From positions 6,550-70,549 of the IMG/VR virus record IMGVR_UViG_3300027804_000064: 64,000 nt of DNA; one strand, 5' to 3'. Below are positions 1 through 64,000 of this stretch, one piece after another. The DNA is from a virus. The position numbers and the translations under genes were made by a program. The notes under the pieces are model-generated. The model did no database searches. It was not told the DNA's origin and saw nothing but the letters and a program-made list of their open reading frames with translations. How positions within the stretch are numbered: position 1 is the first letter of the stretch; each line of letters starts with the position of its first letter.

Positions 1-19
1 CCGTGACTTTTTTAGCCAT
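1..19 (-). CDS. 5' end of a gene running off the window (MAKKVT...), possibly tape measure/baseplate hub
   Basis: ATG at 19 preceded by GAAGGGGTAGG. Identity inferred only from its position after the gp26/gp51 pair. Confidence 0.3.
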
Positions 20-48
20 GAGCCTACCCCTTCATCATGGTGTATGTG

Positions 49-237
49 TCACAGTTGTCGTTTTCCGATGACCTGTTCGCGCTCTTTTTTCAGATGAGCA
101 ATCAACATTTGTATGTATACCTCTCGCTCCCAAGGTATCAGCCCCTCAACTTCTTCTAGGGAATACCCGTGATGCTGCATGAGGTTAAAGTTTAGTTGAA
201 AATACGCCCCCAAGTCATTGTGACAGAGGGCTACTGA
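49..237 (-). CDS. 51: gp51-like baseplate hub assembly segment; probably expressed by -1 frameshift from the upstream gene (alternative internal ATG at 180)
   Basis: Manual translation: SVALCHNDLGAYFQLNFNLMQHHGYSLEEVEGLIPWEREVYIQMLIAHLKKEREQVIGKRQL*. The NFxLMQHHxYSLxExExLIPWER motif is typical of gp51-like ORFs of T4-like phages. Not in the ORF track. Confidence 0.8.
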   Translation of the reverse strand, partial: SVALCHNDLGAYFQLNFNLMQHHGYSLEEVEGLIPWEREVYIQMLIAHLKKEREQVIGKRQL

Positions 238-243
238 AAAAAA
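206..243 (-). other. candidate -1 ribosomal frameshift signal (T TTT TTT, 5-nt spacer, stem-loop)
   Basis: Minus strand reads GAT TTT TTT CAG TAG, with hairpin GCCCTC-T-GTCA-CAA-TGAC-TT-GGGGGC (231-206). Confidence 0.7.
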
Positions 244-947
244 TCAGATACGCTCTTCAACTCTGCCTTTGCAGGATTCTTGCAGTGCGGGCAGGTGTAC
301 TTGAATTCGTAGTGCAGTTCGGGTGCGGTCTGCAAGTAGTCCATGATCTTCGCAAACTGATCAGGCAGCATATTGTCCACGAATGTGGACAGTTCTTGTG
401 GATTGATGTCCTTGGTCTGGTGAACCTGCTCGTTCAGTACCACCGATTCAATGCACTTCTTTGCAAGGTCAAACGCGATCTCTACTTCGTTCTGATCGTG
501 GTTGATGTCGTGTATGGACGGATACCGCATAATAAGGGACAGGTTGTCGCTTATCACGATGGTGCCGTCCGCAACAGGCTTTTCCTTTGTCTTGATGGTG
601 ATCTCGTCTAGTTTGATCTTTATGCTGGTGTCTTTGCCGCACTTGGGGCAGACTACCTGTGGCTTTACTTCTTCGCCAACGGACTTGGAGCGTATTTGCA
701 GGAAGGCGTACTCTGCGTCTGCCACGCACATCTTGCGAGTATCCATGACACCGTTTGTGCAGGCGGAAATCACATTCCGCATGGCATCATTGATCTGATT
801 CACGCTTTTGGATTGCAGTGCCATGAGAAGGACTTTTTCTTCCTTCACCACGAACGGGCGGAATTTTGAAACAATTCCTGATACGGGAAGGGTCATGGTG
901 TACTGCGGCAGAGCCGCATTGGTCAGATTCAGTGTGTTCATGTTCAT
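231..947 (-). CDS. 26: baseplate hub assembly protein, gp26-like
   Basis: P.Y...LP.SG...FRPFVVKEEKVLL, IRSKSVGE, two CxxC motifs (CPKC, CPHC), ends in DFFQ. Confidence 0.85.
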   Translation of the reverse strand: MNMNTLNLTNAALPQYTMTLPVSGIVSKFRPFVVKEEKVLLMALQSKSVNQINDAMRNVISACTNGVMDTRKMCVADAEYAFLQIRSKSVGEEVKPQVVCPKCGKDTSIKIKLDEITIKTKEKPVADGTIVISDNLSLIMRYPSIHDINHDQNEVEIAFDLAKKCIESVVLNEQVHQTKDINPQELSTFVDNMLPDQFAKIMDYLQTAPELHYEFKYTCPHCKNPAKAELKSVSDFFQ

Positions 948-981
948 CCTTTAGTCAATGAAGTCAAAATGTATGTATTCA

Positions 982-1695
982 TCAAGGCTGTGTGTTTATC
1001 ACGGGATTGAATTTTTGAGGATCGTAGAATCCGTTTACCGTGCCATCGTATCCCATGCGGTTGATCTGCCCTCCGTTGGAAGTCAGAAACTGCTGCGGTG
1101 ACGGAGGACCGACAAGTTCGGCTGCTGCAACTGGTGCTGCTTGCTGCAAACCAATGTACTGCGGCGTGTACTTTCTGAACGCAAGAGTGATGTCTTGTTT
1201 GAGAAAATCGTTGTCCTTGTCGTATCCTACTTGCAGATCACCGATAGCCTTTGGATACACCTCTTCCACATAGAAACTGTGAGCAGGATCGTCTGCTCTG
1301 GTGGTAACGGTGATTTGCAGGTTTGTGGTGTAGTCATCGTAATATCCAAACTTGTAGTTTGACGGACTGCACACCAGATTCATCCAGTCTTCAAAGAACT
1401 TGCGCTCACGCAGGTCGGCAGACAGAATCACGGATAGAGTCATCTCTCCTGCGTAGATGGGTTCATACGGCATATTCCGCGCAGGACCGTAGAATCTGTA
1501 CGGAGTGGTTGACAGCGATCTGCCAGGAATCAGGATGGAGTCGCATCGCACCATCAGGTTCCGCATGAACGGAATGTTCGTGACTCCAAAGCCAGCGGGA
1601 GCCTCAAACAGCACCTCGTAGCGATTGCTGAACGCGAGTCCTGACTGCGTGATGGAACTGATGAGTTCGTTGATGTTTGATGGAACGAATGCCAT
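982..1695 (-). CDS. 54: baseplate tail tube initiator (gp54/gp19 family)
   Basis: GLA.SNRYEV, C....IPGR, FFEDW, YYDDY, EVYPK motifs of the tube-protein family; position next to gp2. Confidence 0.75.
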   Translation of the reverse strand: MAFVPSNINELISSITQSGLAFSNRYEVLFEAPAGFGVTNIPFMRNLMVRCDSILIPGRSLSTTPYRFYGPARNMPYEPIYAGEMTLSVILSADLRERKFFEDWMNLVCSPSNYKFGYYDDYTTNLQITVTTRADDPAHSFYVEEVYPKAIGDLQVGYDKDNDFLKQDITLAFRKYTPQYIGLQQAAPVAAAELVGPPSPQQFLTSNGGQINRMGYDGTVNGFYDPQKFNPVINTQP

Positions 1696-2286
1696 TTATC
1701 TGCCTCCCCCGAGTGCCTGTGCCTTTGTGTCTCTGTAAACCGTGACGGGTCGCGCTCCCGAAAAGCGTGAAGTGTTTGCGGTCACCATCTGTTCCCACAA
1801 CTGAAAAGGAACAATCGCGGGTCGCCGCTTCATGCCTTTCCACAGATACCGTCTATAGCACGGTTTGAAGAATTTGAATTGTCTCCGAGCATTGAGTCTG
1901 TCGTAGTCCACTTGTAGGCGGGTTCTCCACTCATCGTTTGCCTTTACCGTAGGAAGTCCCCTCATAATCGCGTCAAACAAGAATTCCCTCAAGTCGGGCT
2001 GGATGAAATGCAGGTTCACCCCTTCAAAACCGCCTCGGTACACATCAGTAATCAAGACAAGAGGAAACTTGTCGTAATATGTATTCCGTGAAATAAAAGA
2101 TTCGCTCACGGGTTCGTATTTGAAAAAGACCATCTGCCCGTCCATCAGGCGGCTTGGTATGGACAACTGCCCTGCCCGTTGCAGCATCTTCACGAACTGA
2201 ACATAGGTCTGTTCTGTTGCGCCAAGAACCGTGGTGGTTTCTTCTATGAGAGAGGACAGGTCTTGTACCATTTCGTCTTCGTTCAT
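1696..2286 (-). CDS. 2: DNA end protector protein
   Basis: G.M.FF.Y.P, YYDKFPLV, GVNLHF, FKPCYRRYL motifs. Start placed at the ATG (2286) overlapping the gp4 stop. Confidence 0.85.
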   Translation of the reverse strand: MNEDEMVQDLSSLIEETTTVLGATEQTYVQFVKMLQRAGQLSIPSRLMDGQMVFFKYEPVSESFISRNTYYDKFPLVLITDVYRGGFEGVNLHFIQPDLREFLFDAIMRGLPTVKANDEWRTRLQVDYDRLNARRQFKFFKPCYRRYLWKGMKRRPAIVPFQLWEQMVTANTSRFSGARPVTVYRDTKAQALGGGR

Positions 2287-2723
2287 GTGGACTTCCTGAA
2301 CAGATCGTCTTCTGTCAATATTTTGAATTCCCATCCCTTGGCATCAGATACGCGCTTCGCGGCTTCCCATTTAGCCTTGTTGGTGATCCAAGTCTGGACT
2401 TCGGTGATATAGCCCCTAGTGATGCGCTTTCGCTTCTCTGGTTCTCTGCACTGCTTCTTCGGCTTGATCTCCACCAGCCAGGTCTTGATCCCTTCTGGTG
2501 TTCGTATCTCCACCAAGAAATCAACAAAGTAACGGTGTGGCTTGCGGTCTATGGGACTCATGTAGGGAATCACTACCTCTTCCGATGCCCAACGCAGAAC
2601 ATTCGCACTGCTGTCGCAGTACTTCATAAACTTGCGTTCCCACATACTACGGTAGACGATCTTCGTGGGATCGCCAATGTATTTGGAGGGGTTGTCTGGT
2701 TGGAATTTACCTTTGTATGCCAT
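2283..2723 (-). CDS. 4: head completion nuclease (TnsA-like PD-(D/E)xK)
   Basis: MAYKGKF.P.NP.KY.GDP..I.YRS.WE, HRYFVDF, EIKP, KWEAA motifs. Confidence 0.95.
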   Translation of the reverse strand: MAYKGKFQPDNPSKYIGDPTKIVYRSMWERKFMKYCDSSANVLRWASEEVVIPYMSPIDRKPHRYFVDFLVEIRTPEGIKTWLVEIKPKKQCREPEKRKRITRGYITEVQTWITNKAKWEAAKRVSDAKGWEFKILTEDDLFRKST

Positions 2724-2737
2724 ACATAAATATGTAG
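2723..2737. promoter_or_regulatory. overlapping divergent late promoters (CATAAATA on +, CTACATA on -)
   Basis: TACATA-AA-TATGTA inverted repeat in the short gap between divergent gp4 and gp48; resembles the T4 late consensus TATAAATA. Confidence 0.7.
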
Positions 2738-2760
2738 CCGATTTTCAAAAGGAACTGCCC

Positions 2761-4266
2761 ATGTCAGCAATACCGCAATCGCTAATTGACCCTGCTTTCA
2801 CTTCCAGTGGGAAGCCGTTCATTTCCACGAACAGGTACGGCACGGGTCGGTACAGTCAGCAGGTATTTAATGAGCAGATGGGGGACGCTGTAACGCAGCA
2901 ACTAGAGGGAACGCCCAAACTCACCCGAGGCGACCGCCGCCGTCCGTCCGTATTGAAATATCCATTGGATCTCGGTTCTGCACAGGTTCCCCATGTCATG
3001 CAGTTCAAGGTGTTTTGGCGATGGGAAGCCAAGGACTTGCGCGAGGGCATGGAATCGGCAAAGGCAGAGTCTCAAAAAAACATTCAAAACTTGCAGACGC
3101 TGGCGAGTCTCATAGACAACGGCGAACTATCACCCGAAATGCTGTATCGCTCGCCCTTGAGCAACGAAAGCATTGCTGCTCTTGAAGGCATGGTGGTGGA
3201 TCCAAACACACTAAAGATCGTGGATCCCAACAGCCGCGACAGCATTGCCACCTTGTTGCAAACGAATCCTGGAAAAGCCAAGCAAATACTTGAGCAAACC
3301 ATCATGTCTGAACAGACACGGCTTTCAAGCATTGAGTCTGAACTTGACGGTGGTGCTGGTAAAGTCGGTCTTGACGAACAAGAGCGTCTTCTTGTGCAAA
3401 ACAGGCTTTCTGAAAATGTTCAGAGAACAGGCGTTGGTGAGTCTGCGATAAAAGGAGCCGCTGCTGGTGGGGTGTTTGGTGGTCTGGTTGGAATGTTGTT
3501 TGGAGGAAAGGGAGCAGCAATTGGAGCGGCAGCAGGAGCAGCAGGCGGTGCCGCTGTAGCAGCAGGAGGAGTGGCAGTCGCAAAAGCATTTTCCACAGAA
3601 GCCGTTTACGATCAAATGGTTTCCGTGTATCTGCCTTTCTGCACGAAGGTGAACAACGAAGACTCGTTCGTGTACGAGGATAGCAACCAAGCACTTGCGG
3701 GTGCGGTGTTTGACGCTACGGGCGGCGATGTACTGCCCGCAGCAGGACAGGCTCTTGAAGCAGGAGCGCAGATCCTTGGCAACAAGTTTGCGCCAGGTGC
3801 AATTCAGTCTGCGCGTGGCACAGTGATAAATCCTCGTCTTGAAAAACTGTTTCGGCAAAAGGACTTCAGAAACTTCTCGTTCTCTTGGGAGTTCTATCCG
3901 CGAAACCGCGATGAAGTGCAGGCTGTCCGCGACATCATTGAAACATTCCGTTACCACGCGCATCCTGCTATGGACAACAAGCAGGGAACGGAAGAAGAGA
4001 ACATGGTGCAGATCATATTGAGAACTCCTGCGGAGTTTGAGGTTCGTTTCCTGTCGTCTAATCCTGACATCAATTCCGCTGGTTTTGTAGAGAACGAGTA
4101 TCTTCCCAAGATCGGTCGCTGCGCGTTGTCCACCATATCGGTTGACTACACTCCCAACTCACTGTTCAGCACATTCGCTGACAACTCACCCACCGCGATC
4201 ACGCTCACGCTGAACTTCAGCGAATTGGGTCTGCTCACACGCGAAACGGTAGACAAGGGCTTCTGA
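2761..4266 (+). CDS. 48: baseplate tail tube cap with large helical/glycine-zipper insertion
   Basis: LKYPLDL, NPRLE.LF...DFR.FSFSW.FYPRN..E, C.L..ISVDYTPN, LTL.FSE. Start at ATG 2761 after AAGGA. Confidence 0.85.
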   Translation: MSAIPQSLIDPAFTSSGKPFISTNRYGTGRYSQQVFNEQMGDAVTQQLEGTPKLTRGDRRRPSVLKYPLDLGSAQVPHVMQFKVFWRWEAKDLREGMESAKAESQKNIQNLQTLASLIDNGELSPEMLYRSPLSNESIAALEGMVVDPNTLKIVDPNSRDSIATLLQTNPGKAKQILEQTIMSEQTRLSSIESELDGGAGKVGLDEQERLLVQNRLSENVQRTGVGESAIKGAAAGGVFGGLVGMLFGGKGAAIGAAAGAAGGAAVAAGGVAVAKAFSTEAVYDQMVSVYLPFCTKVNNEDSFVYEDSNQALAGAVFDATGGDVLPAAGQALEAGAQILGNKFAPGAIQSARGTVINPRLEKLFRQKDFRNFSFSWEFYPRNRDEVQAVRDIIETFRYHAHPAMDNKQGTEEENMVQIILRTPAEFEVRFLSSNPDINSAGFVENEYLPKIGRCALSTISVDYTPNSLFSTFADNSPTAITLTLNFSELGLLTRETVDKGF

Positions 4267-5174
4267 TGGCTTACTTCTCAAAGTTTCCCATACTTCAGTA
4301 TCCTGTGCGGGACGGCAACGAATTTCGTTTTGCCTTTGTCGCAAACTTGCTGCGTAGGGTGGGATTGAGCGAGGACATGAAGGGCGCAGACGGCGCGTTC
4401 ATAGAGTACAACATCAAGGACGGTGAACGCCCCGAACACATTGCAGAGCGGATATACGGCGATCCGTCATTCCATTGGTTGGTAATGCTCACGAACGACA
4501 TTGTTGATCCGTATCACGGATGGTACAAGTCAGGAAACGCACTTGAGAAATATGTGCAGAGCAAGCACGGCGGCAAGTCCGTGTTCATCGGCACCACTGC
4601 TGACGGGTATTTCTACAGCAAGTATGTGGGCACTGGCTCTTCTCTGTCGCAGGGATCGCTGTCCGCTGCCGTTGTTGACTACACTCCCGAACTGTGCAAA
4701 CTCACGGTGCGCGGTGGAGAATTCTCTGAAGGCAACGCCACGCTCACGGTGAGCGGTTCCACGGCTTACACTGTGCAGATATTCCGCGTTGAGCCGTCTT
4801 TTACCGCAGTGAATCACTTTGAGTTTCAGCACAGCAGCGGCATCTGCGGAGCAAACGATGAGTTCACCGTTGACCCGTTGAGCCAGCAGAACTCAAGTTT
4901 CTCCTTGGTTGGCGGCGTGGTAGGAGCAACCGCGGACGAGTATCCCAATACGAGCCAAGGACTCACCTATCAGTCGGTTTCAGGAACCGTTGATTTTTGG
5001 GAAACCTACATCGGCAGGTACATTGGCGTGTCAGGCGACAAGGTGAATACCTATGCTGTAAGCAATCTGCTCCACGAAACCCGCGTGAATGACGACAAGA
5101 GAACCATAAAGATTCTGCATCCTCGTTTCAAGCGTGAAGCGTTGACTCAACTAGAAGCACTGTTGAGAGTCTAA
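4266..5174 (+). CDS. 53: baseplate wedge subunit with internal insertion
   Basis: YFSKFP, Y.IKDGERPE.IA.RIYGD...HWLV...N.IVDP, N..KR.IKIL motifs. Confidence 0.9.
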   Translation: MAYFSKFPILQYPVRDGNEFRFAFVANLLRRVGLSEDMKGADGAFIEYNIKDGERPEHIAERIYGDPSFHWLVMLTNDIVDPYHGWYKSGNALEKYVQSKHGGKSVFIGTTADGYFYSKYVGTGSSLSQGSLSAAVVDYTPELCKLTVRGGEFSEGNATLTVSGSTAYTVQIFRVEPSFTAVNHFEFQHSSGICGANDEFTVDPLSQQNSSFSLVGGVVGATADEYPNTSQGLTYQSVSGTVDFWETYIGRYIGVSGDKVNTYAVSNLLHETRVNDDKRTIKILHPRFKREALTQLEALLRV

Positions 5175-5175
5175 T

Positions 5176-6498
5176 ATGTCCCAACACGGAAACGACATCC
5201 TATCAGCAGGCAATTATGTCCTGAACACACTGTCAATGCACTCGCTTGTCAGCGGAAAGCGATTGGACTTGACAAACTTGTTCAAGCGAATTGAGATATA
5301 CGAGGATATGTTCTCTCCGTACATCACGGCAAAGGTGTACATTCAGGACGGATTCAATTTCCCCGAGCGGTTCCCCATCACGGGACAGGAGAAGATTGAG
5401 ATATCGTTCAAGACCGATGTGAATGCCTTGCCGTTGGTTGAACTGGTGTTTCGCCTGTACAAGTTTGACGGGCAGCAGATTTCTGAAAACGGAAAGTCGC
5501 AGGATTATGTGCTGCACCTGATGAGCGAAGGCGGCTACCTGAACTTCTCGCAGTACTGTGGATACGCCGTGAACGGATCGGTTTCGGGAATGGTGGGAAC
5601 GCTGTTCAAGAAGCACTTTGATGACAGTGTGTGGAAAGACCGCTTGGAAGTGGAGTCCACGCGGGACAATTATTCGCTTGTGGTGCCAGGTGTGTACACA
5701 CCATTCAAGGCAATCAGTTGGCTGACTTCTCGCGCCATCTCGCAGACTGGAAAAGAGTACAGCCCGTTCATCTTCTATGAAACGCTTGACGGACACCGAT
5801 TCAAGAGCCTGTCAAAGATCATTGAAGACGGATCAAAAAATGTCACGAACTATCTGTATACCATAGGCAACATCGGCATTGCAGAGGGCAGCAAGCAAGA
5901 CTTGGGCTTCAAGAGCATTCTGCCCAACCGCTACCACAAGATTCAGAAACTGGAAGAACTTGGGCGGTTTGACGCTGTTGAGAACATTATGAACGGCTTG
6001 GTTGCTTCCCGTATGCAAGTGCATGACTTGCTACGCAAGGAAGATCGTCATATAGAGTTTCACGAAAGCGATGTGTTTGAAAGCATGAAGAAGTTGGGAG
6101 ATCAACAGAGACTCAAGCAAGGCGATTCTTTGCTCCACAAGTCCCTGAAGACGGGCGGTGCATACTTCTATATGCCAACCACTCCGTACACAGTGTTCTC
6201 CAAGGGCAATCCCATAGAGGACAATTTCCAAACGGAAGCCCTGTTCCTCAAAAAGAAGTACCACACGAACGCTTTCCTGACGCAGAAGATCGTGATGCAG
6301 ATTTTCGGAGACAGCCGCAGGCGGGTGGGTGATGTGGTGAATATCAGTGTTCCAAAGCCACAGTCTGATGTCACGGTGGTGCAGGATCAGAACGACAAGA
6401 ACTTGAGTGGAGAGTTCTTGGTTACCAGCATACGGCACACGCTTGGCACGGCGTACAGTTGCAAAATGGAATTGTCCAGAAACGGCATGGGAGTGTAA
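5176..6498 (+). CDS. baseplate hub protein (gp27-like)
   Basis: IEIYEDMFSP, PITGQE, F.FYET, GD..R.VGDVV, SG.FLVT.IRH motifs; lies between gp53 and gp5. Confidence 0.7.
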   Translation: MSQHGNDILSAGNYVLNTLSMHSLVSGKRLDLTNLFKRIEIYEDMFSPYITAKVYIQDGFNFPERFPITGQEKIEISFKTDVNALPLVELVFRLYKFDGQQISENGKSQDYVLHLMSEGGYLNFSQYCGYAVNGSVSGMVGTLFKKHFDDSVWKDRLEVESTRDNYSLVVPGVYTPFKAISWLTSRAISQTGKEYSPFIFYETLDGHRFKSLSKIIEDGSKNVTNYLYTIGNIGIAEGSKQDLGFKSILPNRYHKIQKLEELGRFDAVENIMNGLVASRMQVHDLLRKEDRHIEFHESDVFESMKKLGDQQRLKQGDSLLHKSLKTGGAYFYMPTTPYTVFSKGNPIEDNFQTEALFLKKKYHTNAFLTQKIVMQIFGDSRRRVGDVVNISVPKPQSDVTVVQDQNDKNLSGEFLVTSIRHTLGTAYSCKMELSRNGMGV

Positions 6499-7601
6499 TG
6501 AAAGCATTTCTAGGAAAAGACGGATTTGTGTGGTGGCACGGTGTCGTGGAGGACATTGGTGATCCGCTGTACCTTGGACGGTGCCGTGTTCGTGTGTACG
6601 GATTCCATGTTCACGACAAGAAAGAACTGCCTACCGAGTGCTTGCCGTGGGCGTATCCCATGCAGCCTATCACCAGTGCGGCTCTGTCGGGAATAGGGCA
6701 GTCACCGACAGGTTTGCTTGTTGGTTCCCATGTCTTTGGATTTTTCCGTGACGGGGACGAGGCGCAGGATCCTGTCATCATTGGATCGTTTGGTGGCGTT
6801 CCGCTGAAGGCAGCAGACACGAACGCGGGTTTCGCTGATCCAAGCGGTCAGTATCCTGCAAAGCAGAGCGATGTGGACGACAAGAAATTCCCACTGGGAG
6901 TTTCGGTGGTTGGCGAGCAGGACACCAACAGGCTTGCCCGCAACAACGACAAAGATCAGATGAAATCCACGGTTGCTGCATACAAGGTGTCAACGGTGCA
7001 GACAGAAATACAAAGCACCCCATCCATAAAGAGTGCTTCCACTTGGAGCGAGCCTGTCACACCATACGCAGCAGAGTATCCGAAGAACCATGTTCGGTAC
7101 ACCGAAAGCGGTCATGTGGAAGAGTGGGACGACACGCCAGGCGCAGAACGCATTCACCAATTCCACAAGTCAGGCACTTTCACGGAAATCGGAAACGGGT
7201 GGGAAGGCAATCCTGACGGAACCCGCGTGCAGCGCATTGTTGGCGATGACTACGAGATCGTACACGGCAACAAGAAGATTCATATATCTGGTTCCGAAGG
7301 CTTAAATCTGGTGGTGGACGGAGCAGTGAATCTGACCATCAACGGTGGCGGCAACATACAGATAAACGGCAACACCAACATACTTGCATCGGACAATGTG
7401 AATTTGCAGATTGAGGGAACCCTAAAGGCATCAGGCAAGCAGATGGAGTTCTACGCGGACGGTGACATCGGCTTCTCTGGCAGATCAATATCGTTCATCA
7501 CGGACAGCAATGTAATGGTGTTGCAGCAAGGCAAGCGTATTGAAGTCAATTCTGGAAAACCTGCGATCACTCCGCAGCGGGTGGATGTAAAGGGGGGCTG
7601 A
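6498..7601 (+). CDS. 5: baseplate central spike (OB-fold plus beta-helix, no lysozyme domain)
   Basis: F.WW.GVVED..DP..LGR.RVR..G.H, LPWA, V.GFF.DG..AQ.P, YP.NHV..TESGH..E.DDTPGAERI, then V.G repeats. Confidence 0.92.
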   Translation: MKAFLGKDGFVWWHGVVEDIGDPLYLGRCRVRVYGFHVHDKKELPTECLPWAYPMQPITSAALSGIGQSPTGLLVGSHVFGFFRDGDEAQDPVIIGSFGGVPLKAADTNAGFADPSGQYPAKQSDVDDKKFPLGVSVVGEQDTNRLARNNDKDQMKSTVAAYKVSTVQTEIQSTPSIKSASTWSEPVTPYAAEYPKNHVRYTESGHVEEWDDTPGAERIHQFHKSGTFTEIGNGWEGNPDGTRVQRIVGDDYEIVHGNKKIHISGSEGLNLVVDGAVNLTINGGGNIQINGNTNILASDNVNLQIEGTLKASGKQMEFYADGDIGFSGRSISFITDSNVMVLQQGKRIEVNSGKPAITPQRVDVKGG

Positions 7602-7603
7602 AG

Positions 7604-7963
7604 TTGAATTACAGGGGCAAACATCGCAAGTACTCATCGGGGTCTTCCGAATATGCTGTGTATTCGTATGGCGATGTTGTCGAAAGAAATGGGGTTTCTT
7701 ATGTTTGTAGTGTTGAAAACACATCGGGGTATATTCCAGAAGACACGAATTCAGGATTTATTTTGCTTGGTGGCGGAACAGGTGGCGGCGGAAATGTGAA
7801 CTTCTCGTTTTCGTCCACTCCTCCTGCATCGCCTGGTGCGGGTGACCAGTGGTTTGACAGTGACAACGGCGTACTGTATGTGTATGTGGTGGACGCGGAC
7901 TCGGGGCAGTGGATACAGCCCACATCGGGTGCAAATGCCATTGATGGCGGAACATACACATGA
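7604..7963 (+). CDS. small virion/fibre-associated protein
   Basis: Y.YGDVV..NG.SYVC motif, P.SP..GD.WFDSD.G.LYVY..D.DS.QW motif, ends IDGGTY; TTG start. Confidence 0.6.
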
Positions 7964-8604
7964 GCATCAATTTTCCGTCATCACCGTCACCTGGTCAGCA
8001 GTACTCCTTTCAGGGGCAGGCTTGGGAGTGGACAGGCGTTGCGTGGAAAGCAGCCACTGTATTAGCCACGAGCGGTGTCACTGGACCGACTGGACCGCAG
8101 GGAGCCACGGGATCACAAGGCAACACAGGAGCCACAGGACCGACAGGAGCAGCGTCTACTGTTCCTGGTCCTACGGGACCGACTGGACCTGCTGGACCCG
8201 CAGGACCGCAAGGAGCCACGGGTGCGGCTTCCACGGTTCCTGGACCAACAGGCGCAACAGGAGCCACTGGACCAGCGGGTACGCAGGGCAACACGGGTGC
8301 AACAGGAGCGACAGGATCGCAGGGTAATACGGGTGCAACAGGAGCGACAGGATCGCAGGGTAATACGGGTGCTACTGGACCGCAGGGTAATACAGGCGCA
8401 ACAGGAGCCACTGGACCGCAGGGCAACACGGGAGCCACTGGACCTGTGGGCGATTATGTGATTTCGGTGAGTGGCATGACGGGAGACATATCCCTCATAG
8501 CGGGATCAAATGTCAGTTTAGGTACGGGTGGAAATGCAGTGACCATAGGAGTCACGGGAGCAGTATCGCAAGCGTTCGTGGTAGCCATGAGTATTGCTCT
8601 ATAA
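7960..8604 (+). CDS. collagen-like fibre protein
   Basis: Long (G-X-Y)n tract dominated by GAT/GPT/GNT/GPQ; N-terminal INFPSSP..GQ.Y....W.WTG.AW motif. Confidence 0.9.
8293..8372 (+). repeat. 36-bp tandem repeat, two perfect copies plus a partial third, in the collagen tract
   Basis: ACGGGTGCAACAGGAGCGACAGGATCGCAGGGTAAT at 8293-8328 and 8329-8364. Confidence 0.9.
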
Positions 8605-8607
8605 ATA
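8600..8607 (+). promoter_or_regulatory. T4-type late promoter TATAAATA
   Basis: Exact T4 late consensus 22 nt upstream of the ATG at 8630. Confidence 0.75.
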
Positions 8608-8629
8608 GAGAGAACCACAGGATCACCCC

Positions 8630-9265
8630 ATGAAACACCTACTTGGCACAGACATAACAGGCAGTTACACCTTCAATCCAGTTGCAAAAACTGTGACATT
8701 CTCGGGACTGCCACGAGCCATTACGCTGTCCAACATTCTGCTGATCACCAATGTGACCCGCAACACCATTATTTACAACTTTGCGGACACCGCAACAGGT
8801 GCTGTGAGTTTCAACAACAATGTGCTGACGCTTACCTACAACACTGCGTCCCACAGCGCAGGCGATGTGCTACAGGTGTTCTTGGATGTGGAGTCCAAAG
8901 AAGAGTCCCTGCACGATCTGCTTCGCCGCATGAACAAAATACTAGAGTCCAACAGCGTTGTAGACTTAAACCAGCGTCAAAGAATCACCATAGACGCTAT
9001 TCGTAGCAGTGCAATCGCAACAAGCGATCTGGCAGGCACTTTGCCAGTATCTGGAACTGTTACGGCTAGTGCATCGGGAACTTATACGGTTAGCAATGGT
9101 ATTGCTACTCAAACCATGTCAAACAGTTCAGCAAATCCATATACCATAGCAACACAAAGCACAGCCTCAATAATGGAAGGTCCAGTACATCAATTTTGGC
9201 GGGTAGCCAGTGATGCTCAAGCGTGCTACGCCTCCGCTATACGCTCTAAACTCACATTTTCATAA
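8630..9265 (+). CDS. hypothetical virion protein
   Basis: YTF.P..KT.T, ILLITNVT.N.IIYNFAD motif seen in phage fibre-associated proteins; Ser/Thr rich. Confidence 0.6.
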   Translation: MKHLLGTDITGSYTFNPVAKTVTFSGLPRAITLSNILLITNVTRNTIIYNFADTATGAVSFNNNVLTLTYNTASHSAGDVLQVFLDVESKEESLHDLLRRMNKILESNSVVDLNQRQRITIDAIRSSAIATSDLAGTLPVSGTVTASASGTYTVSNGIATQTMSNSSANPYTIATQSTASIMEGPVHQFWRVASDAQACYASAIRSKLTFS

Positions 9266-9278
9266 TTAAGGAAACGCA

Positions 9279-12173
9279 ATGGCAGTAACAAATCTTCTAA
9301 AGCAACAGGTCGATCAGCCAGTATTTGAATGGATGCGCCCTGCACCCACAGCAACAAGCAGCACCGCTTGCTTGGTGTCTTCAGACGAGAAGGCACGATA
9401 CCTGTACTACATTGTGGCTCAAGCCATGTGGCGTTACGACACCTACAGCGATTCGTGGCAAGAGTGCGCCCCACCAAACATTGCTCCAGTCACCCTTGTG
9501 GCAGCAAAATACGCAGCGTACTCTGGCAGTAGGGGACATACCATCAGTGCAACATCAGACACCATCACTATTGGTGGGCTTGGCAGGCTTGGCAATCTGT
9601 GCGTTGGCAGCAAGATTCGCATCATTGCAGGAACAGGAGCAGGACAAGAGCGAACGATTACGGGTGTTTCTGATGGTGTCATTCACGATAACGGCTTGGC
9701 AACCACTGCAAGCGCAACCCAAATTGGTGACTCCACGAAGAAGTGGCGAGTAAACCAATGGGACGGATACAATGTGCGGCTTACATACAACACAGGTCAG
9801 TCACAGATTCGCAGGATTCTGTACAACGACACCACCACGCTAACTCTTTCCGATACCAACCACCAAGCGGTTGACAGTTTCAACAACACAGGGTTCTCTG
9901 CGGTGGCTCCGTTTGCGGTTCCTGTCACCACTGCTGGCGCACAGACTAATTTTGTCATAGAGTCCACTCAACTTACTGTAGACTCGTCTTGGACAGTTAC
10001 ACCAGACGAAAGTTCAATCTATCAAATTATGACGGGTGGAATATGGTTGCTTTCAGCAGCATCATCAACACCGTTTTCGTCTTGGCAGTTCTACGATATT
10101 CTGTTGGACACTTGGTTCACCAAAACTCCAGGTGGTCCAATGCACTTTGCTGCTGCACTTGGAACCGATTTTGCTGTTGACCGTACAGGTGAGGCAGGTG
10201 GCGTGTTTGTGGGTGGTGTCACTGCGTCTTCGGCTGCTGCAAAAACATTGGTTCACAGTGGAGCAACCTACGAGTACGACCGTTACGCAAATCACCAGAT
10301 ACGAATCGTGTCAGGCACAGGAATTGGTCAACGCAGACGAATTGCCGCTCATACTGCGGACACTTTCTATGTTGACCACAAGTGGGACATCACCCCCGAC
10401 AACACATCAGGTTATGCCATATACGGCGATACGGACAAAATGTGGATGGCTGGCAACGGTTCTGCTGCCCTGCTCCAGTATTCTGTAGAAAGAGATTTGT
10501 GGGCAACCGCACCTGTAGTGGATACTGGTGTTGCCCGACAGATATCTGCTACTCCTGCTGCGGGAAATACGGGTTCGTATGGACCGCCACACGAAGGATA
10601 CGCCGTAACGAGCATCACTTATTCTGCAAGCGGTATTCTAACCGTAGCAGTAAACGCAGGCGGTTCAGGTTATGTGGTTGGTGATTTGGTGACTTGCTCC
10701 ACCACAGGGTCAGGTGGTCAGGCATATGTCACCGCTGTAAGTTCAACAGGTGCAGTAACCGCACTTCAACTTGCAGCATCAGGCAGTGGTTATGTGGCAG
10801 GCTCAACCAACACCACAGGTGGTAGCGGCACAAGTCTTACCATCACCATAACTGTTGGAAAGGTGGGAAATGTGGTAACTGCGGTAAACCACGATTTCCG
10901 ACACGGTGAATATGCCACTATTGCTGGATGTGCAACAGAAACCACATTCAATGCCACATTCCAAATCATAGGCACAGCATCGCTAACCACTTTCAGCGTT
11001 GCTGCAAATGCTGCTGCAACACAAAGCCCTACGGCTGCAAGTTCCTTGACCACATCTCTGATTGTAGACGCCACTCAAAACTGGAATACAAACGAGCATA
11101 TTGGAAGAATTGTGTTTGTTCAGGCACCAGGAATATCACCCACAAACTTGGGTGCCAGACGCATTACCGCAAATACTGCAACAACACTAACTTTGTCTGC
11201 TGCCATTTCTGCAATGACAAACGGAACATCTCGTTATGTGATTCAAGAAGCACGACCGTTTGGTGCTATGTCCATAGACAAAGTTCCCGAGCGTTCTCCT
11301 AACGGATGGGCAACTTCAGGAACCGCAACAACTCTGGTAGACAGCACAAAGAATTGGAGAAACAACCAGTATCTAAACTGCCGTGTTCGTGTTGTTGCAG
11401 GAACAGGCGAAGGTAATGATGCGGTAATCACCGCCAATAGTGCCACCACGCTTACTGTTGCGTCTTGGGGTATTGCCACACCTGATGCTACTTCCAAATA
11501 CGAAATCATGGACTCATACGGAATAGTAACAACAGGTGCAGGCACTACAACTGTTACCGATGCAAACAAAAATTTCCCCGTAAACTATCTGGCAGGAAAA
11601 AGAATTCGTTATATTGCTGGAACCGCTTCTTCTTCTGCTGGTACATCAACAGTAGAAGTTTCAGTAACATCAAATACTGCAACAGTAATTACTGTACCTA
11701 CATTGACTTCCAACGCCACAGATACATTCTATGCAATTTATGAAATCCCTGTAAGAAGCACGGGAACCGACATCAAGTGGTTGTTTGGGTTGTCTGATAC
11801 AGCCAAGAAGGGGCGGTGGATGATCTCTCCCCGTGGTGGTGGTTCCAACCTGTTTGACATATTTGACATCTCCACATCCAAATGGGAAATCACGCCGTTC
11901 ATCACACCCATCACAACAACCATGACAACTGGTTCCATGTTCGTGTACGATGGTGTGGACTCGTATTACTTCACGAAGGACGCAACCAACCGCATCTATG
12001 TGCTGGACCTGGCGAAGTTCAAGGTTGACATTGCGACATCAATTCCATACGCTCACAATACTGCAACATTGAGCAACAAGTTTGAGATTGTCAAAACTGC
12101 CGATGATCTTACATATCTTTATGTCATGCGCCACACAGGTCAAGAAATGTGGCGCACACTCAAGTTCTGGTGA
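9279..12173 (+). CDS. large repetitive virion protein (fibre/adhesin; possible propeller interrupted by beta repeats)
   Basis: Several copies of (I/V)RI..GTG.GQ.R.I..NT..T.T....W...PD..S.Y.I; Kelch-like YD...D.W segments; Thr/Ala/Gly rich. Confidence 0.65.
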   Translation: MAVTNLLKQQVDQPVFEWMRPAPTATSSTACLVSSDEKARYLYYIVAQAMWRYDTYSDSWQECAPPNIAPVTLVAAKYAAYSGSRGHTISATSDTITIGGLGRLGNLCVGSKIRIIAGTGAGQERTITGVSDGVIHDNGLATTASATQIGDSTKKWRVNQWDGYNVRLTYNTGQSQIRRILYNDTTTLTLSDTNHQAVDSFNNTGFSAVAPFAVPVTTAGAQTNFVIESTQLTVDSSWTVTPDESSIYQIMTGGIWLLSAASSTPFSSWQFYDILLDTWFTKTPGGPMHFAAALGTDFAVDRTGEAGGVFVGGVTASSAAAKTLVHSGATYEYDRYANHQIRIVSGTGIGQRRRIAAHTADTFYVDHKWDITPDNTSGYAIYGDTDKMWMAGNGSAALLQYSVERDLWATAPVVDTGVARQISATPAAGNTGSYGPPHEGYAVTSITYSASGILTVAVNAGGSGYVVGDLVTCSTTGSGGQAYVTAVSSTGAVTALQLAASGSGYVAGSTNTTGGSGTSLTITITVGKVGNVVTAVNHDFRHGEYATIAGCATETTFNATFQIIGTASLTTFSVAANAAATQSPTAASSLTTSLIVDATQNWNTNEHIGRIVFVQAPGISPTNLGARRITANTATTLTLSAAISAMTNGTSRYVIQEARPFGAMSIDKVPERSPNGWATSGTATTLVDSTKNWRNNQYLNCRVRVVAGTGEGNDAVITANSATTLTVASWGIATPDATSKYEIMDSYGIVTTGAGTTTVTDANKNFPVNYLAGKRIRYIAGTASSSAGTSTVEVSVTSNTATVITVPTLTSNATDTFYAIYEIPVRSTGTDIKWLFGLSDTAKKGRWMISPRGGGSNLFDIFDISTSKWEITPFITPITTTMTTGSMFVYDGVDSYYFTKDATNRIYVLDLAKFKVDIATSIPYAHNTATLSNKFEIVKTADDLTYLYVMRHTGQEMWRTLKFW

Positions 12174-12185
12174 TAGGAGAACAGG

Positions 12186-12359
12186 ATGACAATAGAACAA
12201 CTAATAAAATTGGCTGAAAACAAACTCTCTGTTCTTAATGAGCAGAAAAAATACTACACCCAAATGGGTGATGTCAACAAACTCATTGAATTGGATACGG
12301 AGATTGCACATACTGAAACCACTCTTGCCCAACTGAAGACTTTGCCTCATATCGTTTGA
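12186..12359 (+). CDS. small coiled-coil hypothetical protein (57 aa)
   Basis: Manual translation MTIEQLIKLAENKLSVLNEQKKYYTQMGDVNKLIELDTEIAHTETTLAQLKTLPHIV; AGGAG upstream; fills the gap. Confidence 0.7.
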   Translation: MTIEQLIKLAENKLSVLNEQKKYYTQMGDVNKLIELDTEIAHTETTLAQLKTLPHIV

Positions 12360-12371
12360 ACGGAGTAACCC

Positions 12372-14363
12372 ATGCCAGTAAACGGGGTATCCCGTGCGTA
12401 TCTTGACACCGCAGGGGGAACCATACAAGTTGGCAACCCCGATTTTTATCTTGACGGATTACCTGTAGCAATGCAGGGAAATCCTGTGCAGAGTCACGGA
12501 AACAATGAACACTCGTCCGCCGTGATCGTGAACGGCTCACCCAATTTCCTGATCAACGGAATTCCTGTATGCACATCCGCAAGCCAAGCCAGTTGTGGTC
12601 ATCAAGCAACGGGGTCATCCACATTCACGGTGGGAACATCAAGCCGTGGCAGCGAAAGCCGTAATCCTGGCACGGCTCCGCAGTTTTCATACACTCCACC
12701 CGAAACGCCCAATCCTATTTGGGTTGCCACTTGGCATCCTCCTGTTTCTGGAAAAAACAGAAGCATTGCCGCAGAGACATACACAACTGAAGACTTTCAA
12801 ACATACGATTTTGTGAAACCACTAATATGGCTCACTGCACCGAACAGCAGTTCTTCGTATATTGATGACTCTGCTCAATCGTACTTCACGAAGATAGGCA
12901 CAATTACATCGTACAGAAACAGGATAAACGGTATTGTAAACGGATTGAACAGTCTTCCTGAAGGTATGCGTGCGTTGGCTCCGTGGTATTACTGGAACGG
13001 ATACGCATACTATGAAAACGAAACAAAGAAGAGAGGTGATTTTGCTGCTTTTGTGGCTGCTAATCCTGATTACAACACCTATCCTGGAATTTGCGGTGAT
13101 CGTGCCACTGGCATCTTTTTGTTTAATCGCAAATCAGATAATCTGCGAGGAGCGGGCTGGACGCTTGCTTCCATATGGGGAGCAACTGCTATAAATCAAA
13201 TTTCTGAAGACTGGAAAGTGATGTGTTCTGGTCTAAAAAATCGCGGAGCGAACATAGACTACCTTGTTTTTGACACGGAAGGGTTTCCTGGAAATGCGTT
13301 CACCGATTACCCTGTGGGAAATCGTCAAGCCGCCCTAGAATCAATGGAAAGCGATCCTCGGGCGCAGCAAGAGTGGTACGGGGCAAGACCACTTAAAACG
13401 GTGCTGACGCAAGACGGAAAGTATCCTACGAACAGTGCATTGCGTGCTGCCACCAATCGACATCCACAGACTGAACCAAGTTACATCTATTGGAACGGCG
13501 GTCTTTCTTCCATACGGAACGCCAGCATGACATACTGTTTCTACGAAACAGCAAAGCAGAATTATCCTGATATTGGCTTGAGTAATTACGAGTCATTCAA
13601 AACCACCGACAAGGATTGGGCATATGATCCGTATGGACATCCTGTGTATCAAGAAAATACCGTGGGTGATGGCGCAGCACCGTATTTGTACGCATCATGG
13701 AACAGTGATACTGCGTGGGTAGTAGATCCATACGACAATACTCGCATCATAAGAAACAACACCAATACATTTACGGACACACTTCCGCGATTCAAAAATA
13801 GTATATGGAATTGTTTTTTGGTGGACATACAGCAAGTGAGAGCAATCAAGCGAGCAGATTCAGCGGCTTATCTTCGTCCGTGGATTCGTCCTCGCGGTTG
13901 GGCGGGTGATGCTGGCTTCATAGTAGGAATAACATTTGGGCAGCAGTATTCTCCTGCAAGCGGCGAGAAATTTTATTATGAAGTAATTCGCCATTGTTCC
14001 GTGCTTGGAGCAGAGCATTTTTACTATTGGAATTCAGCGGATACGAGTGCAACCACAAATCCAGAAAATATGTCTAGAAATTGCACTGAATTGAATGGTG
14101 TGATGAAAGAAGTAAATGATTTATTGGGAGGATATTCACCAGACACGGTTACAAAAAACCGCATTTCGTTTAACACGGATTATGTGGTGAGCGGAACCAA
14201 AGCCGCAGGGGGCGACAACAAGGACAAGTATGTGTGGCGAATCACGCCCAAGCCTGGTCTTACGCTCATAAGTGAAACAGGGCGACCGCTCACGGTGGAC
14301 GCGGACGGGGGCGCATGGCTCGTAACCTCGTCTGTCGTGATACCTAAATATTCTGTTCAATAA
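12372..14363 (+). CDS. PAAR spike-tip protein (gp5.4-like) with about 550-aa C-terminal extension
   Basis: N-terminal ~90 aa: D.AGG.I..G....DG.PVA..G.PV.SHG...H....I..GS....ING.PV......SCGH..TGS; then a Pro-rich linker and an aromatic-rich globular region. Confidence 0.8.
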   Translation: MPVNGVSRAYLDTAGGTIQVGNPDFYLDGLPVAMQGNPVQSHGNNEHSSAVIVNGSPNFLINGIPVCTSASQASCGHQATGSSTFTVGTSSRGSESRNPGTAPQFSYTPPETPNPIWVATWHPPVSGKNRSIAAETYTTEDFQTYDFVKPLIWLTAPNSSSSYIDDSAQSYFTKIGTITSYRNRINGIVNGLNSLPEGMRALAPWYYWNGYAYYENETKKRGDFAAFVAANPDYNTYPGICGDRATGIFLFNRKSDNLRGAGWTLASIWGATAINQISEDWKVMCSGLKNRGANIDYLVFDTEGFPGNAFTDYPVGNRQAALESMESDPRAQQEWYGARPLKTVLTQDGKYPTNSALRAATNRHPQTEPSYIYWNGGLSSIRNASMTYCFYETAKQNYPDIGLSNYESFKTTDKDWAYDPYGHPVYQENTVGDGAAPYLYASWNSDTAWVVDPYDNTRIIRNNTNTFTDTLPRFKNSIWNCFLVDIQQVRAIKRADSAAYLRPWIRPRGWAGDAGFIVGITFGQQYSPASGEKFYYEVIRHCSVLGAEHFYYWNSADTSATTNPENMSRNCTELNGVMKEVNDLLGGYSPDTVTKNRISFNTDYVVSGTKAAGGDNKDKYVWRITPKPGLTLISETGRPLTVDADGGAWLVTSSVVIPKYSVQ

Positions 14364-14372
14364 GGAGAGCGT

Positions 14373-15164
14373 ATGGCAGAGTGTCCGTGCAAACAATCGC
14401 TAACAGACGGTGAAAAGGGAATCCTCAACTTTGGATTGACCAACGAGATGTTGCGTAATCCCAACGCAGCAGCCATTGCAGTGTATCGGCAGTTGGGTGG
14501 CGCGAACGGCGCAAGAATAGAATCACTCATACAAGCCGCCCAAGTTGGAGGTGCAAACAACGCCCTCACCACTGCACTACCTGAACTGAACCGCGTGAAA
14601 AGCGCGATCAATGTGCTGGACAACCGCGTGGACGCATTTGAGAACGAGTGCAAGCGGTTCACCGATCCCAAGCAACTCATCAACATCATCAGTTCGTTGA
14701 GTCTGTTTGCAGAAATGCAGTGCGCCTTGGGCATTCAGGGATTGGATATTGGGGTGGGGCTGAATGTAGTGAACCAAAACGGTCAGTTGTCCATCAACTA
14801 CGCGGTGGCGGCAAATGTTGATCTTGAAAAAATACTCAATCAGTTCTCGGACAACAACCTTGGATCAGCCGCCGCTGATGCAGTACGGCAGTTGCAGGAA
14901 GGCTTGGGCAAGATCACGGGAGTCATGGATCAAGCCAACACGGTGATTGCGGGACTGATGAACGCTGCCGAAGCCTTGCAGAATCAGGCAGCGGACTTTA
15001 TTCAAAAATATACGAGCATCAACGCCCTAGCGAATCTCATCAACGAGGCAAACACCGATCCGTGCTTTAAGTTGGGAGGCACGCTGAACGGTAGTTTGGT
15101 CAGTCCTGACTTCCTGAATGCAGTGCGCGGGGGTACACCAACGGGTTTTGGGGGTTACCGATGA
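14373..15164 (+). CDS. hypothetical alpha-helical protein
   Basis: AAGGAG RBS; CTAAATA at 14344-14350; Ala/Asn/Gln-rich helical composition. Confidence 0.65.
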   Translation: MAECPCKQSLTDGEKGILNFGLTNEMLRNPNAAAIAVYRQLGGANGARIESLIQAAQVGGANNALTTALPELNRVKSAINVLDNRVDAFENECKRFTDPKQLINIISSLSLFAEMQCALGIQGLDIGVGLNVVNQNGQLSINYAVAANVDLEKILNQFSDNNLGSAAADAVRQLQEGLGKITGVMDQANTVIAGLMNAAEALQNQAADFIQKYTSINALANLINEANTDPCFKLGGTLNGSLVSPDFLNAVRGGTPTGFGGYR

Positions 15165-15829
15165 AAGACGCAGCCGAATTTTTGACTTCGCTGAAGGACT
15201 TTGCCCTTGCGTTCGGGGAGATCATCGGTGTTCTGCTCACAGGAGTGGGAATCGGTGTGTGGGGAATCCTGCGTAAAAAGAAGTCCGTGCTGAAGTGGTC
15301 GCCGCAGAAGGAGAAGCGATTCGTGGAGTCCCACACCCAAATCCACGAAATGCTCACGGAACTCCGCGTCACCGTCCGCGCTTGCCGATGCCTCATTTTT
15401 CAGTTTCACAACGGCGGATCGTTTGCGGACGGCACTTCCATCAAGCGGTTTTCGGTTACCCATGAGTCGTGTGCCGCGCCAACGCAGAGCATGATTCTTG
15501 AATCGCAGGATGTGCTGCTTACCCGTTACATGGATTTGGTTCGCGTCATGGAGGAACGGGCTGGCAAAATAATACGGGTTGACTCCCTGCCGCCGTCCGC
15601 ATTTCGTTCTGGACTTGAGATAAATAGCGTTGAATACTTCAGCGTTCTGCCTCTCAGGTGCATGGACGGAATTACACCGATGGGATTCCTGTGCTGCCAT
15701 TGGTGTACGGCAGCAGAACTGGATCAGATTGAGAACGAGGGAATCACGGAAGACGCGCTTCAGGAACTCATAGAAAACAAAACGCAGAACATAAACGCAT
15801 ACCTGTCCTACAAAAACGGAAAACAGTAA
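15161..15829 (+). CDS. single-TM protein with GAF-like domain; candidate T4 T-type holin
   Basis: Hydrophobic segment IIGVLLTGVGIGVWGIL followed by RKKK, then L.ELR....A.R..IFQFHNG and ..LPL......MGFL...W, a GAF-like pattern. Confidence 0.45.
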   Translation: MKDAAEFLTSLKDFALAFGEIIGVLLTGVGIGVWGILRKKKSVLKWSPQKEKRFVESHTQIHEMLTELRVTVRACRCLIFQFHNGGSFADGTSIKRFSVTHESCAAPTQSMILESQDVLLTRYMDLVRVMEERAGKIIRVDSLPPSAFRSGLEINSVEYFSVLPLRCMDGITPMGFLCCHWCTAAELDQIENEGITEDALQELIENKTQNINAYLSYKNGKQ

Positions 15830-16240
15830 ATGGCATCACGGATCATCAGCAACAGCACGAAAGCGGTCTTTTCAGATATTGACCCTACTTTCACCCGTAG
15901 CCCGAAGACCAGTGATCTGCTCACGGTGCGGGATGACGGTGCTGTGCGCTTGTCGTTGAAGAACTTGCTGTCCACTTCTTTTGGAGAGCGGTTGTTTCAG
16001 CCCACCATCGGTGGTTCGCTGCGCCCTCTCCTGTTTGAACCAATAGATGCAATAACCACGATGGAAATCCGTGACCGCATTCTGCAAACCATACGGAACC
16101 ACGAGCCTCGCGTGGGAAATGTGATTGTTGATGTCATAGCGAATCCTGACGAGAACTACTACACGGTGAATGTGGAGTATTCCGTTGTGGGGATCGGCAA
16201 GATAGATCGGGTGTCGGTCGTACTAGAAAGGTTGCGCTGA
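15830..16240 (+). CDS. 25: baseplate wedge subunit
   Basis: FSDID..F, SLKNLL.T..GERLFQP.IG, LLFEP, I.NHEPRV. Confidence 0.95.
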   Translation: MASRIISNSTKAVFSDIDPTFTRSPKTSDLLTVRDDGAVRLSLKNLLSTSFGERLFQPTIGGSLRPLLFEPIDAITTMEIRDRILQTIRNHEPRVGNVIVDVIANPDENYYTVNVEYSVVGIGKIDRVSVVLERLR

Positions 16241-18057
16241 TGGCTAACACGAACAGTTTCAATATTGTAGGGCTAGACTTTGATGACGCAAAAGCGTCAC
16301 TGAAGGCGTTCCTGCAATCACAGGACACGCTGAAGGACTACAATTTTGACGGTTCGGTGCTGTCCACAGTGCTGGATGTGTTGGCGTACAACACCCACTA
16401 CCAGGCGTTCTACGCAAACATGGTGGCAAACGAGATGTTCCTTGACAGCGCGGCTCTGCGTCCGTCCGTGGTTTCCCACGCGAAGACGCTCGGATATGTG
16501 CCCACTTCCCGCCGCGCAGCAAAGGCTGTGCTTGGCATTTCGGCGGCAGGCGCATCAGAGTCCACCTATCTGGCGCGTGGCTCGGAGTTCGTGGGCACCG
16601 ATCCTGCGGGAACGCAGTACCGCTTCGTGTTGCTTGACACAGTGTACGCAGACGCGGACACACAGCAGTTTGCGGATGTGGAAGTGTACGAGGGCACGCT
16701 GCGCCGCATGAGTTATGTGTACGATCCCACGAAGAAGCCGTCTTCGGTGCTGCTCATTCCCAACGACAAGATCGACACAAGCACCATCAAGGTGCGCGTC
16801 AAGTCTTCTGCAACTGACAACACGGGAATAGAAGACACATGGGTATATTCTGATTCGTACATTGACCTGACACCCACATCAAAGGTGTTCTTCCTTCAGG
16901 AAAAGGAAGCAGGAATGTACGAACTGTTCTTCGGTGACGATTTCCTTGGTCAGCAGCCAGAGGCAGGAAACATCGTGATTGTTGAATATCTTGAAACAAA
17001 CGGCGATCAAGGCAACGGGATTGACTCGTTCTCGTCCTCCATTTCAGGATTGGGCAACATCGGCGTGGTGAGCGCGTCCTCGGGTGGCGCACTTGAGGAG
17101 AGCGTTTCCAAGATCAAGTTCCTTGCTCCCCGCTTCTACCAATCACAGAACCGTGCCGTCACAGAAGACGACTACACCGCAGCAGTCATCAAGGACTATC
17201 CCGCGGCGGATTCGGTGTATGTGTACGGTGGCGAAACGGTGACACCCCCGCAGTACGGCAAGGTGTTTGTCGCGGTGAAGCCGCGCACGGGAACCGCACT
17301 CACGGCGGAAGAAAAGCGCAGCCTTGCGCGAACGCTGAAGGACAACCGCTCGGTGGTCACGGTGACACCTGAAATCGTTGATCCCGACTACATTGATCTG
17401 GTGATTGATTCGCTTGTCACATACGACCCCACCCGCACATCGCTTGGCGTGGGAACGCTGAAGGCACTTGTGGTTGCGTACATCTTCACATATTCCGCCA
17501 CCACTCTTGAGCGGTTTGGTTCCAACTTCTACCTGTCCAAACTCACAGAAGGCATGAACAGGCTTGACCCGTCCATCTTGAGCAACGACACCACGGTAAA
17601 GATTCGCAAGACCATTAATTTGAGCAAACTCGTCCTGTCCAAGGGCTTCAGCGTGGATTTCAAGAATCCGCTGTACCACCCGCACAGCGGTCACTCGTCC
17701 GTGGTTTCGTCCTCCACTTTCTCCCATGTGGACACGAACGGAACCACCGTGAGCGATGTCTATGTGAACGATGACGGCAACGGCATTCTGAATCTGGTGG
17801 CAAAGAACAGCGGTGGCATCGTATACACCGTGTACCCACGGATCGGAACCGTTGATTACGATGGGGGGCGAATCTCGTTCAACTCGTACTTCAATCCCAT
17901 CAGCACATCGGTGCTGTTCACGCTCACGGCTGAACCGCGAAACGAAGACATATTCGTGTTTGAAAACAAGATTGTCCGCATCAGCAGAGGTTACACCGAT
18001 TCCGTGAAGGTCAGCGTGCAGTCGCAGACGAACCGCAAGCAGAACCTGAAGGCGTAA
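16240..18057 (+). CDS. 6: baseplate wedge subunit
   Basis: LDFD..K..LK.FL.SQ....DYNFDGS.LS..LDVLAYNTHY, NEMFLDSA, YELFFGD, QNRAVT..DY, PPQYGKVF. Confidence 0.95.
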   Translation: MANTNSFNIVGLDFDDAKASLKAFLQSQDTLKDYNFDGSVLSTVLDVLAYNTHYQAFYANMVANEMFLDSAALRPSVVSHAKTLGYVPTSRRAAKAVLGISAAGASESTYLARGSEFVGTDPAGTQYRFVLLDTVYADADTQQFADVEVYEGTLRRMSYVYDPTKKPSSVLLIPNDKIDTSTIKVRVKSSATDNTGIEDTWVYSDSYIDLTPTSKVFFLQEKEAGMYELFFGDDFLGQQPEAGNIVIVEYLETNGDQGNGIDSFSSSISGLGNIGVVSASSGGALEESVSKIKFLAPRFYQSQNRAVTEDDYTAAVIKDYPAADSVYVYGGETVTPPQYGKVFVAVKPRTGTALTAEEKRSLARTLKDNRSVVTVTPEIVDPDYIDLVIDSLVTYDPTRTSLGVGTLKALVVAYIFTYSATTLERFGSNFYLSKLTEGMNRLDPSILSNDTTVKIRKTINLSKLVLSKGFSVDFKNPLYHPHSGHSSVVSSSTFSHVDTNGTTVSDVYVNDDGNGILNLVAKNSGGIVYTVYPRIGTVDYDGGRISFNSYFNPISTSVLFTLTAEPRNEDIFVFENKIVRISRGYTDSVKVSVQSQTNRKQNLKA

Positions 18058-18061
18058 GGTA

Positions 18062-21000
18062 ATGGATCCAAAGAACATAATACTCAACACCGAAGCGGAA
18101 GCACTTGAAGACATTCTGTCTCCTTTTATTGAGGAGCAGTTTCCGTCATTCATGCGTGCAGACTACCGCAAATTGGTGCTGTTCATCAAGTCGTATTATG
18201 AGTGGTTGGATGAAAAGGGAAACGCTGGATATGTGCTTGGCAAACTAGACACCATCTATGACGCTGACCGCAGCCTTGATGAGTTCTATTCCCATTTCAA
18301 GAACACCTATCTGCTCACCTTTCCCGAGGTGCTTGCCACGAACGCAAGCGGCAACAAGCCCAACAAGAACACGCTGCTGAAGAAGATTCGTGACTTCTAC
18401 GGCAACAAGGGAACCGAAAGCGCGTACAAGTTCCTGTTCCGTGTGCTGTACGACAGCGACTTGGAAATCTATTATCCCAAGGAAGACATTCTGAAGGCTT
18501 CGGATGGTCAGTGGCTTGAACCGAAGTCGGTGAAGACCACTTCCACCAACGGCACTGCCCTGTTCAGCGGCAAGAACGGGCGGTTGGCGCAATACTCTGG
18601 TACGCAGGTGTCCGCGTCTGCGTTCATTGAAAGCGTGGTGCAGTACTCCTTCAACGGTCTGCCTGTCACGGAGTTCTTCATTTCAGACATAAACGGCACA
18701 TTCCTGCCTGGTCAACAGGTGTACATTGAGCAGGGCAGCGATGAGTGGGTGGAAACAGCGTACTCCGTTCTCGGAGACTTCTTTGTTGAGATTCCTGGTG
18801 ACGGGTATCGCGTAGGTGACACCGCCACCGTGATTGACGCAAACGGCGTGGGCTTTTCGGCAAAGATCGACCAAGTGAGTTTTTCGGGTGGCGTAAAGAA
18901 GATCGGCATTGCCAACTCGGGACTCAATTATTCGGGTGACCTTGTGCTGAACATCTTCAGCGACAGCGGTGCGCGATCCGCCAAGGTTGTTGCCCTGCGG
19001 AGCGCGGTCACGAATTATCCTGGCTACTTCTCTGGCAATCGCGGAAAGATTTCTTCAAACAAGAAGATCCAAGACGGACACTACTATCAGGACTTTTCGT
19101 ATGTGCTGAAGGGCGAGGTGTCCTTTGATTCGTATTTTGATCTGCTCAAGAGCATCATCCACCCTGCGGGCATGAGGATGTTTGGATCGGTGCTGTTCAA
19201 GAGTGAAATAGACAACACACTCACCTCGTCTGCACAAGCCACATATTTCCTCACTCCCGTGATTGGTCAGTACACCCCGTACACCACGGGAACCACCATT
19301 GATCTTCGGAACAACGGAGTCACCGCGTCTGGATATTGGCTTGGCGCAACAGGTGACCTGTATCCACTTGGGTACAACCCGTACATCGGCAGCACTGCAC
19401 AGGTAGGACCGAACGGCAGCACCACGCCCAACGGCACGGTGTTCGTTGGCACATCCCTTGGGTACACTTGGTGCTATGTGCCAGAAAGCGGTATCACAGC
19501 ACACAACCCAATCGGTGCGCCTCTTGGCAGCACTGCGTCTTGGACGCTTGGTCACGAACGCGGTCCTGATCCTGACACGATCAGCGGACTTGTGCTGTGG
19601 CTGAAGCCAGAGAACATCGGCGTGTGTGGTTCGGTGGCAAACGGCGCAAGCATGGATGTGTGGCGCGATGCTTCTCCGTCTGCAAACCACGCACTGCCTC
19701 CCAAGTGGGGACGGTGGACAACCGATCCTGCGTACTCGGGAGTCACCATTGACGCGCTTCGTCCCGTGCTTCAGACAGGAATCACGGGTATTTGCTTCAA
19801 CGGTGGAGTGATATATTCGCCGCAGAGCGTGTGGACAAACAACGGCAAGACCCTTGGTGGTATTCCTGGCTTTACATTCGGAGCATCAGGAAACACAGCA
19901 GGCAAGATACTCACGGGTCAGCATTTCTATCTCACGAACGGCATCACGCTCACGGACGACATGGATGTGTTCATGGTGTATCGCTCCACAAGCGACAGCC
20001 CTGCTCGGGGAATCGGCTTGGTTTCAGCGGCAACTGCGCTGCTTGGAGTCACGAACGACACCGTTTTCTTCAACCGTTCGTACAACCAAACAGACAGGAC
20101 TGCTGCACAGCAGACATCGGAGTATTACCGAATACTGCCTGACGGCACTCCACAGTATCCCAACAACGCCACCGTGCAGACTGGACTTGTGGGATTCCGT
20201 CCTGCTGGCGGCAATTTTGCGTTCCCGCAGAACACCCTTGCATACGATCCCCATGTGTCGGGTGCGTGCTTGGGCATTGTGGTGGGAGAGTGGCGGCGCA
20301 GCAACAATCGCATAGAGACATTCTTGAATGGTGACGCTGCACTGAACAGGTCGCGCTCCACAGGTATCGCGGTTGCGGATCTCGTGTCTCCAAACAATGA
20401 AGACTTCTTGGTACGAAACGGATTGGTGCTTGGAATTGATGGAAAGAGCGGTCCGTCTAACAATGAATACACTGCAAATGCTTACGACAATCTTGTCCAT
20501 CGCTATGTTTATCAGGGAGAATCTGAATTTTTCAGACGGGGAACGGCGATAGGCAACGAAACTTTTGGCACAAGCAAGGTGTATTGGGCTGATACGGTAT
20601 CATCCACGACCACAAACGCTATTGGAAGAGGTCTTGGTTCCATTACATTTGATTCCGATCCGTGGGGCAGAAAATCGCTAGTGTTCGACAGCAGACCCCG
20701 AATTTTCCCTTTCCATACAGATGATCAGCGATTTCCAAAGATTGATCTGACACAGGCTCCGTACAACTCACTTGTTACACCATCAGGTTTGAGTTACAGC
20801 GCAGTATACGGTCAATTTGTTGGAGTCACATGGGGACGGGCTGGGTCTTTTGCAAGATCAAATACTGGATACGGGGGTTTTTTGGTTGGCAGATATTCTG
20901 GAGGCATAGGAACCAATGCACCAATAATTCCCATTGACGAAACACAGATTTACAGATTCTCGGTGTGGATGAACCGTAAGGAATTGGGTGTTCCGTGGAC

Positions 21001-22186
21001 TGGCTTGAGCATGGGAAACGATGACCGTCCAGCCATTAGTAATACCAACACTATAAACGGAAATATGTATTTTGGTGTTCACGGAAACGGTTACCCATCC
21101 ATAAACAATGATGGTTTTGGATATACTCTTGACCGAGTTATTCCTAGAAATGGGGGTAATCCCAACTGGAATCATTATTTCTTTGTTGCTCCACCACAAA
21201 GGGTTCCGACAGGGTACGACGAGAACAAATGGTATTTGTATGTGTACTATATGTACCCATCGGGTTCTCCCACAGGACCAGCGTTTTCCCATAGTGCAAC
21301 AAGCGGTAGATACACCACAGACGGCGTGTCTAGCAGACTAATACCTTATGGTAGTGCTGGTGACGCACAGTGGGTTCCTGGCACTACCTATGCTGCTTTA
21401 CGCTCTTGGGCTTTTTATCCTGTGGACGGAACTCCGCGGCATCAGATTTTTGAACCGCGCATAGACCTTGTGGACGGCACGGAGCCGTCAATTGCCGAAC
21501 TGCTGAACGGCAGTGCGTATCGGCTGAAGAATCGTGACGGAATCGTTCAGCCTGTGTACGCCATGAATCAACCTGTGTACGCAACCGCAGACATGGGGTA
21601 CTTCCGTTTTGATGGATACACATCGGGTGACCACTTTGAGATAGATCCTGCTCCTGCTGTTTCGGTGGGAACTCCTCGGCAGAATCGCTTCACTGTGGAA
21701 ACAGTGTTCTACCCCACACCCAATCCAGTGTCATCGGTGACCACCCATTTTATTCTAGGCTCTTCCACCAACGGAATTCGGCAGTATCTCGGGTACGATC
21801 TTCTGAAGAAATCCGTCAAGGCGGTGCTATGGGACGGAACGAATGTACAGGTTGTTCAGACACCCGACAATTCTGTTCCTCTGAACACATGGGCGCACTG
21901 CGTGCTTCAGATAGACGGGGTTTCGGTTCAGATATGGATCAACGGACAGCAAAAACTTAATACCTCTGTTTCTCTTTCGTCTGTGCTGCCGTGGGATGTA
22001 GAGTCGGACGGCACTCGGGGACGGTGGACACTTGGATTCCTTGACCGCTTCTTTGCAGGTGACGGTCCAACCAAGGACAATTGGTTCCGTGGTCGGATAT
22101 CCGATTTCCGTGTGTATGACCGTATACTGCTTCCGACAGAAATACAGCAGAACTTCAACTCAATTCGTTCACGATACGAACTGTAA
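18062..22186 (+). CDS. 7: baseplate wedge initiator (gp7-like) with appended LamG/concanavalin-like domains
   Basis: I..QFP.F....Y..LV.FIK.YYEW, K.I.DFY..KGT..AY.FLFR.LY, IQD..YYQ.FSY.LK, HPAG..MFG; C-terminal G.I..FRVYDR.L...EI.QNF LamG motif. Confidence 0.8.
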   Translation: MDPKNIILNTEAEALEDILSPFIEEQFPSFMRADYRKLVLFIKSYYEWLDEKGNAGYVLGKLDTIYDADRSLDEFYSHFKNTYLLTFPEVLATNASGNKPNKNTLLKKIRDFYGNKGTESAYKFLFRVLYDSDLEIYYPKEDILKASDGQWLEPKSVKTTSTNGTALFSGKNGRLAQYSGTQVSASAFIESVVQYSFNGLPVTEFFISDINGTFLPGQQVYIEQGSDEWVETAYSVLGDFFVEIPGDGYRVGDTATVIDANGVGFSAKIDQVSFSGGVKKIGIANSGLNYSGDLVLNIFSDSGARSAKVVALRSAVTNYPGYFSGNRGKISSNKKIQDGHYYQDFSYVLKGEVSFDSYFDLLKSIIHPAGMRMFGSVLFKSEIDNTLTSSAQATYFLTPVIGQYTPYTTGTTIDLRNNGVTASGYWLGATGDLYPLGYNPYIGSTAQVGPNGSTTPNGTVFVGTSLGYTWCYVPESGITAHNPIGAPLGSTASWTLGHERGPDPDTISGLVLWLKPENIGVCGSVANGASMDVWRDASPSANHALPPKWGRWTTDPAYSGVTIDALRPVLQTGITGICFNGGVIYSPQSVWTNNGKTLGGIPGFTFGASGNTAGKILTGQHFYLTNGITLTDDMDVFMVYRSTSDSPARGIGLVSAATALLGVTNDTVFFNRSYNQTDRTAAQQTSEYYRILPDGTPQYPNNATVQTGLVGFRPAGGNFAFPQNTLAYDPHVSGACLGIVVGEWRRSNNRIETFLNGDAALNRSRSTGIAVADLVSPNNEDFLVRNGLVLGIDGKSGPSNNEYTANAYDNLVHRYVYQGESEFFRRGTAIGNETFGTSKVYWADTVSSTTTNAIGRGLGSITFDSDPWGRKSLVFDSRPRIFPFHTDDQRFPKIDLTQAPYNSLVTPSGLSYSAVYGQFVGVTWGRAGSFARSNTGYGGFLVGRYSGGIGTNAPIIPIDETQIYRFSVWMNRKELGVPWTGLSMGNDDRPAISNTNTINGNMYFGVHGNGYPSINNDGFGYTLDRVIPRNGGNPNWNHYFFVAPPQRVPTGYDENKWYLYVYYMYPSGSPTGPAFSHSATSGRYTTDGVSSRLIPYGSAGDAQWVPGTTYAALRSWAFYPVDGTPRHQIFEPRIDLVDGTEPSIAELLNGSAYRLKNRDGIVQPVYAMNQPVYATADMGYFRFDGYTSGDHFEIDPAPAVSVGTPRQNRFTVETVFYPTPNPVSSVTTHFILGSSTNGIRQYLGYDLLKKSVKAVLWDGTNVQVVQTPDNSVPLNTWAHCVLQIDGVSVQIWINGQQKLNTSVSLSSVLPWDVESDGTRGRWTLGFLDRFFAGDGPTKDNWFRGRISDFRVYDRILLPTEIQQNFNSIRSRYEL

Positions 22187-22197
22187 AGGCGTAACCT

Positions 22198-22719
22198 ATG
22201 GCAGAAGTAACAGAACTAGACTACGCAGCACCAGCAGAACAGTACAGTTCCTCCCCTGTTTCGCTTGGGCGTTTTGGAGCATATGTTCGCGCCGAACTTG
22301 GTTCCACGGCTGCTGTGGCTAACGCAGATTTTGTAAATCATGCACGGAGTGACACAGACAATCCTTCGTATTCTTTTCAGGGTGTGCTGCACGAAGTCAT
22401 AGTTTTCAATCGCAAGTTGACTGAAGTTGAGCGTCAACAGGTATATCAGTATCTGTCTTTCAAGTACGGACTTGACGACACCTTGCCTGATTCGTTCACC
22501 AAGTCTCGCAATAGTGCGTATGCAGCAGGATTGACCTATTGGGAAATACGGCATCACCCAAACACAGAAGGGCTGTCCACCATTCCCGCGGGCATATGCT
22601 TTGGCGGAATCACACTACAGAATTTCGTACATTTCCCCGACACGCTGTACAAGTCCGCAGGCACGGTGCTGTCCAACGGAACTGTGCTGTCGGGCGATAC
22701 ATACAGTAATATTGGATAA
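22198..22719 (+). CDS. virion protein carrying the C-terminal part of a LamG-like domain
   Basis: LGR...F.G.L.EVIVFNRKLT..ERQQV..YL..KYGL motif. Confidence 0.6.
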   Translation: MAEVTELDYAAPAEQYSSSPVSLGRFGAYVRAELGSTAAVANADFVNHARSDTDNPSYSFQGVLHEVIVFNRKLTEVERQQVYQYLSFKYGLDDTLPDSFTKSRNSAYAAGLTYWEIRHHPNTEGLSTIPAGICFGGITLQNFVHFPDTLYKSAGTVLSNGTVLSGDTYSNIG

Positions 22720-22730
22720 GGGGAACCGAA

Positions 22731-25097
22731 ATGGCTAGTTACCTGAAGGCATCAATCGAACGCTCATACGCCGAGAGTTTCTTGGCTGAACTCGAACGCA
22801 ACGAGAATCAGTATTTCTTCTTTGTTGCAAAGGGAACCACATGGGCAAACGAGAACAGCCCATCGGCATATTCGGATACCGTGGCGGCTGAATATCAGGT
22901 GATGAACGAGATCATCGGTTACAAGAAACTCAATCCGCAGAACATCCTGTTTGCACTTCCCCGTTACGAATGGACAAGCGGAACGGTGTATGATCAGTAC
23001 GAAGACACCGTAAACTTGTTTGACGGCAATGATCCCGCAATATTCTATGTGGTAACTGATGCGAATCATGTATACAAATGTTTGGGAAACAACGGCGGAA
23101 ACACCAATGGTTCAACGGAAAAGCCCACCCATGTGACCTCTGAAGCCGTCACCCTCGGTGACGGATATGTGTGGAAATATCTTGCTACCATCAGAGAAGG
23201 CGATCTTCCTTACGAACTCACAGACTACATTCCTGTCGATGTAGCCACCATCAGCAGCGACAACGAGACACAGAATCAGTACAATACCCAACTTGAAGCG
23301 GTGAACGGAGAGATCACGCGGATAGATGTAGACAACACAGCCACACCAGGCGTGTATCCCTATGCTTACGATCAGGTAATCTCTGGCATAAACACTCCAT
23401 ATCTTATTCAAGTTGCGGCATTTACGGAAATCAGCAGCATTGTTAAGCAAGTGCGTATCACTGACGCTGCCTCTAGAGATCGCATCAATGTACTGACATC
23501 AAATACTCCGAGTAATCTTGTTGGATATGTCATGCGCGTAAACGCAAGCACTGCCAATCCAGCAGAAGTGAACAATTACGGCGTGATTACCAATGTGACA
23601 ACTGGAGCAAACGAAATAATTTTTACGGTTGAAAACGATGCTGTAGATTTCGTGGTAACGCCAACCACACAGACTCTTGTTTCTGCTGTGGACTTTTTGC
23701 CGTATATCAAAATTGTTGGTGATGGCAGTGGAGCATTTGCTTTCCCAAACATGAATGCGAACAAACAAATCACCGCAATTGATATACAGACACAGGGAAA
23801 TGGCGGTCGAAACTACAGCAAGGTCATGCTTGAGGTCACTAGTGAAGTACAGGCTGGAACTGATCATCCGACTCTTACTGCGGTGCTGTCGCCAAAAGGC
23901 GGTCACGGCAGCAATATTCTGAAAGAGTTGAACATCAAGGACATCTTGATAATAGTTGATATCGGTGAAGAAGATCAGAACAAGTTCATTACTGGCGGCA
24001 CATATCGTCAGTTTGGAATCATCAAGAATCCACGGCTGGTAGGTAGTGCGGGATTGCTTGCAGGTGAAAACAATCCTTATTACAGAGATATAACCCTTAT
24101 TCGTGAGGATGCTGTTCCTGATGCTTCTCATTTTGATGGGTCTTCCGACAACTACATCATCGGTACAGAGTCGTTTGCTCTTGCAAAGGTAGACGAAATA
24201 AAAACCGCTCCCAACTCTGCAACGAATTTTGTTACCGTGAAAACCCTTAATTCTTCTGGACGCTTCATTACCCGTCTTCAGAGAATTCGTGACTATACCC
24301 TAACAGTGCAGAATGCCTTGGAATTTTTCAACGGAGAAAGGGTTTTTCAGAGTATTCCCGCAGGAGCAATCATTACTACTCCTAGTGGTGGTGGAATTTC
24401 ATTTGGATACGATCTTGATGTTTCTGGAACGGTTATCGGCAGAAGCGCAAACAACCTATATGTGCGGGTCATCACAAACGGTAATTTTGTCGGCGGATAT
24501 CAACTCAGCAGCACGCAGTCTGGAGTTACTGGAGATGTTCTCGCTGTCAATGTCACGAACGGAGAATTAGTGGTAGTCACTAAATCCAATGGTGGCAGTG
24601 TACAGGTTGTTCAAAACTCAAATTCGGTTCAAAAACTGTATCGCGTGGTGGAATCTGGACAGTCATATTTTGACCTTAATAACACCCCATCGTACAGCGG
24701 TCTTCATGTGCTTGAAGTCGCTACAAGCGTAAGTGGAGCAACGGGAACGCTTGATATATCATATGCTCCGTTGACTCAGAACTCATTCTCTAATGGTGAT
24801 GTGGTGCATCAAGGTACTACAGGAGAATTCGGTCATTACGCCACGGGACAGGTTTACAGATGGAATTTTGTAAATCCATCGTATGGAGTCCTGTATCTCA
24901 CCAATGTCACTGGACGGTTCCGTGATGTGCAGACTCATGGCGCAACAGGAGCAGGGTTTGGCGAGTATGTGATCAACACTGTAACCCTGCCAGAAATAGA
25001 CCCAACTTCGGGCGAAATACTATACATAAACAATGTCAGACCTGTCACGCGAGGCACGGGTCAAACCGAAGAGTTCAGGCTCCGTCTAGGATTCTAA
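22731..25097 (+). CDS. 8: baseplate wedge subunit, enlarged
   Basis: PRY.WTSGT.YD.Y, FYV.T....VYKCL.N, P.H......DGY.WKYL, SP.GGHG...KEL, RQFGII.NP, SGEILYI.N..P..R...Q.E. Confidence 0.88.
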   Translation: MASYLKASIERSYAESFLAELERNENQYFFFVAKGTTWANENSPSAYSDTVAAEYQVMNEIIGYKKLNPQNILFALPRYEWTSGTVYDQYEDTVNLFDGNDPAIFYVVTDANHVYKCLGNNGGNTNGSTEKPTHVTSEAVTLGDGYVWKYLATIREGDLPYELTDYIPVDVATISSDNETQNQYNTQLEAVNGEITRIDVDNTATPGVYPYAYDQVISGINTPYLIQVAAFTEISSIVKQVRITDAASRDRINVLTSNTPSNLVGYVMRVNASTANPAEVNNYGVITNVTTGANEIIFTVENDAVDFVVTPTTQTLVSAVDFLPYIKIVGDGSGAFAFPNMNANKQITAIDIQTQGNGGRNYSKVMLEVTSEVQAGTDHPTLTAVLSPKGGHGSNILKELNIKDILIIVDIGEEDQNKFITGGTYRQFGIIKNPRLVGSAGLLAGENNPYYRDITLIREDAVPDASHFDGSSDNYIIGTESFALAKVDEIKTAPNSATNFVTVKTLNSSGRFITRLQRIRDYTLTVQNALEFFNGERVFQSIPAGAIITTPSGGGISFGYDLDVSGTVIGRSANNLYVRVITNGNFVGGYQLSSTQSGVTGDVLAVNVTNGELVVVTKSNGGSVQVVQNSNSVQKLYRVVESGQSYFDLNNTPSYSGLHVLEVATSVSGATGTLDISYAPLTQNSFSNGDVVHQGTTGEFGHYATGQVYRWNFVNPSYGVLYLTNVTGRFRDVQTHGATGAGFGEYVINTVTLPEIDPTSGEILYINNVRPVTRGTGQTEEFRLRLGF

Positions 25098-25106
25098 GAG
25101 GAACAC

Positions 25107-28100
25107 ATGGCATACGATCCCAGCATTTTCAACATCAACCCATATTACGATGACTTTGACTCTGCAAAGGGGTTTTTGCGTGTGTTGTTCAAGCCTGGCT
25201 ATGCTGTGCAGGCGCGCGAACTCACCCAATTACAGACAATTCTTCAAAATCAGTTGTCCCGTGTTGGTGACCATTTGTTCAAGGACGGTTCACGAATAGT
25301 CGGGGGCGGAATCACTGTTCGTAACGCATCATACCTCATGGTGGATGTTGGCATAAATAGTCCTTTGTATGGAGTCACTGACTTTCAGCCACTTGTCGGC
25401 GGAACAATCACCTCCACGACTAGCGGAGACACAACAAGTGCAAAAATTGTTGGATATATTTCTCCTGACCTGAACAGTGATGGCTATCTTGTTTTGGTTG
25501 TTGATTTTTATTCTGGATCGGAATTTGGCTCAAGCACCATAAATCTCATCAACTCTCCAGATGTTTCGTATACTGGTGCGAATGTTCTCACTATAGCACC
25601 CGACTCGTTTGCTACAGGTTCATGCAAAGTTATTGGTGTAGCAGAGGGAATATTCTATATCAACGGCTTCTTTGTACGCACAGGATTGCAGCAGTTTGCT
25701 CCCTATCGCCTGAGCAGCGATGGTTCTTATCGTGATCTAGAGTTTGCTTCTGTCACAGGAGAAGAATTTGCTGAACTGTCCAAGAAGATTGGTTTTACGA
25801 TAACAAACGACAATGTGACTGAACAGGAAGACTCAACTCTCAGAGATCCTGCTATCGGTTCATACAACTACAATGCGCCTGGTGCAGATCGTTACACGAT
25901 TGTATTGACTCTTGATCAGACCGATCTTACCGAAACTCCATCTAATTTTGTTGAACTGTTGCGGTTTGAGAATGGTCGTGTCACGAAAAAGGTAGAGCGG
26001 GTCACTTACGGAGAAATCGAAAACGCGCTTGCCCGTAGAACATTCGATGAGTCTGGATCATACACGGTTCGTCCTTTTGAGGTTCAAGTTCGCACAAACG
26101 ATTCTGCCAATTACAATCTTTCTATCGGCAGTGGAAAAGCGTATGTGCTTGGACACGAAGTGGAGAATCAATATCCTCAAACTGTTGCCCTTCCCAAGGC
26201 GCGAACAACAGAAAACAACACGCAGACCTTTTCTTATGCCTTGGGTAACTATATTGATGCTGCCGTTGGCGGTGCATCGAATCTAGGGCAGACATTTGCA
26301 GACAATCTCGCAGCGATTGGGTCTGGTTCTGCTCTTGTTCGATTTTTGAACTCTACTCGTGCCGTTGTGGGAACTGCTCGCGTTCATGGTGTCAATCCAG
26401 TGAATACTGGAACATATCGTTTATTCTTGTATGGAATCAGCGGATCGGTGACATCTGGACGCACGGGATACATTTATTCAGACACCACAGGATTTACTCT
26501 TGGTGCTTTTTTCATCAACACAGCAGGAAGCAATCTTACCGCTCCAAAGGACACGGTAAACAGTTCTTTGGTGTACGAGATCAAGCCTGGATATGCCATC
26601 AAAGACATTAGCAATCTTACGGTCTACGGAAAACTTGTAACCGATGATCTGACAGTTCAGTACACAGGAACACCTGGATCAAGTGATACCGCAATATACA
26701 CAGTCAACAAGAGTTCTGATTTTGATTCACTTGATTCTAGCAACCCGTATCGTTTTAAAAACTATTCTACGGCGACCACATCTTCATTAGAAGTAAGTCA
26801 GATTGGAATAGTAAACGATAATGGTGGATGTGCTGTGTTGAACAGCGGAACTCTGTCTGGTGGTGGGAACAACAATACAATGACTCTGACGGTCACGGGT
26901 TCTTCCAACAATGGTTGGGGAGGATTCACGGCAGGAAACATTAGGTTGATTGTTCCCGTGATCTATACACCAGACCTCTCGGTCAGCGGTCAGTACAGGA
27001 GCAAGACCAGTGTCAGCACCACTGATACTTTTGCTGCACTAGCAGACAGGAGAGGAAATCCGAACACGGATGAAAACAGCGTATACTATGAGTTTGACCA
27101 ATACGATGTTTACAAGGTTTCATCTGTAATTGCCACTGACAGCAGCGTTACTCCAAACATCGTAACCAATGTCACATCTGATTTTGAATTGGATGACGGT
27201 CAACGAGAAACACACTATGGTCTTTCTCGCCTGTATCTAAAGCCGTCCTCTGCCACTAAACCCATATACTCTTCGTCTAATATCAGTTTGAGCGTATCAT
27301 ATTCGTATTTCTCTCACGGGGGATTGGCTTCTGCTCCTTTTATTGGTGCGCTGTCGTATTCTGGAATACCATACGAAAACATTCCAGTATTCAGCAATCC
27401 TAGAACAGGAAAAACGGTTTCTCTCGCAAACTGTTTGGATTTCCGTCATAGTGGATCCACGGCATCAACCGTTCGAATCAAACCATACGGAGCAAATGTT
27501 GGTTTTGTTGTCGCGGAAGACACGACAATCACATATAACCACTACTTGCCACGCATCGACAAACTATGCGTAAAGTCAAATCCTGATGACGGTTCTGCTC
27601 TCTTTTTCTTGGTGCGGGGAACGCCTGATCTGTCTCCCGTTGCTCCCCCCGATCCGCAAGACGCACTAGTGATCTCTACCATCACGATTCCTGCTTACAC
27701 ACACAACACCACCGATGTAGTGCTTGATCCCGTTGAAACCAAGCGGTTTACTATGGCTGATCTTGGAAAGATGGAAAAACGCATAGATGATGTTGAAGTC
27801 TTTGCGAAACTGTCTCTATCTGAGTCCGAATTGGAGTCTCGTTCTCTCAAAACATCTGCCTCTGCCACAGAGCCGCTAAAGACATCTATTTTCGTTGATG
27901 AGTTTTATGGTCACTCCGTGGCAGATGTCACCGATCCACTGTATACCTGTTCTGTGGATTTTGAACGGGGAGAACTTCGTCCATTCTTTACAACACAGCC
28001 AGTAAATCTAATTGATACAACTCCAATCACGGATGCTGGAGAGCAGTCTGATCCCGCCACAAGCAGCATTTCCAATATTGCGATTTCCACCGATGGAGTA

Positions 28101-30092
28101 CTGACTCTACAATATTCCGTAACTCCATATGTGCAAAATCTGTTTTACACAAAGACAATAAAGATTAATCCATCCAATACCGTGAACTGGCTTGGATTTA
28201 TGAAACTGTCTTCTTCCGTGAATCCTTTCTTTGATGCAGGATATCGTCCAATCATCAAGACAAACTCTCTCATGGAAAACGACAACTGGCAGTCTGCAAA
28301 CCCAAGCAATCTGCGCGGATTTGGCACACAGTGGAACGATTGGGACAGCATTTGGACGGGAATAGAAGATGTAGAGGAAGAGCAGGACGAGATACAGAAG
28401 CGTGTATTCGAACTTCCGCGATTCAGCACCGATTCGTCCATTCCTTCTCGTAATTCTGGCAGCAATCGTATAGGTGCAAACCGCACAGCGGAAAGCGTTA
28501 ATCAGAAGACCAGCAATTTCATAAAGACCCGTAAACTCAAGAATCGGATTAAATATCGTGTTGGTTCTCGGATGGTGGATCGTAGTGTTCTTCCGTACAT
28601 TCCGTCTTCCACGATCAGTGCAACTGTCCACGGACTGAAACCCAACACCACGGGTCTTTCGGTTTACTTTGACGGTGTTGTTGTCACTGCTGGTGTATCC
28701 ACGGACGCAAACGGTTCGGCTTCGTTCTCGTTTGGGATCACCGCAGGTTCCTACTTGGTGGGTGAAAAGACTGTCAGAATATCAGATTCTTTGGTGACAG
28801 AAAATGCAAAGATTGCTGCTGATGCAACATACTACTGCACTGGTCTGCTGCGTCAGCGCGAAAACGGATGTGTCTCCGTCCTCCCTCCAGAGGTTCGAAG
28901 ACAAACGGTTTCAAGTGAAGCGGTTTCTCGTGATCCCTTCAACAGGGACATTGACTCTGTTGAAGCAAATCACTGGAGCGATCCTCTGTCGCAAACATTC
29001 TTTGTTGACAAGAAATTGTACCCCGATGGCTTGATGCTGAAAACGGTTTCTCTGTATTTCTCCTCAAAGGATTCGGCTCTTCCAGTTACAGTGCAGATTC
29101 GTCCAACGGTGAGCGGATATCCTTCTCCCTCCGTTGTAATGCCTTTCAGCACTGTCACTAAAGTTCCTTCTGAAGTGACTGCTTCTGCAAGCACTCCGCA
29201 AGCCACGGTGTTCCAATTCAGCAGCCCAGTTTACCTTGAGCCTGGTGAATATGCTCTTTGTGTTCTAACAAACAGTAGTTCTTATGAATTGTTTGCTGCT
29301 GATTCATCGGTGAATACCAACGAAAACACCGATGCTGTTGGTGGTCGTGCAGGCAACAATCAAACGGTTGGAACATTGTTTGCTCCACAGGGCATTGGTG
29401 CTGCTGTGGCAGACAACGCTACCGATATAATGTTTGCCCTCGGACGGTGCGACTTCTCGCAATCCACCACAGGGAACATACAGTATAGAAATTTGTCAGA
29501 CTGCACTGGCGCTCATGTGCTGAAGTTCTATGCACCCGAAATCATACCAAACAGTTGTTCCATTACTCGTACTATAGGATCGTACTCATTCCTTAACAAC
29601 GAAGCAGTATATCCTGTCACGACACTAACTTCCCCCAATCTACAGTACACCCTTACTCGCGGTAATTTGTCTGCGGTTTCTCCTGTAGTATATTTGAATT
29701 CTTTGTACGGGGCAGCAGTTACTCAGTCTACTAGCGGAAGATATGTTTCTCGCGTGGTAGAACTGCCAGATGATCTTCATTCTAGGGGATTGGCGGTGTT
29801 CTTGGATCAGAATACACCAAGTGGTTCATCCGCTCGTGTCTATTACAGATACAGCGAAACAGGAGAAGAAGATATATTCTCCAAGCCGTGGGCAGCGGTT
29901 TCTCGCACAAACCCAACTTTTGCTAGCACATCGGAACTTGATTTCCGCGAGGGGGCGTTCCGTGTAACAGCGGGAACCACATTCGGTTCATATCAGGTAC
30001 GAGTAGATGTTGTCAAGGATACGGGGGGAAACTGGACATCGTACTATCGGACACCGTGTGTGAAAAATATTCGCGTAGTGAGTTTCATCTGA
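25107..30092 (+). CDS. VrlC-like (DUF4815-type) large virion structural protein
   Basis: FN..PYYDDFD..K.F.RVLFKPG.AVQARELTQLQTILQNQ, APGADR, LARRTFDESG.Y.V.PF, YLPRIDK, DPL.QTF, F.F.SPVYL. Confidence 0.9.
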   Translation: MAYDPSIFNINPYYDDFDSAKGFLRVLFKPGYAVQARELTQLQTILQNQLSRVGDHLFKDGSRIVGGGITVRNASYLMVDVGINSPLYGVTDFQPLVGGTITSTTSGDTTSAKIVGYISPDLNSDGYLVLVVDFYSGSEFGSSTINLINSPDVSYTGANVLTIAPDSFATGSCKVIGVAEGIFYINGFFVRTGLQQFAPYRLSSDGSYRDLEFASVTGEEFAELSKKIGFTITNDNVTEQEDSTLRDPAIGSYNYNAPGADRYTIVLTLDQTDLTETPSNFVELLRFENGRVTKKVERVTYGEIENALARRTFDESGSYTVRPFEVQVRTNDSANYNLSIGSGKAYVLGHEVENQYPQTVALPKARTTENNTQTFSYALGNYIDAAVGGASNLGQTFADNLAAIGSGSALVRFLNSTRAVVGTARVHGVNPVNTGTYRLFLYGISGSVTSGRTGYIYSDTTGFTLGAFFINTAGSNLTAPKDTVNSSLVYEIKPGYAIKDISNLTVYGKLVTDDLTVQYTGTPGSSDTAIYTVNKSSDFDSLDSSNPYRFKNYSTATTSSLEVSQIGIVNDNGGCAVLNSGTLSGGGNNNTMTLTVTGSSNNGWGGFTAGNIRLIVPVIYTPDLSVSGQYRSKTSVSTTDTFAALADRRGNPNTDENSVYYEFDQYDVYKVSSVIATDSSVTPNIVTNVTSDFELDDGQRETHYGLSRLYLKPSSATKPIYSSSNISLSVSYSYFSHGGLASAPFIGALSYSGIPYENIPVFSNPRTGKTVSLANCLDFRHSGSTASTVRIKPYGANVGFVVAEDTTITYNHYLPRIDKLCVKSNPDDGSALFFLVRGTPDLSPVAPPDPQDALVISTITIPAYTHNTTDVVLDPVETKRFTMADLGKMEKRIDDVEVFAKLSLSESELESRSLKTSASATEPLKTSIFVDEFYGHSVADVTDPLYTCSVDFERGELRPFFTTQPVNLIDTTPITDAGEQSDPATSSISNIAISTDGVLTLQYSVTPYVQNLFYTKTIKINPSNTVNWLGFMKLSSSVNPFFDAGYRPIIKTNSLMENDNWQSANPSNLRGFGTQWNDWDSIWTGIEDVEEEQDEIQKRVFELPRFSTDSSIPSRNSGSNRIGANRTAESVNQKTSNFIKTRKLKNRIKYRVGSRMVDRSVLPYIPSSTISATVHGLKPNTTGLSVYFDGVVVTAGVSTDANGSASFSFGITAGSYLVGEKTVRISDSLVTENAKIAADATYYCTGLLRQRENGCVSVLPPEVRRQTVSSEAVSRDPFNRDIDSVEANHWSDPLSQTFFVDKKLYPDGLMLKTVSLYFSSKDSALPVTVQIRPTVSGYPSPSVVMPFSTVTKVPSEVTASASTPQATVFQFSSPVYLEPGEYALCVLTNSSSYELFAADSSVNTNENTDAVGGRAGNNQTVGTLFAPQGIGAAVADNATDIMFALGRCDFSQSTTGNIQYRNLSDCTGAHVLKFYAPEIIPNSCSITRTIGSYSFLNNEAVYPVTTLTSPNLQYTLTRGNLSAVSPVVYLNSLYGAAVTQSTSGRYVSRVVELPDDLHSRGLAVFLDQNTPSGSSARVYYRYSETGEEDIFSKPWAAVSRTNPTFASTSELDFREGAFRVTAGTTFGSYQVRVDVVKDTGGNWTSYYRTPCVKNIRVVSFI

Positions 30093-30095
30093 TCT

Positions 30096-30281
30096 ATGCG
30101 GTACAAACGGGACGCAAGAACTGGTGCCGCCATACTCTGCGATTCCGAAGCAGTAAACGCATACCTTTTAAAAAAGACACAACAGGAGCAGATACAGGCT
30201 TTGCAGCGGCAGATAAATACTCTGCAAGAGCAAGTCTTGGAACTGCAACAGCACCTCCTCAAAGATAAGCAGAGCGAATAA
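30096..30281 (+). CDS. small conserved hypothetical protein
   Basis: RD..TGAI...D...Y followed by a coiled coil; typical small gene after VrlC-like genes. Confidence 0.65.
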   Translation: MRYKRDARTGAAILCDSEAVNAYLLKKTQQEQIQALQRQINTLQEQVLELQQHLLKDKQSE

Positions 30282-30283
30282 GC

Positions 30284-32239
30284 ATGGCTACAAACACTGG
30301 TCCAAACGACTCCACATACACCATACCTGAAGTTGCGCTTGGCGACAACTTCAATGTGTGGAAGGACATCACCAACACCTCTGTCTACAAACTAAACAAA
30401 ATCCGTGTCTATGACGGTGTTTCAAGCAGCAGCATTGCGTACACGGGAACCACTGGTGGTACATTCTCCGTTGCTCTGAATCCAACCATTCCTGACGGGC
30501 TTACTTTCACGGGCGCAGTCGTGTTCGGTGCGGGGGTCACATTCAACGGTCAAGTCACATTCAATGCGTCTACCTTCACGGTAAATGCAAATGCGGTCAC
30601 CATTGACGACTACAATATTATTCTTGGTGATACCGCAGCGGCAAGCGATCCAAACATTGAAACTGCTGGCGGCGGTGGCATCATACTGAATCGTGGCGGT
30701 GGACTTACTGCGGAGTGGTTGTGGCAGCGCGTGGAAGTGCATGGCATCACTGGTTTGTGGCGTGCAAACGGCAGCATCGGGTTCAGTGGCAGCACAAGCG
30801 GAATCTACCCTGCGGGCGGCGGCGTGCTGCCTGTCCACGGCACTGGAATCAGAATAGACGGCGGCACGACCACTGATCACGGTTTGGTGGTTCAGTTCTC
30901 TGGAAACGGAACCACCACAGGACGAAACATTGATTTTGCGCGGTATTCTCTTGCTGGCTCCACGGTGTTTGCGGAAGTACTGAACGGAACCACATACGGT
31001 GCGTATCCGTTTATGAACATCCGCAACGGCGCAAATCGCAAGCGCGTTACACAGACAGGACACGGACTGTCTTTTGGAACTCCTGTGTATGTGAACGCAT
31101 CAGGCAACTACATTCCTGCCGCATCCACTGGTACTGATGTTGCAGAGGTTGTTGGTCTGGTTTCGAATCGGATAGACGCTGACAATTTTGAATTGACTTT
31201 CAGTGGTGAAATATACGGAAACTTCTCCAATGCACTCCTTACAGGAGCGTCAACTCTTGGACCTGGTGGTGTGTACTATCTGTGCAACTCCGCAGGCAAA
31301 CTGTCACCATCTCCTGCTTCTGCACCAGGCACAGTTCACAAAGCGGTGATGATTGCAACAGGGACGAATAGCGCAGTAGTTGTTCCTTTCACGGGTGGTT
31401 TGTTGGCTGAAGATTTGGTGATTTCTTCTGCTACATCCACGGTTGTTCAGATTTCGCAATTGAACAAATTCCGCGTGGGTGATGCGGTTCGGTATCTGTC
31501 GGGTGTTGATGTGGGGCTTTCGTATGATTATCCTGCGGGAATTGCTGGTGGTTTTACTGGAGCCACATATTCTAACGGCATCTATGTGAAGGCGCAGGCA
31601 AACACCGAGGCAGCAGCGGAGGTGCTTGGAATAGTCACTGAAGTGTTCCCCATGAACGCAATCGGTGGAACACTGCCAGGAATCAACTACAAGTTTTCTT
31701 TGATCACGGATGGGTTCTTCCAAGACATAAACGGAGTTTCCGCAACAAACGGCGGTGTTGCTGGAAATATGGTTGGCGGGGTGCAGTATTTCCTTGCTGA
31801 AAATTGTGCAGGAACATCTCGCGCATACGAAAGCAATGTTCCTTCTCTCACCAATATTCCTCCTGCCACGATTGGATCTGTTCGAAAGCCGCTCATAAGC
31901 AGCACATCTTCTGTTGGCGGTCATATCTTCTCGTATCGCGGAGATGTGAACAATGCAGGACAGTCGTCTTTCACGGGCTACACTGGAGCATCGGCAGAAT
32001 ACAACGATTTGCCTGTTGGAAGCATGATCATGGGTGTGACAGGCTCAACGCTGTCCCCGAATCGTGGTGTCACCGTGTATTATCACAACACTGGTGGTCT
32101 GAGCGGTGAATATGTACTGTATCTTGGAGCCAGCACGGTTGGAGTCACGCTGAATGGATTGTGGAGGACTCGTGGTCTGGCTATTGATCGCGGAAGCAGC
32201 GGTGTAACGGCATACCATCTGTGTCAGAGAATTCAATAA
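30284..32239 (+). CDS. tail fibre/baseplate-attached protein
   Basis: D.F..W...TN N-terminal motif, I.D..I.LG...A.GGGI segment, two copies of an A.A....AEV.G.V...G..YYL...G module. Confidence 0.65.
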   Translation: MATNTGPNDSTYTIPEVALGDNFNVWKDITNTSVYKLNKIRVYDGVSSSSIAYTGTTGGTFSVALNPTIPDGLTFTGAVVFGAGVTFNGQVTFNASTFTVNANAVTIDDYNIILGDTAAASDPNIETAGGGGIILNRGGGLTAEWLWQRVEVHGITGLWRANGSIGFSGSTSGIYPAGGGVLPVHGTGIRIDGGTTTDHGLVVQFSGNGTTTGRNIDFARYSLAGSTVFAEVLNGTTYGAYPFMNIRNGANRKRVTQTGHGLSFGTPVYVNASGNYIPAASTGTDVAEVVGLVSNRIDADNFELTFSGEIYGNFSNALLTGASTLGPGGVYYLCNSAGKLSPSPASAPGTVHKAVMIATGTNSAVVVPFTGGLLAEDLVISSATSTVVQISQLNKFRVGDAVRYLSGVDVGLSYDYPAGIAGGFTGATYSNGIYVKAQANTEAAAEVLGIVTEVFPMNAIGGTLPGINYKFSLITDGFFQDINGVSATNGGVAGNMVGGVQYFLAENCAGTSRAYESNVPSLTNIPPATIGSVRKPLISSTSSVGGHIFSYRGDVNNAGQSSFTGYTGASAEYNDLPVGSMIMGVTGSTLSPNRGVTVYYHNTGGLSGEYVLYLGASTVGVTLNGLWRTRGLAIDRGSSGVTAYHLCQRIQ

Positions 32240-32256
32240 AGGATTGAGGAACTAAA

Positions 32257-34758
32257 ATGGGTTCATCACTAATACTGAAGGGCGGTTCGACTGCGCCCAA
32301 GACAATCGAAGAAACCATTTCCGTGGCGCACTCGTTTGCTTTCGGAGATGTTGTGCGATTCGATACCGTTGCGAATGCGTGGACATTGGCGCAAGCAAAC
32401 AACGCCGAAAATTCAGAAGTTGTTGGTGTAATAAAGGACGCGCAGGTTGGTTCGTTCAGGATCGTGTATTCTGGCTACATTGACTTGAATGCTCGCTACG
32501 GCACGACCGATAGTCCCGTTCTTTTCCTTAGCGCAGACACGCCAGGCGCACTGGTTGAGTCTCCTCCAAGCGCAATCGGAACAGTGGTGAAGCCCGTACT
32601 TACCCGCAAGAGCGGCAGCGGGACTGGCGAGTTCATCGTGATGAACTACCTTGGAACGCAGATCGGTGGATCGTCCACGGTTTCAATTGAACAGATTCAG
32701 CCTGTCGGCACAATCATGCCGTATGCAGCCGAAAGCACGATTCCCGAAACCTGGCTGGAGTGCAACGGCGTTTCGTATTCCGTCACCGAGTATCCTGAAC
32801 TGTACTCTGCTCTTTTGAACACCACGGGAGATGCCACTCCGAAGTACGGTTCTGTGGTTGCGATAGTTGGAACTGGAAATATTTCTCTTGAGGCTGGTGA
32901 CAGAATTCTATTCAAGAGAAGCACCACGACAAACTGGAGTACTGGCAGTTTAACCACGGACACGAATACGGCAGAGGTGGTTGGTATTGTATTGAATAAT
33001 GTTAGTGGTGGTGCTACAATTTTTGCACAAATACAACCAAAGTACAACAGCACCACGCAGCGTTTTGAATATCCAAACATTCAGATGACAGCGGGGCAGA
33101 TTTCTGGCTTGGCTTCAAATACCAATAGAAACTATCGTATTTGGAATAATGCTGGAAATCTTATAATAACTTCCAGTACTTACAGTGTGACATCAGTCAC
33201 CACCACCCACTTCAACACCCCTGATCTCCGCAGCCGTTTCCCCATCGGAGCAAGTGCAGGCACATATCCGCTTGCGAATTTCGGTGGATCGGACATAACA
33301 GAGTTCAGCAGCGTTGCCAGTTCTACTCCCACAGGAAGCGCAACAAATCTGTTGAACAGCACAGCAGCAAACCCAACTGCAACCAACATTCCCCCGTATC
33401 TCGCGGTACGGTACATCATCAAGGCACAGCCGTACACACGCGCTGCCATCATTGACGGCGTGGACATTCCGTATGATCAACTGCTCGTAACCGATCTGCG
33501 TTCGGGTCTTCTGCGAAACGCAGGAGCAGGAGAAGACTTGGTGTTCAAGACAAACACCAGTCAGTTCACCACAGGAACCCGCCGCATGATACTCACCAAC
33601 GGCGGAAGCGTGCTTGTTGCGGATTCTCCCACCACGGTGGAAGATGTTTCCAGCGGAAACCGCATTCTGCACATACAAGGCTCCACAGCCGCCGTGCGCG
33701 TAAAGCACGACAATGGGGCAAACACATATCTTGCTTCCACCCAAAACAGCGGAACTGTTGCTGTTCAGTCCGCACATCCTCTTACACTGAAGACAAACAA
33801 CACCGACCGACTCACTGTTAACGCAGACGGAACCATCAGGACACACGGAACAGCCACAGGAATCAGTGGTTCTCTTGGAATCGGTCCGAGTGAATTTACT
33901 CCCGCTCAGTCTTTCCACTTGAAAAACGCCACTCCAGTGATTCGTCTAGAGGACACGGACGACAACATTTACTCAGAAATAAGTGCGAACTCTGCTCCAA
34001 ACACAGGAATTGGTTCTCTTATTATAAATTCAGATGGGGGAGCGCAGGGGACCAATTCGTTCTTTGGGCTGAGGGTTCGTGGAACCGAGCGCATCCGCGG
34101 AACCACTACTGGAGTGGACATAACTGGAAACACCGTGATACGCGCCACGAACATAGTGGACATCAACACCACGATTGCTGGAGAGATTCTTCTGGGGGAC
34201 GATGACACCACTGTTCGCACACGGGGAAGAACGGATTTAGGAAACTCTCCATCTGACCGCATACAGGCGGACGGCAGTCTTTTCATGCGAACGAGTGCGG
34301 GAAGCATTAACGAATACGCCCCTGTTAGTCAACCTGTTTCGACTGCTCCATGTGGATTTGTTCGGGCTTGGGCAGTGATTGATCCCGATGCACTTAGCAC
34401 AACATCAAACTTGTATGAGGGTGTTGGAGGCAATTTCAATGTTTCTGGTGCCAGAAGAATTCCTGCAACTGCCCCCGCAGCATCTCTTCCCAATACCATC
34501 TACATTGGCTTCAGCACAGATTTTAGGCGAGTGAGTGGCGATACATCCACTTTGCTAGCATTAACGGATATGTGCGTGATCGTCCAGCCGTATCACCCTT
34601 ACACTCCTGGCGACCCACAGTCTCGGTGGAATGCAGTGGTTGTTGCTGGCGACGGAAGCGGAATACACATTGGACTGTATGATCCTTTAACTGGTGATAT
34701 TGTGAATCCTTCAACTGTTGGTTCTGGTTATGGAATAAGAGTAATGGTCATAGTGTAA
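32257..34758 (+). CDS. tail fibre with phage tail-collar domain
   Basis: PVGTIMPYA....P..WL.CNG.......YPELY..L ... FN.PDLR.RFP.G ... N.PPYLA..YIIKA collar motif; beta-rich shaft. Confidence 0.8.
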   Translation: MGSSLILKGGSTAPKTIEETISVAHSFAFGDVVRFDTVANAWTLAQANNAENSEVVGVIKDAQVGSFRIVYSGYIDLNARYGTTDSPVLFLSADTPGALVESPPSAIGTVVKPVLTRKSGSGTGEFIVMNYLGTQIGGSSTVSIEQIQPVGTIMPYAAESTIPETWLECNGVSYSVTEYPELYSALLNTTGDATPKYGSVVAIVGTGNISLEAGDRILFKRSTTTNWSTGSLTTDTNTAEVVGIVLNNVSGGATIFAQIQPKYNSTTQRFEYPNIQMTAGQISGLASNTNRNYRIWNNAGNLIITSSTYSVTSVTTTHFNTPDLRSRFPIGASAGTYPLANFGGSDITEFSSVASSTPTGSATNLLNSTAANPTATNIPPYLAVRYIIKAQPYTRAAIIDGVDIPYDQLLVTDLRSGLLRNAGAGEDLVFKTNTSQFTTGTRRMILTNGGSVLVADSPTTVEDVSSGNRILHIQGSTAAVRVKHDNGANTYLASTQNSGTVAVQSAHPLTLKTNNTDRLTVNADGTIRTHGTATGISGSLGIGPSEFTPAQSFHLKNATPVIRLEDTDDNIYSEISANSAPNTGIGSLIINSDGGAQGTNSFFGLRVRGTERIRGTTTGVDITGNTVIRATNIVDINTTIAGEILLGDDDTTVRTRGRTDLGNSPSDRIQADGSLFMRTSAGSINEYAPVSQPVSTAPCGFVRAWAVIDPDALSTTSNLYEGVGGNFNVSGARRIPATAPAASLPNTIYIGFSTDFRRVSGDTSTLLALTDMCVIVQPYHPYTPGDPQSRWNAVVVAGDGSGIHIGLYDPLTGDIVNPSTVGSGYGIRVMVIV

Positions 34759-34777
34759 AGGCTAAATAGAGGTAACT

Positions 34778-37700
34778 ATGGCATATTCACACCTACCGTA
34801 TCCAAGCAATCCGTCCCTTGAGCAATTAAAAGTAATTGCCACCGATACTGTTATTTGGGTGTCAACCACGGGAAGCGATGGCAGCGGAAACGGCAGCGAG
34901 TCCGCTCCTTATGCAAGCCTGAAACGAGCAATGGATGTTGCCCGCGAGTACACCATCGTGGGCAAGGCTATACTGTACATCCGCCTGAAGCGGGGCGAGT
35001 ACATCGTCACTGATAACATCAATTTGTACCACCCACAGGGCGGAAACATTGTTATTGAGGGTGACCCTGCTGCACTGAAGCAGAGGGTCATCTGGCGAGT
35101 AGAGGGATATTCGTGGAATCTGGATTCGTGGGGCGGCGGCGGTCACACAGCCACCATACGCCTGTGGAACGGAGCCACCACAGATGCAGCAGGACACACT
35201 CTTCACGGCTTCAGTGCGGCTGAAGGGGGAATGTATTTCTCCGTGATGAACGCCGCCATTGCCAGTCGAAGCGGTTACGCCACTCAGATAATCGGATTTA
35301 GTCAACTTGGACAAGGAATAAATCCGCCTACTGGAAACGGACTCCACAGTTACGGAGTGCTTTTCAATGGTGATAGGTTTTTCAATGCAGGCGTTTCCCA
35401 CGAAGACGGTTTTGGAATACTTGGGATTGGACGGATTCACTCCGCAACCGCAAGCGGAGCAAGTCTTGCTGTTCAGTTCAACACCATTAATTACGACTGT
35501 CGGTGTCCTGGATGGACATGGGGGGCAGGCTCTGCGGGATTGAACAACCTTATTCCGTGGGGAGGAATTCCTTCTAATTTCCCAGAACCACAGTACTCGC
35601 AGCCGAACGGATACTACGGGAGCGGGTGGACGGCAGACACCGATTACACATCATATCCTGCAAATACTGGCTTGTCGCACAACACAAGTGACCCGTATGT
35701 GCTGACCACATATCCAGTGGTGATTCGTCCAAATCTGTCGTCAGTGTTGTCAAATCGTGGATGTTTGTTCCTGCAAAACGGAAAAATCAGGGCGATCAGG
35801 AACATTTTCTTTGGACCAACCACGGAACCACACATATTCTCTGCGTCCAACAATCCGTATAATCCAGCAGTTGACGGTCTGGGAATAACATTCAATACCA
35901 CAATGTCCGTTGGACGATTGGTTGCAAGGTCAAATCGCGGACCAGCCATATATCTTGAAAACTCAGAAGCAGCCATACGCAATCTTGGTTTCATGGATAT
36001 TGATTTCCCCATTGCTCTTCACGGAAGCGTGTTGAAGAACTACTATGAGCAAACCGTAAATACTGGCAGCGGAAACTACAACTACGGAAGCGAAACCACG
36101 GACAACACACCCATTCTGTGCGTAAACAACGCAAATGTGGGAATAATTGCACGAGATTCCCGTCTTGATCTGGTAGACCCCTCTGGATACGGAGTCGAAA
36201 ACAGTGCAAACTACCGCATGGACGGGATGCACATATCAGCAAAATGGCGCGGAATACAACTGCACAACAGTTCTCTGTCTGCCACATCAATGTTCGTCAC
36301 CGTGGTTGGAGATATTCCGAAGTTTGGCATGACTATTCTGTATCCTGAATTTGATGGAAATCGCACAGCCAGTGGAGGCAGTGCATCGTTCGCCGCTTAC
36401 GGAAACGATCAATCCAACACACCATTCTCGTATCCTGTTGTGCGAATGTTTATGAACACCAGTGCCAAGACCTCTGGTGAGCGTGAAATAGGAGTAATCG
36501 GAAACTGGTACACTAGTGCGGCAAGTTCAGCACAGTTGGCATCACTGACAAGCGGTGCTGCTCTTGTGGGACCGCAGGCTCCCACTGAATATCGAAACTT
36601 GTTCTTGGACGGAATACGCATAGCACCGCAGGGTATGTGCTATTGGACGGATACCGATTTCTACAGTGGATTGACCTTGGGTTCTGGGGGAACACTGAGC
36701 ATACGGTTCTATCCCACAATGACCGCAAGCGGAGCAAGTGCAGAACTCATAGTGAGCAGAACTGCTCTCCTCATCAGGACGGCAAACGGAACCACTTGCG
36801 GGTGGACCAATATGTCAACCGCAAACGCAATTGGATCAAGTGCTGCTGCGTGCATCAGTAGCGTTTCCAATTATGGTGGTCACTGGAGTTATTGTCAAGG
36901 CTCGTATTCGCACAACGCCATTCTTGCAACCGAAAACTCCACCGTGAATGTGCTGAAGAGCATATGGGTATACAACGGCGGACATGATGCCATCGACATT
37001 CGCAAGAATTCTCGCCTCACGGTGGGTGAGGTGTCTTCTGGTACTGCCATATACGGGTCTTCTGATCCTGCTTACTCCAACATAATCGTTCAGCCAAACG
37101 ATATTCAGTACAGCAACGGCACGATTGCCGTTACAGGATATGCTGGATCCGCACTGCGAGTTTCGGAAAACAGCAGCGCATCCGTTGGGTATCTGTTTGC
37201 GAAGCACCCAATGCACAGCACAGGCACATCCAGATCAGGCAATTCCAATGACAGTGGAATAAATGCAGCACTCTCGCAACACGCGGTATCAGTGGAAGAA
37301 AATTCCACCGTAAAACTTATGAATATGTTCTGCGTGGGACGCATGGGCGGCAGCACCATACGAGACACGGGACTATGGACAACATTCAGCGATGTAAAAA
37401 ATGGTGGTGTTGTGCGAACAACCAACCCCTCTCAAAGATTGGCTCTTATCAGTGCTGATCGTGGAAGCAGCGTCATTCTTCAAAATGAGCGCAACGGTGA
37501 CTTTCTCGCTGGATCCGCGTTTTCACTTGATGGTGGAACTGGTGCGACACTAGACCAAAGGTTTAATAACTCGGACCTTCCAGAACTGCTTGTTGTGCGA
37601 GCAACAAATGCTTCTTACATCGGTGTTGTCGGTTCGAATTCCCTAGCAAGTGGAACCTATCCCGAAACGCCTTTGACGAATCCGCGGTTTTTGTATGATG

Positions 37701-37924
37701 TCAGAACAGGAATTGATCGCAGAATTATGACGCGCAGTCCTGTGGGAGCAAATACAGGAACCGTGTACGGACATCCTGGACCTGACCGCGTGTGGAGCGG
37801 AAGTCAGATAGGTTCTATAGGATACGATGCTCGTCCCATCACTGCGCCTAATTTTGTAACTTTTAATACTGGCGTAACTGCACACTCTAGTAAAGATAGC
37901 AGCAGTCAAATCGTAAACGGATAA
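34778..37924 (+). CDS. putative beta-helix tailspike/depolymerase
   Basis: N-terminal IWVSTTGSD..G.GS...PY.SL.RA...I.L..G.Y motif of pectate-lyase-like proteins; repeated AI...NS strands. Confidence 0.6.
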   Translation: MAYSHLPYPSNPSLEQLKVIATDTVIWVSTTGSDGSGNGSESAPYASLKRAMDVAREYTIVGKAILYIRLKRGEYIVTDNINLYHPQGGNIVIEGDPAALKQRVIWRVEGYSWNLDSWGGGGHTATIRLWNGATTDAAGHTLHGFSAAEGGMYFSVMNAAIASRSGYATQIIGFSQLGQGINPPTGNGLHSYGVLFNGDRFFNAGVSHEDGFGILGIGRIHSATASGASLAVQFNTINYDCRCPGWTWGAGSAGLNNLIPWGGIPSNFPEPQYSQPNGYYGSGWTADTDYTSYPANTGLSHNTSDPYVLTTYPVVIRPNLSSVLSNRGCLFLQNGKIRAIRNIFFGPTTEPHIFSASNNPYNPAVDGLGITFNTTMSVGRLVARSNRGPAIYLENSEAAIRNLGFMDIDFPIALHGSVLKNYYEQTVNTGSGNYNYGSETTDNTPILCVNNANVGIIARDSRLDLVDPSGYGVENSANYRMDGMHISAKWRGIQLHNSSLSATSMFVTVVGDIPKFGMTILYPEFDGNRTASGGSASFAAYGNDQSNTPFSYPVVRMFMNTSAKTSGEREIGVIGNWYTSAASSAQLASLTSGAALVGPQAPTEYRNLFLDGIRIAPQGMCYWTDTDFYSGLTLGSGGTLSIRFYPTMTASGASAELIVSRTALLIRTANGTTCGWTNMSTANAIGSSAAACISSVSNYGGHWSYCQGSYSHNAILATENSTVNVLKSIWVYNGGHDAIDIRKNSRLTVGEVSSGTAIYGSSDPAYSNIIVQPNDIQYSNGTIAVTGYAGSALRVSENSSASVGYLFAKHPMHSTGTSRSGNSNDSGINAALSQHAVSVEENSTVKLMNMFCVGRMGGSTIRDTGLWTTFSDVKNGGVVRTTNPSQRLALISADRGSSVILQNERNGDFLAGSAFSLDGGTGATLDQRFNNSDLPELLVVRATNASYIGVVGSNSLASGTYPETPLTNPRFLYDVRTGIDRRIMTRSPVGANTGTVYGHPGPDRVWSGSQIGSIGYDARPITAPNFVTFNTGVTAHSSKDSSSQIVNG

Positions 37925-37930
37925 CCATAA

Positions 37931-39808
37931 ATGAGCAAAAAACTAATACTTCTAGACAGTTCAGGACAAGTGGTGTCAACCGAAGAGAATTACGCCATCG
38001 GGGATTTTGTTCCAGTCTCTGGCTTGAACGCTTTGGTGGTGGATTCTTCGATTGAACCGCTGGTGGTTCCCGTTACAGTAACAGAGCAGTCTATTGATGT
38101 AGACGGAGTTCGCACTGGCGGAACCGTGACCCGACTTCTGTCCTTGCAAAACATCTCCCCCATAACAGAGCAGGTACTTACAGGAACGGTATACGGACAG
38201 TTTCAAATCAACGAACAAGCGGTGCAGTCGCAGTTCATTCCTGTGTTGATTAACGGTCTTGCGCTTGGCGGATTGTCCGCGGACTCGTATCTACCCACAG
38301 TGGGAACCATCGGTGTTTCTGGTCCTGAACTGGGAAACAAGTCATTGCAGTTCAAAGGCTCCTACCTTGATACCGACACAAAAGCCGCAGGCGTTCGGTT
38401 GCCTGCGTTTTCTACCACAACAACGCCGTATTTCATGCTGTCGGGATTCCTGTATTTTGAGAATGAGCCAAGCAACAATTACGATCCCATCATTCTTACT
38501 CGCAGCGCAGATGGAGTGAATGCAAGCACAAACGACTCGTTCAGACTTGAATACGACACCAGCAGCAATCAGTTGCAGTTTCACTACTCTACTGCAAGTT
38601 ACGCCAGTGCGGGTTACCAGAACATACTGAATGTGTGCCCTGCGAACGGTGTGACTTTGAACCAATGGCATCAGTTTGCCATTGCGTACTCCAACCAAGG
38701 TGGTTCCGCTTCAATTGCATCGTATTGGAATGGCACTCGTCACGCACAGGCTAGCGGACTCTCTGGAAACATTCGCAACAGCACTGGTTACATGATGTTT
38801 GGCAGTGGTGCATCTGGCGACAAGCCTCTAAAGGGATGGCTTGAACACACTATTCTTAGTGGAGGCGGCGTGTCTCTTGCTCTGCGTGAATTCACTCACG
38901 GAGCGACTGCCCCAGTATCAACAGAGCAGTTTGCTGGAGACTATACGATATACGCTCTGTCCATGAACGGAACTCTTGACACGAGTTACTTTCCTGTTGC
39001 AAACTCAAATCGGGTAGTTTCGACTGTTTCGTGGGACAATCGTTTTGGGTCGCAGATCGGCGTAGGAAACATTGTCCGCGAAACTACATCGGCTGGCGGA
39101 ACTGCTGCCATGTTCACGGGTATTTGCGGAGGTCACGCTGCATCAGGCGGCAGTGCTGGATACTTGTTTGGAGTGAATAGTGGCGCGTGCATGGTGATTT
39201 CTGCTGTTCAAGAAGTTTCTGGTGGAGCAAGCGCAAACTCTCAGATGCGGTCAAGTCTGGCGGATTTTTCTGCACAATATCTTCTAGGATGTTGTGCGAT
39301 GAGCGGAGTGTGTGGAGGTGGTGGAGATTTTCCGCAGTTGCTCTCCGTTGCACAGGTGGGTTTCTGTGGTGACAGATTCTCTTTCTTGCCGATAGACTCC
39401 AATATATCTTCTTTGAGACTGATTTACGATGATTATGTTATAAACGGGAAAACTGGACCTGTAAGTATTGCAGACTACAACGGCACTCTGTATACCTTTG
39501 GTTCTGCTGGCGTGCAGGCACTGTATCAGGATGTAGTTACATACCGAAACACAGCAAACAGTGTTTTTGGATCTGTTAAAACGGCAATTGCGACAAAGAG
39601 CAGCGTAACTGCACTGCGTGAACTGGGTGGTGTGGGCACAGAAGGAACAGTCATTAAACTTGCGCCAGAAATAAGAAAAACTGGATCTTTGCTGTTGAGC
39701 GGCAAGGCAAGGGTCACAGCAAAAACCAATTTCCCAGAAACATACAGTAAAGCCAAGAGTGCAGAGGTTCCGACAATTTCAGATATAGAGCCTTGGGAAG
39801 AGTTTTAA
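37931..39808 (+). CDS. virion protein with LamG-like domain
   Basis: SLQF.G, LNQWH.FAI.Y, Y.NG, .G.......LKGWL motif. Confidence 0.6.
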   Translation: MSKKLILLDSSGQVVSTEENYAIGDFVPVSGLNALVVDSSIEPLVVPVTVTEQSIDVDGVRTGGTVTRLLSLQNISPITEQVLTGTVYGQFQINEQAVQSQFIPVLINGLALGGLSADSYLPTVGTIGVSGPELGNKSLQFKGSYLDTDTKAAGVRLPAFSTTTTPYFMLSGFLYFENEPSNNYDPIILTRSADGVNASTNDSFRLEYDTSSNQLQFHYSTASYASAGYQNILNVCPANGVTLNQWHQFAIAYSNQGGSASIASYWNGTRHAQASGLSGNIRNSTGYMMFGSGASGDKPLKGWLEHTILSGGGVSLALREFTHGATAPVSTEQFAGDYTIYALSMNGTLDTSYFPVANSNRVVSTVSWDNRFGSQIGVGNIVRETTSAGGTAAMFTGICGGHAASGGSAGYLFGVNSGACMVISAVQEVSGGASANSQMRSSLADFSAQYLLGCCAMSGVCGGGGDFPQLLSVAQVGFCGDRFSFLPIDSNISSLRLIYDDYVINGKTGPVSIADYNGTLYTFGSAGVQALYQDVVTYRNTANSVFGSVKTAIATKSSVTALRELGGVGTEGTVIKLAPEIRKTGSLLLSGKARVTAKTNFPETYSKAKSAEVPTISDIEPWEEF

Positions 39809-40072
39809 ATGATTCTCATACATTATGGAACGGACACCACAATACAGATCAACCACAACACATACAGTTTCTCAGATTTTTTGAAACTAGAGCCGAATTA
39901 CTCTGCCCCTCACGGCTTTCATACACGGGTATACGAGCGTGGCGTAAGGCATTTCATCACTGACGGACACAATACTGTGCATCTTTCTCTTGTGGATTGC
40001 GAGTGTGATCGGATATGCAATCGTGAGGGAGAACTTGCCAGACTGATTGCCACGCTTCCCCGTGACGAGTAA
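39809..40072 (+). CDS. hypothetical protein
   Basis: 87-aa ORF abutting the upstream stop and filling the gap before gp13. Confidence 0.6.
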   Translation: MILIHYGTDTTIQINHNTYSFSDFLKLEPNYSAPHGFHTRVYERGVRHFITDGHNTVHLSLVDCECDRICNREGELARLIATLPRDE

Positions 40073-40084
40073 CTTGCAGGTCTT

Positions 40085-40091
40085 CTAAATA
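40085..40091 (+). promoter_or_regulatory. late promoter CTAAATA upstream of gp13
   Basis: Same motif recurs at 14344, 34762, 46984 and 49462 just ahead of gene starts. Confidence 0.7.
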
Positions 40092-40107
40092 CTTCAAAGG
40101 AGACACG

Positions 40108-40872
40108 ATGGCGAAGCCTACCACACGACAGCAATTCAAGGAATACTGCCTACGCGCACTTGGTGCGCCCGTCATAGAGATCAATGTGGACGATTCCCAA
40201 GTGGAAGACCGCATTGACCAGGCTATTCAGTATTTCAATGACTGGAACTCGTTGGGTATGCAGCGGCAGTACTGGAAGTATCAGGTCACGCAGCAGGACA
40301 TCACCAATCAGTACATCAACACAGACAGCCTTGATCCCAACGGACCAAAGATTGCCAATGTGACCCGCGTGTTTCAGATCGGGTTCAACCTACAGATCAA
40401 CAACATCTTCAATATCCGCTACCAGATGGCACTGACGGACTTCTACGGACTCCGCACAGGCAACATGAACATGAACTACTATGTGTCCACCATGCAGTAC
40501 ATTGAGATGTTGCAGCAGTTGTTGGATCCCGAAAAGCAAGTGCGGTTCAACAAGTACGACAACAAACTGCACATTGACATGAACTGGAGCGATTTTGCTC
40601 CAAACCAGTATTTGCTTGTTGAAGGCTTTGCGATCATTGATCCCGAAGAATATTCCGAAGCGTGGAACGATCCCATGCTGAAGAAGTACGCCACCGCGCT
40701 CATCAAACAGCAGTGGGGTGCCAACTTGTCGAAGTACGAGGGCATTCCACTGCCAGGAAACATCACCTTCAACGGTGCGCGCCTGTATGAGGAAGCCACC
40801 ACAGCAATACAGTCCATAGAAGAAGAAGTGCTGCTGAAGTATCAAGAGCCGCCTGACTTCATCACAGGATAA
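40108..40872 (+). CDS. 13: neck protein
   Basis: P.TR...KEYCLR.LGAPVIEINVDD.Q.EDRID.A, LK.YATALIK.QWG.NL.K..G..LPG. Confidence 0.96.
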   Translation: MAKPTTRQQFKEYCLRALGAPVIEINVDDSQVEDRIDQAIQYFNDWNSLGMQRQYWKYQVTQQDITNQYINTDSLDPNGPKIANVTRVFQIGFNLQINNIFNIRYQMALTDFYGLRTGNMNMNYYVSTMQYIEMLQQLLDPEKQVRFNKYDNKLHIDMNWSDFAPNQYLLVEGFAIIDPEEYSEAWNDPMLKKYATALIKQQWGANLSKYEGIPLPGNITFNGARLYEEATTAIQSIEEEVLLKYQEPPDFITG

Positions 40873-40874
40873 CC

Positions 40875-41759
40875 ATGACAGTAAACCCGTACTTTCGCCG
40901 CAACAAGAAGGGAGAGCAGTCCCTTATTGAGTCTCTGACCACGGAGGCAATCAAGATTCACGGTCACGAGATGGTGTACCTTCCGCGAGAGAAGGTCACC
41001 GAAGACCTGATACTGGGCGAAGAAGTCTCGGAGTTCACGGACGCAAACCGCATAGAGATGTATCTTGAGAACGCAGACGGATTTGAAGGCGACTCCGAGA
41101 TGTCTCGCTTTGGACTTGATGTAAAGGACTCTGCGGTGTTCATTGTGTCGCGCAAGCGGTTCATGGATGTCATGGGACACCACCCCGACATTCAGAAGAA
41201 CGGTCGTCCCCGTGAAGGCGACATCATCTTCTTTGACTATCCGTACACCATGTTTGAAATCAAGTTCGTCAAGCACGACAATCCGTTCTATCCTGGCGGT
41301 GATCGGTATTCCTTCAAGTTGAGTTGCGAGGCGTTCAAGTACTCCAGCGAGAAGATCAGCACGGGCGAGTCGGAGATGGATGCGATTATGAACATTGCAT
41401 CGGATTACCTCATCGGCATGACCCTTGGCAGCGGTTCAGGAACATTCACCCTTGGCGAAGAGGTGTACACGGGAACCACTGCCGACAAGCACGCATACGG
41501 TCGGGTCAACGAGTACACCGTTCCTGTTGTTGGTTCCAAGTCTCTGCGGGTCAACAAGCAGGACGGCGTGTTTGAGGTGGGCGACATTGTTGTTGGCTTG
41601 GTCAGCGGTGCGTCCTACGCGATTTCGGGCATATACGAAACAACGGTTCGCGCCACGCACCAAGACCAGCAGGACAACGAGCAGTTGGAACTGGAGCAGG
41701 AGCGCGACAACATCTTTGACTTCACGGAGAAGGATCCGTTCTCGGAGGGTGGATACTAA
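40875..41759 (+). CDS. 14: neck protein
   Basis: NPYF, EQ.L.E.L..E.IKI.G....YLPR, IEMY, RP.EGD.I.F, FEI.FV, DF.E.DPF. Confidence 0.95.
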   Translation: MTVNPYFRRNKKGEQSLIESLTTEAIKIHGHEMVYLPREKVTEDLILGEEVSEFTDANRIEMYLENADGFEGDSEMSRFGLDVKDSAVFIVSRKRFMDVMGHHPDIQKNGRPREGDIIFFDYPYTMFEIKFVKHDNPFYPGGDRYSFKLSCEAFKYSSEKISTGESEMDAIMNIASDYLIGMTLGSGSGTFTLGEEVYTGTTADKHAYGRVNEYTVPVVGSKSLRVNKQDGVFEVGDIVVGLVSGASYAISGIYETTVRATHQDQQDNEQLELEQERDNIFDFTEKDPFSEGGY

Positions 41760-42628
41760 TGTTCACCAATTTCTACAACGGTTCCATTCGCCGCATGGTT
41801 GTGGCTTTCGGCTCACTGTTCAATCAAATATACATTGACAAGGCAGAGAGCGGTGGCACGAAAACCATGCTTGTCCCCATCTCGTATGCTCCGAAGGAGA
41901 AGTACAAGGTGCGGCTTGCAGGCGATCCGAAGTTTCAGAACCCCAACCAGATCGTGCTGCCACGCATGGCGTTTGAGATCACGGGGTATGTGTACGATTC
42001 CGCACGAAAGCGCAACAGTCTTTCCCGTCATGTGGTTCGTCCCACAACATCCAACCCAAGCGGAGTGGACTACACTTTCGCGGAAGTTCCGTACAACATA
42101 GATTTCTCCCTGTACATCTATGTGCGGAACATGGAAGACGGCTTGCGTATCGTGGAGCAGATACTGCCGTTCTTTTCTCCTGAATTCGTGGTCACGGTGA
42201 ATTTTGATGACATCAACAAGAAGGTGGATGTTCCCATCTACCTGAACTCCGTGTCATCCGAGGAAGATTACGAAGGCGATTTTGAAACGCGGCGGTCAAT
42301 CATCTTCACGCTGAACTTCACGATGAAGACCTATCTGTTCGGCGCAAAGAAGAACTACAAGGAAATCCGCGTGGTTCAGGCAGCAATGTGGAACAGCAAT
42401 GTGTTTGACGACACATTCGTGGGTGGAGTCACTTACTATCCAGGAAACACCACCGACACGCCCCACTACGGAAATCTCATTACGGGAATCTGCGGACCGA
42501 GCGGAGCAAGTTCCAACGCAAACGACTACGGTTCGTATGCAAAGGTGTATCAGGCGCAGAGCGGCGGTGGAACCACATACACGACAGGAATGGCTGCTGG
42601 AGGCATTACCGTAGACTGGAATCTTTGA
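41759..42628 (+). CDS. 15: tail sheath stabilizer and completion protein
   Basis: FY...IR..V.AFG.LFN, VPI.Y.PKEK, LPRM.FE, VPYN, IVEQILPFF.P, DYEGDF..RR.I..TL.F. Confidence 0.95.
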   Translation: MFTNFYNGSIRRMVVAFGSLFNQIYIDKAESGGTKTMLVPISYAPKEKYKVRLAGDPKFQNPNQIVLPRMAFEITGYVYDSARKRNSLSRHVVRPTTSNPSGVDYTFAEVPYNIDFSLYIYVRNMEDGLRIVEQILPFFSPEFVVTVNFDDINKKVDVPIYLNSVSSEEDYEGDFETRRSIIFTLNFTMKTYLFGAKKNYKEIRVVQAAMWNSNVFDDTFVGGVTYYPGNTTDTPHYGNLITGICGPSGASSNANDYGSYAKVYQAQSGGGTTYTTGMAAGGITVDWNL

Positions 42629-42638
42629 GAGGTAGACC

Positions 42639-43145
42639 ATGAGTGGATTTGATAATATTGAAAAGGCTCTTGGCGTGGAGCCAAGCAAGCCGCTGACAGG
42701 TGAGGGCGTTCCGTCCACCGCAATCGTTGCGAAAGTTGATCCCGTGCCCCTCACGGACGAACGGCTTGAGAAAGACCTCAAGACGGACTATCAACTGGTC
42801 CGCGACAACCTGAAGGAACTGGTGGACATGGGCAAGAACGCTCTGGACGGCGTGATTCAGGTGGCTCAAGAGGGCGACTCACCCCGTGCCTATGAAGTGG
42901 TAGCCCAAATGATAAAGACGCTTTCCGAAACCAACCGCGAACTCATGGACTTGCACAATCGCGTCAAGACCATCCGCAAGGTGGATCAGAGCGTGACGAA
43001 CAACAGCACCACCAATCAGTCCATCTATGTGGGTTCCACAAAGGAACTACAGGACATCATCAACTCTGCGCGGTCTTCCACAAAGGCGTTTGACAACCGC
43101 CCTGATGTTCGTGATGTGATTGAGAGTGACAAGAACAATGAGTAA
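42639..43145 (+). CDS. 16: terminase small subunit
   Basis: DY...R.NL, A.E..SPRAYEV, NQ.IYVGST.ELQ. Confidence 0.93.
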   Translation: MSGFDNIEKALGVEPSKPLTGEGVPSTAIVAKVDPVPLTDERLEKDLKTDYQLVRDNLKELVDMGKNALDGVIQVAQEGDSPRAYEVVAQMIKTLSETNRELMDLHNRVKTIRKVDQSVTNNSTTNQSIYVGSTKELQDIINSARSSTKAFDNRPDVRDVIESDKNNE

Positions 43146-44808
43146 GAAAAGCACGAAGTACCTTGGCAACTCCAACCTGAAGGCAGCAGGAGTAAATGTA
43201 AACTTCTCGCCCGAGCAGATTGAGGAGTATGTGAAATGCTCCCAAGACCCGCTGTACTTCATCAAGAACTATGTAAAGATCGTGTCCCTTGACAAGGGCT
43301 TGGTGCCTTTTGAGCCGTATGACTTTCAGGAAGACATGATCCGCACCATTCACGAAAACCGCTTCGTGATCGGCAAACTGCCCCGTCAGACAGGTAAATC
43401 CACCACCATCATCGCGTATCTGCTCCACTATGTGCTGTTCAATCAGAGCATGAGCGTGGCGATTCTTGCGAACAAACTCACCACTGCCCGTGAACTGCTT
43501 GGTCGCTTGCAGTTGGCGTATGAGTATCTGCCCATGTGGTTACAGCAGGGCGTGGTGGAGTGGAACAAGGGGTCAATCGTGCTGGAGAACGGCTCCAAGA
43601 TCCTAGCGTCTGCCACTTCATCATCTGCGGTTCGCGGTGGCTCGTTCAACTACATCTTCTTGGACGAGTTTGCGTATGTGCCTCAGAATGTCGCAGAAGA
43701 GTTCTTCTCGTCCGTGTACCCCACCATCACCAGCGGTCAAAGCACGAAGGTCACGATCATTTCAACGCCGAAGGGCTTGAATATGTTCTACCGCTTCTGG
43801 GTGAACGCGAACAAGAAGCCTGGCGAAGAAGGCAAGAACGAATATGTGCCGATGGAGGTGCATTGGAGCGATGTGCCTGGTCGTGACGACAAGTGGAAGG
43901 CACAGACCATTGCAAACACTTCAGAGGAGCAGTTCCGCACAGAGTTTGAGTGCGAGTTTCTTGGCTCCATGCACACCCTTGTGCATCCTGAAAAATTGAA
44001 GTGCATGGTGTACCGCACTCCCGAATACTGGAACAACGAGGGGCTGCGGGTGTATCAGAAGCCGCTTCCCGACCACAAGTACATCACGGTGGTGGACACG
44101 GCACGCGGACAAGGGCTTGACTACCATGCGTACTCCGTGATTGATGTGTCGGCTATTCCGTACCGCGTGGTGGCAACATTCCGCAACAACGAAATGCCGC
44201 CCATGTTGTACCCCAACGCCATCTACCCTATCCTGCGGCAGTACAACAATGCGTACTGCTTGATTGAGGTAAACGACATTGGCGGTCAGGTGGCAGACAT
44301 TCTGCACGATGAATTGGAGTACGACAATGTGGTGTATGTGTCCATGCAGGGGCGCAAGGGACAGGTGGTGAACGGTGGCTTCGGCAGCAAGGGGTCGTCC
44401 ATGAAGGGCGTAAAAACCTCCACCGCAGTGAAGCGCATCGGCTGCTCTATTTTGAAAAATCTGGTAGAAGACACTAAACTCATCGTGGAAGACTTCAACA
44501 CGGTGGATGAGTTCTGCTCGTTTGTGGCGAAAGGCGACTCCTTTGAGGCAGAAGACAACCACCACGATGACTTGGTAATGACTCTGGTGCTGTTTGGGTG
44601 GCTGACCACACAGGCATATTTCAAACAGATCACAGGAAGCGACATTCGCAAAGACCTGTACGAAGACCAAATGAAGGCACTGGAAGAGGAAATGACTCCA
44701 TTTGGGTTTGTGGAAGACGGCAGCCCCACGAATACTTTCACGGACGGCAGTGGAACAGCGTGGCGACTAGGCGCAGGGGAAAACCTAGATATGGGGTGGA
44801 GTTTCTAA
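43138..44808 (+). CDS. 17: terminase large subunit
   Basis: YLGN.NLK, Walker A PRQTGKST, Walker B IFLDEFA, ISTP.G.N, F..EFECEF.GS, HDDLVM. Confidence 0.97.
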   Translation: MSKKSTKYLGNSNLKAAGVNVNFSPEQIEEYVKCSQDPLYFIKNYVKIVSLDKGLVPFEPYDFQEDMIRTIHENRFVIGKLPRQTGKSTTIIAYLLHYVLFNQSMSVAILANKLTTARELLGRLQLAYEYLPMWLQQGVVEWNKGSIVLENGSKILASATSSSAVRGGSFNYIFLDEFAYVPQNVAEEFFSSVYPTITSGQSTKVTIISTPKGLNMFYRFWVNANKKPGEEGKNEYVPMEVHWSDVPGRDDKWKAQTIANTSEEQFRTEFECEFLGSMHTLVHPEKLKCMVYRTPEYWNNEGLRVYQKPLPDHKYITVVDTARGQGLDYHAYSVIDVSAIPYRVVATFRNNEMPPMLYPNAIYPILRQYNNAYCLIEVNDIGGQVADILHDELEYDNVVYVSMQGRKGQVVNGGFGSKGSSMKGVKTSTAVKRIGCSILKNLVEDTKLIVEDFNTVDEFCSFVAKGDSFEAEDNHHDDLVMTLVLFGWLTTQAYFKQITGSDIRKDLYEDQMKALEEEMTPFGFVEDGSPTNTFTDGSGTAWRLGAGENLDMGWSF

Positions 44809-44832
44809 CCCTTTCGTGAATGGTTCAAAATA

Positions 44833-44839
44833 ATACATA
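44833..44839 (+). promoter_or_regulatory. late promoter variant ATACATA upstream of gp18
   Basis: In the gp17-gp18 intergenic region; TACATA variant also at 978-972(-), 22697, 25021, 50581, 53387. Confidence 0.6.
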
Positions 44840-44891
44840 AGAGCAGAAGCGCAGTCAAAAGCATTGACTTCTTCACGAAGGAGAAACACAA

Positions 44892-46979
44892 ATGGCATTT
44901 AGAGTAAGCCCTGGCGTAAGCATCAAAGAGGTTGACCTGACCACAATCGTCCCCGCAGTAGCCACCACACCTGGTGGTTTCGCGGGTTACTTCCACTGGG
45001 GTCCAACGGATGAGATCGTCACCGTGACCCAACAGACCGAACTTGCAAATATTTTCGGCAAGCCGTACAGCGACAACTATGTGGATTTCTTTACCGCAGG
45101 AAACTTCCTGTCGTATGGCAACAACTGTCAGGTTGTGCGCGTGGTTGGCTCCACCGCAAACAACGCCAGTGTCACGAAGGCAGGCGTGTGCTACGCCGCC
45201 GCGTGGGGTTCGTTTGTTGTAAAGAACGAGACAGACTTCAACTCCAGCAGCACCGTAACCACTGCTGCTGCCACCACTCTGTTTGCCGCGAAGTATCCTG
45301 GTGCGCTTGGATCGTCCCTGAAGGTTGTTGTCACCAACGGCACAGGAAACACGGGCGCAACTCTCGCAGGAGCCGCTGCACAGGGAGCCACTTACCTTAC
45401 TCTGCTCACGGGAACAAGCACCGACAAGAAGTACTTCTCCGTGGGTGACGAAATCACATTCTCGGACGGAACATCGGTTGCAGTCTCTGGTCTGCGCCGC
45501 ATTGTAAGCGGAACCACTTCTGCGCCTGGATACGGCGACCGAATCACCGCCACATACAAAGACTTCTTTGACATTACCAGTGGCTACAACGCCGCAACCG
45601 TAAATGTTCCTCTGACCACAGGTCTTTCGGCTCACCACATCTATGTGGAATTGGAGACTCTGCTTCCTGTTGCACAGAGCAGCGATGCTCCCGTGACCAT
45701 CAAGAGCGCATACGCAAAGAAGATTGGCTCCAACGCCACGGTTACCCCATACGCTTCGGATGCTGGCGGCGCAGGCGATCTTGTGAATGTGCTTGTGCTT
45801 GACAAGGACGGGCTGTGGACAGGTACGCAGAACACGCTCATTGAGAAGTTTGAAGGGTTGTCACGCGCATCGGACGCACGCAAGTTTGACGGCAGCAGCA
45901 ACTACTACAAGACCGTTCTGAACGAGCAGTCTGATTATGTGTGGGCACTGTCTGCTGATCTTGCCAACAATGGTGCAAGCGCAGCCACCTTCACGAACTG
46001 GACCGCCATCGGTCCTGCTCTTGCAACTGAAACAGCCGTTGGAGCAGGAGTCAACTCCCTGCACCTCACGGGTGGTTCGGACTCCGCGCCAACGGATTCG
46101 CTCCGTTGGTCACAGGGTTGGAGCAAGTTTGCCGATGCGGACGGAGTGGATGTCTCGCTCCTTCCGATGGGCAACGCTTCGGTCACCCTCGCCCAACTGG
46201 TTGTGCAGAATGTGTGCGAGAAGCGTTTGGACTGCATGGCGTTCGTGTCGCCTCTACAGAACGATGTAGAGAACACCCTGCCGTATGCTGCTCTGAACAA
46301 TATCAAAACCTTCCGTGACAGTGAGTTCAGCCTGAACTCGTCTTACGCGGTGATCGACAGCGGTTGGAAGTACCAACTTGACACCTACAACAACCTTGTT
46401 CGCGTTCTTCCCCTGAACGCCGACATTGCTGGTCTGGTTGCACGCACGGAGTTCACGGACGAGGCTTGGTTCTCGCCCGCAGGCTTCAACCGTGGTCAGA
46501 TTAAGAATGTGGTGAAGTTGGCGTACAACCCCACACAGGAAGCCCACCGTGACGAACTGTACACCCGTCAGGTGAACCCTGTCGTGTCGTTCCCAGGCGA
46601 AGGCACCATCCTGTTCGGTGACAAGACTGCACAGACCCGCCCAAGCGCGTTTGACCGCATCAATGTTCGCCGCCTGTTCATCATTCTTGAGAAGGCAATC
46701 GCCACAGCGTCCAAGTTCTTCCTGTTTGAGCAGAACGATGCGTTCACTCGCGCACAGTTCAAGAACTTGGTGGTTCCCTTCCTCAAGACCGTTCAGCAGC
46801 GGCGGGGCATCACCGACTTCAAGGTGGTGTGCGATGAAACCAACAACACGGGTGAAGTAATTGACCGCAACGAGTTCGTGGCAGACATCTTCGTGAAGCC
46901 CACTCGCAGCATCAACTTCATTCAGTTGAACTTTGTCGCAACCAAGACTGGTGTAAACTTCAGCGAAGTCGGGGCTTGA
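44892..46979 (+). CDS. 18: tail sheath protein
   Basis: SPGV..KEVDLT, F.WGP, A.YPG.LG, WFSPAG.NRG, GDKT...PSAFDRINVRRLF, KP.RSINFI.LNFVAT. Confidence 0.97.
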   Translation: MAFRVSPGVSIKEVDLTTIVPAVATTPGGFAGYFHWGPTDEIVTVTQQTELANIFGKPYSDNYVDFFTAGNFLSYGNNCQVVRVVGSTANNASVTKAGVCYAAAWGSFVVKNETDFNSSSTVTTAAATTLFAAKYPGALGSSLKVVVTNGTGNTGATLAGAAAQGATYLTLLTGTSTDKKYFSVGDEITFSDGTSVAVSGLRRIVSGTTSAPGYGDRITATYKDFFDITSGYNAATVNVPLTTGLSAHHIYVELETLLPVAQSSDAPVTIKSAYAKKIGSNATVTPYASDAGGAGDLVNVLVLDKDGLWTGTQNTLIEKFEGLSRASDARKFDGSSNYYKTVLNEQSDYVWALSADLANNGASAATFTNWTAIGPALATETAVGAGVNSLHLTGGSDSAPTDSLRWSQGWSKFADADGVDVSLLPMGNASVTLAQLVVQNVCEKRLDCMAFVSPLQNDVENTLPYAALNNIKTFRDSEFSLNSSYAVIDSGWKYQLDTYNNLVRVLPLNADIAGLVARTEFTDEAWFSPAGFNRGQIKNVVKLAYNPTQEAHRDELYTRQVNPVVSFPGEGTILFGDKTAQTRPSAFDRINVRRLFIILEKAIATASKFFLFEQNDAFTRAQFKNLVVPFLKTVQQRRGITDFKVVCDETNNTGEVIDRNEFVADIFVKPTRSINFIQLNFVATKTGVNFSEVGA

Positions 46980-47007
46980 TCGCCTAAATAAGACCAAGGA
47001 GTAATCC

Positions 47008-47619
47008 ATGCCCGTAGATCCTACCAACAATATTTCAGGATTTGTAAACGCCTTCGCTGGCGGTGGTGTACGCACGAACCTGTTCCTAGTCACAGGAAAC
47101 ATTCCTGGCTACGCGAACAACCGTGCCATATCGTTCCTGTGCAAGGCTGCACAGATTCCCGCGTCTTCGCTTGGAACTATTGAAGTTCCGTACCGTGGTC
47201 GCCGCATCAAACTGCCAGGCGACCGCTCGTTCCAAGACTGGACCATCACGATCATGTCTGACGCGAACATGAGCCTGCGCTCGGGATTTGAGTATTGGAG
47301 TGCAATTTTCAACTCCCATGTCTCCAACATCACCGCACGCAACTTTATGCAGTTCATGCCCACATGGTCGGTTACCCAACTGTACCGTGACGGCGAAGCC
47401 ATGCGTACATATAACTTCATCGGGTGCTTCCCGAGCGAGGTTGGAGCGATTGACCTGTCCTACGAGAACAACGACAGCATCGCTGAATTCCCCGTGACAA
47501 TCAACTACTCTTGGTGGGAGGCTGCTGCTGGTGCCGCCGTTCCTGCCACGGGAGTAGGTCAGGAGAACATCCAAGCCCTGCTGCAACAGGCTGGAATCAA
47601 TATCGGTTCGGGCTTCTGA
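47008..47619 (+). CDS. 19: tail tube protein
   Basis: GG.R.NLF.V, FLCKAA.IP.S..G.IEVP.RGR..K..GDR.F..WT.T, FP..V..I.L.Y, EF.VT. Confidence 0.95.
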   Translation: MPVDPTNNISGFVNAFAGGGVRTNLFLVTGNIPGYANNRAISFLCKAAQIPASSLGTIEVPYRGRRIKLPGDRSFQDWTITIMSDANMSLRSGFEYWSAIFNSHVSNITARNFMQFMPTWSVTQLYRDGEAMRTYNFIGCFPSEVGAIDLSYENNDSIAEFPVTINYSWWEAAAGAAVPATGVGQENIQALLQQAGINIGSGF

Positions 47620-47629
47620 AGCCCCTTTT
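47610..47629 (+). terminator. possible intrinsic terminator at the end of gp19
   Basis: GGGCTT-CTG-AAGCCC hairpin followed by CTTTT. Confidence 0.45.
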
Positions 47630-47646
47630 GACAGGATTCTTTATTC

Positions 47647-49290
47647 ATGGCTATCAAACTATTTGGCTTTTCTCTCACAAAGGATAAAGGGACTTCTTCG
47701 GAGGAATCCAAGAAGTCTCTTTCCTTTGTCCCACCCGACTACGATGACGGTGCAGTGCCTATTGAAGTGGGTGGGTATTTCGGTGCAGTGGTTGACTTTG
47801 ACGGCTCAATCAAGACCGACATAGAGATGATTCGCAAATACCGCGACATGGCTCTCCACCCTGAAGTGGAATCAGCCATTGCGGACATCTGCAACGAAGC
47901 CATTGTGTACGATGACACCTTCACCACCGTGAAGATTGACACCACGAGCCTGAAGCAGTCCAAGGGCATCAAGGACAAGATTGAGGCAGAGTTTGAAGAA
48001 GTGCTTGGTCTGTTGGACTTCTCGCGGCGCGGCTACGAGATTTTCCGCAAGTGGTATGTGGACAGCCGCATCTACTACCACATTATTGCGGACGAAAACA
48101 ACAAAAAGAAGGGCATCAAGGAACTGCGTCCCATTGATCCCACGAAGATTCGCAAGGTGCGGAAAATCGTCAAGAAGCCACTTGACAAGAACAACGCCGC
48201 TGGCGTTGGCGTGCAGTTGGTCACATCGGTGGAAGAGTTCTATGTGTACAACGAGCAGCAGCCAAACTCGTCTACGCTGCAACTTGAGGGGCTGAAGATT
48301 TATCCTGACTCCATCTGCTTTATACACAGCGGACTGTTTGACGGTTACCACAAGAAGATCATTGGGTATCTGCACAAGGCTATCAAGGCTCTGAACCAAC
48401 TCCGCATGATTGAGGACGCTGTGGTGATCTACCGCATCACCCGCGCTCCCGAGCGGCGTGTGTTCTATGTGGATGTGGGAAACCTGCCGAAGCAGAAGGC
48501 AGAAGAGTATGTGCGTGGACTCATGCAGCGGTATCGCAACAAACTCATGTACGATCCGAACACGGGTGAAGTGCAGGATTCGCGCAAGCACCTGTCCATG
48601 CTTGAGGACTTCTGGATGCCACGGCGCGAAGGCGGGCGCGGCACGGAGATTCAGACCCTTGAAGGCGGTCAGAACCTGTCCGAGATGGATGATGTCAAGT
48701 ACTTCCAAAAGAAACTGTTCCAATCGCTGAATGTACCCACATCGCGGCTTGAGGAGTCCACAGGTTTCAATCTGGGCAAGGCTTCAGAGATTTCCCGTGA
48801 CGAAGTAAAGTTCTTCAAGTTTATTGAGCGGCTTCGCATGAAGTTCTCTGAACTGTTCCTTGAATTGCTGCGTGTGCAATTGGTGATGAAGGGCATCATC
48901 AAGGACACGGAGTGGGACGAGATTGAAGACCGCCTTGCGTTCAAGTTTGCGAAGGACTCCCATTTCTCCGAACTCAAGGAGAGCGAAATCCTCAAGGATC
49001 GTCTACAGTCTGCGCGTGATGCAGAAGACTTCGTGGGCAAGTACTACTCCCGTGAGTGGGTACGCAAGAAGATTCTGCGCCAGACGGAAGACGATGTGGA
49101 GCAGATCGACAAGCAGATCGCGGCTGAACAGGCTGCGGGATTGATTGCCGCACCTGGTCAGGAAATGGGCGGTGCGCCGATGACAGAGCCTGCGCCAGCC
49201 CCACCGCCACCCGCAGACGGAGGCGGCGAAGGTCCGCAAGTCACCATCGGTGAAATCGTGCCAGACGATGAAACAGGATTGAATCAGTGA
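47647..49290 (+). CDS. 20: portal vertex protein
   Basis: YR.MA.HPEV..AI.DI.NEAIV, YLHKAIK..NQLRMIEDA.VIYR..RAPERR.FY.DVGNLPK.KAE.Y, EDFW.PRREGGRGTEI.TL.GG. Confidence 0.97.
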   Translation: MAIKLFGFSLTKDKGTSSEESKKSLSFVPPDYDDGAVPIEVGGYFGAVVDFDGSIKTDIEMIRKYRDMALHPEVESAIADICNEAIVYDDTFTTVKIDTTSLKQSKGIKDKIEAEFEEVLGLLDFSRRGYEIFRKWYVDSRIYYHIIADENNKKKGIKELRPIDPTKIRKVRKIVKKPLDKNNAAGVGVQLVTSVEEFYVYNEQQPNSSTLQLEGLKIYPDSICFIHSGLFDGYHKKIIGYLHKAIKALNQLRMIEDAVVIYRITRAPERRVFYVDVGNLPKQKAEEYVRGLMQRYRNKLMYDPNTGEVQDSRKHLSMLEDFWMPRREGGRGTEIQTLEGGQNLSEMDDVKYFQKKLFQSLNVPTSRLEESTGFNLGKASEISRDEVKFFKFIERLRMKFSELFLELLRVQLVMKGIIKDTEWDEIEDRLAFKFAKDSHFSELKESEILKDRLQSARDAEDFVGKYYSREWVRKKILRQTEDDVEQIDKQIAAEQAAGLIAAPGQEMGGAPMTEPAPAPPPPADGGGEGPQVTIGEIVPDDETGLNQ

Positions 49291-49297
49291 GGTCATT

Positions 49298-49465
49298 ATG
49301 CCAGAGTCATATGAAGAATTCAAGGCAGGCGTATACGCAGCACTCCGCGACAAGGTAGCCGAGCGGTTGCAAAACAAGCGCGAGTATATTTCAAACTCCC
49401 TCTTGCGGGGAGAAATCCCGCAATCCGAAGAAGCAGAATCCCAGTCAAACGCAGAAGTAAACTAA
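49298..49465 (+). CDS. small prohead core protein (gp67-like), 55 aa
   Basis: Manual translation MPESYEEFKAGVYAALRDKVAERLQNKREYISNSLLRGEIPQSEEAESQSNAEVN; GAGG RBS; position after the portal gene. Confidence 0.6.
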   Translation: MPESYEEFKAGVYAALRDKVAERLQNKREYISNSLLRGEIPQSEEAESQSNAEVN

Positions 49466-49493
49466 ATAATGTGCCGTAAAAGGAGAAGCACAC

Positions 49494-49934
49494 ATGGACA
49501 CGAACAAGCACATCGCAAAAGCACTGCTGAACAAGAGTTTCGCTGAAGCCAAGGAACTGGTCTTCAAGTCGCTGTACGCCAAGGCATCACTGGCTCTTGA
49601 CGAGGCACGGTTTGCTGTTGCGAACAGCGTGTTCAATGAAGCCAAGACCGCTCCCGACACTGGCGTTCCCGCTGGTGCAAGCGAGGACAAGTTCAAGGCT
49701 GCTCGGGCTACGATCAAGAAGGCAGGCTACAAGGCTAAACTTGGCAAGGGCGTTCCCGCTGGTGCGATGAAGGAAGAAGCCGAGCAGATTGACGAAGTGT
49801 CGCCTCCAGGCATGGAGAAGATGACTGGCTCCAAGAAGACCAAGGCTTCGTTCGCCAAGCAGTACGGCAAGCGCGGCAAGAGTGTCATGTACGCCACTGC
49901 GTGGAAACTCCACAACAAGAAGGCGCAAGACTAA
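49494..49934 (+). CDS. prohead core/internal head protein
   Basis: Between portal and protease; gp67-like N-terminal helix; basic C-terminal PPG.E...F..QYG..GKSVMYATAWK segment; AGGAG RBS. Confidence 0.65.
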   Translation: MDTNKHIAKALLNKSFAEAKELVFKSLYAKASLALDEARFAVANSVFNEAKTAPDTGVPAGASEDKFKAARATIKKAGYKAKLGKGVPAGAMKEEAEQIDEVSPPGMEKMTGSKKTKASFAKQYGKRGKSVMYATAWKLHNKKAQD

Positions 49935-50575
49935 TGAAACTCATCACCGAAACAGTTCAGGACATTAACATTCTGACCGAAACCAAAGACGGTCAGAAGC
50001 ATTACTTCATTGAAGGCGTGTTCATGCAGGCTGAAGCGAAGAATCGCAACGGTCGCGTGTACCCCATGCCTGTCATGGAGAAGGAACTCGGACGGTATCA
50101 GAAGGAATATGTAAAGACGAACCGCGCTATGGGCGAACTTGGACACCCCGAGGGTCCGACAGTGAACCTTGAGCGCGTGTCCCATCTCATCAAGGACTTG
50201 CGCCTTGAGGGAAACGATGTCTACGGCAAAGCCAAGATTCTTGACACCCCATACGGCAAGATTGTCCGCAACCTCATTGACGAGGGCGTGAAACTGGGCG
50301 TTTCGTCCCGTGGCATGGGCAGTCTGAAGGAGCAGGACGGGGTGAATGTGGTACAGGAAGACTTCATGCTTGCAGCGGTGGATGTGGTCGCTGACCCGTC
50401 TGCACCAAACGCTTTCGTGAACGGCATCATGGAAGGTCGGGAGTGGATTTGGGACGGTGGTGTTCTCAAGCCTGTGGAGGTGGAGAACTACAAGCGTATA
50501 ATTGAAAAGACCCCATCAAGAAACTTGGAAGAACAAGCCATGCGGCTGTTCGCGGACTTCATTTCAAAACTCTGA
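49934..50575 (+). CDS. 21: prohead protease
   Basis: MKLITE, IEG.FMQ...KNRNGR.YP, GELGHP, LGVSSRG.GSL, D.VADPSAP.AFV.GIME. Confidence 0.97.
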   Translation: MKLITETVQDINILTETKDGQKHYFIEGVFMQAEAKNRNGRVYPMPVMEKELGRYQKEYVKTNRAMGELGHPEGPTVNLERVSHLIKDLRLEGNDVYGKAKILDTPYGKIVRNLIDEGVKLGVSSRGMGSLKEQDGVNVVQEDFMLAAVDVVADPSAPNAFVNGIMEGREWIWDGGVLKPVEVENYKRIIEKTPSRNLEEQAMRLFADFISKL

Positions 50576-50611
50576 CGATTCTACATATTCCCTAGAAGGA
50601 GACTCACAGTC

Positions 50612-51823
50612 ATGGCTAACGAAAAGATAGAAGATGTCATCAAGAAGGTAATCCTGGGCGAAGGCTTCCTTGCGGAGAACGCCGAGGAACAGGACGCTCC
50701 CGAGGGCGAGGACACCTCTGATGAGGACGCCATCGCTGAGGAGGAAGTCTACGAGGACGCGGAAGAGTCCGAGGAAATCGTAGAGGAAGACCTTGAAGAA
50801 GCCAAGGAGGAAGACTCCGAGGAAGAAGAGGACGAAGACGAGGACGAAGACGAGGAGGACGAAGAGGACTCCAAGGGCAAGAAGAAGATGCCTGCCTTCC
50901 TCAAGGGCAAGTTCGGCAAGAAGAAGGAGAAGGTTGAAGAAGCCGCCTCCGACTACGCCAGCGAGAAGTTGTACAAGACTGCCAACGGCAAGACCGCGCA
51001 GATTGCCGAGCCAACTGGCGATGCCAGTGGCAAGAACAAGGGCACCATTAAGCCCAAGGCTTCTGGTGCCAAGGGTGAAACCAAGATTCCAGAGGTCAAG
51101 CCCACCGTGAAGGAAGACATTGCTGTTCTCTTCAACGGTCAGGAACTCTCGGAAGACTTCAAGGCTTCGGCTGCTACACTCTTTGAGGCTCACCTCAACG
51201 AGCGCACCCGTCAGATTGAAGAGGAAGTCCAAGCCAAGTACGAGGATCTGCTTGAGCAGCACACCGTTGCTGTCACCGAAGAACTCGTTGAGCGCATTGA
51301 CGACTACCTGAACTATGTGGTCGAAGAGTGGATGCAGGAGAACCGCCTTGCCGTTGAGCAGGGACTCCGCACCGAGATCACAGAGAACTTCATCTCCAAC
51401 CTCCGTGGACTCTTTGCGGAGTCGTACATTGAGGTTCCCGAGGAGAAACTGGATCTGTTTGAGTCCACCGTTGAAGAGGCTGAAGCCCTTGACGGTGAAC
51501 TACAGGAGCAGGTTGAGAAGAACATGAATCTTGCTGAAGAGGTCGAGCAGTTGAAGTGCGAGATCGTGTTCCGCGAGATTTCAGAAGGTCTTACCGACAC
51601 CGACAGCGAAAAACTTCGCCGTCTTGCGGAAGACCTTGAGTTCGACACCGTTGAACAATTTGCCGAGAAGTTGAGTGTTCTCCGAGAGAACATTGAAACC
51701 ATCGGCTCAGTTGCCGAGGAAAGCACCAACGAGGAGTCTCTTGAAGAGTCCTACGAGGATGCCACCGAAGCGTCCCCGCTTGTTGAGGCGTATGCTCGCT
51801 CAATGAGCAAGAGAGAAGAGTAA
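50612..51823 (+). CDS. 22: prohead core scaffold protein
   Basis: Acidic; LSEDFK..A..LFEA, D.YL.YVVEEWM.EN.LA.E.GLR.EI.E.F...L..LF.E.YI.VP. Confidence 0.95.
   Translation: MANEKIEDVIKKVILGEGFLAENAEEQDAPEGEDTSDEDAIAEEEVYEDAEESEEIVEEDLEEAKEEDSEEEEDEDEDEDEEDEEDSKGKKKMPAFLKGKFGKKKEKVEEAASDYASEKLYKTANGKTAQIAEPTGDASGKNKGTIKPKASGAKGETKIPEVKPTVKEDIAVLFNGQELSEDFKASAATLFEAHLNERTRQIEEEVQAKYEDLLEQHTVAVTEELVERIDDYLNYVVEEWMQENRLAVEQGLRTEITENFISNLRGLFAESYIEVPEEKLDLFESTVEEAEALDGELQEQVEKNMNLAEEVEQLKCEIVFREISEGLTDTDSEKLRRLAEDLEFDTVEQFAEKLSVLRENIETIGSVAEESTNEESLEESYEDATEASPLVEAYARSMSKREE
50828..50870 (+). repeat. low-complexity GAG/GAC/GAA repeat encoding an Asp/Glu run
   Basis: GAGGACGAAGAC twice plus degenerate copies, encoding EDEDEDEDEEDEED. 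Confidence 0.75.
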
Positions 51824-51877
51824 TCTTCAAGTTTAGTTTCTTTCGGTCACAGACCGTTCACAAATAAGGAGTAGGAA

Positions 51878-53332
51878 ATGGAAAACAAGTTTCTAACCGA
51901 ACAGGCTCTCCGCAAGTGGAAGCCCGTTCTAGACCACAAGGACATGGCTCCCATCGCGGACGCTCACAAGCGTGCCACGATTGCCACACTGCTTGAGAAC
52001 CAAGAGAAGGCTATCAAGGAGCAGATGCTCGTTGAGGCTTCGCCAACCAACAACCTTGGTGCTGGTATGTCTCCTCTTGCCAATGGTGGAGAGAACGCTT
52101 CTCTCCGTGGCTACGATCCAATTCTCATCCAATTGGTTCGCCGCGCCATGCCCAACCTGATGGCTTACGATATCTGCGGCGTTCAGGCTATGTCGGCTCC
52201 GACAGGTCTGATCTTCGCAATGCGTAGCCGTTATCAGAATCAGACGGGCACCGAGGCGTTCTATCAGGAACCCGCTGCTAACTTCAGCGGTTCGGATAGT
52301 GTCACGCAGAGCGGTTTCTCTGGCGGTACAGCAGGTGGTGGCGCAACAGGCACCATTGCCAACTTTGGTCCTGGTACTGGCGTTGATCCGTTCTTCGGAT
52401 ACCAAGGCACATCCACCAACCCCACAATTGGCAGCGGTTTGACCAGTGGTTCGGCTCTCCGCACGAACTTTGCTGAAGGCGAAGCACCAAACGAGATGGC
52501 ATTCAGCATTGAGCGCGTTGGCGTTCAGGCTGCTACTCGTATGCTTGCTGCTTCTTACAGCATTGAACTGGCTCAGGATCTCAAGGCTGTTCACGGTCTT
52601 GACGCTGAGACAGAACTCGCCAACATTCTCAGCACGGAAATCCTTGCTGAAATCAACCGCGAGGTCGTTCGCAATGTCTACCGTTGCGCCAAGTTGGGCG
52701 CACAGCAGACCGATCTGTACTACAAGACGGTTGCTGGCGGTTTGAGCAGCGGCGCGGCATACGGCGGTGTCTACGATCTCATTCAGGACTCGGATGGTCG
52801 TTGGAGCGCGGAAAAGTTCCGTGGTCTAATGTTCCAGATTGAGCGTGAGTGCAACCAGATCGCCAAGGACACCCGCCGTGGCAAGGGTAACTTCATCATC
52901 TGCTCGGCAGATGTTGCCAGTGCCCTCGCAATGGGTGGCTTCCTGAACATCAGCCCCGCGCTGAATGTCAGCCTTGATGTTGACGACACGGGCAACACCT
53001 TCGCAGGTACGCTCAACGGCAAGATCAAGGTGTACATCGACCCCTATGTTGATGTCACCAACGGAACCGCTCCAAACTTCGTCTGCGTTGGATATAAGGG
53101 CACCAGCCCATATGACGCTGGTATGTTCTACTGCCCATATGTCCCGCTACAGATGATGCGTGCGGTGGATCAGACCACCTTCCAGCCCAAGATGGCGTTC
53201 AAGACCCGCTACGGCATGGTTGCGAACCCCTTCGCGGAAGGAAGCAATGTTGGAATTGGTTCGCTCAAGTCTCGCTCCAATGTCTACTACCGCATCTTCA
53301 AGGTGGACAACCTCCACGGCGTTGCATCGTAA
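51878..53332 (+). CDS. 23: major capsid protein
   Basis: KW.PVL, LLENQE, DP.LI.LVRRAMP.L.AYD.CGVQ.M..PTGLIFAMR, ELAQDLKAVHGLDAE.EL.NILS.EI.AEINRE, YCPYVPL, FQPK..FKTRYG...NPF. Confidence 0.98.
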   Translation: MENKFLTEQALRKWKPVLDHKDMAPIADAHKRATIATLLENQEKAIKEQMLVEASPTNNLGAGMSPLANGGENASLRGYDPILIQLVRRAMPNLMAYDICGVQAMSAPTGLIFAMRSRYQNQTGTEAFYQEPAANFSGSDSVTQSGFSGGTAGGGATGTIANFGPGTGVDPFFGYQGTSTNPTIGSGLTSGSALRTNFAEGEAPNEMAFSIERVGVQAATRMLAASYSIELAQDLKAVHGLDAETELANILSTEILAEINREVVRNVYRCAKLGAQQTDLYYKTVAGGLSSGAAYGGVYDLIQDSDGRWSAEKFRGLMFQIERECNQIAKDTRRGKGNFIICSADVASALAMGGFLNISPALNVSLDVDDTGNTFAGTLNGKIKVYIDPYVDVTNGTAPNFVCVGYKGTSPYDAGMFYCPYVPLQMMRAVDQTTFQPKMAFKTRYGMVANPFAEGSNVGIGSLKSRSNVYYRIFKVDNLHGVAS

Positions 53333-53354
53333 TAGACTGCACTAAACCTACGAG

Positions 53355-53381
53355 AGGGGAGGGCGAAAGCCCTCCCCTTTT
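53355..53381 (+). terminator. Rho-independent terminator after the capsid gene
   Basis: AGGGGAGGGC-GAAA-GCCCTCCCCT perfect 10-bp stem with GNRA loop, then T run. Confidence 0.92.
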
Positions 53382-53386
53382 CGTTT

Positions 53387-53393
53387 CTACATA
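53387..53393 (+). promoter_or_regulatory. late promoter CTACATA, 5 nt upstream of the gp3 ATG
   Basis: CTACATA-CTAGT-ATG directly after the terminator; no Shine-Dalgarno. Confidence 0.65.
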
Positions 53394-53398
53394 CTAGT

Positions 53399-53926
53399 AT
53401 GGCAAACACATTCGCTTTCGCTGACATCCCCGAAGACATCAAGGATCGGTATCCCGAGCGCATCAACGCCCTGCTGCCGACCTATTTCCGTTTCAGCATT
53501 TCCCGTCTTCCAAACACCGTGTACTTCTGCCAGAGCGCGTCCCTGCCCACCGTGACGATGGGCGAGGTGCAGATGCCCACCCCGTTCGTGCCTGTCAAGG
53601 CTCCCACCAAACTGGACTTTGACGAATTAAGCATCACCTTTATCGTGGACGAGGAAATGAAGAATTGGCTTGAGATATTCAACTGGATGCGGTCTGCCAC
53701 GAATGTGGAAAATTATGAGGAGTACCGCGCAGCCAACACCCACACCTGTACGGCTAATCTGCTCATCCTGAACAGCATGAAGAATCCAAAAATCAATGTG
53801 ACCTTTGAGGGGCTGTACCCACGAACCCTTGGCTCCATTGACTTTAGTTCCACGGTGATGGATCCTGAGCCATTTCAATGCACCGCCACATTCGCGTACC
53901 GCAACTACAATATTGAAACTTTGTGA
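53399..53926 (+). CDS. 3: tail tube terminator/tail completion protein
   Basis: N.L.P..F.F.I.RLP...YFCQ...LP, L.F..L...F.VDE...NW.EI.NW, F..LYP..L..I.F. Confidence 0.9.
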   Translation: MANTFAFADIPEDIKDRYPERINALLPTYFRFSISRLPNTVYFCQSASLPTVTMGEVQMPTPFVPVKAPTKLDFDELSITFIVDEEMKNWLEIFNWMRSATNVENYEEYRAANTHTCTANLLILNSMKNPKINVTFEGLYPRTLGSIDFSSTVMDPEPFQCTATFAYRNYNIETL

Positions 53927-53933
53927 TTTGTGT

Positions 53934-53961
53934 TTGACCGCGTAGGGTCATGGTGTAGAAT
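53934..53961 (+). promoter_or_regulatory. sigma70-like promoter for uvsY
   Basis: TTGACC-16 nt-TAGAAT. Confidence 0.6.
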
Positions 53962-53981
53962 CTCCCACACGGAGAACTCCT

Positions 53982-54416
53982 ATGACCCTAGACGATATTC
54001 GCAAAGAGATTGAACGCGATGTGCGGTTGGATGACGCGGCTCTTGATCTTGAAGCCCTGAAGATTCCCCAACTCCACAGCAAGTACCTGAACTTCCTCAC
54101 GGACGAGAAACTGTCTCTTGCCAAGTGCGAGTTTGACCTGAAGGCACTCCTACGCGCCAAGTGGGAGTACTACACAGGCAAGATGTCGCAGGAAGAGTTG
54201 ACGGTGCGGGGATGGGAGCCGTTCGCGCTGAAGATTCTGCGGAACGATCTTGACCTGTATCTTGAGAGCGATCCCGACCTTTCCAAACTGCAACAGAAGG
54301 TGCTGTATCAAAAGGAAAAGATTGCTCTGCTTGAGGAGATCGTGAAGGAACTCAACAATCGGCACTGGAAGATTCGGTGTGCCATTGACTGGAGAAAGTT
54401 CGTGAATGGGCAGTAA
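53982..54416 (+). CDS. uvsY: recombination mediator UvsY
   Basis: D...D...L..E.LKIP.LHSKY, K.EYY.GK, Y..SD, R.W.I..AIDW.KF..G. Confidence 0.93.
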   Translation: MTLDDIRKEIERDVRLDDAALDLEALKIPQLHSKYLNFLTDEKLSLAKCEFDLKALLRAKWEYYTGKMSQEELTVRGWEPFALKILRNDLDLYLESDPDLSKLQQKVLYQKEKIALLEEIVKELNNRHWKIRCAIDWRKFVNGQ

Positions 54417-54957
54417 TCTCCCTGATCTTCTGCAATCAGATCCTGATGTGTGGTGGGTTGACCGTATGTACCTACAGCACGCATTTCAGGAAGCACGGTT
54501 CAGCCTTGACCCAAGCACACAGGTGGGTGCGGTGTTCGTGGTTCCAAGCGGTGCAGGAGTGGTGCTGCGCGACCACAACGGCGTTCCCTCGCGCCTTCGC
54601 GGAGCAGGATACCCCCTGAACGAGAGCAGCAAGAACTACTGCACTGAACACGCGGAACGGCGACTACTGTTCAAGTCCATAGCCAACAGGATTCCAACTG
54701 AACCTCTCACCATGTACTGCACATGGGCTTCGTGCGCGGAGTGCGCGAGAACGCTGATTCAATTTGGTGTCAGCAGGGTGGTCACCTTTTCCGCGCTGGT
54801 GGAGAAGACTCCCGACAGGTGGAAGGACAGCGTACACAGCGGCATCCGTATGCTGAACGACTGCGGAATCCCTGTCGTGGGATGGCGAGGCGATCTTGGA
54901 GTATGCGACTACATACTTTTTGATCGGCAACGCATCGGAAACGAGGACTTGAAGTAA
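54406..54957 (+). CDS. dCMP deaminase-family protein
   Basis: S.DPSTQVGAV, HAE, CxxC (SCAEC) zinc-deaminase motifs. Confidence 0.85.
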   Translation: MGSNLPDLLQSDPDVWWVDRMYLQHAFQEARFSLDPSTQVGAVFVVPSGAGVVLRDHNGVPSRLRGAGYPLNESSKNYCTEHAERRLLFKSIANRIPTEPLTMYCTWASCAECARTLIQFGVSRVVTFSALVEKTPDRWKDSVHSGIRMLNDCGIPVVGWRGDLGVCDYILFDRQRIGNEDLK

Positions 54958-56459
54958 TGCTTGACCTTGATGTGAGTGAAGTAGACTCCGTGAATGTGCG
55001 TGTTGACTGCAATCGCGGCATCGCACAGGAACTGTCTGACTATTTCACATTCAAGGTGCCAGGCTACAAGTTCATGCCCGCGTATCGCGCACGGCTGTGG
55101 AACGGTGAGATTAAACTGTTCAATGTCCACACAGGCTTGGTGTACGCAGGACTCACAGACTACATTCAGAAATTTGCGGAGGATCGCGGCTACTCCGTGA
55201 CTCTGCCCACACGAAACGCGCACCGCATCTCTCCCGAGTCGGTAAGAAAATTCATGCACGATTTCTTACGGGTCACGGTGGGTGGCAAGCGCGTAGACCC
55301 ACACGAACACCAAGTGAATGCGGTGCATCACGCGCTGAACGAGGAGCGGTGCTTGCTCTTGTCGCCCACAGGCAGCGGAAAAAGCCTTATCATCTACACG
55401 CTCATCCGCTACTACTTGGACAAGATTCCGCAGGACAAGAAGATACTCATCGTGGTTCCCACCGTTTCACTGGTGGAGCAGATGGTTTCGGACTTTTCGG
55501 ATTACTCGTCCGCGAACGGGTGGGACACGGACACGCACTGCCACAAGATAATGGCAGGCGCAGACAAGGGCACGGACAAGCGCGTGGTGGTGTCCACATG
55601 GCAGAGCGTGTACAAGCAGAGCGAAAAGTGGTTTCACCAGTTCAGTGCGGTGATTGGTGACGAAGCCCACCTGTTCAAGTCCAAGTCGCTCACCTCCATC
55701 ATGTCCAAACTAAAGACCTGTCCGTTCCGCGTAGGCACAACAGGCACACTTGACGGCACACAGACCCACCGCCTTGTGCTTGAGGGGCTGTTTGGACGCG
55801 CCTACGAGGTCACGAAGACCAAGGCTCTCATGGAGCAGAAAATCTTGAGCGACCTGAAAATCGACTGCTTGCTGCTGTCGTACCCTGACTTGGATCGTGA
55901 AGCGGTCAAACGCGCCAAGTATCAGGACGAGATCAAGTGGATCATTGGCTCTCCGCGCCGAAACGCATTCATTGCGAATATGTGCAAGCGGTTGAAGGGC
56001 AACTCCCTTATACTATTTCAATTCGTTGAAGACCACGGAAAAGTCCTAAATAGTCTTGTGAGGGATTGCGTTCCTCCCGAACGCAAGGTATTCTTTGTGC
56101 ATGGTGGCACCGAGGCTGCGGACAGAGAGGAGATTCGCAAGATTGTTGAAACCGAATCCGATGCAATCATCATTGCGTCCTACGGCACATTCAGCACAGG
56201 TATCTCTATTCGCCGCCTCCACAATATCATATTTGCTTCGCCATCCAAGTCCCGTATCCGCGTTCTACAGAGCATCGGACGACAGTTGCGCGTATCACAG
56301 GACAAGACCACGGCGAAACTTTACGATTTGGGTGACGACCTGTCATGGAAAACTTGGAAAAACCACACATTACGGCACATGAACGAGCGTATGAAACTGT
56401 ATGAAGCCGAAGGCTTTGAGTACCGACTTGTCAAAATTACACTAGGAGAAGACCTATGA
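54957..56459 (+). CDS. uvsW: UvsW DNA helicase
   Basis: F.F.VPG.KFMP.YR...W.G.I.L, SPTGSGKS, STWQS, GDEAH, GTTGT, QSIGR.LR. Confidence 0.97.
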   Translation: MLDLDVSEVDSVNVRVDCNRGIAQELSDYFTFKVPGYKFMPAYRARLWNGEIKLFNVHTGLVYAGLTDYIQKFAEDRGYSVTLPTRNAHRISPESVRKFMHDFLRVTVGGKRVDPHEHQVNAVHHALNEERCLLLSPTGSGKSLIIYTLIRYYLDKIPQDKKILIVVPTVSLVEQMVSDFSDYSSANGWDTDTHCHKIMAGADKGTDKRVVVSTWQSVYKQSEKWFHQFSAVIGDEAHLFKSKSLTSIMSKLKTCPFRVGTTGTLDGTQTHRLVLEGLFGRAYEVTKTKALMEQKILSDLKIDCLLLSYPDLDREAVKRAKYQDEIKWIIGSPRRNAFIANMCKRLKGNSLILFQFVEDHGKVLNSLVRDCVPPERKVFFVHGGTEAADREEIRKIVETESDAIIIASYGTFSTGISIRRLHNIIFASPSKSRIRVLQSIGRQLRVSQDKTTAKLYDLGDDLSWKTWKNHTLRHMNERMKLYEAEGFEYRLVKITLGEDL

Positions 56460-57283
56460 GCAGACGAAAAAAGGATGAACTACGGGTCTTCAAGTTGCGT
56501 AGCGGCGAGGAGATCATTGCCAAGGTCGCGGGAAAGACGCGGGACAAGATCAAACTGTCCCGCCCCATGCGCGTGATGAACAACATACAGGCTGATCCGT
56601 ACACAGGCACCAAGCGACACACAATCTTCTTTTCCGATTGGCTTGGCTCCACATCGGAAATCACTGCCGACATCCCGTTGGACTTCATCGTGGTTGACCT
56701 GTCGCCTGATCCTGACATGATCAGCCTGTACACTCGTCAGACCGAAATGGCAGACGCTGTGCCTGGTCCTGCGCCACTTGCCCCTCCCGTGGAAATGACG
56801 GACGAGGAGATGAAGGCACTGTCGGACGAGGTAGACAAGAAACTTGAGGATATGCTGAAGCAGTTGGCATCGGAGGGCATGACGGGGGAATCTCCCGTGC
56901 AGGGCATGAAGCCCCCGATGTTCCCACCACTCATTCCTCCCCGTCCCGAGGGCATCCTGTTCTCCGTGAGTATTCCGAATGAAATACTCGTGTCGTGGAT
57001 GGAGAGCGGACTCCTTGACTACTTGAAGGATTCGGTTGAGGACTTCATGTCCACCGAGTTTCTTGAGCAAATGATGAACGATGACGAGGACGAGATTCCG
57101 CAGAAGCCCAAGAAAGCCAAGAAGAAGAACAAGCGGGAAAAGATTTCCAAGGAAGAGTGGACTGAACCCGCCGAAGACCTGAAGAAGAAGCCCAACTACG
57201 GCAACAGCCACGATGACTGGTCGCCGTATCTGAAGGACTATTTAGATACACCCGAACCCCCCAAAAATGAGGGAGAGGGTTGA
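56456..57283 (+). CDS. hypothetical protein with Sm-like N-terminus and acidic/Pro-rich tail
   Basis: KL.SGEEIIA motif; usual position between uvsW and gp55. Confidence 0.7.
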   Translation: MSRRKKDELRVFKLRSGEEIIAKVAGKTRDKIKLSRPMRVMNNIQADPYTGTKRHTIFFSDWLGSTSEITADIPLDFIVVDLSPDPDMISLYTRQTEMADAVPGPAPLAPPVEMTDEEMKALSDEVDKKLEDMLKQLASEGMTGESPVQGMKPPMFPPLIPPRPEGILFSVSIPNEILVSWMESGLLDYLKDSVEDFMSTEFLEQMMNDDEDEIPQKPKKAKKKNKREKISKEEWTEPAEDLKKKPNYGNSHDDWSPYLKDYLDTPEPPKNEGEG

Positions 57284-57308
57284 CTTCAGACAACTGATGG
57301 TGCATAAT
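57280..57308 (+). promoter_or_regulatory. sigma70-like promoter for gp55
   Basis: TTGACT-17 nt-CATAAT, 20 nt upstream of the ATG. Confidence 0.72.
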
Positions 57309-57328
57309 GTGACTGCGAAAGGAATACG

Positions 57329-57928
57329 ATGGCAAAGAAGAAGAGTGACCACTACATAGACAACGCACAGTTTTTTGAAGAGATGCGAGCGTGGAAAACG
57401 CTTGTGACGGCAGCAGACAAGGCGGGTGAGCGGCATCCTCCCGTGACAAACTACATTGGTGAGTGCTTTATGAAGATTGCGGAGAACCTGTCCCGCAAGC
57501 CCAACTTCATCAACTACCCGTACCGTGACGAGATGATTGCGGACGGCATTGAGAACTGCCTGCTGTACGCTTACAACTTTGACCCATCCAAGTCCAAGAA
57601 CCCGTTCTCGTATTTCACGCAGATCATCTACTACGCTTTCCTTCGCCGCATTCAGAAGGAGAAGAAGCAAGCGTACATCAAACTGAAGAAGATTGAGATG
57701 AGTGATGTAGACTCGCAGATGAAGAAGTGGTTCCGCGAGAACTTCCTCAAGGTGGGCGACAACTTTGAAACCCTGCCCACATTCCTGACAGAGAACGACA
57801 TTGATTCGTTTGAGAAGAAGACGGGCGAGGCTGAAGCGGAAGCACCGCCAGCAAAGACAGCAAAGCCCAAGAAGGCGGCAAAGCCCAAGAAGCCAGCCAA
57901 GCCTGCCAAGAAAGGCAAGAAGAAGTGA
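57329..57928 (+). CDS. 55: late transcription sigma factor
   Basis: HY.DN..F, YIGECF.KIA..LS.KPNF.NY.YRDEMI.DGIENCL.Y..NFDP.KS.NPF.YFTQIIYYAFLRRI.KEKKQ. Confidence 0.97.
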   Translation: MAKKKSDHYIDNAQFFEEMRAWKTLVTAADKAGERHPPVTNYIGECFMKIAENLSRKPNFINYPYRDEMIADGIENCLLYAYNFDPSKSKNPFSYFTQIIYYAFLRRIQKEKKQAYIKLKKIEMSDVDSQMKKWFRENFLKVGDNFETLPTFLTENDIDSFEKKTGEAEAEAPPAKTAKPKKAAKPKKPAKPAKKGKKK

Positions 57929-58989
57929 AGATTGCCATTGTGACTGATACGCACTTTGGTGCGCGTAACGATTCTCCCGTATTCATGGAACACTTCATGC
58001 GGTTCTTTGACCGCGTGTTCTTTCCGCGTATTGCAGCGGAGGGAATCACCACGATCATTCACATGGGTGACTTTCTTGACCGCCGCAAGTTCGTGAACTT
58101 CCTGACCCTTAACGCCGTCCGCAACGGATTCATCAAGCGGCTTGAGGAAAGCGGTGCGACCATGCACTGCATTCTTGGCAACCACGACATCTTCTTCAAG
58201 AACAAGAGCGAGGTGAACTCGCTGCAAGAACTGTTCTCCGACAAGTTCGTGGTGTACGACAAGCCCACCACCGTTGAGTTTGACGGCTTGCCCATCGCGC
58301 TGCTGCCGTGGATCAACAAGGAGAACGAGGCAGAATCCCTGAAGTTCATTGCAGAGACTCCCGCAGACATTCTGTGCGGACACCTTGAACTGAACGGTTA
58401 CCAAGTGCTGCGGAACACGCCGTTTGACGGGGGCATGAGTCCTGATCCGTTCAAGCGGTTTTCTGCGGTGTACACGGGACACTTCCACACGCGGCACTCC
58501 CGCGAGAACATCCACTACTTGGGATGCCCGTATCAAATTACGATGAACGACTACGGTGACAAGAAGGGGTTCCATATCCTTGACACCGAAACCCGTGAGT
58601 TGGAGTTCGTGAAGAATCCCCATACCATCTTCACGCAGATCCGCTACGATGACACCGATGCCAGCGAGACTGTTCCTCTGTCCGTGGAGGAAGAGCGCAC
58701 TCGCGGCAAGTTTGTGCGTATCATCGTGGAGAAGAAGACGAAGCCGTACCTGTTTGAGAAATTCATCGACTCGGTGTACGCTTCCGCTCCTCACGGGGTC
58801 ACGATCATTGAAGACCTGCAACCCGATCAAAACGGGGACAGCGACCTTGTGGATTTGGGTGAAGACACCATCACCATCATCAACAAGGAGATTGAAGCCC
58901 TTCAGAATATTTCCGATCCCAAGCGATTGAAGACCCTTGTGCGTGACCTGTACGCGGAGTGCCTTGCCAACGAGACAGCCAAGCCATGA
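57925..58989 (+). CDS. 47: recombination nuclease subunit (Mre11/SbcD-like)
   Basis: DTHFG, GD..DRRK, GNHD, GHLE, GHFH phosphoesterase motifs. Confidence 0.96.
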   Translation: MKIAIVTDTHFGARNDSPVFMEHFMRFFDRVFFPRIAAEGITTIIHMGDFLDRRKFVNFLTLNAVRNGFIKRLEESGATMHCILGNHDIFFKNKSEVNSLQELFSDKFVVYDKPTTVEFDGLPIALLPWINKENEAESLKFIAETPADILCGHLELNGYQVLRNTPFDGGMSPDPFKRFSAVYTGHFHTRHSRENIHYLGCPYQITMNDYGDKKGFHILDTETRELEFVKNPHTIFTQIRYDDTDASETVPLSVEEERTRGKFVRIIVEKKTKPYLFEKFIDSVYASAPHGVTIIEDLQPDQNGDSDLVDLGEDTITIINKEIEALQNISDPKRLKTLVRDLYAECLANETAKP

Positions 58990-60698
58990 TTACATTCAAT
59001 AAAATCCGTTGGAAGAACCTGTTGAGTACGGGTAATGTGTTTACAGAAGTGCAGTTGGACAAGCACTCCACCACCCTTATCTGTGGAGAGAACGGTGCGG
59101 GCAAGACCACCATGTTGGATGCTCTCACCTTTGTGCTGTACGGCAAGCCCTTCCGCAACATCAATCTGCCACAGATCGTGAACACCATCAACGGCAAGGA
59201 CTGCGTGGTGGAGATTGAGTTCGCCTCCAACAGCAGCAAGTACAAGGTTACCCGTGGGCTGTCTCCAAAGGTGTTTACCATTGAGAAGGACGGCAAGGAA
59301 ATTCCGCAGACCGCGAATGCGAAGGACTACCAAGCGGTTCTTGAGGGGCAAATCCTCAAGATGAACTACAAGACATTCTGCCAAGTGGTGATTCTTGGCT
59401 CCACGAACTATGTGCCGTTCATGCGGTTGCCTGCTGCGGATCGCCGCAACATCGTGGAAAACCTGTTGGACATTGATGTGTTCTCAAAAATGAACGAGGC
59501 ACTGAAGTCTCGCATCACCACCACGAAGGAAGAGTTGCGCTCCGTGGAGTCCACCATTTCCACGGTGAAACTCAAGATTGAACACAAGGCAGACATGATT
59601 GCGAAGATTGAGGAGAAGTCCGACTCGCAACTGCAATCGTATGGGAAGTCTGCTGCGGACGAACAGGCTACCCTTCAGGGGCTGCTTGAGCGGAAGGCTG
59701 AACTGCAAACCGAGATTGCCGCACTTGCGGAGAGCGTGGCATCGGTGGACAAGCAGCGGGACTCTATCTCACAAATGATGTCCCTACGCAAGCAGATGCA
59801 GGGCAATGTGAAGAAGGTGCAGGACGAGCGGGCGTTCTATGAGCAGAACGAGGAATGTCCTGTGTGCAAACACGGATTGCCTGATGAGTTCCGTCAGGAC
59901 ATGATCGGCAAGAAGGAGTCGCGTGAGACTGAACTGGCACTCGCCCTACAGAAGATGGAGCGGATGCTTGAGGACGCACGCACCAAACTTGACATCACCA
60001 ACGATGTTGTAAAGCAGATGGACGACAAGCGGCAGGAATCCCACAAGACCGATTCCGCGATTGTGTCTTCCAAGAAGTACCTAAAGCAGTTGCAGGAACT
60101 GTCGGAGAAGGTGCAGCGGGAAAAGGCTTCCATTCAGACCGAGCGGGATGCCATGACCACGCTGCAAACCGAAGAGGTGGATGCGGAGGCGCAGAAGAAG
60201 GAATTCGTTGAGGACTTGCACACGATGGAGATTGCCACGGTGCTGCTGAAGGACAGCGGTATCAAGCGCAAGATCATTCGTAAATACATTCCTGCACTAA
60301 ACAAAATCATAAACAAGTACTTGATTTCAATGGACTTCTTTGCACAGTTTACCCTGAACGAGGACTTCAATGAAATAATCAAGAGCCGTCACCGTGACGA
60401 GTTCTCCTACGATAATTTCAGTGAGGGTGAAAAATTGAGAATCGACCTTTCACTCTTGCTTGCGTGGCGAGACATCGCTAGAATGAAGAACTGTGCCAAC
60501 ACCAATCTACTCATCTTGGACGAAGTATTTGACTCCTCTCTTGATGCCGTGGGCACAGAAGAGGTAATTAAGATTCTTCAGAGCATGGGCGGAAGCAACA
60601 ATATATTTGTGATCTCTCACAAGTCTGACCAATTGCTAGATAAGTTCCAGAACATACTGACCTACAAAAAGGTCAACAACTTCAGCAAACTATGCTAA
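58986..60698 (+). CDS. 46: recombination ATPase subunit (Rad50/SbcC-like)
   Basis: GENGAGKTT, coiled coil with CPVC hook, FSEGEK signature, LILDE, ISH. Confidence 0.97.
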   Translation: MITFNKIRWKNLLSTGNVFTEVQLDKHSTTLICGENGAGKTTMLDALTFVLYGKPFRNINLPQIVNTINGKDCVVEIEFASNSSKYKVTRGLSPKVFTIEKDGKEIPQTANAKDYQAVLEGQILKMNYKTFCQVVILGSTNYVPFMRLPAADRRNIVENLLDIDVFSKMNEALKSRITTTKEELRSVESTISTVKLKIEHKADMIAKIEEKSDSQLQSYGKSAADEQATLQGLLERKAELQTEIAALAESVASVDKQRDSISQMMSLRKQMQGNVKKVQDERAFYEQNEECPVCKHGLPDEFRQDMIGKKESRETELALALQKMERMLEDARTKLDITNDVVKQMDDKRQESHKTDSAIVSSKKYLKQLQELSEKVQREKASIQTERDAMTTLQTEEVDAEAQKKEFVEDLHTMEIATVLLKDSGIKRKIIRKYIPALNKIINKYLISMDFFAQFTLNEDFNEIIKSRHRDEFSYDNFSEGEKLRIDLSLLLAWRDIARMKNCANTNLLILDEVFDSSLDAVGTEEVIKILQSMGGSNNIFVISHKSDQLLDKFQNILTYKKVNNFSKLC

Positions 60699-60700
60699 CC

Positions 60701-61810
60701 ATGAGTCGGAAAATCTCAAACGAACGAGCGCGAAACATTCTGTCAGGTGGGGCAGAACCACAGTATGATCCCACTACAAAGGCGGAAGACCTTGATCTCG
60801 TACTTGAAAAATCCCTGTACTGGTACCGACAGAACTACAAACTCGCGGCTGCAAAGTCGTGGGTGCGGGAATACTTGGAGCAGAACGGGCGCGGTGAAGA
60901 CGCAGCACTCGTTACCCGTGCAGGAAAAGAACATTTCCGATTCGTGTCTCCATATTGCCGCATGGCTGTTCGGGGTTTCCCGTTCGGAGAGAAGCAGCAA
61001 GAACTGATTCAGAAGCACCTCGGGGAACTGCTAGACAGTGCCCGTTCCCATGCCCCTGCCGTGGAGCGTCCAAGCGTTGCCGACCGTGTGGCGGCAAAGG
61101 CAGATGCCACCCTGTGCCTTTTGGAGCCTGTAATCGACACCGCCATGACTGCGGTGCGCGGCGGCAAGCGCAAGGACACCTCCCTGCTAGAGTGGATCAA
61201 GACCAGTGACCTGAATCGTCCGCTGGCGATGGCTGTGCGTGAGCGGTTGGACGCTGTTCTTCAGGAGTTTGTGGGCGCAAGCAGCGGCGATCCTGACCTG
61301 AAGGAAGGGTACTCCCACTTTAGCCCCAAGGGGCTGAAGTACATGATTGAAATACTTCAGGGCGCAATTCAAAATTTGGATGACCGCATCGGTGTACTCC
61401 GTGCGTCCCGCAAGCCCCGCAAGCGCAAGCCCAAGAGCGCGGAAAAGCAAATAAAGGGACTGAAGTTCATGTCAAGAAACGAGAGTTTCGGAGTTGACTC
61501 CGTGAAGCCAGAGGCTATCATTGGGGCACAAGGACTCATCGTGTTCAACACCAAGAACAACAAGGCAACCGTATTCATCGCAGTTGAGCCGAAGAGCGGA
61601 CTCGCGGTGAAGGGTTCTACCCTTGTTGGGTACGATTCCGCAAAGTCCTACGAGAAGACCGTGCGTAAGCCTGACGAGTTCCTGAAGAACACGGACGGTT
61701 GCCGCAAGACTTTTGCCGCTGCGGTGCGTTACCTCAACGGCGTGAAGACCAAGAGTGCCGAACCAACGGGGCGTGTAAACAAGCACTGCCTACTCCTACA
61801 GGTGAACTAA
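60701..61810 (+). CDS. conserved hypothetical protein
   Basis: Long ORF with coherent codon usage; EGYSH, RKPRK.K....Q, IIGA, FNTK, KT.RKP, GR.N....LL. Start may be 60692. Confidence 0.7.
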   Translation: MSRKISNERARNILSGGAEPQYDPTTKAEDLDLVLEKSLYWYRQNYKLAAAKSWVREYLEQNGRGEDAALVTRAGKEHFRFVSPYCRMAVRGFPFGEKQQELIQKHLGELLDSARSHAPAVERPSVADRVAAKADATLCLLEPVIDTAMTAVRGGKRKDTSLLEWIKTSDLNRPLAMAVRERLDAVLQEFVGASSGDPDLKEGYSHFSPKGLKYMIEILQGAIQNLDDRIGVLRASRKPRKRKPKSAEKQIKGLKFMSRNESFGVDSVKPEAIIGAQGLIVFNTKNNKATVFIAVEPKSGLAVKGSTLVGYDSAKSYEKTVRKPDEFLKNTDGCRKTFAAAVRYLNGVKTKSAEPTGRVNKHCLLLQVN

Positions 61811-62658
61811 TGATTTTGGTTGACAACACGCAGGTTCTGATGTCCTCCATCTTTGCACAGACGCGAGATGTGGGCACGATTGACGAGAGCCTTGTGCGGC
61901 ACATGGTGCTGAACACATACAGAATGTACCGCAAGAAGTTCTTCCGTGAATACGGTGAACTTGTGATCTGTCAGGACGGTGGCGCGTCTTGGCGGCGGCA
62001 GTTCTTCCCCCTGTACAAGGCACGGCGGCGGGCGGATCGGAAGGAAAACGAGGAGCAGTGGACGCGCTTCTACGAGATAATGAACAAGATCCGCGATGAA
62101 GTCGCGGAGTTCATGCCGTATCGGAATGTGCTTGTGGACGGCTGTGAAGCCGATGATGTGATTGCATTCCTTGTGAAGCGGTACGCGCCCACGGAGAAGG
62201 TGCTGATCTTGAGCGGCGACAAGGACTTTGGGCAACTGCTCATCCATCCCAATGCAGCGCAGTACGCCCCCCTGCTGAAGAAGTTCATCACGGTGGACAA
62301 TCCGCAGCGATTCCTGCTTGAGCATATTGTCAAGGGCGATTCTTCGGACGGGGTTCCAAACATCCTGTCTGACGATGACTGCTTCATGGCAGAAGACAAG
62401 CGACAGAAGCCCATCACCAAGAAGCGGATGGACGAACTGCTACAGCATTACGCACAGCACGGTGTTGTGCAGGACAAGCATCAGGCGAATTGGAATCGCA
62501 ACAAGACCCTGATTGACTTGCTCCATATTCCACAAGAGTACGAGTCAAAGATTGAAACCGAGTGGAATAAACCTTTTACACCCTCTCGCGCCAAGATTCT
62601 GAACTACATGATAGAGAAGGGGCTACGCAACTTGATTGAGGACATTGGAGATTTCTAA
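61810..62658 (+). CDS. rnh: RNase H / 5'-3' exonuclease (FEN family)
   Basis: MILVD, WR..FFP.YK..R, EADD.I, ILSGDKDF.QL, KGD.SDGVPN.LS. Confidence 0.95.
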   Translation: MILVDNTQVLMSSIFAQTRDVGTIDESLVRHMVLNTYRMYRKKFFREYGELVICQDGGASWRRQFFPLYKARRRADRKENEEQWTRFYEIMNKIRDEVAEFMPYRNVLVDGCEADDVIAFLVKRYAPTEKVLILSGDKDFGQLLIHPNAAQYAPLLKKFITVDNPQRFLLEHIVKGDSSDGVPNILSDDDCFMAEDKRQKPITKKRMDELLQHYAQHGVVQDKHQANWNRNKTLIDLLHIPQEYESKIETEWNKPFTPSRAKILNYMIEKGLRNLIEDIGDF

Positions 62659-62837
62659 TGCAAGACCGTTTTGACTACGACAGCCGTGATCCCGCTGCAA
62701 AGAAGGCGCGAAAGAGCGTGGAGCAGAAGCACAAGAGCCGCATCCGTCACGATGAAAAAGAAAACCTGAAGCGATTCGTGGAAGACTACAACGCAGGAAA
62801 GCGAGATTTTGATTATGACAACGAAGACGAAGACTAA
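62658..62837 (+). CDS. small charged hypothetical protein (59 aa)
   Basis: Manual translation MQDRFDYDSRDPAAKKARKSVEQKHKSRIRHDEKENLKRFVEDYNAGKRDFDYDNEDED; TAATG coupling to rnh; GGAG RBS. Confidence 0.65.
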   Translation: MQDRFDYDSRDPAAKKARKSVEQKHKSRIRHDEKENLKRFVEDYNAGKRDFDYDNEDED

Positions 62838-63516
62838 CTCAATAAAGATCAGCAAGCGCACCCTTGATACTCTCAAGAATTTTGCCGCCATTAATTCTGG
62901 CATTCTTGTGAACGAGGGCAGCACCCTGAACACCCTGTCATCCACCAAGAACATTCTTGCCGAGGCACGGGTGGACGAGGTATTTACGAAGTCCTTTGCC
63001 ATTTGGGATCTGAACAAGTTCCTTGGCACGGTCAGCCTGTTCAAGGATCCCGAGTTCGTGTTTGAGGACAACTACATCACGGTGAAGAGCGCGAACAGCA
63101 GCGTTCGTTACTACTACTGTGATCCCAAGTTGGTGACTTCCACAAGCAAGAAGATTGCCATGCCCAACCCTGTGGTGAAGTTTGACCTGTCTGCCAAGGA
63201 TTTTGCTGAAGTGGTCAAGGCGGCATCGGTGCTTCAGGTGGGACACCTGTGCGTCCGCTCGTCCGAGGACGGCAAGCGGATTGAACTTGCAGCCACGGAC
63301 AAGACCGATGTGACTTCCAACTTCTATTCGGTCACCGTGGGAGACAACACTTCTGGTGCCACATTTGAGTTCATCTTTGATGTGGACAACCTGAAGATTC
63401 TGCCTGGCGACTATTCGGTTGCCATTTCGGAAAAAGTGGTTTCGTCTTTCACGAACAAGAATGAACCGCTCACTTATTGGATTGCCCTGAACGCTGACTC
63501 TACTTACGAGGCTTGA
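62815..63516 (+). CDS. 45: DNA polymerase sliding clamp
   Basis: S..T...LKNFA.IN.GI...G, FAI.DLN.FL, NLK.LPGDY.V.IS, YWIAL..DS. Confidence 0.95.
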   Translation: MTTKTKTNSIKISKRTLDTLKNFAAINSGILVNEGSTLNTLSSTKNILAEARVDEVFTKSFAIWDLNKFLGTVSLFKDPEFVFEDNYITVKSANSSVRYYYCDPKLVTSTSKKIAMPNPVVKFDLSAKDFAEVVKAASVLQVGHLCVRSSEDGKRIELAATDKTDVTSNFYSVTVGDNTSGATFEFIFDVDNLKILPGDYSVAISEKVVSSFTNKNEPLTYWIALNADSTYEA

Positions 63517-63518
63517 TC

Positions 63519-64000
63519 TTGAATACAACTGAAACCGTGAAGGGATTGTGGGTTGAGAAGTGGCGACCACAGACCGTGGAAGACTGCATTCTGCCAACGG
63601 AAACGCATGAGAGTTTCATGCGGATGGTTGAGCGGGGAGAACCACAGAACCTCCTGTTGTCGGGAGGACCAGGCTGTGGCAAGACCTCCGTGGCGAAGGC
63701 ACTGTGCAATGATCTTGGTTGCGATACCATGACCATTAACTGCTCCGAGGACGGGAACATTGACACCCTCCGCACAAAGATCAGGAGTTTTGCTTCCACC
63801 GTTTCTCTGACCGATGGGGTCAAGAAGGTAGTGATACTGGACGAGTTTGACTACTCAAACGCGCAGTCCACTCAACCCGCCCTTCGCGGTTTCATGGAAG
63901 AGTTTTCGGACAACTGCCGCTTCATCCTGACTTGCAACTTCAAGAACAGGGTGATTGAGCCGCTGCACTCCCGATGCACTTGTATTGATTTCAGGATTCC
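63519..64000 (+). CDS. 44: clamp loader large subunit (3' truncated by window end)
   Basis: Manual translation: LWVEKWRPQTVEDCILP, GGPGCGKT, IN.S, ILDEFD, QPALR.F.EEF, FILTCN, LHSRC. Confidence 0.95.
   Translation, partial: MNTTETVKGLWVEKWRPQTVEDCILPTETHESFMRMVERGEPQNLLLSGGPGCGKTSVAKALCNDLGCDTMTINCSEDGNIDTLRTKIRSFASTVSLTDGVKKVVILDEFDYSNAQSTQPALRGFMEEFSDNCRFILTCNFKNRVIEPLHSRCTCIDFRI

Follow-up and report, generated by a model that had tools for sequence, protein, structure and literature searches.

Outer virion proteins of an uncultured T4-like phage are enriched in a G-x-[T/S/C]-[G/A] motif, a possible site of glycosylation

In an uncultured T4-like phage, the motif G-x-[T/S/C]-[G/A] is clearly overrepresented in the outer particle proteins, and this excess is absent from the inner virion and non-virion proteins. 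The most likely reading, to which we give a probability of roughly 0.45, is that these units are acceptors for a phage-encoded soluble protein glycosyltransferase; if so, the phage particle would be sugar coated. The stretch of DNA analyzed (the window; 64,000 nucleotides) is the virion module of this phage, with Pfam homologues of gp53, PAAR, gp7, gp8, gp15, gp18, gp19, gp20, gp23, and others (Table 1). The contig, 70.5 kb long, stops at gp44, where the window also ends.

Motif counts were compared with expectations from composition-preserving shuffles, and the collagen gene was left out of the virion sum. In the 16 outer proteins that remain, G-x-[TSC]-[GA] occurs 86 times versus 38.1 expected (z = 7.9), and counts are flat in inner virion proteins (7 versus 6.9) and non-virion proteins (3 versus 3.3), with the outer and inner classes set after the per-protein scores were seen. 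Shuffling blocks of 12 to 40 residues gave an expectation of 42 to 45 for the outer set. The form fixed ahead of testing on the window, G-x-T-[G/A], was found 45 times versus 18.5 expected, and G-x-T followed by any other residue 88 times versus 82.4. Patterns with a hydrophobic x are post hoc, derived from the window itself: G-hydrophobic/Ala-[TSC] stands at 137 versus 84, and G-other-[TSC] at 1.01×. Tandem G-x-[TSC]-G-x-[TSC] units number 16 versus 4.7 to 5.8 expected (0/500 shuffles). The units may thus be pictured as scattered, "minimal collagen-like" G-x-[T/S/C]-[G/A] elements in which x is usually hydrophobic or Ala.

An earlier note on this DNA had described the tripeptide G-x-[T/S/C] as virion-wide. 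Its quoted strings, among those looked at, are present (SGICG, PGICG, TGITGICF, AGICFGGITL, TGICG, SGVCG, VGFCG, TGICGPSGAS, AGVCY, and SGFSGGTAGGGATG), and the collagen gene is, as it said, largely a G-x-T polymer, with 27 triplets versus 8.2 expected. With that gene excluded, the virion proteins hold 148 G-x-T (118.8 expected; 1.25×), 138 G-x-S (121.6 expected; 1.13×), and 18 G-x-C (8.7 expected; 2.06×), which pool to 304 versus 249 (1.22×; z = 4.1). Non-virion proteins have the same ratio (49 versus 39; 1.25×), so that the difference from virion proteins anticipated in the note did not appear, and the offset controls (1.30× at −1, 1.20× at +1) leave +2 no higher. Because the excess is small and is equaled by non-virion proteins and by neighboring offsets, the tripeptide as first stated is weak and neither offset nor virion specific. 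What stands of the observation are the strings themselves and the narrower motif; "virion-wide" was an overstatement, as the excess lies in about six proteins.

Table 1. Positions in the window of the site-bearing proteins and segments and of the truncated last gene
Feature	Position	Strand	Basis or remark
gp53-like baseplate wedge protein	4266..5174	+	Pfam PF11246
Collagen-like protein, 214 aa	7960..8604	+	Pfam Collagen PF01391, E = 3.2e-16
PAAR protein, long C-terminal extension	12372..14363	+	Pfam PAAR_motif
gp7-like baseplate protein, 1374 aa	18062..22186	+	Pfam Baseplate_wedge and Laminin_G_3 (LamG-like domain)
173-aa protein, family unassigned	22198..22719	+	No match in Pfam or PHROG
gp8-like baseplate wedge protein, 788 aa	22731..25097	+	PHROG 438, E = 2e-63
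651-aa protein, presumed fibre	30284..32239	+	No match in Pfam or PHROG
625-aa protein, LamG-like domain	37931..39808	+	G-x-[TSC]-[GA] 14 versus 2.9, 0/500 shuffles
G-I-C-G-P-S-G-A-S in gp15-like tail-sheath stabiliser (gene 41759-42628)	42485..42511	+	Best-conserved site
gp18-like sheath residues 86-409 (gene 44892-46979)	45147..46118	+	Aligns to T4 gp18 residues 88-360
Gly-rich loop Q-S-G-F-S-G-G-T-A-G-G-G-A-T-G in gp23-like major capsid protein (gene 51878-53332)	52307..52351	+	Sequence
gp44-like clamp-loader gene, start only	63513..63998	+	Cut by contig end

Besides the 625-aa protein (Table 1), G-x-[TSC]-[GA] is in excess in the gp53-like (5 versus 0.8; 0/500 shuffles), gp7-like (12 versus 4.2; 0/500), 651-aa (13 versus 4.5; 0/500), and gp8-like (5 versus 1.9; 13/500) proteins and in the collagen gene (27 versus 4.9). 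No excess is seen in the tail tube, portal, gp6, gp25, gp5, 833-aa, and 964-aa proteins, whose counts equal or fall below expectation. The strongest G-x-[TSC] excess is that of the 651-aa protein (34 versus 19.1; z = 4.3), which also holds 6 of the 16 tandem doublets; the 173-aa protein has 6 versus 2.5. At 302 aa, the gp53-like protein is longer than its T4 counterpart (196 aa), and its extra segments are motif rich, with G-I-C-G at nucleotides (nt) 4839-4850. The same tetrapeptide occurs in the PAAR protein (nt 13086-13097), at a site covered by 3 homologue rows only. In the gp7-like protein, G-V-C-G at nt 19619-19630 is conserved, and relatives most often show ENIGVCG at this site. Three G-hydrophobic-C-G sites (nt 39119-39130, 39305-39316, and 39359-39370) fall within residues 397 to 479 of the 625-aa protein.

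In three of the proteins, the location of the sites is distinctive. The Pfam T4-gp15_tss domain spans only residues 5 to 213 of the gp15-like protein, and 8 of its 9 G-x-[TSC] sites lie within residues 223 to 289, in a lineage-specific C-terminal tail; the tail forms a conserved module, ∼70 residues long, in which five G-x-[TS] sites are fixed. Of 56 homologue rows, 55 retain its tandem G-x-[STC]-G-x-[SC]; the first acceptor is S, T, or C, and the second unit reads P-S or A-C. The AlphaFold2 model of the protein (pLDDT 40.5) is too low in confidence to map site exposure. In the gp18-like sheath protein, 16 of 18 G-x-[TSC] sites are in the variable residues 86 to 409, and Pfam sheath domains cover only residues 31 to 84 and 425 to 683; we take the matching region of T4 gp18 to be its outward-facing domains. 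The gp23-like protein as a whole is unenriched (G-x-[TSC], 9 versus 7.5; G-x-[TSC]-[GA], 3 versus 1.5), and the G-F-S-G-x-T tandem of its loop is kept in 3 of 6 homologue rows.

Cysteine is favored within the motif: 9 of 71 Cys residues occupy the acceptor position of G-x-[TSC]-[GA], compared to 45 of 1,049 Thr and 32 of 1,022 Ser, a rate ∼3 times higher. G-x-C-G occurs 7 times versus 0.85 expected (1/2,000 shuffles) and the post hoc G-hydrophobic-C-G 7 times versus 0.27 (0/2,000); G-C-G, the core of SunS-type acceptors, occurs 0 times versus 0.88 expected. The exchange of T, S, and C at equivalent positions, which the earlier note had proposed, is borne out by alignments with relatives, in which motif Cys aligns with Ser or Thr. 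It is visible in the 625-aa family, and the G-I-C-F-G-G-I-T site of the 173-aa protein corresponds to G-[IV]-S-F. Some G-x-C positions also swap to Ala, Val, or Ile.

The excess extends to relatives. Measured with the window-derived pattern G-hydrophobic-[TSC], it is seen in the families of the gp53-like (93 versus 32.2; 24 homologues of <80% identity), gp7-like (388 versus 196.8; 22 homologues), 173-aa (26 versus 7.5), gp8-like (236 versus 144.1; 33 homologues), and 625-aa (219 versus 90.1; 19 homologues of <80% identity) proteins. Summed over nine outer families, the count is 1,493 versus 796.5, compared to 217 versus 299 for ten inner baseplate/hub families and 84 versus 75.5 for eleven non-virion families.

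As to the enzyme that the earlier note hoped to find beyond the window, Pfam and other profile matches revealed no glycosyltransferase or other modifying enzyme on the phage's own 70.5-kb contig; candidates were found in relatives, just past gp44. There, a glycosyltransferase and sugar island starts 2.5 to 4.7 kb past gp45, after gp45/gp44/gp62, and consists of a conserved GT2, a strain-variable block of sugar-nucleotide genes, and, last, a GT2-TPR. The phage's own contig breaks off exactly where this island would begin. Among the 47 related loci whose sequence continues for ≥3 kb beyond gp45, 45 encode a 212-aa GT2. Successive searches of large contigs detected the GT2-TPR in 3 of 5, 3 of 3, and 4 of 5. 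Because relatives carry the island, we infer that the phage has it too; its enzymes would act on virion proteins, with the motif as their recognition site. In the mechanism that we propose, the enzyme would act in the cytoplasm, before or during assembly, and attach a sugar to the Thr/Ser hydroxyl or Cys thiol adjoining Gly; the second glycosyltransferase and the sugar genes of the island would extend or vary the glycan. The collagen-like protein is the most obvious candidate acceptor.

The AlphaFold2 model of the GT2-TPR (pLDDT 87.5) suggests a protein-modifying enzyme. In a Foldseek search of the PDB, its top six matches are SunS/ThuS (E = 4e-15 to 2e-12), followed by TarS (4e-7); a PDB sequence search also returns SunS/ThuS-type enzymes, and the best NCBIfam model is the SunS family (31 bits versus a 350-bit cutoff). 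By best match, the protein would thus belong to the fold family of SunS/ThuS S-/O-glycosyltransferases. According to the portion of the literature available, SunS, ThuS, and PalS S-glycosylate Gly-flanked Cys and ThuS also O-glycosylates Ser (PMC6405829), a chemistry that would suit a T/S/C nucleophile. These enzymes (TIGR04195; PDB 7MSN, 7MSK, and 7MSP) are the best full-length fold matches, yet identity is only 14 to 17%. Their known target, G-C-G-[G/S], lies in a small helical peptide, unlike the G-x-C-G found here in large proteins, and Pfam detected neither a glycocin precursor nor a transporter or thiol-disulfide gene in the island of the relative G001.

In domain order, the GT2-TPR resembles Clostridioides difficile SgtA, a soluble enzyme with which it was compared by architecture. 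As described in the available part of its report, SgtA combines a GT-A domain with four TPRs and adds O-GlcNAc to Thr, with Ser accepted, in the G-P-T repeats of BclA3 (PMC7157674). BclA3 is an exosporium collagen-like glycoprotein, and the window likewise has a G-x-T collagen gene, an ordinary member of the Thr-rich prokaryotic and phage collagen-like proteins (Bacillus BclA type); that family accounts for this gene only, not for the isolated motifs elsewhere. Unlike the BclA3 repeats, the presumed acceptors here are mostly single or double triplets in globular outer virion proteins and include Cys, and the relatives' enzyme gene does not adjoin the collagen gene: it lies beyond the contig end.

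Virion glycosylation of actinobacteriophages was reportedly described by Freeman et al. in 2023. Glycosyltransferases of the actinobacteriophages Che8, Corndog, and Myrna modify the phages' own capsid and tail proteins (PMC12363180, PMC11256854), and Che8 gp110 is termed an essential enzyme (PMC12363180). The relatives' 212-aa GT2 resembles in sequence the N-terminal domain of Che8 gp108 (33% identity; E = 3e-23). Among 50,697 phage records, it matches only 63 actinobacteriophages; in phage Omega, its homologue directly follows the major capsid gene. It has no match to Che8 gp109 or gp110, host and phage morphotype differ, and the Che8 capsid and tail-tube proteins, reported as glycosylated, lack the motif, with one G-x-[TS] site each. 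The earlier note's idea of an enzymatically modified, possibly glycosylated nucleophile has gained from the sharper motif confined to outer proteins, the T/S/C exchange, the Cys preference, and the enzyme in relatives; it has lost from the 1.22× excess of the literal motif, its restriction to a few proteins, the frequent positional conservation of sites, and the Che8 proteins. From the motif excess together with the enzymes in relatives, we consider virion glycosylation plausible but unproven.

Chance or an artifact of amino acid composition is very improbable and already largely refuted. It would fit the small literal excess and its equal in non-virion proteins, as well as the top-ranking tripeptide, GIC, whose P value of 1.5e-5 becomes ∼0.1 after correction for roughly 8,000 tripeptides; on the other hand, the 86 outer sites were reached in 0 of 1,000 whole-protein or block shuffles, G-x-T-[G/A], fixed in advance, is far above its expectation, and enrichment of G-x-[TSC]-[GA] recurs in each of the 38 related loci that have ≥2,500 aa of outer proteins (1.44 to 4.08×) and is absent from controls. 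A purely structural role is a real but less probable alternative. G-hydrophobic-[T/S/C]-[G/A] would then denote either short beta-strands or hairpins flanked by Gly turns or vestigial collagen-like or polyglycine-II-like triplets, in both cases within the Gly/Thr-rich add-on domains of this lineage's baseplate, sheath, and fibres; the T/S/C interchange would reflect the need for a small residue, and the sugar island would have a different target, for instance DNA, the host surface, or some other protein. Sites are indeed fixed in position in part of gp18, in the gp15 tail module, and in the 625-aa family, where columns filled in ≥50% of the sequences contain 122 of the 219 instances. This fits such a role, as do the swaps to Ala, Val, or Ile and the distance of the island from the structural genes; in this lineage, neither the collagen gene nor the fibre genes adjoin it. 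In every phage tested, [TSC] immediately ahead of Gly exceeds expectation (1.13 to 1.29×), and S-RIM8 has a weak excess (G-x-[TSC]-[GA] in outer proteins, 1.40×; G-hydrophobic-[TSC]-G, 13 versus 4.7) though it lacks the GT2-TPR. Published readings of cyanomyovirus glycosyltransferases are host-surface or DNA modification (PMC12801897).

Several results argue against structure alone. Outer proteins of T4 (1.05×), S-SSM7 (0.93×), and Mosig (1.27×) show no excess, although homologous proteins are compared and the Gly/Thr content of the controls, T4 excepted, equals or exceeds that found here, as does the Gly/Thr/Ser content of S-SSM7 and Mosig; tandems stand at 0.69× in S-SSM7 and 0× in Mosig. 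The GT2-TPR profile matches none of four complete control genomes and does match the positive control, G001. The motif copies are not paralogous (0 virion protein pairs match at a BLASTP E of ≤1e-3), and the gp53, gp8-like, and 1048-aa families keep motif density while positions shift, with most instances in nonconserved columns. At the acceptor position, neither charged residues or Gln (G-hydrophobic-[DEKRQ]-G, 3 versus 6.8) nor Ala, Gly, or Asn (G-hydrophobic-[AGN]-G, 5 versus 8.1) are enriched, Cys is overrepresented threefold relative to Thr and Ser, and the relatives' enzyme belongs to a protein-modifying fold family. We regard it as unlikely that the sites are genuinely modified by something other than GT2-TPR glycosylation (another modification or a cross-link) or that the collagen-like protein alone is glycosylated. 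SgtA activity has been demonstrated on collagen repeats, not on scattered sites (PMC7157674), the collagen gene offers 27 such triplets, and the scattered sites are tied to the enzyme only by their likeness to one collagen unit; against this, the contig revealed no other modifying enzyme, and the scattered sites, which have the same G-x-T-G form as the collagen unit, show enrichment in outer proteins only.

The 64-kb window belongs to a 70.5-kb IMG/VR contig with a completeness rating of 39%, on which replication genes come after a T4-like myovirus virion module. Matches to Pfam and PHROGs in the window identify gp26/51, gp48, gp53, gp5, PAAR, gp25, gp6, gp7, gp8, a tail-collar fiber, gp14, gp15, terminase, gp18, gp19, gp20, the prohead protease, a scaffold, gp23, and a 214-aa collagen-like protein. 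The nearest cultured major capsid proteins, at ∼55% identity, are those of Synechococcus T4-like phages.

Locations of features in the window and in related sequences (CTAAATA positions are approximate)
Feature	Location	Strand	Detail
Collagen-like gene	window 7960-8604		27 G-x-T triplets; Pfam Collagen E 3.2e-16
T4 late-promoter consensus	window 8600-8607		TATAAATA
CTAAATA	window 8599-8607		
CTAAATA	window 14341-14350		
CTAAATA	window 34760-34768		
CTAAATA	window 40082-40090		
CTAAATA	window 46982-46990		
CTAAATA	window 49460-49468		
222-aa protein gene	window 15161-15829	+	between PAAR/263-aa genes and gp25
625-aa protein, residues 397-479	window 39119-39370	+	six Cys within 81 residues
gp15-like protein, residues 223-289	window 42425-42628	+	C-terminal module
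dCMP/cytidine deaminase-family gene	window 54406-54957	+	between uvsY-like and uvsW-like genes
L158, stretch of the window's own contig	G000:C1:340-6568		6.5 kb upstream of window
Sugar island of related contig G001	L156 (G001:C1:1-20000), ∼5378-15003	-	after gp45/gp44/gp62; region just past window 64000
S-SSM7 sugar and oxygenase genes	105-113 kb		as annotated
Mosig sugar and oxygenase genes	39-73 kb		as annotated

We translated 48 ORFs and shuffled every protein separately, leaving the collagen gene out of the virion counts. Virion proteins contained 304 instances of G-x-[T/S/C] versus 249 expected (1.22x; G-x-T, 148 versus 118.8; G-x-S, 138 versus 121.6; G-x-C, 18 versus 8.7). The earlier note had judged the motif by eye to be much sparser in terminase, gp46, gp47, UvsW, and RNase H; for the non-virion proteins, the ratio was the same (49 versus 39). 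Thr, Ser, or Cys was also enriched at other offsets from Gly, 1.30x one residue before and 1.20x one residue after. Because the non-virion ratio is equal and the neighboring offsets are as enriched, we conclude that the three-residue motif is weak and not virion specific.

Splitting the counts by neighboring residue located the excess. By middle residue, all of it falls in G-hydrophobic/Ala-[TSC] (137 versus 84; other middle residues, 1.01x); by next residue, G-x-T-[G/A], a form set before counting in the window, occurs 45 times versus 18.5, and other next residues give 88 versus 82.4. When virion proteins were divided into outer and inner sets from T4 homology, a division drawn after the per-protein scores were known, the 16 outer proteins contained 86 copies of G-x-[TSC]-[GA] (Gly, any residue, Thr/Ser/Cys, Gly/Ala) versus 38.1 expected, a count reached by none of 1000 shuffles, whereas the 16 inner proteins (tube, portal, neck, hub, gp6, gp25, gp5, scaffold, and protease) had 7 versus 6.9. 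The 13 non-virion proteins were also at expectation (3 versus 3.3). The description of the motif as virion-wide thus narrows to the outer proteins. Tandem doublets number 16 versus 4.7 to 5.8. The excess is carried mainly by the gp53-like, gp7-like, gp8-like, 651-aa, and 625-aa proteins and more mildly by gp15, gp18, and the 1048-aa and 1661-aa proteins; the outer set also takes in the non-enriched 833-aa, 964-aa, and 211-aa proteins.

Two sources of inflation were considered and rejected. Block shuffles of 12 to 40 residues, which keep local composition, expect 42 to 45 copies and still give z scores of 6.4 to 6.9. Paralogous domains do not account for the counts, as no pair of virion proteins matches at an E value of ≤1e-3; across 79 site contexts compared in a tiny database, the lowest E value was 7e-4.

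In the outer virion proteins of four control phages, observed-to-expected ratios for G-x-[TSC]-[GA] were 1.05x (T4), 0.93x (S-SSM7), 1.27x (Mosig), and 1.40x (S-RIM8), and those for G-x-T-[GA] were 0.86 to 1.29x. The Gly and Thr contents of S-SSM7 and Mosig equal or exceed those of the window. Therefore, the excess is not general to T4-like fiber and baseplate proteins. A generic trait of Gly/Thr-rich fiber proteins is unsupported by T4, S-SSM7, and Mosig; S-RIM8 shows a weak excess, with 13 copies of G-hydrophobic-[TSC]-G versus 4.7.

Three IMG/VR scans yielded 226 related loci. With sequences filtered to <80% identity, family sums for G-hydrophobic-[TSC] were 1493 versus 796.5 for nine outer families, 217 versus 299 for ten inner baseplate/hub families, and 84 versus 75.5 for eleven non-virion families. 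Enrichment in G-x-[TSC]-[GA] (1.44 to 4.08x) was seen in every one of the 38 loci that supplied ≥2500 aa of outer proteins, down to 36% gp6 identity. Most motif instances fall in nonconserved columns in the gp53, gp8-like, and 1048-aa families and in conserved columns in the 625-aa family. Conservation of Thr and Ser in G-x-[TS] only slightly exceeds that elsewhere (0.48 versus 0.40 and 0.41 versus 0.39, respectively) and does not discriminate.

The clearest site, G-I-[S/T/C]-G-[P/A]-[S/C]-G-A-[S/N], lies in a C-terminal tail that is specific to the gp15-like proteins of this lineage, and 55 of 56 homologue rows retain its tandem; this extra tail holds eight of the nine G-x-[TSC] sites of gp15. 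The AlphaFold2 model of the protein, built from 28 shallow sequences, is of low confidence (pLDDT 40.5). The sheath protein has 16 of its 18 sites in residues 86 to 409, which align with T4 gp18 residues 88 to 360, outside the conserved Pfam sheath domains; we take this region to be the outward-facing domains of the T4 gp18 structure. Five of nine sites in gp23 lie within residues 146 to 189, and three of nine in gp53 lie in insertions relative to T4. As a separate observation, the tail of the gp15-like protein includes a conserved module of ∼70 residues, unmatched by the Pfam gp15 model, in which a strand-like G-G-x-T-[YV] unit recurs in three similar copies and which ends in a conserved W-[ND]-[ILF].

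Cysteine is drawn into the motif more than its abundance would give. Gly stands two residues before 18 of the 94 Cys residues of the module; G-x-C-G occurs 7 times versus 0.85 and G-hydrophobic-C-G 7 times versus 0.27. Within the outer proteins of the window, the share inside the motif is 9/71 for Cys (G-x-C-[GA]), 45/1049 for Thr, and 32/1022 for Ser, and in relatives, whose sequences are akin and thus not independent, it is 109/936, 697/15166, and 577/15908, respectively. A DNA-level repeat behind G-I-C-[G/F] was discarded; codons differ among the six sites, so the signal is at the protein level. The proposed exchange of Thr, Ser, and Cys is seen at aligned positions: the residues that most often stand in for the Cys of G-x-C are Ser (0.21) and Thr (0.11), compared with 0.08 and 0.05 for other Cys residues. 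Ala, Val, and Ile occur too. The 625-aa protein, elsewhere Cys poor, has a six-Cys stretch; because several of these residues are Ser, Thr, or Ala in relatives, it is not a conserved metal or disulfide site.

As the earlier note had stated, no modifying enzyme lies in the window: neither a GT2 search of the contig nor Pfam on nearly all window ORFs found a glycosyltransferase, and Pfam found none in the four ORFs upstream. The contig stops inside gp44. In relatives, gp44 is followed by gp62, two small ORFs, and then a 212-aa GT2, which was seen in 45 of the 47 related loci whose sequence runs ≥3 kb beyond gp45. This enzyme and a 402-aa GT2-TPR bracket a sugar island whose gene content varies among close relatives. 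The island of G001 encodes HAD, a nucleotidyltransferase, DUF3431, UDP-galactopyranose mutase, and an epimerase/dehydratase; across G001:1-20000, Pfam on 20 ORFs returned sugar-nucleotide enzymes, HAD, DUF3431, DUF7796, and replication genes. Of 13 larger related contigs, 10 carried GT2-TPR (3/5, 3/3, and 4/5). GT2 was found in none of four further fragments, which stop short of the island region, and GT1 (PF00534) in none of five large relatives. The GT2-TPR profile had no match in the four control phage genomes or in 10 contigs of distant lineages; the latter are 11 to 28% complete, and their result is uninformative.

The catalytic domain of GT2-TPR matches PF00535 at 41.9 bits (cutoff, 23.3), its Asp-x-Asp motif, D88-A-D90-D91, is invariant in 27 homologues, and residues 180 to 240 match TPR models of Pfam. 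A predicted structure (27 sequences, pLDDT 87.5) has a strand/helix GT-A core at residues 3 to 163. Metagenomic homologues number in the thousands. Among 50,697 phage records, the 212-aa GT2 matched only actinobacteriophages (39 Mycobacterium, 22 Gordonia, and 2 Actinoplanes). The homologous gene of phage Omega lies immediately after the major capsid gene.

Like the glycocin glycosyltransferases SunS and ThuS, GT2-TPR of relatives has an N-terminal GT-A (GT2) domain with Asp-x-Asp and C-terminal TPR-like helices. Its PDB sequence matches are GmaR, ThuS, and SunS, and a Foldseek search with the predicted model placed SunS/ThuS at PDB ranks 1 to 6 (391 to 398 aligned columns; E values, 4e-15 to 2e-12), with TarS next (4e-7). 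Unlike members of the SunS family, it scores only 31 bits against the best NCBIfam model, the equivalog TIGR04195 (cutoff, 350 bits), with residues 3 to 95 aligned. Unlike in glycocin clusters, a precursor peptide, an ABC transporter, and thiol-disulfide proteins were not found by Pfam among the 20 larger ORFs of G001:1-20000. SunS, ThuS, and PalS act as S-glycosyltransferases on the Cys of G-C-G-[G/S], and ThuS O-glycosylates Ser as well (PMC6405829). The GT-A plus TPR architecture is also that of SgtA of Clostridioides difficile, a GT-A domain with four TPRs that puts O-GlcNAc on Thr, and on Ser put in its place, in the G-P-T repeats of BclA3 (PMC7157674). As in the SgtA-BclA3 pair, the collagen gene of the window offers G-x-T triplets as a putative substrate; unlike in that pair, the enzyme gene is not beside it, since the island of relatives follows gp44/gp62, >55 kb away by window gene order.

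The other bracketing enzyme, the 212-aa GT2, shares 33% identity (E value, 3e-23) with the N-terminal domain of gp108 of mycobacteriophage Che8, the first gene of a three-glycosyltransferase block; BLASTP gave no match to Che8 gp109 or gp110, and GT2-TPR had no match to gp108. In contrast to the proteins studied here, the major capsid and major tail proteins of Che8, whose virion is reported to be glycosylated, have one G-x-[TS] site each. In the literature that our searches covered, glycosylated phage particles are established for actinobacteriophages only, and no account of a T4-like phage with a glycosylated virion was found.

In the best-supported explanation, to which we give a probability of roughly 0.45, the GT2-TPR enzyme of this lineage would use both the G-x-[T/S/C]-[G/A] units and the collagen repeat as acceptors. 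These minimal collagen-like units would be attachment points for sugars. The main rival holds that the motif is a structural feature of lineage-specific add-on domains and that the sugar island serves another target. It is a live, if somewhat doubtful, alternative because motif positions are conserved, S-RIM8 carries a weak signal, and the enzyme is absent from the phage's own contig. In a cyanomyovirus with many glycosyltransferases, the sugar genes were read as host-surface or DNA modification (PMC12801897).

Building on the acceptor reading, we tentatively propose that, in a widespread uncultured aquatic T4-like clade, a cytoplasmic GT2-TPR resembling SunS/SgtA may attach sugars at G-x-[T/S/C]-[G/A], some of them S-linked to Cys, and so coat the exposed surfaces of the baseplate, sheath, neck, and fiber proteins. 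The composition of the glycan would vary by strain because the sugar island flanked by the two conserved glycosyltransferases is exchanged. Should the motif prove to be a genuine acceptor, it would amount to a short sequon, readable from sequence, for protein glycosylation in bacterial viruses and would offer a natural example of large proteins that bear both O- and S-linked glycans. In that case, the strain-variable sugar islands of aquatic myoviruses would gain a function: they would give the particle a variable glycan coat, which would affect adsorption, particle stability, and recognition by hosts or grazers.

The T4 late-promoter consensus has a single copy in the window and none in L156. 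CTAAATA (once CTATAAATA) lies 15 to 31 nt upstream of several virion genes, and five of its six window copies are ≤80 nt upstream of a start codon; this heptamer may be the late-promoter core of the lineage. In G001, it precedes both ORFs before the 212-aa GT2 (3 copies versus 0.88 expected, reached in 14 of 200 shuffles), and a late-promoter argument from these copies is a weak lead.

The annotated S-SSM7 and Mosig genes listed in the table, which include sugar, carbamoyltransferase, and several 2OG-Fe(II) oxygenase genes, are inside or beside virion modules. L158 encodes gp32 and three large ORFs of 420, 589, and 598 aa without Pfam matches. The 222-aa protein, also without a Pfam match, has a hydrophobic N-terminal stretch and seven Cys residues, including C-R-C and C-C-H-W-C, and a dCMP/cytidine deaminase-family protein is encoded between the uvsY-like and uvsW-like genes.
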